DNA from: Girardia tigrina
Lineage: Eukaryota
Assembly: GCA_001938485.1 (NCBI GenBank)
Contig: MQRK01246857.1
Location: 1 to 63,025 of the forward strand
Direction: 5' to 3'
DNA: 63,025 nucleotides
Positions 1-63,025 of this stretch are shown here, piece after piece (position 1 is the first letter of the stretch; each line of letters begins with the position of its first letter). A program made the position numbers and the translations under genes. The notes beneath the pieces were generated by a model. That model saw only the letters and a list, made by a program, of their open reading frames with translations, was not told the origin of the DNA and ran no database searches.

Positions 1-453
1 TAAAAATTTTAAGTATTGAAATAACCTTACTTTGCCCATTCTGAATGTTAATTGATGGGTTGTAGTGTCTTATTAGTAGAGATTCACAAAACTGTCGTTC
101 GTAATGTGAATCAAAATTAGTAATGTGAATCTCTACTAATAAGACACTACAACCCATCAATTAACATTCAGAATGGGCAAAGTAAGGTTATTTCAATACA
201 TAAAATTTTTAATTAAAATACTTTTGCAATTATTACCCAATAATATTTTCATAAATAAAAATGTTTAATTTCTTCTTTACCTTTTAAAGTAAATTATATT
301 TATTAAAATTGTGAAAAATTGTATTATTCAAACAATTCAATAAACAATTGCTGATGATGATGTATATAAACATCGACACATGTCCAATAGTTGTATAAAA
401 AAAGCTTTAATCAAATTATATTTTCGAAATACTAAACTTGCGTTCACAAGACT

Positions 454-456
<3 letters not shown>
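1..456 (+). mobile_element. Penelope-like retroelement 3' end (family A) with inverted partial repeat
   Basis: 124-216 translates CESLLIRHYNPSINIQNGQSKVISIHKIFN*, similar to the GIY-YIG tail at 62585-62670. 1-88 is its reverse complement. Hammerhead motif at 347-388; abuts (AT)n. Confidence 0.75.
347..388 (+). ncRNA. Minimal type I hammerhead ribozyme motif, one core substitution
   Basis: attg-CTGATGA-T-GATGT(atataa)ACATC-GAcA-CATG-TC|caat: perfect stems I and II, palindromic stem III loop, GUC site; GAAA reads GACA. Confidence 0.75.
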
Positions 457-510
<54 letters not shown>

Positions 511-511
511 A
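457..511. repeat. (AT)n(GT)n microsatellite
   Basis: Seen directly. Similar tracts at 15296-15346, 37227-37348, 40343-40384, 44847-45005, 46320-46373, 51746-51942, 54897-55054. Confidence 0.95.
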
Positions 512-1600
512 TACGTGGTTCATCCAATAAGTACGCAAGCTGACAAAGAAAGCGAAATGCAAAAGAGCCACTTTTAGAACACAACAAGCATGAAGGTATC
601 ATTAATGTCGATTGTGCTCATAATTTAAATTTTCCTACACACATCTGCCAAAGAATAATCAACTGAGAAAACGCTTTTTTGAAAAATTCTAGGAAAGATG
701 CGGCGAAGAAATCCTTCATGGAAATCTTTAAATCGTCTTTTGATCCAAACTGTGGCTTCTCAATTGCTTCTTTACGTGTCAGAAGAGGTATAAATCTCTT
801 AGTGTCAAATCTGGGCTGTACAGTGTAGGATCTATAAGCACTATTCCAGCACCTTCAATTGTGGCCCAAGAAATACTTTCTGTATGCATTGGCACCTTGT
901 TGTGAAGAAACCATAAGGGCGTGTTCATATGCTTCCGTCTATTCTTTCTGGCAAATGCCACGATTTAGCTGTAATAGTCCAAATAGATGGGAATGTCTTT
1001 ATCGCGAAATACATGAGAATAACAAAAGTATGATTCCAAAAAATCGAAAGCATCATCACTCGTCAATGACTTGTCCCTGTTCGTATCTTCAAAGACTGCT
1101 TCCACTCTGCCGACTGACGCTTTGTTTCCGGAAAATAGATACTAAGTGGGGTTTGATCCTTCCTAATTAAATTTGACAGGAAAGTCTTACTATGATAGTC
1201 CCACAGGTTTAAGTTATCTTGACTGTACTCCAAGCGGTTTGGCATCATTTTACAAGTCAAGAAGCGGGATACAAATCTGGAGAACAGTTTTCTAATACCA
1301 ATAGATTTCAATTTGATGTGGGCCGTACCAACACTGATGTTGAACTTTGTTGACATCATTTTCGTGGTAATTTGACTCTCTTCTTGGACCATCTTCTCCA
1401 ATTTTTCATCAACTGTGTCAAAAATGTCTTGTGACCGACCGAATTTTGTAGATCAAAGACAAACCACATTTAATCGCCCTGAAAAAATTTTTATCAGTGG
1501 TCAGGGATATTGAGTCGAATAGGTAAGTTGACTGCAGAAGATAGTAGATGTCACTGCACGTATTCTTCTGCAACACAAAAAAGCTTGAAAACGTTGCAAT
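512..1600 (-). mobile_element. Degenerate mariner transposon
   Basis: ORFs 1063-1401 (KLFSRFVSRFLT, cf. WVPR motif) and 779-961 (LHNKVPMH..LYSPDLTLRDLYLF, cf. HDNA..H / YSPDLAP.D). TIR-like end at about 512; other end not found. Confidence 0.75.
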
Positions 1601-3231
1601 GTTCGATGTCTAAAATTCAAAATTTCTCAAAAATTTTTTAATGCGTTTGATAAAATAAAACAATTACTGAAATTAAAACTTATATTAACTAATTTAATCA
1701 CACAAAACAAATAAAATTTTATATTATTTTTTTTTACCTTATCTTGGGTACATATTGAAATATATATTCAACTTTTTAAATCAATAACGTCATCACAATT
1801 TAATAATTCTCATTATTTATTCCCATTTTATTATATTTATTTATATTCTATTGTTTTAAAATAACTTGATATAATATTATATTGACATTATAAAAATAGA
1901 TATGAAATAAATAATAATCTTTTAGAATGACAAAAAAAATCACAGTAAAACTAATAATTTTTTTCTTTAAATTATTTTATAATTATTTATTTTTTTCTTT
2001 TTTCCAATCGTGTCTTACATTGAGTCTGGACAACTAAATTAGATACTCGAGGAGAAACGATAATTGACAGTTCTTGCAGATGCCGAGTAGAAATTCCCCA
2101 AATCATGTGGAGATTCTTGGGTTATTTTGATGTAAACATTAGATATTCGAAGCATGATAAACACTTTCCTGATAATTTTTAATTTTATTTTGTTTAAAAC
2201 AGCTGTCGAGAGTATTAATAGTTTTTCATTTTCTCATAGTAATAAATATAAATAATAATATGAATATTGTGGGTAAAGTAAGCAATCACTTGTGTTGATG
2301 GAGTTGTTGTCTGAAAAGATTAAATGTTTGTAGGATAAATATTTGTTCATAAAAGAAAAAATGGCCTTTTGAAATAATTTTTGGTGGAGACTATTTTTAT
2401 TTTTAAGAAATTTTAATTAACAATAAAATAAACATTTTTTTTCAAGTTTGAATTTTAATTTTCAAATACTTTTAATCCCAAAATTCGACTTTTATTCTAA
2501 TCAAAGAACGTTTGTAAAGGTGAATCAAGTCAGCAGGTAAAGTAAATGGTTTTAACTTTGGAAATGTGTCCAAAAATTTGTACAGTACAAATTTGAAAAA
2601 AATATTTATAGATTTTTTTATTTTTTTTACTTTTTTCTTAATACATCTGTTTATGTTTGCAGTCAAAATAAGTTTATACTATCATAGTGTTAATTATATT
2701 TTAAAATGCATATCTTTAAAAGAATAGGTTTGATAAAAATTTTATGCTGAGCATTAGCAAAACTAACAGATATATCAAGAGAAATGAAAAAATTGAAAAA
2801 TCCATAAACTTTTTCCAAGACTGTAACTTAGGAAATAATAAAAGACATGAAAACAAACTTTAGTACTAAGATAACTTAAAATATATGGTCAGAAAATAAT
2901 ATATTACAGTTACGTAAAAATAAATATAATTATGAGAACAAAATTTTTACCTTTCTGTTAACAAAAAACTACTCCAAAATTCTAATTATCTCTACGGGAT
3001 TCGATTTGCATTATCATTACGATTACCGTCATAATTTTTGTTAGTCCCCGAATATTTTGTCAGAATTAAAATCGTTAATCCACATATCATCATATTTTAA
3101 ACTGAAATATCCCTTGCTCAACAAAGTAGTCCATTAAACTAATTCGCCCGAGATCCGGTTTGAATTGTTGATGTCGTAGATTTTCAACGTTTAAATCCAA
3201 AGTCTGCAGTGTATATATAGGTTACCTACTT

Positions 3232-3747
3232 GTTCCGTCTTGAAACACGGACCAAGGAGTTTTATATGATCGCGAGTCAAAGGGCTTTACAAAACCCCAC
3301 GGCGAAATTAATGTAAAGGTTCATTCCGTGAGCTGTGATGTGACCTTGTCCGGTTTTCCCGGACGAGTGCAACATCAATCCGTCTGAAGGTGTTCGCAAA
3401 TGGGCGGAGTTTGAGCGATCGTATAAAGACCCAACAGATGGTGAACTATGCTTGTGCAGGTTGAAGTCAGAGGAAACTCTGATGGAGGACCGCCGCGGTT
3501 CTGACGTGCATATCGATCGTCGGACATTAGTATAGGGCAAAAGACTAATCAAACCATCTATTAGCTGGTTCTTTCCAAAATTTCCCATAGGATAGCTGGC
3601 GTCGAAATGCTCTCAACTTATTCTCAAACTTTAAATGAGTTCGAAGTGCACCTCTCTTTAATATTTTTGTTGGAGGTGTACATCGAATACAAATGCCTAG
3701 TTGGCCATTTTTGGTAAGCAGAACTGGCGATGTCGGATGAACCAAAC
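3232..3747 (+). pseudogene. 28S (LSU) rRNA fragment, D3 region, with internal deletion
   Basis: Conserved LSU blocks ccgtcttgaaacacggaccaaggag, gatggtgaactatgc, ggttctgacgtgca, ggccatttttggtaagcagaactggcgatg. The segment expected before tattctcaaactttaaat (about 3610) is missing; isolated fragment. Confidence 0.9.
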
Positions 3748-3848
3748 ATATAACGTCAAACTAAAGGCAAAAATGAACAAAAATAAAATAAACATTAACT
3801 AATAAAAAACAAAATTTTAGACATTGATAATACTTAAAATGTTCTTAA

Positions 3849-4070
3849 CCCTTTCCAGGCCATTGTTGCCATATGGCAACATATTTGTAAAATTAAATTA
3901 CAGTTATCTCTTTTACACAATTTAATTTTTACACATAATAATAGTTTCTAAAAAGTCTAATAGATGACACTACATATATTAGAATGCAAAAAAGCGCGAT
4001 TCTCACTTGTTTCTTAGCAATTTAAATCACCATTGTAACGGATATTCAATGCTCCTTGGGCTGGAAAGGG
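3849..4070. mobile_element. piggyBac-type MITE
   Basis: TTAA|ccctttccag ... ctggaaaggg|CTAA; second, left-truncated copy at about 32977-33193 ending aaaggg|TTAA. Confidence 0.8.
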
Positions 4071-4586
4071 CTAAAACTTTAAATATTTTAATATAGTATA
4101 TTAAATTATTCTATTGAAGTCGAATTCAAGCAATCAATCTATAACAATACTTTGAAAATATTTAAGTAAAAACTATTAAATTCTAGTTTATTTATAAAAA
4201 TCATTTATATTTATTTAAATATCGAAATAATTACGGCAAGCTATTTTTAAAAGACGACCAACTCACATCAGAATATGGTGTCACCAATTTGGACGGATTC
4301 CGTTATATTCCTACAAAATCAACTATTATACAATTTAGGAATTACGAACTGTATATCATTTCGGTATATAATTGATGATATAAAAATACTTTCAATAAAT
4401 TTGAAGAAGATGGTGTTCATACATTGATTTTAGGACCATAAAATTTTATCATCAATGCTTTACACTCTCTGACATTCATCAATAAACCATGAAAAAAGAA
4501 TTTAAACAATCATCCTGATCAATCTATTCATAAAATTAAATTGTAAAGCGTAATCCAGATGAAGTATTGGAAAATGAAGATTATTA

Positions 4587-5872
4587 AGGACTGAGTGCGA
4601 AAAATATTACTAACTTTAAATCTTTATAACTCCAACATAAATTCACAAATTACAAAAAACTAATCAAGTAGGCTGTTGTTTGAATAAATCAAAATAAAAT
4701 TTATTTTAGTATTCATTTTTAAATTTCATTTTTATGAATATGTCGTCAGAAACAGGAAGTCACGAATTAATTATTTGTTTATTTCAAGACAATCCAGAAT
4801 CAAGTCAGAAAACAATTGCCAGGAAGACAAAGGTTTGTCACAAAACAGTTTCTAACGTTATTATTAACTTCAATGAGAACTTGAACGTTATTAGAAAACT
4901 TGGTTCAAGAAGAAGAAAGGGTTTTTTGTGTACACAGAAAATGAAAAATGTAAAGGCCCTGTTAGAGAGAAATCCTCGTCTATCAAATCGAAAACTGACG
5001 GTAAAGGCAAATTGTAGCAAGAAAACAGTTCGGAAAATTAAACAGTCTGTAGGTTTAAAAACGTATGAAGTTCAAACATTACCAGACCGGAACGCTAACA
5101 AGAACGCAAAGGCGCAGCAGCGAGCCAGAAAGTTTAAATCTGGTTTTATTGCGAAGAACAAATGTTGCAATATGGATGATGAGACTTATGTGCGCTGCGA
5201 GTTTTCCTGGACAAGAATTTTACTCTACAACGAAGAAAGGAGGAGTTGAAGAAAATTTAGAAGCAAGAAAAAATCTAAGTTTCCCAAAAAATTTCTTGTT
5301 TGGTAGACTATATGTGGATGCGGGAAAATGAGTAAATGCTTTGTCACATCTGGCACAATAAACACAGAAGTCTATGTGAATGAGTGCTTGCAAAAGCGTT
5401 TATTACCATTCATAAGTCAGTATGGAGTTCTTACTTTCTTTTAGCCGGATTTGGCATCGTGCCACTATAGTAAGGCAGCCAAGAAGTGGTACGAAGACAA
5501 TAACATCGATTTGGTGCAAAAGAGAGGCAAACCCACCAAATTGTTCAGATCTTCGCCCAATCGAAAGATATTGGACCCTGGTAAAAAAGGAAATTGAAGA
5601 TCACAAACAAGCGGGCACAGACAATTGCAGATTTTCGGAAGAAGTAAAATAATGCAGCCAAAAACGTGACAGAAACTACATTTACAAGTCTAATGGCAGG
5701 CATTCCGGAAAAGCTCACTGAATTTATTAAAAAAATAAATAATCTTTCTTAGCTTACTAAAATTATCTTGAATTAAACACATTTTTCAAAACAGTCGGTA
5801 ATTTTTCAATCAAAAATATTGTTTTGAAGATAGAGGATTTAAAAGTTAGTAATAATTTTCGCACTTAGTCCT
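4587..5872 (+). mobile_element. Tc1/mariner-superfamily DD37E element, full length, disrupted transposase
   Basis: TA TSDs; TIR aggactgagtgcgaaaa / ttttcgcacttagtcct. Motifs MDDETYV, PDLASCHY, NPPNCSDLRPIE, with 37 residues between the second D and the E after correcting one frameshift. Confidence 0.9.
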
Positions 5873-5999
5873 TAGTTCAGACAGGAAGGTTCAAAACCTT
5901 ATCATATTCAAAATATGTTCTATTTTTATCGAAATACTTTGTATATTTTTATTCAAATGTAGAACCGAATATCTAATTTAAATTCCTATTGTTTGATTC

Positions 6000-7690
6000 A
6001 CCCGTGAGGATGAGGGAAAAGTAGATTCGAAAGTTGTTTTTAAAAGTAAAAGGAAAGAAATATAGACTGAACTCAGTAATGGATCGTTCAAAGTGGATCA
6101 ATCAATCATTTTGTTAAATCGTCGAGCATGATATCGAGTGCTCAATAACATCAACAATCGATCAGAATTTCCGTGAAGCCTGTCGATTAATTCAATCAAT
6201 CTCTCATCTCTGTCAACAAAGTGTCGCTTTCGAAACTAAAAATATTGTTGCACCATAAACGTTAATAAAAATCTGTAAGCTCTTTTAATTGTTGCTACAA
6301 AACCCAAGGAATGTGTCATTAAAATGAAAATTCTAATTACAGTGGGATTCGTTGTCAATCAAACCTAGTTGATCATCGAATAAAATTAACAACTTCCGAG
6401 ACTCAACTGAATTCTGCCGTTAGCGTTAATGTGAATATCGAATCTTCGGAACCTAGAAAATTTATCAAAGACGATATTGAGAGGAACATTGAAAGCAGGA
6501 AGCCATATCAATACAGTCACAGTAAAGAAATCGCTAAAAAAAGAAGTAGCAAAACAGTCAAGTATCAGTCATCCGAAATCAGCATTTTCAGCGTCAACAA
6601 ATTCCCATAGTCGATTATCACTGATTGAATACTAGCGCAAAATCTAACTTAGCTCGATCAAATCTATCCGAAAACATTGATTTTGGTTGGAGGAAAGACG
6701 AAAAAAGATTACCGCGTCTGTTTCCCGTTTTACTGAAACATTCAGTCCAAGCACAAAACAGTATTGATGAGTCGATTGATTGAAGCCTATTTAGTTCCAC
6801 TAACTCAAAAATTTGAATCAAACTGCAGTACGGTAGTCGATATTGAAAACCAATCCGCTCGGAGCGTCACTCCCGTCCCAAGCGTCATTGAACCGATCAG
6901 CAATCTTAACGCAGTCTTCAAATTCCATAGAATGATGAGATTATTGCATTAAATAAAATATCAGTCATAAAAAGAAAAAAATTTTATTATCACTATACAT
7001 ATTCATTTATTTTGAGCTGCCCAATTTTTCATTATATGTGGACTTTATTGGACCGATGAGATCATTGATTGATTACTGTTTGAGTATTCCGTTCGAAGAG
7101 TTTATAAATATTTTTAAACATGTAATTTATAAATAAATTTTCAAAAAAAAATAAATATGAGAAAAAAAATTAAATTATACAATAAAAGACTTATATAATT
7201 CGACAAAAAAGAAGAATATAAAAAATAGATCAATGTCATAAATAAAAATTATAAAAAAAGAAAGAAATCAATAAAATAATGATTAAGCAAAAAATGTTTT
7301 TGTTTGAATTGATCAATTTGTTGTGTAGTTGTAAATACGCGGAAAACAATTTGAAAAATGAATAAAGGATTAATACGTGATTGATTTTGTTCTTTTTTTG
7401 ATTTCAATCACTTTATTGCTTTTGTCAACGAGAAAATTATGAAAACCATTAATTACGTTGTTGTCGATTCGGGTTCGAATATAAAAGGAGCGATCTTAGA
7501 AAATGTTAGAAAACACTCGATCACCGAACCCGGGGTCATCAGAGAGATTTGAAATTTAAAGACACCAGAAAATTCGTTATATACCGCCGCATTTCTTCTC
7601 TATCCATTCGCCGAGTAAGGAGACACGTAGTGTCTGTGTATAGAGACAAATGTGTCCTGAAGAGCGCTTTAAATTAGTTAAAAATCGATT
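6000..7690 (+). mobile_element. Highly degenerate hAT transposase relics
   Basis: DFGWRKDEKRLPRLFPV (about 6680-6730, dimerisation-domain-like), INYVVVDSGSNIKGAI (about 7448-7497, cf. TDNGSN), YTAAFLLYPF (about 7580-7610). Confidence 0.4.
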
Positions 7691-8126
7691 CAATCGATAA
7701 GCCCGAATGCGAATTAAATGAAAACATCAATCGAATCGATTATCGATGACAATGGAAGGATTACAATCCATAATTTCAATGACAGGAAATCGGAGCCGGA
7801 GTTAGAGTCAGTGAGTGCGGACTCGGTGACGACGATCGGTTGTTTACCTACCGATTATGCAATGCAGAACACTTTGCTATAGATGGGAGTAAAGATCTTG
7901 TCCATGGATTAAGAGCCGCGCATATTTGTCCCATACTGCCGGTCCAGCTTCAAACAGTTCCATCGCACCGATATCATCTTCTGTCCGCATTGTGGTAGCT
8001 CAAATTTCGGCAAGGTACCCGCACAGATCAAACAGGGCGGACAAATCAAGGTCTTTCTCAAGAAAAATTTCCAACCGAATTTGCGAAACAACTTTCTCGA
8101 TTCCCACTCCAAAAGATGGAAAGCAT
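7690..8126 (+). pseudogene. NOB1: NOB1 (18S rRNA endonuclease) C-terminal fragment
   Basis: IGCLPTDYAMQNTLL*MGVKILSMD (cf. VGCLTTDFAMQNVLLQMGL), zinc ribbon CRSSFK..IIFCPHCGS, and FSIPTPKDGKH (cf. YSLPTPKGGK). TAG at 7880-7882, plus a deletion and a frameshift. Confidence 0.85.
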
Positions 8127-8129
8127 CGC

Positions 8130-8364
8130 GACGAAAAAGAACAACAATGCATTTTCCGAGTGATTTCGTCTATGATGTTGATGGAAAATGTGGAGTTAAA
8201 GTAAGATCGCAATTCAGATCAGGCCACTCTTCCTGATAACTCTGTTGCTAAAAAATTTGCTCATTTGCTTGGACTACAAGTCATTGAAACGACAAAAGCG
8301 TTTTTAAAGCCGAGAAATGGTGTTGAAAGTTCAAACAAAAGAGCAATCTGAGGTTTCAATTGAA
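8130..8364 (+). pseudogene. Non-muscle myosin II heavy chain (MYH9/10/zipper-like) motor-domain fragment
   Basis: EQQCIFRVISSMMLMENVELK*DRNSDQATLPDNSVAKKFAHLLGLQVIETTKAFLKPR..KVQTKEQSEVSIE (cf. [40 protein letters not shown]). Confidence 0.85.
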
Positions 8365-9029
8365 AAAATCATTGTGTTTTTGTTTTATTTCTCCCCCTCG
8401 TCCCAGGGTCTACACATCCCCAGCTCCAGGGATCAGCAGCCACACTGTGCTCACACTCTTGCAATCAACACCTATGACTATTTTTTAACTTAATAGACGA
8501 ATTAAGTTTATCAAAATCAAACATCAAAAATTAACGATCAAAAAGTGGAGATTGAACGTCAAATTAAAGCAATTCATAATGAACAGTTGAAGAAAACCGT
8601 TAAAAATTTCGAAAATTAGCTTCATATTATTAATGGTACAGATGACAGTCATTTTGAAACTCATTTATATTGAATAAATCATATTTTTAATTAATTTTCT
8701 AATTAGAGATATAATACAATCTTTTATCTCTAACCAATTACAGATTTAGAATCAGAATAAGAAATTTCACAACTGAGTCCCCTGTGATGATCAATTTACA
8801 AAATATGTAATTTGACCTTCATTGGCGAAATCTGCGTACTCGATTTGACAAACAGAAATTGGAAAAAACAAACATCAAAACATTTTGACATCATAATCTT
8901 TGCAAATTTTAGAAACAATCAAAACTTAACATATTGTTTTTTTGTATTTTAGTTTATTATTTTATTATTTGACACGTTTATTTAAAACAACTATGTTCTA
9001 CAGAAATTAAAAAAATAATTATAACCTTA

Positions 9030-9700
9030 TAAAAGGGCTGACCTATTACACTTTTGAAGAGGTCGATTGCTGATGCTCATGTGATAGTCACTAATGTAAG
9101 AAAACGGCCTGGATGTTGGAATGTCAAGATATGAAAGAAAAGGAAATATTTCCTTAGAAAAGCACAGGTCTAACAAAACTTCAGAGTCGTCTCAGGGACC
9201 GTCAGACTTAAAATCAAATGGTTAGATGGGATCCATTCTAAAAACCATTCAAAGATTAACAAACACACATAGAACTTAATTTACACAAAGAATGTTTCTC
9301 GGAAGCTACACTGTCAAGCTGCAATTAGAAAACCTCTGCTTGCAAAGACAAATGTTTTGAAGCGTTTAGAATTGTATTCAAACCGCCACAATTGATCATT
9401 CAAGCAGTTGAAAAATTTAATTTTCTGTAATTTTCGACAAAAGTATTTGATCTAGAATACTTTATTCTAACCGTAAAATTTGTGATGATCTAGGGTGCAA
9501 TTTCTTGGAAATTTGCTGGTTCAATGATTTTCTTTTATAGAAAAATTAACAGGTGAGACTTTTTAGATAATTCGGGTGACCCAATTCATCCTTTGGTTCA
9601 AGAACTATTTCCAGGATGGAACACCATCTTACAAGATGATAATTAACAAATCCATACAACAAAAATTGTTAAAGAATGACATGAGTAAGATTCTTATGTA
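9030..9700 (+). mobile_element. Degenerate Tc1 transposase relic
   Basis: AAIRKPLLAKTNVLKRL, VMI*GAISW, ILQDDN*QIHTTKIVKE. Confidence 0.65.
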
Positions 9701-9916
9701 CTTTATATGATTTCTGCTTTTTAAAAAAATTAAAAAATATACCGTTTAAGATTGACATTTTTCTAAATAAGATTTTTTATAAATTATTTTTTCAAATAAA
9801 ACTAAAATAAATATAAACTGTACAAAATTTTCATTATTACGAATTTTAAATCCGTCATAGATATACGATTAAGAAAACAAAATTATCTTTCAAAGCTTTG
9901 CTAGCTTAAAATTGGT

Positions 9917-10164
9917 GCTAGGAAAAAAACATCGCAGGACAAAATGTCACAGGATAAAACGTCACTAGGGCGGAACATCACATGGAAAAAACATCACAAA
10001 TAACTAAATAAATTTAAATAAATCATATAACTCTCACTAGAACGATAACCCCTAATGTTAACTCTAACCTAAGTTTTTTTTATTTATTTAGTTATTTATG
10101 ACCTTTTTGTCCTGTGACGTTTTATCCTGACGTTTTGTCATGTGATGTTTTGTCCTGTCACCCT
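9917..10164. mobile_element. Small foldback/MITE with 15-bp subterminal repeats and taaccc-like core
   Basis: Repeats caggacaaaatgtca/caggataaaacgtca on the left mirrored by tgacgttttatcctg/tgatgttttgtcctg on the right; aaataactaaataaa and tttatttagttattt are inverted. Confidence 0.7.
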
Positions 10165-11153
10165 TCATATTTAAACCATTGGTATAAAAGTGACCATGTG
10201 ACCATGGAGACATTTTGAAGTCAAATAAGACATGATTTTTCAATGTGCTACGGTTCATAAATTTTCTTGATGATTTTCATATTCTTACAAGTTGTTTTTT
10301 CAATTGAAAACATCTAAGACGTAAAGGACAAATTGTTAAAGCCTTAAAAATGTTTAAAAAATAACTGGATAGTTTTTTTGTCAACGCTTCAGTTGGTCAT
10401 TTGATCTTTCTTTCCAATTTTAATCTGCATTTTAAAGAATTTCCATCAATATAGCTTTCTTTTAACATAAAATAAATAAAATTCTAGACTCAAAGACGTA
10501 ACCTTATTGAGTTAGTTCTATTTACAAGTAAAACATGTAATAAAACATTAATTGGAAAATATTTTAACATCCTTTTTTATTAAAATTTTTCAGTCAAAAT
10601 TTTAAAAAAAAAAATTTTTTAAACATTATTTATTTTTTTAAATATTATTTATTTAAATAAATAATTTGATTAAATTTGCTTTATAAAATCTGAATAGATC
10701 AAAACACTAATAAAATAATATTACAATTTTCGTATCATCAAATAAAAATTTTAATTTCACACTTTTTTGATAATATTTTTAGTATCAAATTATAAATTTG
10801 TATTGAAAAATAAATAATTTAATAAAAATATTTTGATTAAATGAATTAATTCATCATCCAACAATGCCCTGAAATACAAAATAAATATTTTAATCATAAT
10901 ACTAATAAATAAGGTATAACCTTGTAACATATTAAGATAAAGATTGAAAAGTCAAATGGAATAGAAATAAGATTTTGAGAGTAATAAATATAGGGTAAAG
11001 GGATTCATAAACAACAATAGGATAGATTTAAAAGATGCTTCATGGAAAGATATATAAACATGGGAAATTACTACTTAAAATGATAAGTAGAATAATTAGA
11101 CAATAATTTACAAATTTTTTTTTACAAAAATTAAAAATTAAAGCCATTTTTAC

Positions 11154-11346
11154 CTCCAGGCCTTACTATGATAGGAAAGGGATCACTAACTGGTCCAGGA
11201 CCAGCTTTATTAACGGCATTGACCTTGATATGATATGTTTGACTGGTCATGAGGTCTTTTATGTTAACGTAGGTACGAGATGTTTCTGATTTTTGCCATT
11301 GATTTATTGGCTGAATCGCTATCCGTGTATAGTAAACATTGTAACC
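11154..11346 (-). CDS. Lar: Exon of LAR-like RPTP gene; C-half of second FN3 domain
   Basis: Acceptor ttttacag|, donor |gtaaaa; 193 nt, phase 0-1. Encodes GYNVYYTRIAIQPINQWQKSETSRTYVNIKDLMTSQTYHIKVNAVNKAGPGPVSDPFPIIVRPG, which completes the domain begun at 41582 (cf. LAR GYRVYYT...W...L....TY..KV.A....G.GP.S). Not in the ORF track. Confidence 0.85.
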
Positions 11347-11639
11347 CTGTAAAATTATTTAATATTATTAAATTTTTCAGAATACCAAAAAGATTAATTA
11401 ACGTAATAATTCAATATTAAATTGAAATTGATCAAACAAGTAAACTGAGTTATCTATTATAGTATAGATGTTTAATTATAGTTTTACATGCCAGGTGTTG
11501 TGAAAGGACTTTGTTGAATTTTGACACTAGATTTAAGGATTTTAAGCTGATATGTAGCATTTTATTTGTATTTGGTTCAGAGATTATAATTATTGAAATT
11601 TTTTTTAAAACTAAAACTTTGATTTTTAATTTTATCAAT

Positions 11640-12050
11640 ACGGTGTACCATGTCTTACGCCTAAGGCCGTCAAAATGTTATTGAAGAATAAAACCGTATT
11701 TTTACAACCAAATACAATTAACCACCATCTTCATCAGATGTGAATCCTCTAGATTACTTCATATGGGTGCTTGTAGAGAGGGAAGCATATCGTTCTCGTC
11801 AAATACGTGTCAATGTCTCAGGGAATTCCGTTGCAAAGATCTAATAGAATCTGCTATATTCGTTCGCGTTGAAAGCCTATGTCGCATTCAGAAAATGGCT
11901 GGAAGTCATTGTGCATGAGGGAGGCGATCACTTAAAGCAGTTCTATTTACTCGAATCTTTTATATTTTGTAGAATATGTTTTGTCTGTTTGAAGTGCTTT
12001 TTTCGACCACAATTTCACAACATCCGGTATTTTTTAATTGATGATCTCTA
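11640..12050 (+). mobile_element. maT/DD37D-like transposase 3' relic
   Basis: PPSSSDVNPLDYFIWVLVEREAY at about 11722-11790. Confidence 0.6.
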
Positions 12051-12190
12051 AAAATAAATAAATAAATATTAAAAGATAAAAAATTACTTAATCCTAGTCT
12101 CATCAAATATGGGTCATAATATGAATCTATGTAAGATTCTTTTTTGGTACAATACATTTTATATTGAAAATGTACAATGTCTACCTTATA

Positions 12191-13044
12191 CTAGGTTGTT
12201 TAAAAAATAATGTCGTTTTTTAACCTTAATCTTTGAAGACAAATATCTCAGCGTAGAATCAACTTTATTAATCGAAATAAAAACCGTTAGCATCAATACC
12301 CTTTTGCCAACGCTGAACAAGTTTATTTTTCTGGAGGCGATGAAATCGTTGAAGGTAGTTTTAGCATCCCCTTTATTTTTGAAAAATAAAGGAAAAAATA
12401 AAGGAGGAAAATGTCAAGATGTTTGAAAAAGTGATAATCAGTAGGCGAGAGGAGAGGAGAGTATGGTGGATGACTCAAAATTTCGTAGTCCAGTTCGTTC
12501 AATAGTTGCATTGTCAGGCGTGCGATGTGTGGCCGAGCGTTGTCATGGAGAAGAATAGGCCCCTTCTTATTGACTAATGCTAGTTATTGTTGTTAGAGAT
12601 TCTGGTTCATTTTAACAATTTCCTGAAAGTATCTCTCTGATGTAATTGTTTCTCCTGGATTTAGGAAGCTATGATGAATAACACCGGCTGCAGACCACCA
12701 AACAGTTACCATCATCTTTTTTGGTACGATTTCGGCCTCGGAAATGGTTGCGGGGCTTGATCGTGGTCCAATCATTGAGAAGAGGGTCTCCGATTGTCGT
12801 AGAGAATTCAATTTTCATCACACGCTACAATTCGGTCCAGAAAGGGATCATTCTTGTTCCGCAGAAGAAGTGAAGACGATGCATAAAAACGACGCATTTT
12901 TATTGTCATTTAATTCGTATGGAAGAGTTTTTCATAAGCTTTAAAATTATGTATAAAACATAAATAAATGATAAAGATTTATTTCAAAACATGATCAAAA
13001 ATCAGGACCATTCAAAAAACGACATTATTTTTTAAACAACCTAA
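12191..13044 (-). mobile_element. Internally deleted mariner (cecropia/Hsmar1-like)
   Basis: TA TSDs; TIR (t)taggttgtttaaaaaataatgtcgttttt at both ends; MVTVWWSAAGVIH, HDNARPH, HPPYSPLLSPTDYHFF. Confidence 0.9.
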
Positions 13045-13360
13045 TATAAAAATGTTAAAAAAAATTAATTTTATTTTTAGAGTATGCAAATATTCATATT
13101 CTGAAAACGGGTTATGTTTGACCCAGTTTTGGTACCCAAAGTTTTAAAATTATTTTTGTGTAGCTAGAGTGAATAAATTGCAATTCATTATTTAAAAAAA
13201 GTCATTAAATCTTGACAAATATAAAAGTTCCTTTCTAGCTTAATTATATTTGTTATTACAATCTTCTATTTTACTGAAAATGATCAAGCAGTATGAGAAA
13301 GATATATTTTGTCCACCATAACAGGGTTTCTTCTTGGATCTCTTTTTCCTAACTAGTTAA

Positions 13361-15008
13361 CCGTTTACATGCGGACCACATTAAACCTTTGCATTTCGTG
13401 TTAAAACTTTTAAAACAATCTATATATGCTCTAACTAAGAAAATTATGTGGTTAAATCGGCGACCCAATCAATACCGAGAGAGAAAAATAGGTGTCCTTT
13501 TTATAGGACAGCCGTATTATTAGAGTAATAAACTTTTTAATACACAGCAATAATATAAAAAACACGCATCACTAAGCTATTGTGGGCGAGTGTGGTATGC
13601 ATGAAAGCAAAGAGGATGAAGAGTTACAGAACACTGAATGCACTTAAATTTTGCCTTCTGGTGGCATTCTGCACAGCGCAGTTGACGGTCGATGGACGCC
13701 GGAAAATGATTCCAACCTTGAAATCGACGAACAGGCACAACAACAGGTTGATGACCAGGATTTTTGCGACGTACATAAAAATTATCAGTATTTGCGTTCA
13801 TTAATGCATTCGCGACATCTCGGCGAAATTGTAAGCGAGTCATAGGATGTTCAACTGCTTTTCGATGCAAAATCCATGCATTTGTAACACAGACGTTCAG
13901 AAAATGAGTTAGAAACGGAAAGTACCATTTTTTTGATTGAATTGATGGCCTGTAGGATGCTAACAATTTATCCATGACGTCTACACCGCCCATGTGTTTA
14001 TTGTACGTGCCAAACAGAAAGGGTTGTGGAATCTGCGTGTCAAGAAAAACAAAAACTTTAAGTAATGTTTTCCATATATATATTTTTTATATGTAACTTA
14101 CCGTAATTCTTTTCTTCTCTTTTGCAGACCATCATGTGCATGTGGATTCTTGTAATGGACCTTCAAAATTAGATGCTATACCAACAGGGCTATTGTCGTG
14201 CCATTTGACAATACAGATATTGTTGCCACGCTCAGTACATGTCTCATAAAAACCTCTCGGTTTTTTCTTCATTTGTGCATGGCTCTGAAGAGGCGCCTGG
14301 CAAAAACGGTTTTCTCTGATGGTTCCACTAGCTCTGAAACCAGCTTCTCTCAGATCAATGAGGAGTTCAGGGCTTGTAAAGAAATTATCGAAAAAGACCA
14401 TGTGTGAGGATGGATGCGGGANNNNNNNNNNNNNNNNNNNNNNNNNNNNNNNNNNNNNNNNNNNNNNNNNNNNNNNNNNNNNNNNNNNNNNNNNNNNNNN
14501 NNNNNNNNNNNNNNCACATCGCCCAAAATAAGGTACCATACTTTCGTCTATAGACAAATGTTCAGAATGAATTCCCCAACGTAGAATGTTTTTTTTCATC
14601 AGGTCAAGGAATGGACGAATTTTTGTGAGCCGGGTAGTGGCATCTAAGTTACCATTGTCTCCTGCATGCAACCATTTCTTTATTTGTAAGTAGCGATCAC
14701 GCGGTAGAGAAGCTTGCACAACGGGAACAGATACATCCTCACTTCTCTCCCAGTACATTTGCTGACTGGGCNNNNNNNNNNNNNNNNNNNNNNNNNNNNN
14801 NNNNNNNNNNNNNNNNNNNNNNNNNNNNNNNNNNNNNNNNNNNNNNNNNNNNNNNNNNNNNNNNNNNNNNNNNNNNNNNNNNNNNNNNAAATGAATAACC
14901 CCGTCCCAAAATTGTTCAAAAATCTTGATTGGAGGCAGGTGACCAATCTCTTCACAAAGTGATTCACATTTTTCCTGGACATACCGTGATGATGTTTGTG
15001 GGATTTCA
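13361..15008 (-). mobile_element. piggyBac transposon, 5' part missing, intron-containing transposase with premature stop
   Basis: TTAA|ccgttt terminus; SIDESM, FFDNFFTS, YNKHMGGVD catalytic motifs; C-terminal Cys-rich domain; GT-AG intron 14033-14101; TGA at 14132. Confidence 0.9.
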
Positions 15009-15292
15009 TTCCCAGCTTGGGGTACGTTTACCCCTAGTGGTACGCGAAAGGTTGCTTAGGGGTACTCAAAAAAAAGTATTATGACGGAAAATGCAATTCA
15101 AATCTAGCCTAAAAACTAAAAAATCTTTTAACACATTGCAAATGGTTATCTTATTATATTAAAATAATTAAGTAATAAGAAATAGTAAAGTATGCTGATT
15201 TTTTAAACACATTTTTATGGGCAAAATACTCGTCTTGAAAGTAAATATAATTGTATATCTGAAATTACTAAATGATTTCTTATTTATGTGTA

Positions 15293-15347
<55 letters not shown>

Positions 15348-15415
15348 TAGGTGTGCCCACTAAGTAAACAATCAGGTAGAGGGGTACTCTAATGAAAAAA
15401 GGTTGGGAACCCCTG
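15009..15415. mobile_element. hAT-Charlie-type MITE
   Basis: Right end aaaaggttgggaacccctg; left remnant ttcccagcttggggtac; internal ggggtac repeats. Confidence 0.65.
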
Positions 15416-15599
15416 CTTTAGGGTATCTCATGGACCCACTTACTCATTTCACTCTTTAACATTTATATGCAGGCACAGTTTCTCATCTATCGTGATGACT
15501 CGGTTGAAAAAAATTAATGTTTACAACGTGATTTGATGATATATGATAATTTTATGAAATTTGAAATCGAACTTTTAAAAAGTATTTTGTACAATGTCA

Positions 15600-16432
15600 A
15601 TTGTTGAAATGATATTATTTGTGATGATTCACTTTTACGATTTCTCGATTGTTAATATGGTCGCGATATTTTTAGAACGGGAGGCTCCTCTCAAATTTAT
15701 GGTGGATAATTGCGCCACATTTTACGCGAAAATTTTGTGGATTTAATGAATCATTGGAAGCTGAAGTTAATATATCGGTTTATGAATTGGTCCAGTGCTA
15801 ATGGAATTGTTGAGAAAAATCATAGAACAATCAAGAAAATTGTTGCTAGATCAAAAATATCAATAGTTGAGGCGCTCAGGTGGTAAAATAACACACCGTC
15901 TGTTGGCAAAGAAATCCCAAGTCGGATGTTATACAATTATAGGGGTATTAGGTCTAAAGACATAGCGATGGGAAAGAAGGATAAAGCATCAGATAAGGAC
16001 AGAGTACCAGTTGGAATGGGTGAAACCGAAAATCACCACAAGTTGCAACCAAAAATGGTTAAAAGAGACGGTAGGATTGGAAATATTTGGTTGAGTGTGG
16101 GGATGCACGTTTTCCTAATCATATCAGCGATTTGCGACCGAGAAGAGTTGATCCATTAAATCAGACGCATCATACAATCGAGACTGAGTCCATTTCAGAA
16201 AACAATAAGTTGGAAACCGACAGAGACGTGCGCGTTCGAAGGAGACCGAAATACCTCGATGATTATATCACGGAGTTAGATTCGGATGATGAATCCAGTC
16301 GGAGAGTGGAGATGAATTAAATTAAAACTATGAAATGAAAATAAAAGAAAGTTAGTTTAATATGGAAAATTGTGAGAATTAAATAAATCTGGGAATTGGG
16401 GTTGTTCTATTTTTTTCCATATCGTTATTACA
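15600..16432 (+). mobile_element. Gypsy integrase 3' relic with PPT and probable 3' LTR
   Basis: IFLEREAPLKFMVDN, SANGIVEKNHRTIKK, VRRRPKYLDDY. Purine tract ggagagtggaga is followed by a TG...CA segment at 16313-16432. Confidence 0.7.
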
Positions 16433-17528
16433 AATGTTATACAGAACATCATGATCCATAAAAAAGACGATTGTTAATAAACAAATTTATTGATTCGGTT
16501 TTAAAATTTTATAAATAATTACGATGTTGAAACTTTTGAGATGTAGACAATTAATTGCGCCATTTTTTAATGAAACTTACTATATAAAATATCAGGTAAT
16601 TTAGGATTAAAAAATAACAAAAAAATGTGTTTAAATATATTTATTTAGTATTTCTCAAAATATTAATCACACATTATTATAAATTGACATTTTAAAAATG
16701 TCATTTCAAAAAAAAAATTAAAAATTAATAAAAGATATTGAAACAAAATTAAACAAAATAATTTTGCAATTAATTCATATATTTAATTTTAAAATTGTTT
16801 GATATAATAATTCTAATTAAAATATATTTTATTTTTAATCATAATTGTCAGAATTAAAAGCTTATTTAAAACGATTTATTTGATTGATAGCAATTATTTT
16901 TAATGATTTAATAAAAATAAAAAAATTCAAGAGAAAAAGAAATAAAAATAATTATTTACACAGTGAAATTAGTTAAAAAATAATTTTTTATTTGTAAAAC
17001 TTTTTTTAATTGAGATAAAATTATTTTAATAATTTATTTTGTTGTAGTAAACTAATTTAATACAAATCTAATGAAAGAAATTTGAAACTTTAAAAAATAG
17101 AAAAATATTTTCAGTATTTCTATATTACAAAACATAATTAAAAGATTATAAATGAGAGAAAATGAAGAAAATCAAGTTTTAATATATAATATATTACTTA
17201 TTGTTAGACCAGAAAAACCTTACAATATTTCAACACAGAAATTATAATGTTTTTATTATTAAATTGAATAGTCTTGGTTTACGTTATGTTTTGGGTTACC
17301 AAAACATATTAAATAAGAAAATATTTTTAAAAGAATCATAGATAAGAGAACACATAGATCTAATGATTTCTTTTCTGAAGAATAAAAAGAGGTACAAAAT
17401 AATTAGATTCAAATTAAATTTATAATTAAAAATGATGAAATAAAAGACAATTAGTGTACCCTTTCTAACATTATATTTATTTATGGAAATCAAATTTATA
17501 ATTAAATGATTAAAGTTAATTAAATAGT

Positions 17529-20500
17529 TGTTGTGAAAGAGAATATCTAATTAAGAAAAATATATTTGACTTTACAATAATGATTATTAAAACAACACAC
17601 ACATTAAAATACATTAATATTTACATAATTATTCCACACTCGCCCTGTTCGACAACTTAATTTCTGTATCTTTTAGGCTTCTGTCGGTCTCGAACTGGAT
17701 TGCGTCTCACTCTTGTTTCATTAATATTCCAAAGATCTTCCTCTGGCATCTGGTCTTCTTCATGTACATCATGATGATCATTTTTGATACTTTTTGACAT
17801 AATTGTTGTAGCCTTTTCTGATTTTCTCGTGTCATTTTGTGGTGTTCTCAATCTTTTGATATCCACTACATTTCTCTCAATTATTCTTCTATCACTAATC
17901 ATTTTTAATCTGTACGCATACTTCCCAGTTTACCGATCACCGCATATGGTCCTTCGTATCTCGGCATATCTATTCCTTTGATTCGCGGTAATATCCTAGC
18001 CAGCACTAGATCACCAATTGCCAGACAACCCCCTGAACCTAATGTAGCTGGCTTTTTGATTTCTTGTTTGGTCTTGATCTGTTGGCTCACCACTTGTAAT
18101 ACTTGTTGAAGCTCTGTGATATATTTGCAATAGTTTCCATCATTTGTTGGATTCACTTTCTTTTCCGAGTAGAAAGACCACATTTTCCGACCAAAAATCA
18201 CCTCGAAGGGAGAGAATCCAGTGCTTCTACAAATTGTATTTCTTAGTCCAAATTCAACAATCGCCTCTTCCCATTCACATCCAGATGACTTCGCTGTTGC
18301 GTAAAGCATGTCTTTTACTGTACAAAATAGTGTCTAAATTACCCCGTCACTTTGAGGATAATATGGTGAGCTCCGAGATTTTCTAATTCCAAGAAGAGCA
18401 CAAAGTTCCTGTACGATCTCGCTCTCAAAAGCAGTCCCTCTATCTGAGTGTATCCTGTCCAGGATTCCAAATTGCACGATCCACTTGTCAAATATGGATT
18501 TTCATATCGTTTTCTCAGTCATATTTCTCAGCGGTATCGACTTATGGTATTTTGAAAAGTTATCAATAATTCCCAAGATGTATCTACCTCCATTTTTACT
18601 TTCCAAACCTCAAAAACTCCCAATGTCCTTTTCTAGTAATAAACTCTATTTTCTCTCTATCACACTCTGCAAGACTTATGTTATAATATCCTGCAGCCAA
18701 ATCAATTGAACTAAGGTGTTTCGCTCCTCCCAAGGTATCAAAAAGTTGTTGTGCGTCAGGATTTGGAAATGATGGAACATTAGTCTTTTGATTTAGTCTC
18801 CGGTAATCTACTGTAAGTCGAATATCTTCGTCCTTTTTTGGCACAATCACTATAGGAGCGTTCCACTCTGATAGACTTGGTTTAATAATATTTTTCTGTA
18901 GCAACTGTTCAACAAACTCATCCACTTTTTCTTGGTGCGCCACAGGAATTCTCCTTGTTTGCTCCTGTATCGGGCCATTATCTTTAAGCTCTATTTTATG
19001 CTCAGCGTTCCGCGCCAAGCCTATATCATATTTAGACCAACTAAATAAGTCTCTGAATTCTTTCACTAAACTAATAATATTGTTTCTATTGCTATCATTC
19101 ACACATCTAAATTGGGATAAGAGACACTCACTTTCAGGCGCTTCTGTTACAGTCTGAGTCTCATAGGGCACATACTGCTTCCGACTCCTCAAACAGTGCC
19201 CTTTCAGTTTAACTAATTTGTCGGGACTGTCGTATCTGCATTCACCTTCGAAAGGAATGGAACGAAAATTGTTCAACTATTAACGCCATTATTATCGAGA
19301 TCAATCTTAATCCCAAGACTCTTCATGCTCCGTATCCAAAGAATTATATCCGGGCTCAATCCATCCACAACAAAGAAATTACAACTTCTCCCTTTAGCAC
19401 CCAATTCAACTATCAGGGATTCTTCCGCTCGTACAGGCACTGTAAATCCATCTGCACACTTGATTTTTCTGGATGAACGTCTGGTTTTCAATGTTTTATC
19501 TGAATCTTGCAACTCCATTAGCATGTCTTTGCTGATAGCATTCACTTCGGCTCCGGTGTCTAATAAGATATTTTTACTCTTCCCATTGATCCGACCGTAA
19601 CACATTGGTTTGTTCTGATCTTTTACTTTATAACTGCTCTTCTTTACTCGAAGATTATTCTGTTCCTTTTGTTTCGGAACTGTTTCTTTCACCACTCTGG
19701 CATACAACTTCTTTTCATTTGAAATATGACAAATGCTCGGTTCTTCCGTACCTGTTCCCGTGTCTGTTTCACTTTCATTACTGGATATACTGGCAGACTC
19801 GACCACATGGACTGATTTACGTTTTCCGTTTAGACAAAACTTATCTATATGTCCCTTTTTGTTGCATGTTTTGCAGAATCGAGACTTTTTACAGTCTCTC
19901 AAAATGTGACTGCTGCTCCCACAATTCCAGCATCCACTTGTTTCTTTGACAGGATTTCTCGTTCTATTATCGCCTTTCCATTGACTTGATTGTCTTTTTT
20001 GCTTCAGCCCTTTTACCGTTTCCTGTAATGAGGTAATACGTTTGTTCAGTTCTGAAACTTCATCCCTAAGCATTCGAATTTCATCATTCTCGGCCAGCAC
20101 ATTTACTGTTGCCGACATATCCTGAGTTACACATTCTTTTTTTTATCATCTCGAATGCTTCATCCAAAGTTTTAGGCTGCAATACTTTTAGTGCCTCTTG
20201 AGCTCTGTCATTCATTAAACCATTTATAAAAACTTGGAGAGTTTTTGGCTCTCTTTCTTCGGAGGTCAACTCCGGTAATTCTTTAAAACAACGAATTCTT
20301 ACTTCTTTCATAAACTCCTTCGTTGACTGACCATCCTTCTGTCGAATTCCAAATAGTTTCATCCACGATGAAATGTCTGACTTCTTTCGTCCGAACAACT
20401 TCAAAAAGGTTTCCTTGAGCCATTCGAAACTCTTTTGGTTTTGGGTGTAACCACTCTGCGACTTCAGAAAACATTGAACATCTTCCTCCAAGTATTCCAT

Positions 20501-20820
20501 GAAGAAGTCAGTTTGTGTTTCATCCGATATTTCAAGTTGCCGCATAAATGCATCCATACATTTCAAAAATTGGGCAGCATCGTCCCCTTCTTCGAATGTT
20601 TTCGGAGTTTTGGCGGAGTCCTTTTTCAGGATTCTATTCAAAATTACTTCCAGTAATTTCGACTGGTGATCTCCACTATCGGCTTTGATCCTGCTCATGA
20701 CGCCACTGTTGTGAAAGAGAATATCTAACTAAGAAAAATATATTTGACTTAGAATTTACAATAATGATTATTAAAACAACATACATTAAAATACATTAAT
20801 ATTTACATAATTATTCCATA
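17529..20820 (-). mobile_element. Ty3/gypsy LTR retrotransposon, both LTRs present, internally deleted pol
   Basis: LTRs 17529-17638 and 20707-20820; 5-bp TSD ATAGT; PBS tggcgtcatgagcaggat. Gag with two CCHC knuckles, protease LLDTGA, RT N-part (WNAPIVIV, VDYRRLN, IDLAAGY) joined directly to integrase core (IDNFSKY, HSDRG, PYYPQSDG). Confidence 0.95.
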
Positions 20821-21239
20821 ATAGTTTTAGTTTTTAATAAAAAAATATTTATATTTTAGAATTTTCTGAGGTTTCATTGACATGATTTTTCAAAATCAAG
20901 TTACCCTACGTTATGTGAATATTATTGATAATCATCTACCTTTTTAAAAGACTTAATATATTATTAGAGAATGTAAAACATAATAAGATATATTGAGCAT
21001 TATTATAAGACATTATTAAACCCCATTGTACAGACCAAAACAATAAATTATATTAATATTTAGAAATATAAGTACACATTAAAATCATATATTTTTATCT
21101 AAAACAAAAAAAAAATCAGGTTGCGGTCTCAACACACAGTTTTCAAAAAAAATAAATTTAGAAATCAATGGTGACATTTGAAAACTATTGCTGTATAGAA
21201 TGAAAAAAGTTTATTCTGATTTATCACAGAATGATGGCC

Positions 21240-21480
21240 TAAAGTAGGGCATTTCGGTTACGAAAAGTAACAACACGTCCTCTTAGTTGTATTCAAATGC
21301 GCGGATGTTGTTCCAATGCCGTTGAAGAAGAACTGCCAGAGTTCTTTTTGGAAAAGCTAGATGCTGTGCCGGATTGTTCATTGTCAATTTTAGGAGCCCC
21401 CTACCCAAACGAGATTGAATAATTCCCTGTCTTCCCACGACCAAGAGAGTTTCAACAACCAACGGGGTGTCGCTACAGCG
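21240..21480 (-). mobile_element. CRE/R2-like non-LTR retrotransposon 3' relic (restriction-like endonuclease tail)
   Basis: PLVVETL...SRLGRGL...LAFPKRTLAVLLQRHWN resembles the PLAVETLG.WG...LG......FL.QRLSVALQRGN tail of REL-endonuclease elements. Confidence 0.55.
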
Positions 21481-22059
21481 CACCGTTGATTTACTGTCAA
21501 CATTGATATATATATATATAATATTCATTATATATACATATATATATCATTTAACCTCTTCGCACCGAAAGTAAATCTTTTTTGGCATGGAATTAGCAAA
21601 CACAGTGATAGCAAAAATTAAACTTAGTCGCCTTCGACGATTTACGGTCATAACCGGTTCTTCAACCGGATATTGCTGTAAATCAAGCCACAATTCAAAG
21701 GAGACCAATCTTTTTAAAGACGAAGAACTTTATAGCTGATAAGAATGAAAGAGAATTGAACAACGTCAACAACCGAGACTATCTATATCATCGCGAGAAC
21801 CTGCATTAATCTCCCACATGAGATCTTCAAAGTCATTATCTCGTCCCCAGTGGCTAATCTGATTTTCACTCTAGAGACCGTTATAGAGTCTCCTTATACT
21901 TATTATATGTTGTTAAGCCCCTACGTCCGAACCTCACCTGGAACCAGTATGATAGCATTAGTGATACTGCACTTAATTTTAAATTTACCTTACTTTGAGA
22001 AGTAATGAATCAAACGATTTTAAAACATAACTAGTTTCTGATACTTATGCTCTTAAGAT

Positions 22060-23250
22060 CACACAACCGAATTTGTTCACCTATCATACTGGATCACCGA
22101 AGGTCTGATTTTAGCTCATGGACTTGAAGTTCAAGAGCATGGGGATTAAGGTGCTTATTTCAATATCTTCTCGGAACCATTCCGGCAGATCAGTCACAAT
22201 CCATAGAATCTCTTCTTGCTGAGATTGTGCAACATTCGAAGCCATACATTCAACTACGGAAACCAGTTATGATGGTTCACGAACCGACATTGGATGTCGT
22301 CTTTGAAAACTATTTCAAGATGCAGTAAATCGGTCTCACAAAGCCATCACAGAGTCTTTAGCGGGTCATAACTGACTTGAAAACGACCTAACCCGGGATC
22401 ACGCAGGATTAAAACAACTCAATTTTGAAGAAATTCTTCACACAATGCACAAAGCGATTCTCACAGTTACTATCTCAACGGACATGAGGGAACCTTTTGA
22501 TTTTGCAGACCAGATCGCTGAAACTGTTCCATTCATTACAAACCATTGTTTTCAGGTTACCTAGACCTCAATGGACAATACTGAATAGCCACCACCTCAA
22601 CAAGGCACACAGAGTACTGCTCTCACGGCTCAAAAGGATCAAATGGCTGCCGTTATTTCCGCCCTAACGTCCAGCATTGCGTCTCTAATAACCAAACTGC
22701 ATGCTCGGCAACGCAGCAAGGGTCATTTATCACCAAAGGTTTTGTCAAAACGGCAACGAATGGAAGGGGAACCGCACCGCACTACAGATTGCATATTTTT
22801 GCATTTTCCATTTCAAGTATAGTTAGAATGCTAGATCGTGCTCTCCAGGCAGCAAATTTCAGTCCACAAAAATAGTTTCACCGTCTATCAAAGCAGCAGA
22901 TAGAAGAAGTGAGGACAGTTGCAGTGGATTATTCACTTCATCTGCACATATCTCGAATTCGCCAATTACAGTTGCATCGTTCTTAGTAGACACCGGATCC
23001 ACGATATCAGTCCTGTCTTGCAGTTTTCAGAAGCAAAACTATCTTAATTCCAGACCACTCATAGCCTAAAATGGATACGCTGTCTACACAAACAGGACAA
23101 TTCAACTGTCGTTCTTATTGATACAACTGGACATGAAGTTTCAATAGAAATTTAGAGTAGCACACGTCATTCAGCCCATTCTAGGTGCAGATTTTTTAGA
23201 CAATTTAGACATCCTCCTTGACTACCGAAATTTAAGATTTCTTCACAATG
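22060..23250 (+). mobile_element. Degenerate gypsy gag-protease relic
   Basis: TGSPKV*F, CIFHFKYS*NARSC (cf. CWYH.KFG..AR.C), FLVDTGSTISVL, PILGADFL. Confidence 0.75.
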
Positions 23251-23906
23251 AAGTTACATCGGATTATTCAGCCAAGAGTAGGAATTTTAGTGTCATCCAT
23301 ACTATTCATGCACCGCAGTAAAATTTTATTGAGAAAATCAAGAACAGGTTTCCAAATGTTCTTGTCTGATCTACCCAGGCTGATCAACCTAGTATGTATT
23401 TTTGCAAGTTATCGTTACTCACAGCTGTGTTCTAGTTCAATAGCGCTGAAGAATATTGTCACAAGACAGACGACTATTAACCGTAGCTCAGTCTTTTCCC
23501 CGTAGGCGAATTATAGTCACTTATAGATTGCCGCCACCAAACTTTAATCCATCATTATGCTTCGCATCTTTCTTTGAAGGCTGATATAGTGACAAAAAAA
23601 TTAAATCATATTAATATATATAAATGATATACAATATCGTCTGGGGGCTACAGAAGCTGAGACAGTAAACGAAAAAATGTAAAAACGTCTGCAATAAGAG
23701 GCAACTGAAAAACATTGAGGCTAAATAATACGCATGAATACAATTGCATTGAGTAGTATAGATTCGTTACCAGAAGAAAACAAAAAAATCCTAAATACCA
23801 TTAACCTATTCAAATAAGCAATTTTAAACTTAAAAAAAAATCATATTCTATCAAATTTCAAATATATAGTCATAATTATAGTCAAATATATATAGTCATA
23901 TCCCAA

Positions 23907-23980
23907 TTCCGGTTACTGGAATCAAACCTGCTACTTTGGAGTTCAAAATAATATCCTGACGACTGGTTGAACTAAAAATC
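23907..23980 (-). mobile_element. tRNA-derived SINE head or tRNA pseudogene
   Basis: A-box-like tagttcaaccag and B-box-like ggtttgattcc at tRNA-like spacing; no clean acceptor stem. Confidence 0.4.
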
Positions 23981-25175
23981 CTTTCAGAGGAATTTTTTTT
24001 CAGAAAATTTTTTTATCTAACCTTCGTCTTTTCCACATCTGGAGGTAGTCTATAAATGTTTTTTATTAATAAAAATACTTAAATATATACTCAAATATAT
24101 GTTTGCATTCATTAAAAAAAAGGTTATTCGACATAGTTAAGAATGCCTATTAGTAAGTAGAGAAAGAAATAAAAATTATTTGGCAAACAATTAGTAAAAA
24201 TAAGATAATTATTAATCCTTTTATTATAATGTTATAAATTTGAAAATGTAAGAGATCTTGTGTTGAAAGAGAGATGAGTTGAATTTGATACTTCAAAGTG
24301 ATACTAAAGATTTATTTGTGTTTAAAAATAATATGATGTTAATGAAAATGTATTTAATAAATTTTTACATTTATTAAAAAATTCAATTAATTGATTTAAG
24401 ACATTTTTGTGATAATATCAGTGATAAAATCTATAGATAAACATTAACAATTAATGGCAGAAGCAATAAAAGGATATTTAAACAAACGTTTATTTATAAC
24501 TGTTAGTCATCAAATGAAGGAAACACAAATGATGTGTTAAAGATTTATCAATAAACATTATTCAACGAATAATCATTATATATCCATTAATATTATGCGG
24601 ACAAAGGTTGTTGTAATGACTCACATTTCTAAAGCCTTGTCCTTTGGTAAACACTCCCAGTCGCACACATACTCCTAATCATATACATACACTGATCATA
24701 CTGTTGACATCATACAATCAATTTTCTCAACACACAATAATTATTATGTAACTATTTTTACTCACAATAACAATGCTCATTCTTTGATCGTCAAATTTTT
24801 CTTGATAATTTCATGATAAATAAAGGAGTTTAAAAATAAAACAAAAATACAGAATTCAATTATTAAATTGATTTTAATTTTTATTTACATATATGATTTA
24901 TCTTGTTGAAACGAATAATAATTTAATTAAAATATATATTTAATTAAATATTTTTTATTGTTTTGAAAATCGAAAAAATTCTCTTTGATTTAGTCTCAAT
25001 TTTGACAAGAATTTCTGAAAAAAATAATTAAAAATTTTAACTTATATATTTTCAAACATTAAAACATTACGTTGTAACTATTACTGCTCACACTTTAAAA
25101 ATTTACTTTAAAGCTTAAATTTCACTCTATATTTTGATACCAAGTTTTGGAATTATTCATTTTTATATAAAATGA

Positions 25176-25970
25176 TAAGGCTAAGTCATAAATCAAAACT
25201 TTATTTTTTAAAAATACAAAATTACTTTTATATCACTTTTGTGTGCTTACATCATCTAATGAATCATCTAATTGCATTTGCGCAATTTGACCTTTTTGTG
25301 CAATATTGTTCGGGTTGATATGATATCATCAACCAACTCTTTCACAATCGTGAAAGTAAAGTAGTTACTTCACACCAAGTATGACATTGTTGTTGTTAAT
25401 TTAAGGTGTATTTATTTTATTTGAGAAATGTTAGAAAAGAAGGAAATGAGAACAATTTTATTTTACGATTTCAAACTAGGTCGAAATGCGACAGAAACGG
25501 CTCGGAATATTAATAATGTATTTGGACAACATACAAGTGAAAAAGCTGGACAAGTGGGTGCCGCACGAATTAAACGAAAATCAAAAAACCGTCGTTTTAA
25601 CGTATGTTCTTCTCTGCTTTTGCGTAATCAAAGCGACCCGTTTCTGGATCGAATTGTAACGTGCGATGAAAAATGGATCCGATACGATAACCAGCGGCGT
25701 TCAGCTTAGTGATTGGATTTTAATGAGATTTCAAAGCTTTTCCCGAAGCCAAAATTACACTAAAAAAAGTCATGATAACTGTTTGGTGGTCCGCACACGG
25801 TTTAATTTATTACACCTTTTTAAAACAAGGCGAATCATTTACTGCGGAAAAGTATTTAAGGTAAATGGACAAAATGTACCAAGAACTATAAAAAAACGGC
25901 CGGCATTACTCAATATAAAGGGGCCAAATCTTCTGCATGACAACGCTCGTCCACATGTTGCGTTACAACA
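25176..25970 (+). mobile_element. Internally deleted, 3'-truncated mariner
   Basis: MLEKKEMRTILFYDFKLGRNATETARNIN, FLDRIVTCDEKWIRYDN, LLHDNARPH. Confidence 0.85.
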
Positions 25971-26504
25971 TTCTTTTTTTAAAAAATTATCCAAAAATTA
26001 ATTTCCAATGGAGAAATTGTTTGATGAACCGAATTGCAAGAAAAAATAAAATTAATTTGGAATTTTAATTTTGAGAAATAATAATAATGCAAAATGTCTA
26101 TTATAAACGACCTTTTTGTCAAAAAATCTATTGAAATCCAAGTTACAAATTGTAGGTTAATTATGTTAGGGAGTATACATTATTTGATGGAAGACAATAA
26201 AATGAATGTATATTGTGATGATTTTAAATTAGAAGTGATTGGGTTTAGAAATCAAACTTCATTAAATCAAGTGGTTTGTAAAAGTACATTTTTATTTTTT
26301 GTATCAGTGTATGTTTTACTCAGTTATGTATTTATTATCATTTTTATTTTTCCTGTATGTAAGTTTATGTTTTTTATTTTTTTAATGGGAAGCAGTTTTT
26401 TTATTTAAAAGAAAAAAAAGAAAGAAAATCAAGAATGAAAAACAAGACGAAATAAGTTCTTCCCCCACCCCGCAATAAATATTTATTATTAAAAATAATT
26501 TAAA

Positions 26505-27960
26505 ACTATAATAGAATTATGATTTCAGTGATTCTGTTTGTGTGTCTGTGTGTGTGAAGTTCCCGGAGATCAGTAAAACAAATTTAATTTTTTTTAAATG
26601 AAAAAACAACCGATTGATCCGGAATCTACGCAACGCGGCAATTCCAATGATGTGTCTACACCGCCGATCCGATGAGGGGAAGTCGATGAATCAACGATGA
26701 AAAGGGTCAACATAAATACAAAAAAATCAATCAACAATACAAAACCCAAAGAAGGAAATATGATAAATTTGGATGAAAAATCGATTCATCCTAGACCTAC
26801 TTGATGAGAGGAGTCCGAAAATCTTTCTCTGCCGACGATTAGAGTAGAACTTGGTGAATTCGGTAATAAAGGTATTAATTCATTTAATAAACCAATAAAT
26901 GAATAACATTATATTACTTCCGATCTGCCCCCCCTACAAAAATTATGAAGAAAATTATGAAGAAGATTTTATCAATATAAAAATAATTGATTTATTTAGT
27001 TACTTTATTTATAATTTATTCATGCAATTAATTATGAATTATAAATTTGTGTTGGGGCAGATCGGAAGTCTTTCCGTTTTTGCCGATATGCTTAATATAT
27101 TTAACTAATTATTAATATTATAGTAGAATTATGATTTCTGTCTGTGTGAAGTTCCCGATGATTAAAGCCATTTTTAAAAGTTTCTTCATTTTTTATTATT
27201 AATTTTATTTTTATTTAATTTTTAATTCATTTGTATTTATTAATATAATTAAAAAAATTATTTAAAAAATTAATTACAACAAAATATCATTTTGAAAAAA
27301 ATTTTCTATTTTTAATATTAATACAAATTTTTATTTGAATATTTTTTAAATTGAATTTTTCTGTTCGATTATTTAAATTTAAAAATTTTTATTGATTTAA
27401 TATATTTTTTCAAAAAATAATTAAAGAAAACTACTTTCAAAATTTTGGCATTTTTTTATATTANNNNNNNNNNNNNNNNNNNNNNNNNNNNNNNNNNNNN
27501 NNNNNNNNNNNNNNNNNNNNNNNNNNNNNNNNNNNNNNNNNNNNNNNNNNNNNNNNNNNNNNNNNNNNNNNNNNNNNNNNNNNNNNNNNNNNNNTTTTGA
27601 AAAAAATTTCTATTTTTTAATCATTAATATAAATTTTTATTTGAATATTTTTGAAAAAAAGTAAAAAAATAAGAAAAATATCTTTTTATAATTATAATAT
27701 TTTGTAAAATTGAATTTTTATACGATTATTTAAAATTAAAAATTGTTTTTAATTTTTTTTAATTTTTCAAAATAATTTTTTTAATAATAATAAATAAAAA
27801 ATAGCTTGAAAATTTTTTTGATAATTAAATTTTAATTTAAATTTGTGTGGGGGCAGATCGGAAATCTTTCCGTTTTTCAAGATATACCTAATATATTTAA
27901 CTAATTAATAAAATAATAGAAATTATGATTTCTGTCTGTGTGAAGTTCCCGATGATCAAA
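26505..27960 (+). repeat. Tandemly reiterated repeat module, possibly non-autonomous Helitron-like ends
   Basis: aattatgatttc..tgtgtgaagttccc at about 26515, 27127, 27922. ggggcagatcggaa.tctttccgttttt at about 27054 and 27850; inverted copy acttccgatctgcccc at 26916. Confidence 0.55.
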
Positions 27961-30909
27961 GTGATTCGTTCAAAAGAATTGATTTAATCAATAATAAAAA
28001 ATTAATAAATAAAAAAAATAATTAAAAAGAATGATAAAGAAAAACGTTATTAGCAATATTATAAGTATTTTCTGATTCACTACTTATATACCTTTTCTTC
28101 GCCATTTACCTGTTCCCAGATCAACTATTATTGATAATGATCTGAACAACATTATCAAAAATTGTATGAATACTATTCTCTAAAAGAAAAAGAAAAGACA
28201 AAAAAAAATCCATACTTAAATTTCTCAATCGCGACAATACATATTTTGATCGCCAGTTTCCATATCACAACAAACAATTCCCAGCCCAAAATTGACTTTC
28301 GAAGTATTAAATAATTTATTTTACATTTGAACTCTCTATATTGTTGGCTTTTTCACTCCCTCAGTATTCTTCTTTTTATATTGCTCTTATTTTTATCTGA
28401 CCTTTATTAAAAAATGTTATCGGTTATAATTGTTTCACTTGAACTAATTATTTATTTTTATATTTAATATTTATTGTGAATGTAGTCTCAATGATAAGTC
28501 ATTTGCCATCTAGGTTACTTTTTATTTATTTATTTACTTTTATAATAAATAAAATGGTTCAGTATCAATTACTCATTAAACTACAAATGGTCAAAAATAT
28601 AGATAAATTATGAAGTGCAGAAACTCCGCAAAGAAGATAGGAAGATAATTATTAAAATAACGGATCAATAAAAAAATTGATGTAATGAAAACGAAAATAA
28701 TCAAAGAATACAAATTTTAATTGATTTTTAATTTTTATTGTTCGTATGAATCATGATTTAAATAAAAAATTGTAATTGAAAATTTTTTATTGGTTTTTGC
28801 TTATTTTGTTTTGATTATTTGTAATGTGTTCTTACAATTTAGTCTAAGTGAAAAGCCTAATGATGTAAATATAAAAGTTGTTAAATGTAAAAAATAATTT
28901 TATTACAAGAAGGCCCTCTTCAAAAGGTTTGCGACCCTAGTTCAACTTTAACAAACAAATTTCTTTTATAGAAAAAGGAAGAATAACTAAGACTGTTCAA
29001 AAGCAAACACCACTATATATATTCGTGTTTGTTCCCTCTCCCAACAAATCACAGCAAAAACAACCTCCATTCAATCCAGACCAACCAACGCAACAAAGTA
29101 AAAATGAAAATTATTCAAAAAAATTTCATTCAAAAAATAACGAAATTTTAAAAATCAATTTTGAAAAAAATAACTTAATTTAATTAATGAATATTTTTAA
29201 TGAACTACTTTTTTAATAAAGAAAAAAAAAGTTAATTTGGTGTGTTACAAAGAAATTTATTTTTCAAGCGTTTTTTTCCTGATATTTACAAAAATTCTAT
29301 TTTATTAATGTTCGTAGCGTTTAAACCACTTTCACTATTAACAGATTCAATGCTCATAACTCAACACCAAAATTTTTATACTTAGCACAACAAGAGATTT
29401 TCAAACAAATTTTCCTTTCACTCTATAAATTTTATTCTACTTTAAATTTGTAAAAAAACATTTTAAATTTAAAAATAATTTATTAAATTCTGTAGCATAT
29501 TTTTGAATTTTTATTACTTCAAACTTTTATTATTTTTAAAATGCGTTTATAAAATTATATGACAAATAAAATTAATTTTTCCATTTACATAAACATCTAA
29601 TTTTAAAATTAATTTGTAAAAACTATTAAATTTCTTAAAAATACTTTTTTAGTAGCTTGATATTATAAATTTACGCATTAACCTTTATTTATTTTATTAA
29701 TTCTTTTAAAGTTCTTATTTTAAAAATTTTTACTGAAAATATCAACTTTTAGATTTTTTAGATTTTAAACTCTGTTTTTGTCTTACATAATTATTTACTT
29801 GTTGCAAAATTTTTAAATTAAAAAAAATTAAATTATTTAGTGAATCGAAAATTTTAGCTAAATCTTTATAATTAATTAAATCTATCGAATTCCGAATGAT
29901 GAAGAATATTAATATGTGGAATCTGCATTTCGATTAAAGAACGTCCCTCAGATTTGGTCATTTAGAATTTTTCATGCAGTTACCATCCGCACGTGACTTA
30001 TTAAAAATTACGGGACCCCGAAGAATTATTCGATCTTTCGCCATATCCGGAGTGAAACGATTCCCAGTCGTGAATGAAGCTGGTGAACAGAACCAGTTCA
30101 AAAGATCGTCGAGTGTGATTCGATTCACGATCAAGATGGTTGCTATTCGTCCAATGAACTAAAAGTGGAATGCTCTCGGATTGACTCGGCACTCAAAGGA
30201 ACTGTATTTCCAAACTCGGGAAATACTACTCGGGGCAATACAAGTTGAGTTTAACACATCAACCAAGCTTTCATGATTTCTAGATCGGCTCTACTCGGAA
30301 GTAATGATAATGATAGTTTCACAATTATAGTGACAACAAGCCGTTATATGAATTTGAAATAAGATAAAATGAAAAGTTAGATTTTACTTAGAGAAAGATT
30401 TATATTTAAAAAGTTAAATTTTATTATAAAATTTTATTTTTTAATTTTCGGTTTGTTTTAGGTGAAAGAAAAATGATAACGAGAGATTGAATTAATAAAG
30501 AGATTATTAAATCGATTTCGTTTTTAATTGATATTTCGTGTTGAATACAAAACATAAACATGATCCCTGATTACTGGATTGCTAGATCATTGGATAAGAA
30601 AAATTACAGATGTAAACTCTTAAAAAGCCATAAAAGAATTCAATAACAAATATGAAATAAAAATTGTTGGGGTTCCTTTTGGTGAACTTTAAATTTTTGA
30701 TATTTTTTAAAAATCATATTTGTATTTTAAGTAAATTAAAAATATTGTTTGATTAATTAAAATGAAATAATTCTTTAAAATAAAAACCTTTTAAAGTCTT
30801 AAAAAAAAGAACGAGCTCATTCTTTAAATTTTTGGAAATAATTAATTGTTATAAATAATCTCTAAAATAAAAAAAGTATTTAAAATCAAAAGTTTTAAAC
30901 AGTTATTAG

Positions 30910-32097
30910 TAGAGAGCGGAATAATTACGGTAAACCGTAACCGTAAAAAAACCCGTATTTTTGCGACTGAAAATGAAAAAGCCGTAAATTCTAATCTTGA
31001 TAAATAAACCAGTAATTACGACATTTTTNNNNNNNNNNNNNNNNNNNNNNNNNNNNNNNNNNNNNNNNNNNNNNNNNNNNNNNNNNNNNNNNNNNNNNNN
31101 NNNNNNNNNNNNNNNNNNNNNNNNNNNNNNNNNNNNNNNNNNNNNNNNNNNNNNNNNNNNNNNNNAAAATTTTATAATAATGGTAAATTTATCTAAATAT
31201 AAAGCACTAACTGATTTAATACGTGCGAATAGTGATTTTCAAATAAGAAATGATAAAGTATTTTGTCAAATATGCACGAAAGGATTTAAATATTGGCCAA
31301 AAGAAGGAGTTGCACCACTGACGAAGCATTTGAGGTCATTAACACATATATCTGCCAAGAAAATTAAAAAAAAATTGTACAAAATTAGATTCTTTTATAG
31401 CAGATTTTAAAAGAATTTTTATTAAAAATAAAAATAATCAGGAGGAATTTATCAAAAATACACAAATAAAGCTGCCAAAATTCCCTGTTTTGACAAGGTG
31501 GGGTACATGGATTGAATGTGCATCGTATATATTTAAAAACCATGTAATACTTTTGAATTTTTTCAATTCAAACCCAACCATTTATTGCCAACTAAGTACA
31601 ATAATAATCAATCAACTACGATTTGTGAACAACTGTCAATTTATAACAGAGGCAATAAATAAACTTTAAAATGAAGCAATTCGAACGGAAGAACAGGTCA
31701 AAATTTTATTGGAAGTAATTTCCAAAGTGCATGAAGATAACGATGTAGTACTGGTAAAGAAAATGAGTGCATTGATAAAAAAGAATCCAGATTTAAATTT
31801 CTTTTTAACATATAATGTGGGATTGAAGAAAAATTATTTGAATATGTTCCACTTGTTTCTGCGTCAACTGAAAGATCTTTTTCACTTTTAAAAATTTTGT
31901 TCACTGAAAGAAGAACCAATTTAACCCCAGATAATCTCGAAAAGTTGTTAATTTTGTATTACAACAAATAAATGTTTTATGTTGGTATTTTTCATTTCAT
32001 TATATTTTACCGTAATTAATACCGTAATTTTACCTTATTTTTACCGGAAATTATACCGGAAATTTGACATTTTTTACCGTAATTATTCCGCTCTCTA
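30910..32097 (+). mobile_element. hAT-superfamily transposon, internally deleted
   Basis: Perfect 25-bp TIR tagagagcggaataattacggtaaa; perfect 8-bp TSD gttattag; zinc finger CQIC...KHLRSLTH, PVLTRWGTW, SASTERSFS..RRTNL. Confidence 0.93.
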
Positions 32098-32739
32098 GTT
32101 ATTAGTAAAAAATATCTTAATTAATTTTAAAAATTAATTTCATAAATATTTGAATTTTAATTGTTTTGCATTTATTTTAAGAGTTATTCAGAAGAATTTT
32201 TTGTTAAAATTTTTGTTGTCAGAGATGTAATAAAAAAAAGATAATTTAAAGTTAAAAGGCAGTTGGAAATTCTGCAAATTAAAATTCGATAAATAATAGA
32301 TAAAATATAGATATATGTTGTATCTCAGCAGAGGCTTTTTTGTTTTTGAGATCAGGGAACTCATCCCTTATAACATCATTAATGAGTGGATTCATACCAG
32401 CGTTCAGTTTGGCTTCCTGATCGATCAGATCTTCCGAAGTACTCGAATTCAATTCTCGGTGTTTCATCAATTTCTTTTGTTTAGCATAGTCGAGGATACA
32501 GAGGACCGAAGTGCAGTTGTCGTAATTTGGGAATTGAAAAAACTTCGAAATATCTTTTTCGTTTAGTTTCTTCTCGGAACATCGATCTGATTTGTTCAGT
32601 TTTACTTTCATTGTCGGGTGGGAATTTTTATTTGATTGATTGATACCCATTTTACGGGCAATATTGTCGAGGTTCTCGGTGACATCGGGATCATTTGAAT
32701 TGTAATTCGAATCGTTAGACACATCATTGTTGTTGAACA

Positions 32740-33825
32740 GCCAGTCAGTAAATTTACACTCTAATCTCATTAAAAATTATTGATTCTGTCACGTTTTTCC
32801 TTATGGTTTAATGAAGAAATAAAAGATGGATTTTTGTATACTTGATTAATCTTCGGATCCAATAAATAACTAGTTTGATATTTCAATATTGCAGTAAATA
32901 GGTTCCATATACTGAACTCCGGTCAATAAGAATCAAAGAATTTCACACATGAATTCTCAGTTTGCCATCTGGAGTTAGCCCATTTTTGCCATATATCAAC
33001 ATATTTGAAAAATTAAATTACAGTTATCTCTTTTAACCTATTTAAATTTTACACATAGTAATAGTTTCTAAAAAGTCTATTAGATGACACTACATATATT
33101 AGAATGCAAAAAAGCGTGATTCTCACTTGTTTCTAGAAACAAAACAACAATAAAAAATTTTTTTTCAAAAATAATAATTTGGACTAGAAAGGGTTAAATG
33201 ATAAATTGGTCGCTTTACTAATATGAATTCGATGGTCCTAAAATGAACCAATATCAATAACATTTTAAAATAATTTATCATCTTTTTTAATCATAAAAAG
33301 TCGCATAATATAAAGAAAGTTATCCAAAAATGTATCACAGAATTAGAAGTAAATATAAAACTTCCTTTTTTGCCAGATGTTCTTATCATTAAATCAACTT
33401 TATTCGAATTTCTCATATACATACAATGATTTATTACATCGTGACTCGTGTAGGTCATACAGATATTTAAATAGAATATTTTATGCGTCAGTGTTATTTT
33501 AATAATATTCTTTGCGATGTCCTGAATGTCAGCTGGAAGTAAACTCAAATTACCGATAATCCTCACGCAAACATCGTATTTTTTTCAGAAGATGTATTTC
33601 GTCTATTAATCTTTGAATTTTTTCTCTAACCATATTCATTAAATATGTAACTTCGTCAATATCTCTTTTGAAATTATTTATCAAAAACGCGAAAACAAAC
33701 TAACTTAATACCAAATTTTATTTCTTTTATATTGATGTCGAGACACCATTTCAAAATTTCAGCCAATTTTTTAAAACCAAATTTATGGCCGTCCATAATA
33801 ATTGTCACGTGATTCGGATTTGTGT
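32740..33825 (-). pseudogene. DHDDS: DHDDS (cis-prenyltransferase) pseudogene, interrupted
   Basis: PNHVTIIMDG, GFKKLAEILKWCL, FAFLINNFKR..EV..LM, VCVRIIGNLSLLP, YLNICMTYTS, DLMIRTSG, LCDFL, WQT..S....FDSY*PEFSIWNLFTAILKYQ and RINNF/MRLECKFTDWL are colinear with DHDDS. Carries stops, frameshifts, deletions and a MITE insertion. Confidence 0.9.
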
Positions 33826-34009
33826 TCACAATTTGATAATTATAGGGAGAGGGTGATGTGTGAAGCATTGTTGATCAAATCTTTTGATCCTAAAATCAAT
33901 GTCCAAACACCATCCTCTTCAACTTTATTGAAAGTATTTTCATGATTTAAATGACATAATGATTATATAAACATTGCTTTGATATGTAAACGCGAGTATA
34001 TCATTGTTA

Positions 34010-34057
34010 ATTCAGTCTGATGATGACGGTCGATCCGTCGAAATTAATCAGAATAAA
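34010..34057 (+). ncRNA. Minimal type I hammerhead ribozyme motif, intact core (Penelope family B remnant)
   Basis: attcagt-CTGATGA-T-GACGG(tcgat)CCGTC-GAAA-TTAA-TC|agaat, overlapping an AATAAA. Predicted cut after 34049; stem I has a 2-nt bulge. Confidence 0.8.
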
Positions 34058-37000
34058 TTCTGATGATCGTTTTTTGTTTTTTAATTATTGATTAATTACA
34101 TCATTTTTTTGCAAATGGGTATTGTATGCAATTATTAATTAATGTTGCTTCTTAGAAGCAACAAGGCCTTCAATACAAATGAATAATAATTAGAATATCC
34201 TTTGTATGATTTCATTATCAATTAATGTAAGAGCACATCGAATGACAGATATTTTCAAATGATTTACTGTTATTTACCGAGAAAAAAAGAGCAAAAAGAT
34301 TCTCTTTCTTACATTTTACTTTGACAAACGTACTCTTTAAACAGAAAGAAAGAAAGAAAACTTTACATTCATTTAGTTGTCTCTCGTTTTTCTTGCTTAT
34401 TTACCGCGAAGAAATTTATTTGAGAAAGAAGATCTAAAAAAAAGAAAACAATAATTAAAGAAAACAGTTTAATTGATATATTACAATATTTAATGACATT
34501 TATTGTTGAGGTTGAGCAAATTCTTTTTTGATTAATGATGAAAAATTAAATTTATTAGAGTAATTTCTCAAAATAATGAAAATAATAATATTAATAATAA
34601 TAATAATAATAATATTTTTAATTTGAGCTCATTGAAAAAAGTATGTCATAAAAGGATTATAAAAAACGCCAATTCATTTCACATGTCCTTAATGGGATTA
34701 ATATTATTTATTAACTTTAAGTTCTATATTTATTTGCTTAAATTATAAAGTAGACCTTAAAAACCTTACATTTGAGAGAACTGAACTTCTCAGAGCTGCA
34801 AGGAAGTGCGGTGAGACATTCCAGTTGAACTCCTGTAACCGTTGTCCACTGAAAAAAGCAGTGTAAGGTCTGATGAAACAACTATTTTCAGTAGATATAT
34901 TTAGTTAAAAAAGGCTTTTAAATAAGTGGGGAAAATGTTTATTGTAAATAAATTGTCCCGATTAGGACAGAATGTAAAAAACCCAATAAAAAGCTTTTGA
35001 TGTTGCTTGGCTGTCAAGCTAGACTAAGACTATGACCTTTTGCGTTTTTTTCATATCCTACTTACTTTTCATCACCACTTATGAATCTTTAAAACTTGAT
35101 CATCTTTTATACGCTTCACAAATAATTTGCAAGAACTGGCACATTATAAGAAAAATAAACTTCCTTCGGTTTATTGATATCTTTACAGTAAACAATCTGC
35201 TATGTTCATTAATCAACATTTGTTTTGATACATTTAATTGTTAATTATTTAGTTTTATTAATTATTTTTATCAATTTATTAATGAAGATAATGTAAATTA
35301 ATATTGTATAGTTCATTATTCTAAAATTAATTTGATTTTCTATAAAAACATTTATAAATTTTAGTTTTTAAAAGGAAAAAAATGAGTCTTATAAAATAAA
35401 AAAATAATTATATTTTTTATATCCAAATAATTATTTTAATTTAACATTTTCTGTAACAAAATTCAATTTTTTTCAGAGACGAATTGAAAAATAAATGTTT
35501 TAAAATTTAACATTTTTTATAATAGTTAAACGTTGCAAATTGTACAATACTAAAAATTAGAACATATAATATATAATCACAAATTTATTAATGTAAAAAA
35601 TATAATAAATATTTACAAAGTCGATTTGTTCAAATAAATATAAATCATTATGTCAAAAAACTTTCATTTTTTGTATTTTATAAAATTTATTATATAACTA
35701 TCCTAGAAAATAATTTTACAAATTATTATCTCTCATAAAATGAAAACAAGTCAAAAAATGGGTCTAAAAATTATGTGAAAAAATAATCCTTTTCCATTAT
35801 GAAATTTAGATCTATTATAAAAACATAATAAATTTTTGATTGGATAATATTTACTTTATATTTTCGAATTTATTTCTAATTTGTCTTTTATAACATTTTT
35901 TTGTACATAATATTTTAGGTAAATTTGTAAATAAATGTGATAAAAATCCAAATGTAATATTTAATTTATTAAAAAGCTAAAAATTATTATTTTTTATTGT
36001 AATATTATCACATATTTTTCAATTCAAACAAATCAGAATTAGTTTGAAAAATAATCTTAATTATTGATTATAAATAATTATGATTATGATTAATATTATT
36101 ATTATTATTACTATTACTATTTTTAATATTATTATGAGATAAATTAATATTTGTAAATAATAAATGCAAATAACTTATCTTCAAATTTAATTAGACATGG
36201 TTCAAAGACATTAATATATTTTAACTCTCCTAGTTTAGACATGCGATTTTATAAAATGACAAATTTGTTTAAATATTATCAGAAATCGCGTGAAAATTGA
36301 ATATATTGTATTTTAATACATTTCGGTTGTATTGCAGTTTTTCTATTATCTAATAATATTATTATTACTAATATTATTATTATCTTTTAACAATATCTTT
36401 GCAAAACATTAATTTTATATCCGAATCAATAAATTGGATATATGCTTTCAAATCTATTGATAGTGAGAAAAATATAGTAATAATAATATAATCATAATTT
36501 TAAAATTAAGTTTAAAACTAATTGGCGGGGTGATTACTAAAAATAAGATAATTCAAGTTCAAAAACTTTAAGAAAAAGAAAATGTAAAACAGAAATAAAA
36601 TTTATAGAAATGACAGGAAATAAAAAAATGTTTACCAAACCTAAATTTTCCAAACAAAACTTTTTCATATACTCTCATCAACCAAAATGTTTTAGGGAAA
36701 TGTTCGTAGGTGAAGAACGGCGTACTGTAAATAGTTGTCTTAGTAGTGTCATTGGCAAAAGGTTTGTTATATAACATTTTACTCTTCCCTCAAAAACTTG
36801 ATCCATTACGTGAAACATATAATTGTATCAAGTTTTTCTATTTTTATATAATTAATTTTTTTATTTATCAATCCAATTTAACAATTAATTTAATTGAAAA
36901 CTACATGCTTCATATTGTAATATGATTTTAATTCTGAAGTACCACTTCTAAAATTAAATTTTAGTTTTTTTATTTATATGAACGAGGTATATGTTTGTAA

Positions 37001-37221
37001 TGTAATCAAGAAAAATATTATTGATGTCGAAATAAAATAAAATAAATTTTTAAATCAAAAACTCATCGAAGAAAAATGCATAATTTATGAAATATTAAGA
37101 TTGAACAGATATGGAATTTTATTATTCGTGATTATAAATAATTTTGCATTTACTTTTCCAAAGGGATTAACATTATCTTATTAAAAGAAATTTTAGATTT
37201 TTTATTTAAGTTTTAATTTTA

Positions 37222-37278
<57 letters not shown>

Positions 37279-37348
37279 NNNNNNNNNNNNNNNNNNNNNN
37301 NNNNNNNNNNNNNNNNNNNNNNNNNNNNTATATATATATATATATATA

Positions 37349-38020
37349 AATTTATGAAAAATAATTAATTCATTATTTTACACATTTTTGAAGTTTCATA
37401 CTCCATCAACAGCAATTATAATCTAATTTATAAAATATTTGAATGTTAATTTTCATGAAGATGTTTAAAATTTAAATTAATTATTTAAAAACATAACTGA
37501 ATAATAATTAAAAAAATATTTTTCTAATTTAATTAAAGATTTTAAAATTGGAAACGACTTTATTTTGTCTATTTTTAATGTAGTGTATTATTTCGGTTGA
37601 AGTGTCTCATAAATAATAATTCACAGAACTATCACTAATATGTGAATTAAAGCCTTTCTGTAGAATAAAAGATTTTTCTTTTGAAATAAAAAAGATTCTA
37701 ATTTTGGAATGTAACCAATGATCATGCACCTTACTTGATCGACTCGATTGTGAATGCTCACTATTCCGGGTTTTGAGATGACGATTTGTTAAATGAATGT
37801 TGTCAACTGCGACAATTAAATTTATAAAACATATTAGATTTCACTCTATTAGATACACATTCTTTTTGATTTGTATGATAGGAAGCCTTGAACTTTGTAT
37901 TGTTATTGGAAAAACTTTGTAGCAAACTATATTCTTGCACTTATTAAAGATTTTAAAGCCTTCATTATTTGATATTGTGATAAATAATTTGTGTTCTTTA
38001 ATGTTTTTTCTTTCAACCTT
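37349..38020 (-). mobile_element. Penelope family A relic with degenerate hammerhead (37377-37417)
   Basis: Minus strand CELLFMRHFN...KVVSNFKIFN* is homologous to 124-216. Hammerhead-like attg-CTGtTGA-T-GGAGT..ACTTC-aAAA; abuts (TA)n. Confidence 0.7.
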
Positions 38021-38076
38021 TTCTTAACCCTTATTTATGTACATAAACTGCCAAAAGTAACCCCAATGTTATGAGC

Positions 38077-38500
38077 CAGGTGCGTAGCCAAGGGGGGTGA
38101 TTGGGTGGATTTCCACCCCCCTGATAAAATGCCCTAAAAATTGTTTAAAAAAATTATTACGAAAAACAAAACTTAGAGGAACGGGACCTCTCATTTTCCC
38201 CCCAATTAAAATCCAATTGGGCGTTCCCATTTTAATCCACGTTTTCGGCCCTACTGGCGAGGCTGAAAACAAAGATTAATATAGAAACCCTTGATTGGAT
38301 TTTAATCGGGGAGAAAAAAGGAGGTCCAAAGAACGTTTAAGGAGCTTAAGGATCGTTTAAGTTTAGAAGGTTTAAATCGGGAGACACCCCCACCCCTGAA
38401 AAAATTAAAACATAATTAGCCACCCCAATTATATTTAAGATTGCTAGATCTTTCAGGAATTTTTTTCCACCCCCCCTCTGCAATTCTGGCTACGCCGCTG
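38077..38500. mobile_element. hAT-type MITE
   Basis: TIR caggtgcgtagcca / tggctacgccgctg; perfect 8-bp TSD ttatgagc. Confidence 0.9.
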
Positions 38501-39509
38501 TTATGAGCTATCTGTTTGTTTGTGTACATGTAGTCATGGAGGTGTTCTTAAAGAATATTTAAACTATGATCTGCGATTTTAAAATTGAAAGACAAATTAT
38601 AGTCTCTATTAAATACTTTATCGGGCTTAAATTCGTCTTCAGCCTAGAATTCATTTTAATTAATTGTGTAAGTATAAACCGTTTCTGAATAATTTTATTT
38701 ATTGTTTATTCATGCCAGAATATCCAACAAATACGTATCACTTTTACAACTACACCTTAATATACTGAAATAAAAGTGCTCTAAATTGGAAAAGATTATA
38801 TAAAAAATATTTTAATTCTACAAGATCGGTTAACTAAATACAAATAAAATTAAAAAAAAATAATAAAATCTTTTTAAATCAACAAATATTATTACTAAAA
38901 ATTATTTACCAAAAAGAAATAAAATAATTTTTTTAATTAAACAAAAAAGTAAATTAAGACAAATTAAACAGGAAAAAAAGTTAAAATGAAATAGAAAAAA
39001 AAACTTTTGATAATTATAAAATTTTCCAATATTTTCAAAAGACAAAAAATATGAAAATTTCCAATCATAATAAAAATTATTTCATGACCCCTAAAAATAA
39101 AAATCTATTTGAGATTTTCAGTTGTTGATTAAACAAAATTTTTTGGAAAAACATGTGAGAAATTTTTGATTATATCCGGAATGTTTGATAAAAGGAATAA
39201 CTTTTATGTGAAGGAAAATCTAAATTTAAATAAGGAAAAAATATTTTTTTCAAGTATTTTAATTTCCAATTTAGATATGTAAATATTTGATATGTTTATC
39301 GACTTTTAAAGTGGAATTAAAGTAAAATGTTTTATTGGAAATAATATAAGACAAAAATAATCTTAGCTTTAAGACCATGACTTAATCATCGCAGTCGAGG
39401 AAAAATAAATATTATTTTTATATTTAAAAGTTTAGAAGAACTTCAAATTAATTTAGGTATACTTTTTTCTTATTTTTCAATAAAAAATTAGTAATTTATA
39501 ATATAAAAA

Positions 39510-40190
39510 TAATTTAATGTGGGCTTCCCATCTCTTTAGAATGGTACTGAGCCACTAGGCTTTTTAGAGAGTACACCCAAACTAAAGTGTGCTAGCTGCC
39601 CCCGATAGGCCTCCTGCGGAGTCGAATCGCTTCAGTGGACTTAGCACAGGCGCAAAAGGGACATTTGAACTCTCCCCTCGCTGTTGAGTCAGTGATCCTA
39701 AAGGTAAAGTGCGTATCTTCGGGATTAATCTTTCGCTCCACCACCATTGAGATAGTCGGAGGTTCTGTCGCTAACCGAGGATTGGTAGTTGGTATATCCT
39801 GTGGTGTGTCTGCTTCCGTTGTATTGCTTCTTTCATTTGTTGCACTTGTTGTCAGTTGAATTTGATTTTTTTCCTCTGTGTTTATGTCTACTCGGTGATC
39901 CTTATTCAGATGTCTTATTAGTCATCTTCTTGTCTTATAGCTTTTGTTGCATTTAAACTTGTTAGCTACGTCCGGTTCTTCCTGATCACATCTCTATGTG
40001 ATCCCTCTTCATGTGTCTGTTATGTTCCTTTGCTTCCGCAAACTCTTTGAAGCAGTCGTCTATAGGGCATTGAATTATCTTCTCTCTCGGACAGATAAGT
40101 TTAGGTAAACTTGTTGTTGCCCTTTCCGATCATCCTTTCCTAATGAGTCCAGCTATGTATGTGCTCTGTGAAAAAGTGGGGTCTAGGTGA
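39510..40190 (-). mobile_element. GC-richer relic encoding C2H2 zinc fingers, probably N-terminus of an R2/NeSL-like non-LTR element
   Basis: IQCPIDDCFKEFAEAKEHNRHMKRDH, FKCNKSYKTRR*LIRHLNKDH, FKCPFCAC on the minus strand; no RT seen. Confidence 0.5.
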
Positions 40191-40339
40191 AAAATGTTTC
40201 ATGATCGACTTGGATCCATTCTAAACTTTTGTTCAGACTGATTCCTGAAGAATTAGATGGTTTTTTAAAATTATAATTGTCAATTTTCTTTTCTTTTTAA
40301 ATTGTTTCCAAAAAGCAAAAAACCTGATACTTTTTGCGC

Positions 40340-40384
<45 letters not shown>

Positions 40385-40386
<2 letters not shown>

Positions 40387-40990
40387 GTATGTATGAAAAA
40401 TAATTTATTTCAAGCTTCTTTAAAAAATAATTATTTGAAAATTTTCGATGTTTCATACGTCATCACCAGCTATTATAATTTGTTACTTAAAATATTTAAT
40501 TATTAGTTTAATTAATGGCAATTGAAATAAATAAAATTTAAAATTTTTAAAAATTCATTTTATTTTATTAGAATATTTTTTGTTATTATTGGCAAAAGTT
40601 TTATTTATTTAATTAAAGATTTTAAGAATCGAATTTCAAGGCCCTATTAAGCCTATTATTAATGTAAATAATTTGGTTTTATTAGAAATTATGATTTGCA
40701 GAACTATTACTCAAATGCAAATCAAAGCTCTTCTCAAAGAAATGCAATACATTAATGATCAAGAACCTTACTCTATTGAATTTGTGAATGCTCAATAATT
40801 TAGATTTATGGTCTCTGCAATATACGAATATGTACACATGTGAAAATCAAATTTTTAAAACCAGATTAGCTTGCAATCTACAAATTGTTTTAGATTTATT
40901 TGAAAGGAATCTTTGAACGATAGGATGTCATTGGACCCACTTTGACAATATATTTTCCAACATTAGTTTTAAATGCTCGATAAAGTAAGG
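40385..40990 (-). mobile_element. Penelope family A relic with degenerate hammerhead (about 40436-40476)
   Basis: Ends ILKIFN*; g-CTGgTGA-T-GACG(tatgaaa)CATC-GAAA; abuts (TA)n at 40343-40384. Confidence 0.7.
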
Positions 40991-40994
40991 TATT

Positions 40995-41290
40995 CAATCT
41001 GGTCGTCCAAGGTCAACCAGTCAAAGAGACGACAGAAAAATTTTACAGGAGGCTAAAAAACCTCTCATGTTACAGCAGTGCAATTTTGCAGTAGGCTGTC
41101 CTAGCACTTGCAAACCGTCAGCAAATGGTTAAGCTTACGGAGGTCTCAGGTCATCAAAACCAGCCAAAAAACCAATGCTATATGCAAAAAAATATTTCAG
41201 ATCGTGTTGCCTTCTGCAAGCATCATGAGCATTGAACTACAAGCAGTGGGACTGCGTGCTTTTTAATGACTTGATCAATGGATGCTTTGT
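40995..41290 (+). mobile_element. Tc1 transposase N-terminal relic
   Basis: SGRPR, GLRSSKPAKKPML, W..VLF.D-like motifs. Confidence 0.55.
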
Positions 41291-41481
41291 AAGAATACAG
41301 CAATAGAATATTACGAGCAGCAGTTCTGTGAATTCTTTTTATGTAATTTATATTAAGATTACCATAGTAGTTACATAAAATTTAATTATATCAAATATCA
41401 TTTTTACAGAATAAAAGCATAGTGTTCTTCTTTTAAATTATATAAATAATATTTCTTAAAAAATAAATCTTGAAATTTTAC

Positions 41482-41582
41482 AGTGATAAATCCATTTGGC
41501 TCAAGAGGAGGGGCCCATTTGACTGTTATTGACGTGGTCGTATCTGCATAGGCAAAGACTAGTTGAGGTGGCGAACTTGGAG
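41482..41582 (-). CDS. Lar: Exon of LAR-like RPTP gene; N-half of second FN3 domain
   Basis: Follows a 104-nt GT-AG intron (41583-41686); 101 nt, phase 1-0. Encodes PPSSPPQLVFAYADTTTSITVKWAPPLEPNGFIT (cf. LAR APSSAP..VQW..P.EPNG.I); donor gtaaaa. Not in the ORF track. Confidence 0.85.
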
Positions 41583-41686
41583 CTAAATAACAGAAAAATA
41601 ATCATGAATAATTTTATTCCAATAAAAGTAAATTATTTCATTTCTTTTTATAACATTTAAAAAATGAAAAATCAAAATATACTTAC

Positions 41687-42010
41687 GAAGTTCTTTTGTT
41701 TGAAAAGATATGGATTTTGTTGGATCAGAAATTCCAAGAGCATTACTTACAGCAAGAACTCTCACAGAATATGTTGTATATGGCTTTAAATCTGTTACAT
41801 TTTTTACAATTGTTTTGTTATTTAAAGGCCATGGATGAATATTTGGTATTTGCTTCAAACCAAGAGCACCTAATTCGCTAGAGGTTTCACTAAACATTAA
41901 GGTATATGAATCTGCAGGAGCCTCTGATTCTGGGTTTTGTTGCCAAGAAATAAGTGCATGAGTTGATCCAACATCCAAACATTCTACTTTTATTGGTATT
42001 TTTGGTATTT
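41687..42010 (-). CDS. Lar: Exon of a LAR-family (type IIa) receptor protein tyrosine phosphatase-like gene; first FN3 domain
   Basis: Acceptor ttttgtaaatttag|, donor |gtaagt; 324 nt, phase 1-1. Encodes IPKIPIKVECLDVGSTHALISWQQ...VTDLKPYTTYSVRVLAVSNALGISDPTKSISFQTKEL with the FN3 W/L-P-Y-Y pattern. Resembles FN3-1 of PTPRD/F/S from memory. Confidence 0.85.
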
Positions 42011-42689
42011 CTAAATTTACAAAAAAGAGAAATAATTTAAAATTAATAATCATATAATTATTTTATATATTTTCACTATAAAAAGTATTCAACTAAAAAA
42101 AATTAAAAAATAAAATTTTAAAATTAAATACACATTCTTATAATAATAAATAAAATCAAAAATATTTTTGTAAAATAATTTATTTTTAAATGTATTTATT
42201 TTTAAGTAATTTTAGTCAAAATTTCTAAAATAAAATTGAATAAATTTCACATTTTAGTATCAACTTTGATAAATTGAATAAATCGGTAATGATTTTCTAG
42301 AAAGTAGGGTTTATTTCTTAGATATAATTGAATTTTTAGTTTATAAGAAAAGAGAAAAAAATCTTTTGTTGATTATGAAATGAAACATTTTTATTTTTTT
42401 ATTATTAAAATATAAAAGAATTTAAGAAGGAAATTTTAAAATATTTATTTATTATTTTTTGATAATACTTTCTTTCTTCAGTTATATGAACCGACAAATA
42501 AATAATATTTCATAAGAATAATTATTAAAAAATAAATCTTTTGTGACAATATTTTACAGTATGAAAAATACATTTTTATTGAAAAGCACATCATATTTTT
42601 TTACTAATAAATAAATTAAGATGAATAGTCTTTTTTAAAATATAGTAAATGATATTTAACAGATAACATATAACGAAAGTTAAAAAGTC

Positions 42690-43060
42690 ACTTGTATCTA
42701 ACTTTAGTGTAGAAGAACGAGGAATTGATAAATAGGTGTATTAGTTGGGATTGTTGGGATCTTATGTAGGAGGTTTCACAATAATTCGGATCTTCTATGA
42801 GAAGATTGATTGTTTATTTAAAAAGAATGATTCTACTATTATAGATTATTTGAGTTGTCAATTTTTAGATAAATTTAAAGCGTTTAGTGCATTTTTCTTA
42901 ATTCTTAGGAAAACTGAAATAGATTTATTTTAATCCAATAATTTACTGGTAAAATGGTATTTAATTATTGCATGTTTCCAGTTATTAGTTTCTATTAATT
43001 ATGTACATGGTGTGGATTGACCTGATGATGAGATTGATTTTCGAAGCGCATTTTTTTCTT
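42690..43060 (+). mobile_element. Penelope-like family C relic with degenerate hammerhead (43016-43055)
   Basis: VY*LG..GSYVG GIY-YIG-like motif; ttgac-CTGATGA-T-GAGA..TTTC-GAAg-CGCA; homologous to 46490-46670 and 49095-49155. Confidence 0.6.
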
Positions 43061-43494
43061 TTTATCCATTGTAAATAGATTTTACTTTTCGATGCTTATT
43101 ATGTGAGGATAAAATTAATTATTTTATGAACAATTTGAAAGATCGAAAAAATTCAAAAACAAATGTATTTCGTCGGTGTGATCATGGTTTATAGCATGTT
43201 GTGCTTGGTATGTTGTTTTAAGGAATGTTTCTTCGAATCCAGATGGAAGATCGATATTTTAAATGTTTTGAACAGTCGGATTATTCGACCAATTTAAAAA
43301 TGTGTATAACCACTTTAAAATTAAAATTAATGTATTTTAATCCATTATACTTATATATATTGTATATATTATATATAAGTATATATATTGCAATATTTCA
43401 TCTAATATTTCATCTGCGTGATGTTCATATTATTTACTTACAACTGTAAGTAAATAATTAAATTAATTTAAATTCTTTTGGCAAAAATTGTTTT

Positions 43495-43620
43495 ACGGGT
43501 TAGGGTTAGGTTTAGGGTTAGGTTAGGGTTAGGGTTTAAGTTAAAGGTTAGGGTTTAGGGTTACGGTTAGGGTTACTGTTAGAGTGTAGGTTAATGGTTA
43601 TTTTTATGGTTAGGGTAAGT
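43495..43620 (+). repeat. Degenerate interstitial (TTAGGG)n-like repeat
   Basis: gggttagggttaggtttagggttaggttagggttaggg... Confidence 0.85.
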
Positions 43621-44846
43621 GTCGTAACCTCATATATTTTTATATACGAAAATATGTATATAATTATCTATCACGAAAAGAATTGTGTGGTGTGATATTT
43701 ATTTAAAAGAAAAGAATTATGTTGTTATTTTAATCCTTGGGTGAAATGTTTTTCATTTTTAATTTAGTTTTATTTTTTGATTATAAAGAAAAATAAAATT
43801 GGGAATTTTGCAGATCATTTTCTATTCTGTGATCATTTTCTATTTATAACAATAAACAAATTACTATTCTATTTATTAACAAGATATCTTCCCCAATTTT
43901 ATCTCATCTCCATTATTTTGAATTGATTCGATATCTTCATTTAACGTTCATTAAATAGCTGATCTCTTTCTTCATCATCAGAAATTCAAGTAACTATTTA
44001 TTTATCGTTTATCTCTCTCAATCATCTTTCGTGTTTGCTGTGATCCTAATATATATTATCTTCTTTTTATACCTTCCATTATTTGTTGTATTAATTAAAA
44101 TATAAATATGGATTTTATTTTCTTTCATTTTTTCTTTGTTATTTAATTAAAAACAAAATTAGACAGAGTTTTGTGGTTATGTTATTTTTGAAAGTTCAAA
44201 TGTAAAAAATTTAAAGACTTCCTAGTTTCAGATGACTAAACAAGACAAAAAGGAAAAGAAAGAATGTAGTAAAAATGTCTACATGGGCGTGAAAACTCGC
44301 AAAAGAATTTTACCTCCCATCGTCAATAAATCCACGCAAATTATAATATGATATTACCATCGTTTTATGACTTTAAAAAAAAATCAGATAACCGATAATA
44401 ATTATTAAAACTAAAAACTGAGGATAGTTAATATTAAATGTTAACCGAGCTCATAATATAATCACAAAATTACCCTGTGACGGTCAACTCAATTTCAAAC
44501 TTTGTCGGAAATCGGATTAAGTGAAGTTATTGTGTTTTACTTTAATAGACTGTTATCTGTTATTTATTTTTATTGTAACAACTATAGTCTACATATACTC
44601 TTTTGTCTTGGCTAATTATTTCGTTGTTTTGGGCATCTATAACTATCATTTTACAAAGTAAACCCTGAAACTAGGTTAACCATACGTAACTCTTGGGTAA
44701 TCCCGCCTCAGATTATTTTAGTGTAGGGTTTAAGTTTCTGGCCGATACTAATTGAATAAAGAACACATTTCAATAGTCTATCAGTCTTAGAATAAGCTAG
44801 GTTAAGAGTATCCATTACTAGAACCATAGGAATAATATATACTTTT

Positions 44847-44920
<74 letters not shown>

Positions 44921-44970
44921 NNNNNNNNNNNNNNNNNNNNNNNNNNNNNNNNNNNNNNNNNNNNNNNNNN

Positions 44971-45005
<35 letters not shown>

Positions 45006-45009
<4 letters not shown>

Positions 45010-46320
45010 ATGCCGAATTTGTGTAATTGCCAAATTCATGAAATCAGCAACAGTTTGCTATTGGGTTGCCCAAAAAGTCATTGCGTTTTTGAGTACGTCC
45101 TAATAAAAAGCTTGAAAATATAAAACGATGTGATAAAATTTAAATTCAATTATATATTCTGAAACCTTAATTTTCAGACTATGCTTATACAAAATATTAA
45201 TTGATTTTATTTTAATTTATTACTTTACCGTCAATTCGAAATGGAAAATCAAAATGAGCATATTCGTCATGTTTTACTGCATTATTTTCGTAAAGGGAAA
45301 ACCGCTGTGCAAGCTCATAAGAAGATATGTTTTGTATATGGTAGTGACTCCTTAAAACTTCGACAGTGTCAATACTGGTTTTCTAAATTTCGTTCTGAAA
45401 AATTTCATATCCGCAGTGGTCAGCTGGATAAATTGGCTCATTCAATTCAACAGGAACGTCCTGAATTGGCAAATCGAAAAGGAGTAGTAATTCAGCATGA
45501 TAACACAAGACCGCATACAAGTTTGAGCACTCGCCAGAAACTCTTATCACTGGGTTGGGAGGTTTTGCCGCACCCACCGTATTCTTCATACTTTGCCCCA
45601 TCGGATTTTCACTTATTTAGATCACTGCAGAATTCCTTAAACAGAAAAACATTCGCCAGTGATGATGACATCAAATTTTCCCTAGACGGCTTTTTTACTG
45701 ACAAAGGCAAAAGTTTTTATGAATCAGGAATAATGAAGCTACCAGAAAGTGGAAGAAAGTGATTGAAAATAATGGACAGTATATCGTGTAAAAATATTTG
45801 TGCATCCATGTCATTTTTTGATAATAAATATTTTAGTAAAAAACGCAATGACTTTTTGGCCAACCCAATAAATAGAGTATTTGCCGAATTTAAGAACTAG
45901 TCAATTTTTACCGAATTCACTAACTATATGAAAAATTTTCATTTTAAAATGAAAATTTCTCAATTTAAAATGAAAGATTATGTACTTCTTATGAAAAAAT
46001 ATCAATTTAATTCTAAAAATATCAATTTAATATGAAAAAATCTTAATTTATTATGCAAAATAGGCTCTAAATGTTAAATTGTATTTAAAATTAATTTAAC
46101 GATTTCCTTCGTGGCAAGCTGAATTTTTTTCAAATTAAATTGATATTTTTCATATTAAATCGATAATTTTTCATATAAAATACATATTTTTTCAAATTAT
46201 ATATTAATATCGATTTCATAATTGAATTAAAAATTTTTTTAAAAAAATTGCCGAGTTCTTGAATTCGGCAAAAAGTTTTTCAATTCGTAAATTTTTCAAT
46301 TACACAAATTCGGCATCACA
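45006..46320. mobile_element. Foldback MITE in a (TA)n tract, interrupted by a mariner
   Basis: TIR tgttatgccgaatttgtgtaattg / caattacacaaattcggcatcaca; internal inverted tttgccgaatt repeats. Confidence 0.85.
45061..45868 (+). mobile_element. 808-bp internally deleted mariner (mellifera-like)
   Basis: TA TSDs; TIR ttgggttgcccaaaaagtcattgcgttttt; ORF 45241-45762 joins the HTH region to the HDN..H / APSDFHLF region. Confidence 0.95.
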
Positions 46321-46325
46321 CACAC

Positions 46326-46376
<51 letters not shown>

Positions 46377-46611
46377 AACATAAATTTCTCATTCTTTATA
46401 TATATTTGTACAACAAGGTTCATTAAATCATAAAATTTAGTCAGCCTTGTTATTACAATAGTTACCAATAGCTGGTTGGCGAAAATTTCATTGATAGCGT
46501 TTAGTGTATTTTTGCTTAATTTTGAAGAAAATTTGAAATAAACTCATTTTAATCAAATATATTTTAATTATTGTATAGCCCCGTATAATGTATTAGTTTA
46601 ATACATGTTAG

Positions 46612-46665
46612 GGATTGACCTGATGACGAAATTGTTATCTCGAAATTTGTAGTCTTCTGTTTAGT
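46612..46665 (+). ncRNA. Type I hammerhead motif, core intact, stems partly decayed (family C)
   Basis: gac-CTGATGA-C-GAAAT(tgtt)ATCTC-GAAA-TTTG-TA|gtc; 3-bp stem I, one stem II mismatch, GUA site. Confidence 0.6.
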
Positions 46666-47554
46666 CATTGTACGTATTTGTGAATGTATATATATGGTTT
46701 TTTTGTATGGTTTCATTTTTTCAAAACTATCGCATGAGTTTTCGTTTAGACCTATTATATGGTTTATGAGGAATATGAAAGTTAAAAAATCTAACAAAAT
46801 CTATTTTGTTGAAATTCTCATAAACTAATATTTCCCTAAATTATCAAAATAATCTAAATGCAAACGTTTAATAATAGTTGAAAAATATGTTATAAAAATA
46901 TAACTATAATAATTCAAGCATTTAAATGTTAAACTTTTCAGACAACAGTATTGTTTTTCAGAAGAATTATTAAAAATATCGTTTTAAAATTTAATTAGTA
47001 AACGGTCGTTTTGAAAATAAAAAATGATTTATTTTAGGCTCTACATAAGCTCTTTTGAATTCTTAATGTCTCATATTTAAAAATTATCATTAAGATAAAT
47101 ATATTGTTTTTGGATTTAAATGTAAATAGTTAATTACTAATTTTTTAAAATATTTTTTAAATTTTAATGATAAAATATAAAGTGGTCTGACTAATTGCAC
47201 GATTTAAAACCTTTTTCCTTACTAGGAACTCATCTATTTTATAAAGTTTTAAAGATTCTTTCGTTAAAGATAAAAGTTTTAGATGGGTTTTTAAATCTTT
47301 ATTTGGATAACTAAAGTAACTCCCTAAGTTTCAAAAACTATGTAAATGTCAAATATACCTTGAAAAAATGAAGAAATATGTGTTAATAACATCATTGTAA
47401 ACTTTAATCATTATTTTAGGAAGACCTCGCACGTATTTTAACTGATTTATCGTATTTTCATCTGTTCATTTTTCTTTTCAGTGAATTTTCTTTTGCAATC
47501 CGATCTTTCTGGCTTTTGAAACTTAAATTACGTTTGTCTTAATTTTCATATATA

Positions 47555-48811
47555 CAGTGTGCTTCATATTGTTAGAAACTCTAGCATCAGAACATATTAT
47601 TTATCCAAAAATTATATATTTATATATTTATGACATGCACCGTCAAAAAAAATTAAAAATATCAATCACCCCACTCAGTTTCAAAACACTTTTAGTGTTA
47701 CCGCCCTTAGGTCCAAGGACTGTCTTAATCCGATCAGATATGATGACAGCAGGTTTCAGCAACAGAGCGGTGCTTTGTGTAAAAATAATATTTACAATTT
47801 GTTTCTGCATTGTATTTATTGGAAGATGGTCATCAAGCTTCTGTTTGACAATAGCCTAAAGAGTTTCGGTTGGGTTTAAATCTTGTTTGTTTCTGGTTTA
47901 GTCCAAAAGAGCCTCTCCATGCTAACGAAGAAACTGAATGCATCATTTTGCTGAATGTAAGGGAGCTCTGTGTTGTTTAAATGTTTCACCGCCATTTGTG
48001 AACCATTCATTTACTTTAGGTATCCAAATATTTCTCCTAGTTTATGATCCCTACATAAATTTGAAGTACCCATCGAACTCATTATTCCCCATATCCTTAC
48101 CATTTGAGGACATTTCACTCTCTGAATAAGTTTTTAAGGTGAAGCAGGAGTTACCAAAACTTTCTTAGCACGTCAACCACCAAATTCAAAGCAGGATTCG
48201 TAACTGAATGTCACTTTGTTCAAATCAGTAACTGATCACTTTAGGAATCTCTTGGCCATGTCCAACTTCTTCTTCTCAAGGCTAATGTCAATAGGGGCAC
48301 GGAAAGAGGTTTTACTGATTTGCAACCTGCCCTTTTAACTCTTCTTCAAACTGCTGTCTTGCTAACATTGTTTACGTAAGCTTGAAGCTGTTGATGATGG
48401 GCTCCGTTTGACTTCAAGAGTTAAGCTTCTAACATTTGTGGTATTTGTTTTGCGCTTACTGCCTCATTTTAAAATTCTCGGTGATACCATACCATCCCCA
48501 TTTTGTAGTTTTCCTATTCTGGTGACACTAGCAATTGAAACATCACATTTAGCAGCAATTTGTCTCACTGAATATGTTTATTCAACGACAAGAGGTTTGA
48601 TAAGAGGAATTTTAGTTGGCTGTAAATCAAAATTATTGCCCATGTCTAAGGTAAACCAAATGTTGATTTAATAATGAAAAAACTGAATTATTCAAATAAT
48701 TCAAATAAATTATTCAAGAATAGCTAAATATAACATTAATTTGCATTTTATGAATTAATATTCAAGTACAACTATATTGGGTTACTGTTTCTAATAATAT
48801 GAAACACATTG
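47555..48811 (-). mobile_element. Degenerate Tc1 element
   Basis: TA TSDs; TIR cagtgtgcttcatattgttagaaac / gtttctaataatatgaaacacattg; DLNPTETL motif; ATG at 48643. Confidence 0.85.
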
Positions 48812-49214
48812 TATATACTCGATTTCGATGATTCCGATGTGTTAATATCGAATAATTTTGAAAGTTTTAAAGGACATCAGTGACACGGAAATTTTATATC
48901 ATGGGAAAAAGAGTTGTTCTTTGGACCAGCAAAGTCAAAGCTGCCAAGTGGTTTTTGCCGATGACAATATTACAAGAAAAAATCTTAATGCAACAATCAT
49001 ATTATCTTCAGTTATTGTAAAAGATAAGATCGTATATCCGAGTCACAAGAAACGAAAATAATTTATAGAGATAACAATCTGAATTTGTGCTAGTTTAGTA
49101 CATGGTGTAAATTGACCTGATGATGAGATTGTTTTTTCAAAACGCATCGTTATTTTAACTTTAGATTATAAATTAAAAAGATTATAAATTATAAAAGATT
49201 ATAGATTATAAATT

Positions 49215-51352
49215 AAAAAGTCATTGCGTTTTTTACTAAAATATTTATTATCAAAAAATGAAATGGATGCACAAATATTTTTACACGATATACTGTCCAT
49301 TATTTTTAATCACTTTCTTCCACTTTTCTGGTAGCTTCATTATTCCTGATTCATAAAAACTTTTGCCTTTGTCAGCAAAAAAGCCGTCTAGGGACAATTT
49401 GATGTCATCATCACTGGCGAATATTTTTCTGTTTAAGGAATTCTGCAGTGATCTAAATAAGTGAAAATCCGATGGGGCAAAGTATGGAGAATACGGTGGG
49501 TGCGGCAAAACCTCCCAACCCAGTGATAAGAGTTTCTGGCGAGTGCTCAAACTTGTATGCGGTCTTGTGTTATCATGCTGAATTACAACTCCTTTTCGAT
49601 TTACCAATTCAGGACGTTCCTGTTGAATTGAATGAGCCAATTTATCCAGCTGACCACTGCGGATATGAAATTTTTCAGAACGAAATTTAGAAAACCAGTA
49701 TTGACACTGTCGAAGTTTTAAGGAGTCACTAACATATACAAAACATATCTTCTTATGAGCTTGCACAGCGGTTTTCCCTTTGCGAAAATAATGCAACAAA
49801 ATTTGACGAATATGCTCATTTTGATTTTCCATTTCTAATTGACGGTAAAGTAATAAATTAAAATTAAATCAATTAATATTTTGTATAAGCATAGTCTGAA
49901 AATTAAAGTTTCAGAATATATTAGGTTGGTCGAAAAATAATGGCGGTTTTTGAGCTTTATACTTTGTTTATCTACTTTGATATGTATATAAGTTTAAATG
50001 CATTATTGTTAGATATTATTTGAAATCTTATGCCNNNNNNNNNNNNNNNNNNNNNNNNNNNNNNNNNNNNNNNNNNNNNNNNNNNNNNNNNNNNNNNNNN
50101 NNNNNNNNNNNNNNNNNNNNNNNNNNNNNNNNNNNNNNNNNNNNNNNNNNNNNNNNNNNNNNNNNNNNNNNNNNNNNNNNNNNNNTCGCAATATCAATAA
50201 AGCGTTTGGCAAGGGAACAGCTTCTGAGCGCACAGTGCAACGATGGTTCCGAAAATTTTCCGATGGAGATGAAAACCTTGAAGATGAAGAAGGTCGTGGT
50301 CGTCAGGTTGCTGTGAACAATGACAATTTGAGGACAATGGTGGAAACAGATCTCCGTAAAACAATCAGAGAACTTGCAGATGGGTTGGGCATTAGTCATT
50401 CAACAGTCCTGGATCATTTAAAACAACTTGGAAAAATCAANNNNNNNNNNNNNNNNNNNNNNNNNNNNNNNNNNNNNNNNNNNNNNNNNNAATGGGTTCC
50501 ACATGATTTGAATGAAAATCAAAAGAACCGACGCTATGAAATTTGTTCTGCCAATCATCTTCGCAATAAAAACGATCCATTTCTTGATCGTATTGTTACC
50601 TGTGATGATGATGATGATGAAATGGATCCTGAATGATAACCGACGTCGATCTGCACAGTGGTTGGACAAAGATGAAGTACCGAAACACTTTCTAAAACCG
50701 AAACTAACACCCGTAAGGTTATGGTGACAGTTTGGTGGTGTGATGCTGGAATCATTCACACTAGCTTCTTGAATCCAGGTGAAACAATCACAGCGGAGAG
50801 GTACTGTCATGAAATTGATGAAATGCATAAAAAATGAAAACCCTTTATCCGGGATTGGTCAATCGAAAAAGTCCCATCCTTCTTCATGATAACGCTAGAC
50901 CTCATATTTCAAAAGTGACTCTTCAAAAGCTTAATGAATTGGGCTATGAAACCCTGCTTCAACCACCATATTCACCAGACATCTCGCCAATGGACTTCTA
51001 CTTTTTCAGGCATTTGTACAACTTCCTACGTGAAAAATTTTTCAAAAACCAAAATGATGCTCAAAATGCCTTCAAAGAATTCGTCGCTTCGAGAACCGAT
51101 GCATTTTATGCTGATGGAATAAAACAACTTGTGTCTCGTTGACTAAAATGTATTGATGCCAACTGTTCATACTTTGATTAATAAACTTTTGTTTCTGTGA
51201 ATTTGCACGTCTTTGAAGTTTGTGTCCCAAAACCGCCATTATTTTTCGACCAACCTAATATAATTGAATTTAAATTTGATCACATCGTTTTATATTTTCA
51301 AGCTTTTTATTAGGACGTACTCAAAAACGCAATGACTATTTGGCCAACTCAA
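49215..51352 (-). mobile_element. Second copy of the 808-bp deleted mariner, inverted, carrying a nested mariner
   Basis: Nearly identical to 45061-45868; ORF 49281-49832 (183 aa); the TIR at the low-coordinate end is clipped. Confidence 0.93.
49921..51258 (+). mobile_element. Near full-length cecropia/Hsmar1-like mariner, disrupted
   Basis: TA TSD confirmed against the empty site in the 45061 copy; TIR ttaggttggtcgaaaaataatggcggtttt; WVPHDL, RIVTCD, HDNARPH, YSPDISPMD. Confidence 0.95.
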
Positions 51353-51745
51353 TATTATATTCAAATTTATTAATTTACTAATATTTTAGGATTTTTGTTT
51401 AATAAATATTTTTGTTGCTATTGACTTGTTTAACTTTTAATCAGGGAGATTTATACATGAAATTTATTTTTAATTCGATGGAATCGGATTAAAATTTTTT
51501 ATTTGACATTAAAATTTCTATAATCTGTTAATAATTTGAGTCATGTAAGTCCTGTAGTTTTTAAATTATGTTGCGGAACTTCTTATATTATAATCCTTTC
51601 ACTAATCCTAAAAAAAGTATAATCTCAAATTCAGGGTCGGAAAACGATCCTGATTCACTTCTTTTAGAAATTTTTGGTTTATAAGCCTCACATTAATAAA
51701 TACTATTTTTTATTTTGTTATCTGTATCTCATATTTTATGTAGGA

Positions 51746-51827
<82 letters not shown>

Positions 51828-51877
51828 NNNNNNNNNNNNNNNNNNNNNNNNNNNNNNNNNNNNNNNNNNNNNNNNNN

Positions 51878-51924
<47 letters not shown>

Positions 51925-52679
51925 TATATATATATATATATAAGTATCATTTGTGCCCCTTAGAATTTCAGGAGCCCCCTCATGAAACTGAGTTTAGCTA
52001 CGGACCTCATTATGTGTAAATGATTTAATCCCTTCATTTATATTTTAGATAATTAATTTCTTTTTAAATATTGATATTTATTATTTATCGCTTATATTGA
52101 TTTTATCATTACTATTGTATAACAAGAAGTCATTAATAATTAAATGGTGCACATTAATAATGCTACTGTTATCTGGTATCTCCAAATGAAAGTTTGGATA
52201 TAAATAACTCTAAAATAACTTTTGTGAATCGTTTGTTGACTAAAATAATATCGTATAAACATGTTTTTTATGTTGATTAAGAGATAACTGTTATATTTGT
52301 CATATTAACTCTTCAAAACTCTTTCCTGATTTGATTTCAAATATCTTTTTTATCCTTTTCAATCAAAGTACAAATGATGGAAAAAGTATTACAGAATCAA
52401 AACTGCATTTTGTACTTTTAATAATATGATTAATATTTTGAATCTTATTTGGTAAGGAAGCAATTATTAACAAAATAAACAAAAAGATTGAAATGTTAAA
52501 CAGAAATATTATTAAAAAATAATATTTTTGTTAAAATCTCGATTCTAGGTTTTTTCTGTTGTAATTTATTATAATCTTTTATTAATAACGATAAATTTTT
52601 GAACGAACAAAATAAGGATATCTTTACAACAATATTTGTACTTATAAATATACAACTTGAAGAAAAATTTTTTTCATCA

Positions 52680-53400
52680 ACAAAAATTAATTTTGACGGT
52701 ATAACCGTAATCCTCAGGTCATAAAAAATATGAATTTAAAATCTGTCGATAGAGTCAAGCAGTGATTATGCAATCGACGAACAATTATGTAATCTAAACA
52801 CACACAATAAGGTTGTAGAGAGACCGTTCGTACAATAATCTTAAAATATATAACGATTTGATATGTACTTTACAGGACACTGCATCCAAATACCTTATTT
52901 TCCGGTAGATAACGCGCACCGTTATCTATACAAAAATGTTAAATTTTGCCAAAATATGAACTGTGAATCCTGTACTGGTGATAACGATGTATACATCTTA
53001 GGTACACCACCATGCCTGCTATGTGCGTTATCTATATTTAAAAAGGTATGCCAAAAAGTAAGAGCTGCGCGTTATACAATATGTGCACGTTATCTACCGG
53101 AAAATAAGGTAATTATACTTTAAAATAAACTTCAAAATTATTTATATTAATATTTTCATTTAATTTGCAAACTTTTCTGTGATCTGCATTATTACTTCCA
53201 CACATATTACTTCTATGTTCTTAGATTATCCTACAGAGATGACGAGACGTTTCTGCAATGCATGTGGCATTGCACTCACTACATGTAAATTGATATACGT
53301 GCTCCGAACATAATCAAAAGAAGGTTGTAAATTTATAACAAATTACAATTTGTATTTTATATGATTGCGATATTATTTTGAAATACTATTATTTTATTAT
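52680..53400 (-). mobile_element. Penelope family B relic with degenerate hammerhead (52683-52722)
   Basis: LCSEHVYQFTCSECNATCIAETSRHLCRII*EH matches the GIY-YIG at 62585-62989; shared gtgattatgcaatc; gac-CTGAGGA-T-tACGG(ttata)CCGTC-aAAA-TTAA-TT. Confidence 0.8.
52893..53109. mobile_element. Tc1/pogo-type MITE nested in the Penelope relic
   Basis: TA|ccttattttccggtagataacgcgcac ... gtgcacgttatctaccggaaaataagg|TA. Confidence 0.9.
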
Positions 53401-53649
53401 TTTGAAAAACATTATTTATTTATGCATTTTAAAATTGAACGTTTAAATTGATCAAAACTTTCGGAATTTGGAATATTGAGATGATTCTTTTATTTCATTT
53501 TTAATATCATTTTCACAGGGTTATTCAATTAAATATTAGCGTTTATAAATTTAATATTAGCGTTTTAAAATATATGTAGAAATGTACAGAATATATATTT
53601 AAATAAAATATAAAAGAATTACTAGAAAATCTAAATACATAAAAAATAT

Positions 53650-54720
53650 TAAAAAAAATTTCGTTTTGAATATACTTTATTTTCTATAAACTGTTCATTC
53701 ATTCTTCATTTTTTGAGCCAATTCCTCACATTTCTATAAAAACATTGGCACTGTACTGAAAAGTCATTCGTACCTGATAAAATTACATCTAAAGTTTTCA
53801 GGTTTGTGCAATGTGCTGATTCATCTTTCTGCGAGTATTACCTAGCTTTTATCATTGCAAAAAAATCTTCAATTGGATTTATTTGAGGAAAATAAGGAAC
53901 CAAAATTTTGTATGAGATATTTTGCGATGTTAAATATTGTTTCATGCTATTTGATTTGTAAAAATCCGCATTGTCCATGATAAGAATTTTACATGGATTA
54001 CGATTTAAATAGTCACCAAGTCCTTGATTTAAAAATTCAATGCAAGTTCTAGAATTATAAACACCATCGATTTATTTTTAAAATAATAAACCATTTACAC
54101 CAGGGGCGCACATCAGACTGCGATATACACATTTATTGGCCAGCACACTCATAAAGGCTTTAGTATTTTTGATGGAATAGCCGTTAGATCACTGTATGGG
54201 TGCGTTAAATCCCGTTTCATCTAGAAAAACCCGATTCTCATCGGAAAATCTCAAAAGATCCATTGGATTAATAGCTTGAGTATTAATTTTTCCGGTGAAT
54301 TTCTCTCGTTCTACTCGTTAGTCTTTTTGATAAACTTTCATAGTCGATAGTTTTCTGCTCATATATGACTGGGAAAGTTGCACTGAATGTAATTCATGAA
54401 TATTGTTACCTAGGTCTTTTTGAATTTGAACATTATTGAAGAAAATTAAGTTAAAAAGTGTTTGATCGACACCCGACAGTGTTTTACTTCGTATTCAGCA
54501 GGTTTTGATGCCTTTATCTGAATGAATCTTAAATTCACAACCTTTTTCATGATTTTGGATGTGTTTTCGAACTGTGTTTCTATCTAAATTTAAAAGTTTA
54601 GTGATAGATATTAAATTAATCATAAATTTCTTTTGTAACTGTTTTCCTTTCTTTTCTAGACATTAGCATAAGATTATTTGAAAAAATTATTTTCGTATAA
54701 AACGCAAATATTTAATTGAA
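53650..54720 (-). mobile_element. IS630/Tc1-like transposase relic
   Basis: FLDETGFN, MDNADFYKS, LVPYFPQINPIEDFF. Confidence 0.75.
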
Positions 54721-55026
54721 TAATCCTGTAATCTCATTTTTATTCAGTTTTTTGATTAATTTATTGATTGTTTCAACCGAAAAACTGATATATAAAATTT
54801 GTAGTCAGAAGACAAATTAATGAATGTATTTCTATAAATTTATAACTTAGTAAAAAAACTTCAAAATTATACATCAAATAATTATTTGTAAAATATTATA
54901 TATATATATATATATATNNNNNNNNNNNNNNNNNNNNNNNNNNNNNNNNNNNNNNNNNNNNNNNNNNNNNNNNNNNNNNNNNNNNNNNNNNNNNNNNNNN
55001 NNNNNNNNNNNNNNNNNNNNNNNNNN

Positions 55027-55062
<36 letters not shown>

Positions 55063-56095
55063 AATATAAGTGAAAGTAAGAAATACATAATAATTATAAT
55101 TCTTTTAGAAAATTATAAATATAAATGTAGATGAAAAGCGGCAACAGTTTTTAATACATATTCTTTTCTAACTTAAATACATTTCTTTAATAAATTTTTA
55201 TTTGATGTTATTATATTGATAATTATTTATAATGGATTTAACCATTTAGGCCGGACTAATTGTTGGTCTACTAATTTCGTTTTTGTTATAAACTTTGATT
55301 GAAAAAGAAATAAGATTAAAAAGAAAGAAGACGTCACAATTAAAGAAATATTACCCATGGCTTTATTAATAATAATATAAAATTGTTTTTTTTCCATTAA
55401 AAAAATTAGATTGAATTAAGAATGAATTAGAATGAAAGAATGAATTTTATATTAACTCCTTATTTATTTATTTTTTTTACAAATAATTTTTCAAAAATAT
55501 CTCTAGTAAAAAATTATATATAATTTATAGAAAATAATATCATGAAAAAATTAAATAATACTTAAAAAATAATTCTTGATATTTTTTTCAAATAAATAAT
55601 TTGAAATGTTATAATAAAAAAATAAATAAAAAATAAAATTAATCAGGAAAAACAATATTTTTTTAAGATTAGGCTTTATGATAAATTTGTAAATTTTCTT
55701 TACTAATGAATAAAAAACTTTTAAAAATGATATATTTTTAAATCGTTTTATTTGAAATAACTTTAAATTAAATAAAAATTGGAGTGATAATAATAGTATT
55801 AGATTAAGTTTAATATTCATATATTTTTTGGTAGATTTTTTTCTAAAATTAATAATAAATATTTATACAAAATTTTAGCTCACAAACTTTATTATCTTCC
55901 GAAATTTTTACTTATTACATCTTTGAAAAAATATTTTTAACTTAGAAGCCGATATTACAAGATCCATTATATCACTATAGTAAAAATAAGAAAAAATAAA
56001 ACTCAGTTAAGTGACAAACTTTAATAGAAAAACAAAACATTTGCATACTTCATAAACAGACCATTCACACGGTAAATAATTATTTGCTTGTCAAT

Positions 56096-56587
56096 TCAAT
56101 TATTGATTTTTTTATTTAAAATTATTTTCATTAATTCTAAAAGTTGAAAGACAACAGAACGTATATACGTCACGAATTCGTGGTTTTCCTTAATTACATT
56201 TAATAATTTCACAAGAACATCGCTTGCAATAACCATGACCGTCAGATATTGGTCATGTTCAAATAAAAACATTAATTCAGAAACGAATAATTCTACCAGA
56301 CTTTTGTCTTGTAAATGTATGACAGCCAATTGTTTAATTAACCAGCAAGCTTTGTTTATCATCAATTTTTCATACGACTTTAGTTCCGGAATCACTATTT
56401 CGACAATAAATAATTCAAGTGGTCGAGTGAAATGTTTTTTTTGTTTCAAAAATAATTCTGATAATGTTCTAATAACATTAAAATAGATACGTTTAGTACA
56501 GGGTGTGATTTCTTGACAACGAAACCTTTTGAGGATTAAATGAAATAAGGATTTGATATTTTTTTCGTCGGAACATATCACTGGCAC
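56096..56587 (-). pseudogene. Importin-7/8-like HEAT-repeat fragment (open frame)
   Basis: IRTLSELFLKQKKHFTRPLELFIVEIVIPELKSYEKLMINKACWLI...VMVIASDVL...YIRSVVFQLLELM aligns by eye with IPO7 [45 protein letters not shown]...VKVEAAIAL...FIRPVMQALLHII. Confidence 0.7.
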
Positions 56588-59500
56588 GTAGATTAAATTC
56601 CATTAATGTTGACAAATTAATTATTATCCTTTTGTTGTGTTTGACCGAAACGAAAGTGTAACGGTCAATACTTTACAAAAATACTTTACAACAATTACAA
56701 ACACGCCATAGACAATGAAGAAATAACTATGTACATCCAATAGAAATACAGAGAACAAGGTACACGCGTGTGAAAACATCAAACACAATCCGTTTGCTAA
56801 AATGAAGTATAACAATAGTATACGAGTTCTATATTTTTCCTATGAATGAAAATTAATAATCGAAGTAGCTAAGAATTCGAATCATTAATACAAATACGAA
56901 GCATCTATATTTAATAAAAAATATAGATTAATTGAAAAAAACCACTAATTATGACTAAAAATAATCAAAACGTTTTGTACAGTGTACAAGGAAAATTATC
57001 AAAAAAAACTTTGTTGAAGAAACAAAACGAAATTGTATCAAACAGCAACCTAAAAACTGAATATTTATCAATTAACCAAAGCTAGAAAAAATCATTAAGT
57101 AGTTTTAGCATCCTTGGTTCCTTGATCTATTTTACGATTGGTAGAAAGGTTCGTCAAGATTTCTTCCCAATCATAATCATCATCATCATCATCTACGTCT
57201 CCATCTTTACAATTATATATTATAGCCATAAAGAGTGTCGTTTCTCGTTCTCGTGTGATTCTTTCCAACAACATTGTATTGTTTCTTCCATCCTTTCTAT
57301 CTTCATGATTATGCTTGGCACTCAACACGAAATATAAATTAAAAACTTAATCGATTTAAGAGACTCTTTATAAATTCAATCTCTCGGTACCAATTTCTTA
57401 TCAACTAAAACAAACAGAACATTTTTAAAATTAATAAGTTTTACTTTTCTAACAAAAAATGTTTCTTAAAGTACAATTTTACTTTCTATTTTATCTTATT
57501 TTTTAAAATTCTAATATATATATATATATATATATATGTATACAAATGAATGATATTCGCCAACATTCAATGCGAACGGATCCTTTTTATCTGATCAGTA
57601 GTAACTTAAAGCAAAGAGATTTTTTATATTTGTTCTGAAAATCTCCAGCAATACCAGAATTAATTTGGTACTCATAAAGAGCTTTGCAAATCAGGTAAGA
57701 AGTTTTTTGTTTGATTTAATAATATCCAATCAAGTATATTACATACAATTCAAGAGTTTAGATTTTGATTTCTTAAGAATTTCTTGTCGACAACTTGTCT
57801 TTGAAGTAAATCTTTTAGGTGTATTTAAAGTTGTTTATGGATTCTCAAGAAGTTCAGATGCATTGCCTTTTAACAGTCTCAAAGAAAGTTTACATAGTTA
57901 ATAACTACTAGCCGCGCACTTGAGGATCCTCTTTTGTCAAAACGTAGTACTTGAAAAACAACTGAAGAGAATCATTTGAAAAAAACCGACCATAATTTAA
58001 AATCAGTTTTCATGTATAATTAAATAATGTTCATTAGCTTTTGATAACTACAGTACTGACAGTACTAGTGTAATCAGTTGTACTAGTTATATTAAGGTGC
58101 TATAACACAGTACACATAGTTGTAAATAGACCAAATTCTATAAACAGTTTGACATTTTAAACTTAATTTATTATTTTTTGAGATGAAGGATTTTTGGAGT
58201 ACCACAGAACATTATTAATAGCCAATGGAACTGAACTGTGACGTGTTTTAACTGAATTAAGCGACTCACTTGTTGAACCAATTTTTACCATATAAATTTA
58301 ACTAGTAAATCAAAAAAATCTTTATATCCATTCATTACGCAGACTTGAATATCTACTTAGTCAACAAATTTTTTATTACGAAAAAGAATTTCCAAAAAAA
58401 CAAAAAAATTGAATAATTCTGTTGGTCAAGCAGAGTTCTTCGAACCTATAAAGCATAGATAAAAAAATGTTTTTTGATTTACCAGCTAGACTTTAAATCG
58501 GTTTACTAGACTTTATTTATTTTGTTGTGTAATATAAACTACTTATAATTTATAAGTAGATCTTTTAATGCTAATATTGTTCAAGAACTGCGAAGGAATC
58601 GCTTTGTTCCAAATTATGATACCTTAAAAAGTTTTTTCATCAAAGTTTTACATTATCATTTATTGTCACCGAAAGTGAGTAAGTGTGCAAAGTTTGGAAA
58701 AAATTGTTAGGATAAAAAGCATTGAAAAATAGGATACATATAAGTATTTGTCTATATATAGAAAGCAAGCTAAAGAAAGGGAAAATAAAGTATTTTCTGT
58801 TTAATGTATTTTGAAAATTTCAAATTATGCTGAATTTTACACTGTAATAAAGTATTTATTTCTATTTTTATTTCTTTTTCTTTCTCAAATAATATATGTA
58901 TTATATATAACTCACGCGACATGTATATATTTATTTACGTAGCTAAATGCTTCCAAAAAAGTTTAGTTAATGCTAAAATGTTAACCAAAGTATTATTATT
59001 ATATGTGAGTATAATTTTTAATGCTTGTTAATGAGTAGATTGGATTTTTGTTGATTCAGTAGGAAATCATTTTGTTTTTTTCAGGTTTTATTGCAATGCA
59101 TCGATAAAATGGTGGAAATAACTATATAAATATTTCAAAAATATTATTTAAGGGTATATTTATTTATTTATTTATTCTTGTATTTTTCAAATGCAAAATA
59201 AATTTTTTCTTATGAAAATAATAAATATAACGTTAAAATTAACTGTTTAAGGTTTTATTAAATAAAATATTAAAAGTATAAATATGCAAAAAAAAATTTA
59301 AAATTGAACTTAATTGAAATTTTTTTTTAATTTTAATTTTTTAATTAGTTTTAGTTAAAGAAACGATTTGGTGTTGATGATCGAACGAAGATTTTTGTTT
59401 GGCTTGATTGACCTTGTTTACGAAAAATATAAATATTGACGAGTGTATTTTGGATTTTCAGTGAATAAATATTCTTGAAAAATTTTCATAGTTCTGACTA

Positions 59501-60384
59501 ATGAATTATATATTTTTCCGAACAAATCGTGAGGCCTTTCCTTTTTTATGAGAGCCATTCGAATTTTTGAGAGATTTGTTATTTTTTTAAAAAATCGAAT
59601 GGAATCGGAGTTTTTGGATGGGTTAAAGGAGTAGAGCGATCTTTAACTAGTGTTGAATACATCAAAGAAGAATGATTGCCTTTGCTCAGTTTCAAAGGTC
59701 AAATACAAACTTTACGTATTATATTAAATTTGAGACGCTGACTGCCACTGCAGCAAATGAATCCCTCTATTGATATTCGTTTTCTCTTTCTCTTGAATCT
59801 ACCTAGTATAAGGGGTTGCTTTTGAATGACATATTAATTGATTAATGTGATTTCTGATCCAGATTATCTCGGGGGAACTCATCTCGATGCGTTAGGGTAT
59901 CTCGAAACCCCCTTTAAAATTTAAGAGACGTCACTCATTTCAACAAATAAAATGATTTTATATAAAAGAAATATTTATTATAGAAAAAAAAGAAATATAT
60001 TTAAATTAAATTAAAATTATTAATTTAAAACATATATTAATCAAAATAAAAATATTTTTAAAACCAAAATAATTATTTTCTGCTAAACAAATGAAATTCA
60101 TTTTGAAATAAAAGTTTTATATAATTACTAAACTTTACGTCAAAGGATGTACTTTCCAAAGTGCCTCACAACTCCCACGGTCTAAAAATAAATCAAAAGA
60201 CCTGTTTGAAGAAGACCAATAAGGAAGTCAGCACTGTATTTCAGCACTATAAGTCAGAATGAGGAAACATTTATTGAGATCAAAATGCAATTTAAGAACG
60301 GATACATTTTTGCGACAAAGAAGTACATACAAAGGCTCTTTCCATAATCATAATTTTTCATGCAACCTATTCCATGACAATTAG

Positions 60385-60966
60385 TGAACTTCAAACAAAA
60401 TGCCCTTGCTAAGGGTATTTTCCATGTCTCACCTGAAGCAAAATGGAATCAGGTTAACATTCCTGAACTTGAATACAGACATTTTTTTATTTCGGTAACA
60501 CAAGCGATCTCAGAGACGTCATCGAATGGTTTCGGGAAGAGATCACTTTTCTTTGTATACGGACCATGTCAATAGAATCAGGTTATCTGGAGAAAGGGAT
60601 GGGAAATGTCAAAAGCTTTGTGGTTCTTGTGGTGTCCGAAGGGAGCAGTTATAAATTTTCGCAGGTCTTCAAGGTGAGCAGCCTATAGTCTTATAACAAT
60701 GTAGGTAAGGGAAATCGGCAAATTAGATCCGTAGCTTCGGTAAAAGGATTGACGCTAGGAACCGGGTATGATGAACTTTATTAAGAAGTTGGGGTGTTTT
60801 GATTCTGTTTCTTCGAAACTTGAGATGGAGTTGAAATGGAACTTTTTCGACTTGATTGATCGAGGGTTAGACAATGATTTACGAGATTTCGGATTCATGG
60901 TCGTCATCGTACAATTAACGGTAAACCTAGAACTGCATGGAATAGAGGAATCCGACTGTCTAATTG
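60385..60966 (+). pseudogene. 28S (LSU) rRNA fragment, D7-D8 region, decayed
   Basis: ggaatcaggttaacattcctgaac, cgggaagag..cttttctt, cgcaggtcttcaaggtgagcagcct, aatgtaggtaagggaaatcggcaaattagatccgtagcttcgg, ggaatccgactgtctaatt; internal deletions. Confidence 0.88.
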
Positions 60967-61239
60967 TTTTATATAATGTTTTATCAAATAATTAATTATT
61001 TTATTGTAGTAATTATTCTTTTAATTTTTAAACTTAATCATTTTACTTTTGAAGTTCATCATTGGTTGTAATTAGATAGAAACTTGGTTTTTTAACCAAA
61101 ACATTTGATAAATGTATACTTTTTGAAGTCAAAATAATAAATACAAATTTTTATTTAACCTATACATACTTATACACGAGAATTCAAATGAGAAAAATAT
61201 TTACTTGTAAATATTTTATATTGAAAAATATCAAGATCT

Positions 61240-62160
61240 AAACAAAAAATGCCCATAATTTTATTGATGCTGATATGGAAGTTCTGCCGCACATTTGGTT
61301 AGTTTTTTAAAGACACATCGAAAATAACCAGAACAATCATCTGGAGTAGTACTTTTAACCTCTTTTATTATCATGTCTTCAAGTATTCCCTTTTCTTCAA
61401 TACTCAAACTAATTCTGATCCTTTTTTTATTTTTGAGAATGCATTATCAGTTGGATCGAGCATGTAGGAATATGGAGACAAAAAATTGAAAAAAATATTA
61501 AACTGGTTCACTATTTCATGAATTTCTGTAGATTTATGTATCCTTGCATTATAATGGATCAAACATGTCCCTTCCAAATAAAGTTCATCTCTTAAAAAAC
61601 AGCTTATAAATATTCTTTGAAGATTATTGCATTAACAGTGGATGCTGAAACAGTTTTGCAACGCAGCATCCCAGAAAAGCTTTAACTTGCTAATAGTGAG
61701 AAGCTGCTCCCCTGAAAAGTCGGCATTATCAAGTTGGCTCTCTTGCCTTCCTTTAACTGAACTTCAGTTCTTGTAATATGTAGATTAAAATAACTTTCAT
61801 CAATAAAAACAAACTTGGAATAGTCATTTCAAAAAGTACTATTAAACCAAAGCGAATATGCTGTACGAATCAAAGTCTTTTCTGTTTTTCTATCTTCTCA
61901 GACTAATTTTTATAATAATTAAAAATTTATAAAATACGACTCCTACCAACTTTACCTTTGGGTTTGATTTTATATCTTGTTACTCTTACACTGTTTCGAT
62001 AATTTGTCTTCTGTAGATATGATTATGTATTAGTTTAAATGTTCTTACAATGTATGTTCCTTCATAGCATTTATATATTCCTTTTCAATATTTATGAATT
62101 GTAATGGTGTTTTGTGTCTATTTTTATGTAACCTTGGCATTTAATTCCTTTATCAGTCGT
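61240..62160 (-). mobile_element. IS630/Tc1-like transposase relic
   Basis: VFIDESYFNLH, YNARIHKS, FLSPYSYMLDPTDNAFSKIK. Confidence 0.7.
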
Positions 62161-62439
62161 TTAATGAAACCAAAACACAACATGCAAAAGAAATCAAACT
62201 CTTTATTCCTGGACAATCTCATTTAACATGTCTGAATATGTGATAGTGCCACGACTCATTTTTAGTGTGTTCTGATTTGTCTTTCTTCAGGAATAACATC
62301 GATACTCATTATTACTTTGATTTCCTTGATTTTAACCTACCTTCGACTTTACCCGTGCTCTACGTTTGAAAGCCTAATTTTTACCGCTTTTATAAAAAAT
62401 ATTTTACCTGACTTCTTATTTATATATGTCATCCATCTA

Positions 62440-63025
62440 TTAAAAAGTGAACGCCATTTTTCACAATTTATTTTCGTAATTAATTTCGGCGGATTATCCG
62501 CCATCTTCAAACTAAATTAACACTGGCTTTTTGCAGCTTATATATGAGAAAGGTGATTATGCAATCAATCATGTAATAAAGGCTCTATTTGAAAATGTTT
62601 AACAGAGAAGTTGAGTGTGAAGCTTGGATATTAATTTTTGGATCCATGAATCTTATTAAGAAGGCCTCACACGTTACTCTCTCCCAGTAATTTTTAAATC
62701 GATTACACAGAATTTTAAAATCATTTTCTCCGATTTTCTTTTTACATTTTAAATTATGTTCGGCAATATTGCTCCCATTATCCAACCGACTATGCTCTTT
62801 GATCCGTTTGCAGAGATGACGAAATGTCTCTCCAATGTATGTGGCGTTACACCCATTACATGTATATTTATAAACAAGATCGGAGCACAAACCGAGATGA
62901 GTGGGCGATTTATTACTGAACATATCACGAATTTTATATGATTGGGAAATAATTTTTAGATTCATGGTATTTGGGATCAAACTTTTCAAAATTGATGATT
63001 TTAAATGTTTAAAACCCTCTGAATA
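62440..63025 (-). mobile_element. Penelope-like retroelement 3' end (family B): GIY-YIG endonuclease and 3' UTR
   Basis: ORF 62585-62989 LVYKYTCNGCNATYIGETFRHLCKRIKEH...CEAFLIRFMDPKINIQ; runs off the window. Confidence 0.92.
62466..62516 (-). ncRNA. Minimal type I hammerhead motif, C3U variant
   Basis: tttagt-tTGAAGA-T-GGCGGA(taa)TCCGCC-GAAA-TTAA-TT|acgaaa then AATAAA, about 70 nt downstream of the GIY-YIG stop. Confidence 0.75.

Follow-up and report, generated by a model that had tools for sequence, protein, structure and literature searches.

The 63,025 nt of Girardia tigrina DNA analysed here (contig MQRK01246857.1; this whole stretch is the window) raise the question of whether hammerhead motifs with intact cores are tolerated on the sense strand of the gene that hosts them. 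A sequence-only reading had noted nine hammerhead motifs, with complete cores only antisense to the host pre-mRNA, and had taken this to fit selection against self-cleavage; we confirm the observation in part and support the interpretation in part. We consider it very probable that the motifs are truncated Penelope-like 3′ ends in a LAR-type gene and that intact cores are no rarer in sense than in antisense orientation, likely through neutral decay of lone, inactive copies.

Hammerhead copies in the window

All nine motifs are present at the places and on the strands reported, as matches to consensuses of multi-copy families, with C3 at 351(+), 34017(+), 37412(-), 40469(-), 43022(+), 46620(+), 49117(+), 52717(-) and 62510(-); copies are named below by these positions. 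Because Rfam matched no hammerhead family in the window at E ≤ 5, we derived consensuses from copies in the genome instead (15 families, seeded with a descriptor, or by similarity alone for family C), and each window motif fits a consensus built from other genome copies at E values of 1e-12 to 7e-66. A strict descriptor gave 23 matches in 1.1 Mb of real gene intervals versus 0–1 in each of 10 Markov-resampled controls. All 15 consensuses have the CUGANGA ... GAAA ... UH core in type I order, and they also carry an additional base between 9 and 10.1 as well as the G10.1-C11.1 pair; the seeding descriptor partly imposes the latter two features, yet family C has both. Stem II is fully paired but different in families 0, 1, 2, 8, 10, 11, 13 and C, and the covariation noted earlier between two families is borne out. 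The consensus loop III palindromes are CATG, TTAA, TATA and CGCG, the last being that of family C, as had been guessed, and 6-bp self-duplexes were computed. The copies and associated remnants are as follows.

1..211, unstranded: Penelope endonuclease C-terminal remnants, inverted pair 1-93 / 119-211 (inverted repeat I14, 97%)
347..388, plus: minimal type I hammerhead of a young CATG-loop family, antisense to host gene; single core change A14C (377)
4166..4465, minus: old 34017-family copy carrying a tenth, decayed hammerhead (inverted repeat I16, consensus match)
33819..34143, plus: 5′-truncated Penelope-like copy; endonuclease C-terminus 33820-33939, hammerhead 34010-34057
37377..37417, minus: hammerhead remnant of the CATG group, old (28% diverged); A6U and G12A, palindrome not retained
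40436..40474, minus: hammerhead remnant of the CATG group, old (29% diverged); A6G, neither palindrome nor helix I retained
43016..43056, plus: old CGCG-family hammerhead remnant; A15.1G, palindrome lost (repeat D11)
46612..46657, plus: hammerhead remnant of the CGCG family, old (19% diverged), with all 12 core positions intact
49111..49153, plus: old CGCG-family hammerhead remnant; G12A, palindrome lost
52683..52722, minus: TTAA-loop hammerhead remnant; G12A, first stem II pair broken
62418..63025, minus: young Penelope-like 3′ fragment; GIY-YIG ORF remnant 63025-62588, hammerhead 62466-62515

The core substitutions described for the four minus-strand copies (A6U with G12A, A6G, G12A and C3U) are all as claimed, and so is the A14C change of 351, a copy that otherwise equals its family consensus and whose closest copies are 95–99% identical; those of 62510, with its single C3U change, are 95–98% identical. 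Non-core divergence is 0.00–0.03 in 351, 34017 and 62510 and 0.19–0.29 in the other six. The tenth hammerhead (C3 at about 4314, minus strand, E 3e-6, five core changes) was missing from the earlier list. Three families had been proposed; the nine copies best fit seven family consensuses, and the three correspond to loop-palindrome groups. The palindrome, said to be general, persists in four copies (351, 34017, 52717 and 62510) and is lost in the rest.

The central claim, that cores are complete only at 34017 and 46620, holds for the 12 core positions, intact in these two of the nine copies, but neither copy is a whole ribozyme. At 34017, which retains its TTAA loop, a G (34051) replaces the family C at the second position past the cleavage site, leaving one of two helix I pairs. 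At 46620 the loop reads TTTG where the family has CGCG and is hence not self-complementary (computed duplex +3.2 versus -7.5 kcal/mol); in addition, stem II has lost one of its first four pairs. Folding the window motifs to minimum free energy, singly or doubled, did not yield the hammerhead fold and was uninformative. Two proposals about 34017 were rejected: a private fold-back ending this copy at the cleavage site, as the downstream sequence is common to the family, and a prenyltransferase copy adjoining it as a co-traveller of the element, since of seven other loci two matched any consensus, neither of the 34017 family.

Penelope remnants and the host gene

On sequence grounds, the nine motifs are hammerhead-bearing 3′ ends of truncated Penelope-like retrotransposon copies; the family consensuses and endonuclease remnants support the proposed identity as Penelope-like minimal type I hammerheads with dimer palindromes. 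GIY-YIG endonuclease remnants lie closely upstream, on the same strand, of 351, 34017, 52717 and 62510, those at 1..211 preceding 351 (tblastn 133-2, E 5e-4) and that at 53370-53164 preceding 52717 (E 5e-14), and no ORF remnant was seen upstream of the 37412 and 40469 hammerheads. In many copies the hammerhead follows the GIY-YIG motif by ∼360 nt, and at two loci (L014 and L190) a reverse transcriptase (RT) C-terminus is followed by GIY-YIG within a single ORF. Pfam and NCBIfam profiles did not recognise the endonuclease/RT fragments and direct Pfam scans gave no RT or GIY-YIG match, so the RT-GIY-YIG assignment rests on the motifs and on a lead from the nearest Atlas clusters (HTH_animal in 78–98% of members, GIY-YIG in 13–26%, RVT_1 in 10–12%). 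For family C, the endonuclease link was found in one of the 24 copies examined (L100, E 9e-12). All 14 opposite-strand, same-family pairs within 3 kb are divergent, an inverted arrangement that PMC8557442 describes for Penelope-like elements, and a same-strand tandem arrangement occurs at L010/L027.

The host was correctly recognised as a minus-strand gene of the LAR type; it is receptor phosphatase-like, as judged by FN3 exons resembling PTPRS/PTPRD/PTPRF. Its predicted parts are as follows.

41687..42010, minus: exon a, a complete FN3 domain with phase 1 at either end (E 9e-10)
41482..41582, minus: exon b, first half of the FN3 domain that exon c completes
11347..41481, minus: predicted intron, 30,135 nt, GT-AG, phase 0 (from sequence alone)
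11154..11346, minus: exon c, second half of an FN3 domain (E 1.4e-10)

Sequencing runs that contain the host exons exist, and the exon joins are predicted. Exon c finds its best solved-structure matches in PTPRS, PTPRD and PTPRF; exon a matches contactins best, with PTPRF fourth, and a protein search with it among longer proteins gave no match. The predicted 30-kb intron splits one FN3 domain and contains the 34017, 37412 and 40469 motifs. The 5′-most exon identified, at 42010-41687, codes for the domain immediately ahead of the second FN3 repeat. A scan of 108 minus-strand ORFs above 42 kb (28 aa or longer, GC of 0.27 or more, N-free) revealed no Ig or FN3 exon. The copies at 52717 and 62510 are probably inside the host gene. 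The three Ig domains, the transmembrane segment and the two phosphatase domains of a LAR-type receptor were not found within the window and would be on other contigs.

Core integrity and strand in other genes

In the window, cores are intact in none of four minus-strand and two of five plus-strand copies, a difference that is not significant (Fisher p = 0.44). The comparison was extended to 45 other gene intervals (1.01 Mb, 0.07% of the genome), set by same-strand Pfam matches rather than transcripts, of which 7 might span tandem genes. Cadherin matches, mostly single large exons, were left out as intervals, as were interval end pieces below 3 kb; intervals with opposite-strand matches or two-gene order were trimmed (C235672 and C213479) or dropped (C183641). 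The intervals hold 97 blast matches (46 sense, 51 antisense); after removal of 11 partial ones, 86 full-length copies remain, a density of ∼1 per 12 kb of gene, and these divide into 40 sense and 46 antisense copies (binomial p = 0.59).

Among sense copies, 18 of 40 have an intact core; among antisense copies, 19 of 46 do (odds ratio 1.16, 95% interval 0.50–2.70, p = 0.83). Equal fractions on the two strands are what the sequence-only reading had itself named as refuting its case, and selection against intact sense cores is not supported. The same holds when core, stem II, palindrome and helix I are all intact (sense 12/40, antisense 10/46), and in young copies with divergence of at most 0.12 (core intact in 13/15 sense, 12/16 antisense). 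Core-intact counts are similar without the 7 lower-confidence intervals (sense 14/32, antisense 15/39), without members of inverted pairs (11/27, 13/34) and without four families seeded from single genic copies (14/33, 18/42). Inverted pairs contribute a copy to either strand and could mask a loss that is blind to strand. Most odds-ratio estimates are at least 1 (old copies 0.82, without self-seeded families 0.98, young copies up to 2.17). Were the sense intact rate half the antisense rate, at least 18 of 40 would occur with P = 5e-4; a halving of the intact fraction would be detected 58% of the time, a 25% drop 19%.

Core damage tracks the age of a copy, not its strand. In a logistic model the divergence term is strong (coefficient -12) and the strand term is not significant (p = 0.71), and core substitutions per site are 37/444 (0.083) in sense and 44/540 (0.081) in antisense copies. 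G>A or C>T accounts for 31 of 85 core changes, and the same kinds occur in four window copies. Broken cores on the minus strand of the window are to be expected because three of those four copies are old (21–29% diverged), and young sense 62510 and young antisense 351 each carry one core change. Under the age model, no intact core among the four minus-strand copies has a probability of ∼0.09, so the window leans towards the earlier interpretation.

Lone copies, paired copies and known hammerheads

A likely reason for the equal fractions is that a copy on its own is unable to adopt an active ribozyme fold. Helix III has no more than a palindromic loop of 4 nt, and helix I no more than 2–4 pairs; published work suggests that, with both so short, cleavage needs two compatible copies that pair through a 6-nt palindrome, a situation given in the tandem RNA of an active element. 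A copy isolated in an intron, with no partner, would then leave the pre-mRNA uncut. A single minimal hammerhead shows no cleavage and dimers cleave at a low level (PMC4209133), and the equal sense and antisense counts agree with this published view of lone copies as inactive.

Neutral decay of lone copies has to be weighed against selection in several forms. The strongest, in which self-cleavage leads to the removal or inactivation of sense copies so that intact cores persist only in antisense, is drawn from the window (0/4 versus 2/5), where both ‘intact’ plus-strand copies have non-core defects. Elsewhere, the 18 core-intact sense copies are spread over 14 gene intervals and 12 sense copies are wholly intact, one of them (G000:C173889:11895) between exons of a single domain (phosphatase profile 1-51 / 79-196). 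We give this form almost no credence; it would escape refutation only if most of those 14 intervals were something other than single transcription units. Weak selection on single sense copies, mediated for instance by dimers formed in trans between transcripts or by proteins that assist folding, could lie below the sensitivity of the sample; the odds-ratio interval reaches down to 0.50, unpaired copies number 27 sense versus 34 antisense (p = 0.44) and the window pattern is somewhat improbable under the age model, but with most estimates at or above 1 and equal substitution rates we find it improbable.

Selection could instead act only on dimer-competent arrangements, so that close, intact sense pairs with the same palindrome cut the pre-mRNA and are purged and single copies are neutral. 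Dimer dependence is published (PMC4209133; PMC6765202), and a deficit of tandem hammerhead repeats in Xenopus introns is reported in 10.64898/2026.07.22.740005, whose main text does not contain the word ‘antisense’. In our sample, only one same-strand pair within 3 kb combines two intact cores with a shared loop, and it lies in antisense (G000:C193787, spacing 600 nt); each of three sense pairs within 3 kb has at least one broken core. However, a single pair yields no statistic, both cores are broken in four of five antisense pairs within 3 kb, and even dimers are slow to cleave in vitro (PMC4209133), so that we hold purging of pairs to be a rather unlikely, tentative alternative. The genome is rich in young copies and would permit a pair test; if pairs are indeed purged, a genome-wide strand test of pairs would give population-genetic evidence for dimer cleavage in living animals.

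The motifs themselves, read as neutrally decaying lone copies, are ordinary remnants, an already described feature of animal genomes. What is new is the negative result that intact Penelope hammerheads are equally common on the sense and antisense strands of introns; a literature search, thin on subscription journals, found no paper on strand bias of intronic hammerheads. In agreement with the minimal type I hammerheads of metazoan Penelope-like elements (Cervera and De la Pena 2014, PMC4209133), the copies share type I topology, the unpaired base between 9 and 10.1 with the G10.1-C11.1 pair, a short helix I and small palindromic helix III, many heterogeneous families per genome, mainly as single motifs from truncated elements, and opposite-strand pairs a few hundred bases apart. 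They differ in belonging to new sequence families (15 consensuses), with helix II of 4–6 and helix I of only 2–4 pairs, as known from sequence. Canonical EN+ Penelope-like retroelements, whose clades include Penelope/Poseidon, Neptune and Nematis (described in PMC8557442), have the same RT C-terminus followed by GIY-YIG in one ORF, hammerhead ∼360 nt past GIY-YIG, strong 5′ truncation and inverted partners, whereas the window holds no full-length element. Animal non-LTR retrozymes (PMC7229834; 10.64898/2026.07.22.740005) likewise have dimer-dependent type I hammerheads related to Penelope pLTRs, and intron avoidance is reported. Retrozymes are tandem non-coding repeats, whereas our copies occur dispersed, with endonuclease coding sequence still joined to four of the nine.

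Hammerhead copies and their host gene

The window is an entire contig (G000:C246857; G+C 29%, 938 N) of a 1.43-Gb assembly of 255,254 contigs, many of which are near-duplicates. The sequence-only reading was largely right in its nine-motif observation: all nine hammerhead motifs are present, and the core substitutions that it assigned to them are correct. The top nine matches of a relaxed descriptor include eight of these motifs, whereas 37412 (copies are named by the position of C3), which has two core changes, is at background score; a tenth copy, decayed, is also present on the minus strand, around 4314. As an Rfam scan of the window gave no hammerhead model match at E<=5, the genome was searched with four window motifs as queries, yielding 993, 655, 493 and 837 candidate places, of which 40 were scored per query. 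Among those scored, the best copies of the 62510, 34017 and 351 families are 94–99% identical and those of the 46620 family 76–87% identical; the former families are young and the latter is old. From the searched loci and 45 gene intervals, 15 family consensuses were built, seven of which are the best matches for the nine window copies (E 1e-12 to 7e-66). Copies 34017 and 46620 do have the complete cores ascribed to them but are not whole ribozymes: 34017 is without one of the two helix I pairs of its family, and in 46620 TTTG replaces the CGCG palindrome and stem II contains a mismatch. Thus, neither strand of the window carries a wholly intact ribozyme.

FN3 sequence of the LAR-like host gene is found in three minus-strand exons, whose borders are GT-AG and whose phases (1, 1, 0) are compatible.

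FN3 exons of the host gene
Exon a, 42010-41687, minus strand: FN3; best matches are contactins, with PTPRF fourth
Exon b, 41582-41482, minus strand: FN3; one half of a domain shared with exon c
Exon c, 11346-11154, minus strand: the other FN3 half; best matches are PTPRS and PTPRD (residues 420-481 of each)

The predicted intron between exons b and c is 30,135 nt long. Of the 116 minus-strand ORFs selected above 42 kb, 108 were scanned and gave no Ig/FN3 match, and neither did 41 of the 76 selected below 11.2 kb; the remaining ORFs had been covered by an earlier Pfam scan or lie within transposon, rRNA-like or repeat sequence, and the masked stretches lack the length to hold three Ig domains. 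With no Ig/FN3 exon detected among the ORFs scanned above 42 kb or below 11.2 kb, all nine motifs are probably within the transcription unit, and the presumed location of the motifs at 52683 and 62466 inside the gene becomes probable from sequence alone.

Several other features accompany these copies. An intronless cis-prenyltransferase gene copy (32307-33818, minus strand; Pfam Prenyltransf, E 5e-11) is disrupted by an insertion of 400 nt (32968-33372), and its 5′ end is cut off where a Penelope fragment starts (33819). It belongs to a dispersed repeat (~40 contigs matched, 71-96% identity; loci L222-L228 among its copies), some copies of which have long ORFs of 276-361 aa, and which appears to be a host gene of the dolichol pathway, amplified as mobile-element cargo. 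A 168-aa ORF fragment (56099-56602, minus strand), on the host strand in a putative upstream intron, resembles importin/exportin HEAT repeats of Cse1-like Atlas clusters at a score (0.95-0.97) whose recognition is below the reliable range, and may be a nested gene or an amplified fragment. Degraded eukaryotic large-subunit rRNA inserts occur at 3261-3744 and 60532-60936 (both plus strand; E down to 3.5e-55), and a degenerate (GGGTTA)n telomere-type array of ~20 units at 43497-43616 in a putative intron. By eye, translations at 17660-20728 (minus strand) reveal gag-, protease-, RT- and integrase-like ORF remnants of an LTR retroelement in the orientation of the host gene. Two mariner-like copies, also recognized by eye (45152-45857, plus; 49215-49921, minus), are internally deleted, 97-98% identical and inverted 3.4 kb apart, flanking motifs 46620 and 49117, and could pair within the pre-mRNA. 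Elsewhere in the assembly, many single-exon cadherin-repeat ORFs (~850-930 aa) suggest an expanded protocadherin-like family.

Strand symmetry and age dependence of core damage

The strand comparison covered 45 intervals between same-strand Pfam matches on contigs other than that of the window (1,099,727 bases, including 88,208 N), anchored by exon-level matches of fn3, I-set, Ion_trans, Myosin_head, PDZ, Spectrin and Y_phosphatase. A strict family-blind descriptor detected intact ribozymes on both strands (12 sense, 11 antisense), versus 0-1 matches in ten resampled controls. The family-consensus search gave 97 matches across 33 of the 45 intervals, 86 of them full-length (sense:antisense, 40:46). 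Cores are intact in 18/40 sense and 19/46 antisense copies (OR 1.16, 95% interval 0.50-2.70), which refutes the strong form of the proposal that selection leaves intact cores only antisense to the pre-mRNA. When the core, stem II, palindrome and helix I must all be intact, the counts are 12/40 and 10/46, and tighter E-value cut-offs give 17/34 versus 18/42 and 17/32 versus 17/32 intact cores. The result is unchanged without seven doubtful intervals, without inverted-pair members or without four self-seeded families.

Core substitution rates are 0.083 (sense) and 0.081 (antisense), and 31 of 85 core changes are G>A or C>T. Core damage is predicted by divergence, with no added effect of strand (p=0.71). 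The core to flank change ratio of ~0.6 on both strands is most likely a detection effect, as detection needs core alignment.

Some figures limit this result or lean the other way. A halved intact fraction would be detected only 58% of the time with 86 copies, and only 14 of these are in minus-strand genes of their contigs (intact, 3/7 versus 2/7). Unpaired copies number 34 antisense versus 27 sense (p=0.44), and for the four minus-strand window copies the fitted age model expects 1.4 intact cores, with none seen (probability ~0.09).

Paired copies and relation to known elements

In PMC4209133, a single minimal hammerhead gives no cleavage and dimers and trimers cleave weakly; a review (PMC6765202) links cleavage to tandem copies. 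Two copies would pair through the 6-nt palindrome spanning A15.1 to U16.1, so that the core of one may cut the UH site of the other, and a lone intronic copy, having no partner, would undergo mutational drift. Selection could then see a compatible pair of copies as its unit, a model kept alive by the avoidance of Xenopus introns by related hammerhead repeats, as reported in a 2026 preprint (10.64898/2026.07.22.740005). On the sense strand of the window, 9.8 kb separates the TTAA-loop copies 52717 and 62510, each of which has a changed core. The interval sample contains a single close, intact, compatible pair, on the antisense strand, which is too few to test the pair model. This pair consists of two TTAA-loop hammerheads of different families on contig G000:C193787, near 38458 and ~600 nt beyond, both antisense to a large Ig/FN3-repeat gene and both with intact cores, a candidate natural cross-family dimer. 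The pair test is the single lead worth keeping.

In many loci, the hammerhead is preceded on its own strand, at a distance of ~360 nt, by a motif that we take to be GIY-YIG-type from its visible Y..C..C...YIGET pattern. In the window, endonuclease remnants are found upstream of 351, 34017, 52717 and 62510; none was seen at 37412 and 40469, and the CGCG-loop family of 46620 keeps one in 1 of 24 copies examined. At two loci the RT C-terminus continues into the endonuclease in one ORF (with YKRYVDD in L014). The nearest Atlas clusters of the other of these two ORFs (L190) carry HTH_animal, GIY-YIG and RVT_1 families, none of which was found by direct Pfam scans. Same-family, opposite-strand pairs within 3 kb are divergent in 14/14 cases. 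The element class is already known: this anatomy and the divergent pairs agree with canonical endonuclease-positive Penelope-like elements, as described in PMC8557442, and the window motifs agree with the minimal hammerheads of PMC4209133, whose supplementary figures (family alignments, cleavage gels) might include these or related families.

Follow-up and report, generated by a model that had tools for sequence, protein, structure and literature searches.

Positions 7439 to 8370 of the plus strand of the window, by which we mean the whole 63-kb stretch of DNA analysed here, hold a decayed copy of NOB1 coding sequence that runs directly into an internal piece of a myosin II motor domain. We regard it as very nearly certain that these duplicated pieces of genes form a genuine composite without function. 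The parts of the locus are as follows.

7295..7305, plus strand: left copy of an 11-base direct repeat, T-rich, candidate target-site duplication
7306..7438, plus strand: presumed NOB1 5' leader, so named from its position only; 133 bases from the repeat to the ATG, 75% A+T
7439..7570, plus strand: start codon of NOB1, followed by the initial half of its PIN nuclease domain, with a stop at codon 38 (profile positions 23-69, E 3e-5)
7571..7723, plus strand: eroded NOB1 middle, frameshifted and lacking the rest of PIN and most of the acidic linker through deletion (from frameshift-aware alignments)
7724..8089, plus strand: NOB1 conserved core and zinc ribbon, decayed (profile E 1.3e-31), with two stops and a 4-codon deletion
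8090..8132, plus strand: last NOB1 piece, FSIPTPKDGKHRD, preceded by a 2-base deletion
8133..8370, plus strand: stretch from within the motor domain of a non-muscle/smooth-type myosin II, corresponding roughly to residues 345-425 of vertebrate myosin-11 (PDB E 3e-13)
8375..8385, plus strand: right copy of the 11-base direct repeat, 4 bases past the end of the myosin likeness

The identity of the left half as NOB1, proposed in the initial annotation, was borne out by matches in PDB (E 7.7e-16) and to the Pfam family Zn_ribbon_NOB1 (E 3.9e-11), and the closest NOB1 protein, here called P0124, scored 122 bits against 74.5 for the next among 552 hits. A NOB1 profile of our own, built from 165 homologues and run against the whole window, matched only 7430-7570 (E 3e-5) and 7724-8089 (E 1.3e-31). 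The composite had been placed at 7690..8364, and NOB1 is indeed present there, but a start at 7690 truncates it, its ATG lying 250 bases earlier at 7439; at the other end the myosin likeness reaches slightly further, to about 8370 after a frameshift. The PIN half matched Pfam PIN_6 at E 0.029, which is below the cut-off of that family, and was found by tblastn with three NOB1 homologues at E 7e-4 to 4e-3. In the eroded middle 51 codons stand against 131 profile positions (between 69 and 201), so that about 80 codons are gone. In the core 57 of 85 residues are identical to P0124; one ligand cysteine of the zinc ribbon has become serine, and the 4 deleted codons come from the conserved motif preceding the ribbon. 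The alignment with P0124 stops exactly at HRD, and its remaining 71 C-terminal residues were not found downstream (score 29, against 25-38 for shuffled sequences).

A NOB1 tree of 28 rows (a selection from named hits and top unnamed hits) grouped the relic with P0124 (support 98/66, not starred), and the pair fell in no named group of that tree. When the relic was the query, none of 405 candidates with lengths of 386-2000 residues proved to be the parental NOB1; when P0124 was the query, no named protein exceeded 41% identity (78 hits, 275 candidates). A search of bacterial and archaeal genomes for the parental genes returned 101 pattern matches, none of which was confirmed.

The right half had been assigned to the myosin II motor, and this assignment was upheld, since all 20 PDB matches were smooth or non-muscle myosin II (best E 3e-13) and Pfam Myosin_head was matched as well. 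It is an animal-type myosin II whose motor-domain sequence is closest to MYH9/10/11/14 and zipper; 299 of 303 candidates matched the piece at E 0.001 or better, the best single matches being 62-73% identical. The piece joined to NOB1 is 79 codons long and carries one stop, and at about 8316 a 6-codon deletion and a frameshift interrupt the likeness, which then resumes to about 8370. The window holds no further myosin match.

At the junction, FSIPTPKDGKH-RD-EKEQQCIFRVISS forms a single open reading on the plus strand with no spacer, intron or poly(A), as had been reported. The join itself had been put at about 8127; it lies instead at 8132/8133, because P0124 reads ...GGKHRDG and none of 119 myosin homologues carries D at the junction residue (S in 73, T in 26, N in 15), and it shifts to after 8133 if one G is shared. 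Judged from the proteins, microsimilarity at this point amounts to at most a few bases, one G being possible. The description of the join as 'in frame' is true locally and means little overall: the zinc ribbon is in another frame until 8089, the 2-base deletion lies 40 bases upstream of the junction and the myosin frameshift about 185 bases downstream, and an in-frame join is expected by chance one time in three. Comparison within the window revealed no repeat at the junction, nor did the 63 kb contain a second copy of the unit.

Both halves have decayed to about the same extent. There are ten stops in all: the NOB1 frame has nine, beginning at codon 38, and the myosin frame one. Invariant residues are changed at 3 of 12 positions in NOB1 and 8 of 37 in myosin (Fisher p 1.0, in a test of low power). 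In the 28-row tree the branch of the relic measures 1.19 against 0.16 for its sister P0124. The initial annotation was right to see in the locus two unrelated housekeeping genes, joined and decayed. A functional fusion gene was considered and rejected, given the ten stops, several frameshifts, loss of invariant residues and lack of an open reading frame from the ATG to the junction; to judge by its sequence, nothing is translated from the relic and no protein is made. The state of decay also bears on whether two separate pseudogene loci were merged in assembly. This is a draft assembly with 10 gaps in the window; the nearest gap to the unit, however, is at 14422, with none closer than 6 kb, and the junction lies in no repeat. 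Both halves are moreover copies decayed to a similar degree rather than live genes, and the bracketing repeat would be left unexplained, so that we find an assembly chimera scarcely credible.

The setting of the unit was examined across the window, which has 29% G+C and a CpG observed/expected ratio of 1.0, and which is filled with Tc1/mariner, piggyBac-type, gypsy and Penelope-like relics as judged by Pfam and in-window comparison. The features that bear on the argument are these.

3220-3760 and 60726-60936, plus strand: two fragments of 28S rRNA
4238-4465, minus strand: Penelope-like copy related to the end at 33818-34101 (86% identical to it over 86 bases)
4585-5874: Tc1-type transposon upstream of the unit, both inverted ends present (Pfam, in-window comparison)
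5990..6952, plus strand: decayed coding-like stretch, probably outside the unit, whose best frame has 4 stops while each other frame has 9-17
7131..7295, plus strand: most A-rich stretch of the window (64% A)
8400..8660, plus strand: probable C-terminal remnant of a Tc1/mariner-type transposase, a lead only (among Atlas clusters to which a family is assigned, DDE_3 comes nearest, with a score of 0.88 and 15% of members)
11153-11345 and about 41407-42062, minus strand: exons of a gene for an fn3-repeat cell-surface protein (contactin/receptor-phosphatase-like matches)
33290-33817, minus strand: DHDDS (cis-prenyltransferase) copy, decayed and uninterrupted, with frameshifts and internal deletions (Pfam E 5e-11; PDB E 4e-12)
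33818-34101, plus strand: Penelope-like 3' end with GIY-YIG tail and UTR, abutting the DHDDS relic back to back (33817/33818)

The introns of the fn3-domain gene are very long and transposon-filled, and its exons lie 30 kb apart. Since the exon at 11153-11345 ends in a GT donor and positions 1-11300 contain no further fn3 match, the relic probably sits antisense inside a long intron of this gene. The window also holds a gypsy-type element on the minus strand (17529-20818; gag, protease and RT pieces, terminal repeats 91% identical), adjoined by a second decayed gag-protease stretch on the plus strand (21151-23650). Nested and inverted mariner copies at 45059-51354 are 97% identical over 707 bases, pointing to recent activity. 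A weak match to Pfam PDDEXK_9 at 28941-29180 on the plus strand (E 0.005, under the cut-off) may be due to chance. At 1-211 two Penelope-like ends meet head to head as an inverted pair (97% complementary over 93 bases), and the Penelope end at 33818-34101 carries a CTGATGA...GAAA motif with a GACGG/CCGTC stem that we take to be hammerhead-like, a motif for which Rfam gave no hammerhead match. A short element with CCC...GGG ends, presumably a piggyBac-type MITE, occurs in two copies (3830-4075 and 32977-33190; 92% over 158 bases), each with a Penelope end and a relic of a gene or of rRNA close by. Two stop-free stretches lie on the minus strand: one of 168 codons at 56099-56602, with importin-7 as its only PDB match (E 0.038) and no clear splice sites, is possibly a decayed copy; the other, of 165 codons at 32282-32776, follows the DHDDS relic on the same strand at a distance of about 500 bases and has a weak Atlas lead to SWIB/MDM2 clusters (0.77) and no Pfam or NCBIfam match.

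At the flanks of the unit, the 11-base repeat occurs in exactly two copies in the 63 kb, and these bracket the 133-base leader, the NOB1 part and the myosin part. The repeat was spotted post hoc; its probability under chance is 3.6% when wide zones are searched (9 of 247 random pairs) and, again post hoc, 0.9% when the right copy must fall within 20 bases (41 of 4388). The myosin piece is followed by no 3' poly(A), the best stretch having 53% A, a value equalled by 7% of windows. Positions 5875-9500 gave no match to the gypsy elements of the window, and there was no gag or pol Pfam match in the flanks. The unit is likewise not framed by Penelope pLTRs: the nearest Penelope-like end (4238-4465) is 2.8 kb upstream, and none was found downstream. 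The coding-like stretch at 5990..6952 was equalled in openness by 37 of 2000 shuffles and matched nothing in Pfam, NCBIfam or PDB. The A-rich tract at 7131..7295 is possibly its old poly(A) tail, and the two together may be a separate tailed retrocopy or a neighbour gene of NOB1. As a pure poly(A) of the age of the relic the tract was rejected, its 64% A being below what the decay of the coding part would leave.

Such an arrangement could in principle stem from capture by a DNA transposon, of Pack-TIR/Pack-MULE or Helitron type, and the neighbourhood offers some encouragement. Tc1/mariner and piggyBac-type relics are abundant in the window, and the probable Tc1/mariner transposase remnant at 8400..8660 follows directly after the unit on the same strand; this is a lead that depends on what we take to be a motif likeness, with no Pfam or NCBIfam match and no support from the other DDE relics of the window. 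An 11-base duplication would, moreover, fit a MULE. The termini, however, speak against capture. The best inverted matches between the flanks scored 10-11, which is the level of the null medians (10-11), no left arm of a TIR element was found beside the unit, and a terminus would not fit into the 4 bases that separate the end of the myosin likeness from the right repeat. As to a Helitron end, the best hairpin before a downstream CTRR reached a weak -1.7 kcal/mol against a 5th percentile of -3.9 at 591 background sites, and the sole strong hairpin, on the minus strand at 5877, lies where the Tc1 element ends. The initial annotation had also placed hAT-like relics just upstream; a six-frame search of 5801-7600 at E 0.05 matched no hAT family, PIN_6 being the only match there, and the upstream element is the Tc1-type transposon at 4585-5874. 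The motif VVVDSGSNIK of the NOB1 PIN domain resembles the hAT catalytic motif and is, we presume, the look-alike behind that claim. With no TIRs above chance, no CTRR and hairpin end and no hAT relic, the suggested Helitron or Pack-type capture is without support, and we hold DNA-transposon capture to be very improbable.

The initial annotation had leaned heavily on the seamlessness of the join, more heavily than the locus allows. The relic itself contains other seamless deletions (about 80 NOB1 codons, 4 codons before the zinc ribbon and 6 myosin codons), and the DHDDS relic has a seamless join as well, at which about 26 residues were lost. Since such deletions are common in both relics, seamlessness alone is no pointer to capture, and the NOB1-myosin join need not be primary, as a deletion could have made it. 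One explanation of this kind starts from a compact locus with the upstream gene, NOB1 and myosin II arranged head to tail. It would have been duplicated at the DNA level, and a deletion exceeding 1.2 kb would then have taken out the NOB1 end, the spacer and some 340 codons from the start of myosin. The upstream coding-like stretch, the 480-base A+T-rich spacer and the NOB1 start do resemble a head-to-tail gene pair, and a second same-strand pair about 500 bases apart is seen in the DHDDS relic and the open reading frame at 32282-32776. The NOB1 copy has already lost roughly a quarter to a third by deletions, and equal decay of the halves is predicted here too. Nevertheless, the required deletion is several times the largest in the relic (~240 bases), the direct repeat is left unexplained, and the sole clear host gene in the window has introns, with exons 30 kb apart, and gives no evidence of gene-dense intronless islands; we therefore consider this course of events unlikely.

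A deletion could also have welded two independent insertions, a myosin piece having landed within or next to a NOB1 retrocopy that was already there, or vice versa. Host-gene debris is dense in the 63 kb (at least NOB1, myosin, DHDDS, two rRNA pieces and the weak importin-7-like stretch) and seamless deletions are frequent, both of which speak for it. Against it, the displaced 3' remainder of NOB1 was not found downstream, the window has no other myosin match, and neither the equal decay nor the bracketing repeat is predicted, which makes two insertions a rather doubtful proposition. The alike decay of the halves and the bracketing 11-base repeat support one insertion instead.

As to the nature of the templates, each half is coding sequence in sense orientation, the join falls at an internal position of both, and no intron-sized insert interrupts either. 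The myosin relic reads past KEQ-V without an insert, where 8 of 115 homologues diverge directly, and the NOB1 relic reads past RG-T/S-K/I-V without an insert, where 6 of the 15 C-terminally cut homologues (of 223) stop. We read these break-offs, which fall at GT-type codons, as introns in unspliced gene calls; they concern other taxa and not the host's own genes. The relic thus appears to cross sites where other eukaryotes have introns, which supports RNA templates in the sense of 'intronless' and not yet of 'intron loss'. The same window lends further support to an RNA route through its 28S rRNA pieces, the uninterrupted DHDDS copy, the gypsy RT and the Penelope-like ends. The 3' flank of the first 28S fragment is 65% A, which ranks among the top 0.2% of windows and is what a tailed retro-insert would show; strongly A-rich 3' flanks were found at two of six relics tested.

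Taken together, the best explanation is in our view a dead chimeric retropseudogene formed by template switching of a reverse transcriptase and inserted once, to which we assign a probability of about one half. Among the three routes offered in the initial annotation, retroelement template switching is thus the one retained. The reverse transcriptase of a retroelement, acting on cellular RNA, would have copied an internal stretch of non-muscle myosin II mRNA from 3' to 5', jumped to NOB1 mRNA immediately past the KHRD codons and copied on into the 5' leader. The product, today 7306-8374, would have been inserted once, probably in the long antisense intron of the fn3 gene, leaving the short direct repeat, and would since have decayed neutrally by substitutions and many deletions. 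The enzyme may have been of LINE, Penelope or gypsy type; the relic itself encodes nothing now. A link to Penelope is seamless for the DHDDS relic and loose for the NOB1-myosin unit and serves as a lead only, a plain Penelope insertion in an older pseudogene also explaining the DHDDS juxtaposition. Several points stand against the retropseudogene reading. No poly(A) and no LTR or Penelope flank was found, though every described route leaves element sequence or a tail, and two intact repeat copies sit oddly beside about 15% decay (an estimate from the 57/85 identities). The repeat is also T-rich and was spotted post hoc, the comparison of decay has low power, and the join may be secondary, seamless deletions being so frequent here.

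The lack of tail and element sequence would be accounted for, together with the internal-to-internal join, if a polymerase had copied two ectopic templates (DNA or cDNA) in turn during repair of a double-strand break, and end-joining repair can yield short flanking duplications. The unit, however, measured about 1.4 kb before erosion and begins neatly upstream of the ATG, and random templates in a mostly non-coding genome would rarely give two sense coding halves that cross intron-type sites. A templated insertion of this kind strikes us as quite improbable.

A single locus of this kind is of little weight, for the process that left this functionless relic is already known from flies, fish, mammals, plants and a fungus; it would gain weight as a marker. 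The load of housekeeping-gene debris in the window is nonetheless unusual for an invertebrate-type genome. A much bolder and improbable extension is that in this genome a non-LTR enzyme, a reverse transcriptase of Penelope or LINE type, accepts ordinary mRNAs and rRNA almost as readily as its own RNA and switches between internal mRNA positions, leaving element-free multi-gene concatemers. If this were true, the run of upstream gene, A-rich tract, NOB1 and myosin, the A-tailed 28S piece and the DHDDS/Penelope join would all belong to one genome-wide, element-free exon shuffling. Many element-free two-mRNA chimeras across the genome would make a promiscuous reverse transcriptase a source of exon shuffling, and in that case the numerous seamless deletions would directly measure deletion-driven decay.

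We found no earlier report of a NOB1-myosin heavy chain chimeric pseudogene in the open library searched, and nothing on template jumping in the accessible part of PMC11167929. Two-gene retrocopies made by template switching are known in animals, an example in the sections available of Tan et al. (2016, PMC5131818) being Drosophila CG4799_CG11924_r. Like the NOB1-myosin unit, the LTR-mediated chimeric retrocopies described there are partial copies of two unrelated mRNAs, cut internally, on one strand and without poly(A); unlike it, they lie in LTR-retrotransposon sequence and have measurable microsimilarity, whereas no LTR-element flank was found at our unit. Direct transcript fusions with flanking repeats are known in a fungus (Gogvadze et al., 2007, PMC2104539, in excerpt). 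Such LINE template-switch chimeras, as presented in parts of that paper and of a review (PMC5470649), share with the unit the direct fusion of different transcripts and a short direct repeat at the flanks, but they include a retroelement or SINE part and, in LINE products, a 3' poly(A), while in the unit both parts are protein-coding mRNA and the 3' part is internal and tailless. Host genes mobilised by Penelope elements in Adineta vaga, in the portions available of Arkhipova et al. (2013, PMC3846280), compare in that Penelope-like ends occur in our window and duplications of 8-10 bases are described; they differ in being framed by pLTRs and in keeping introns, the NOB1-myosin unit having a pLTR at neither end. 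Animal Pack-TIRs, according to the available text of Tan et al. (2021, PMC8277862), likewise show host-gene filler adjoining TIR-transposon sequence, but the unit lacks matching arms of one element. The unit is neither a Pack-TIR nor a pLTR-framed Penelope product. It resembles both classes of chimeric retrocopy and yet fails one defining feature of each, the LTR flanks of the one and the poly(A) with an element-derived part of the other, and we file it as a chimeric pseudogene, probably retro-derived, and assign it to no element class.
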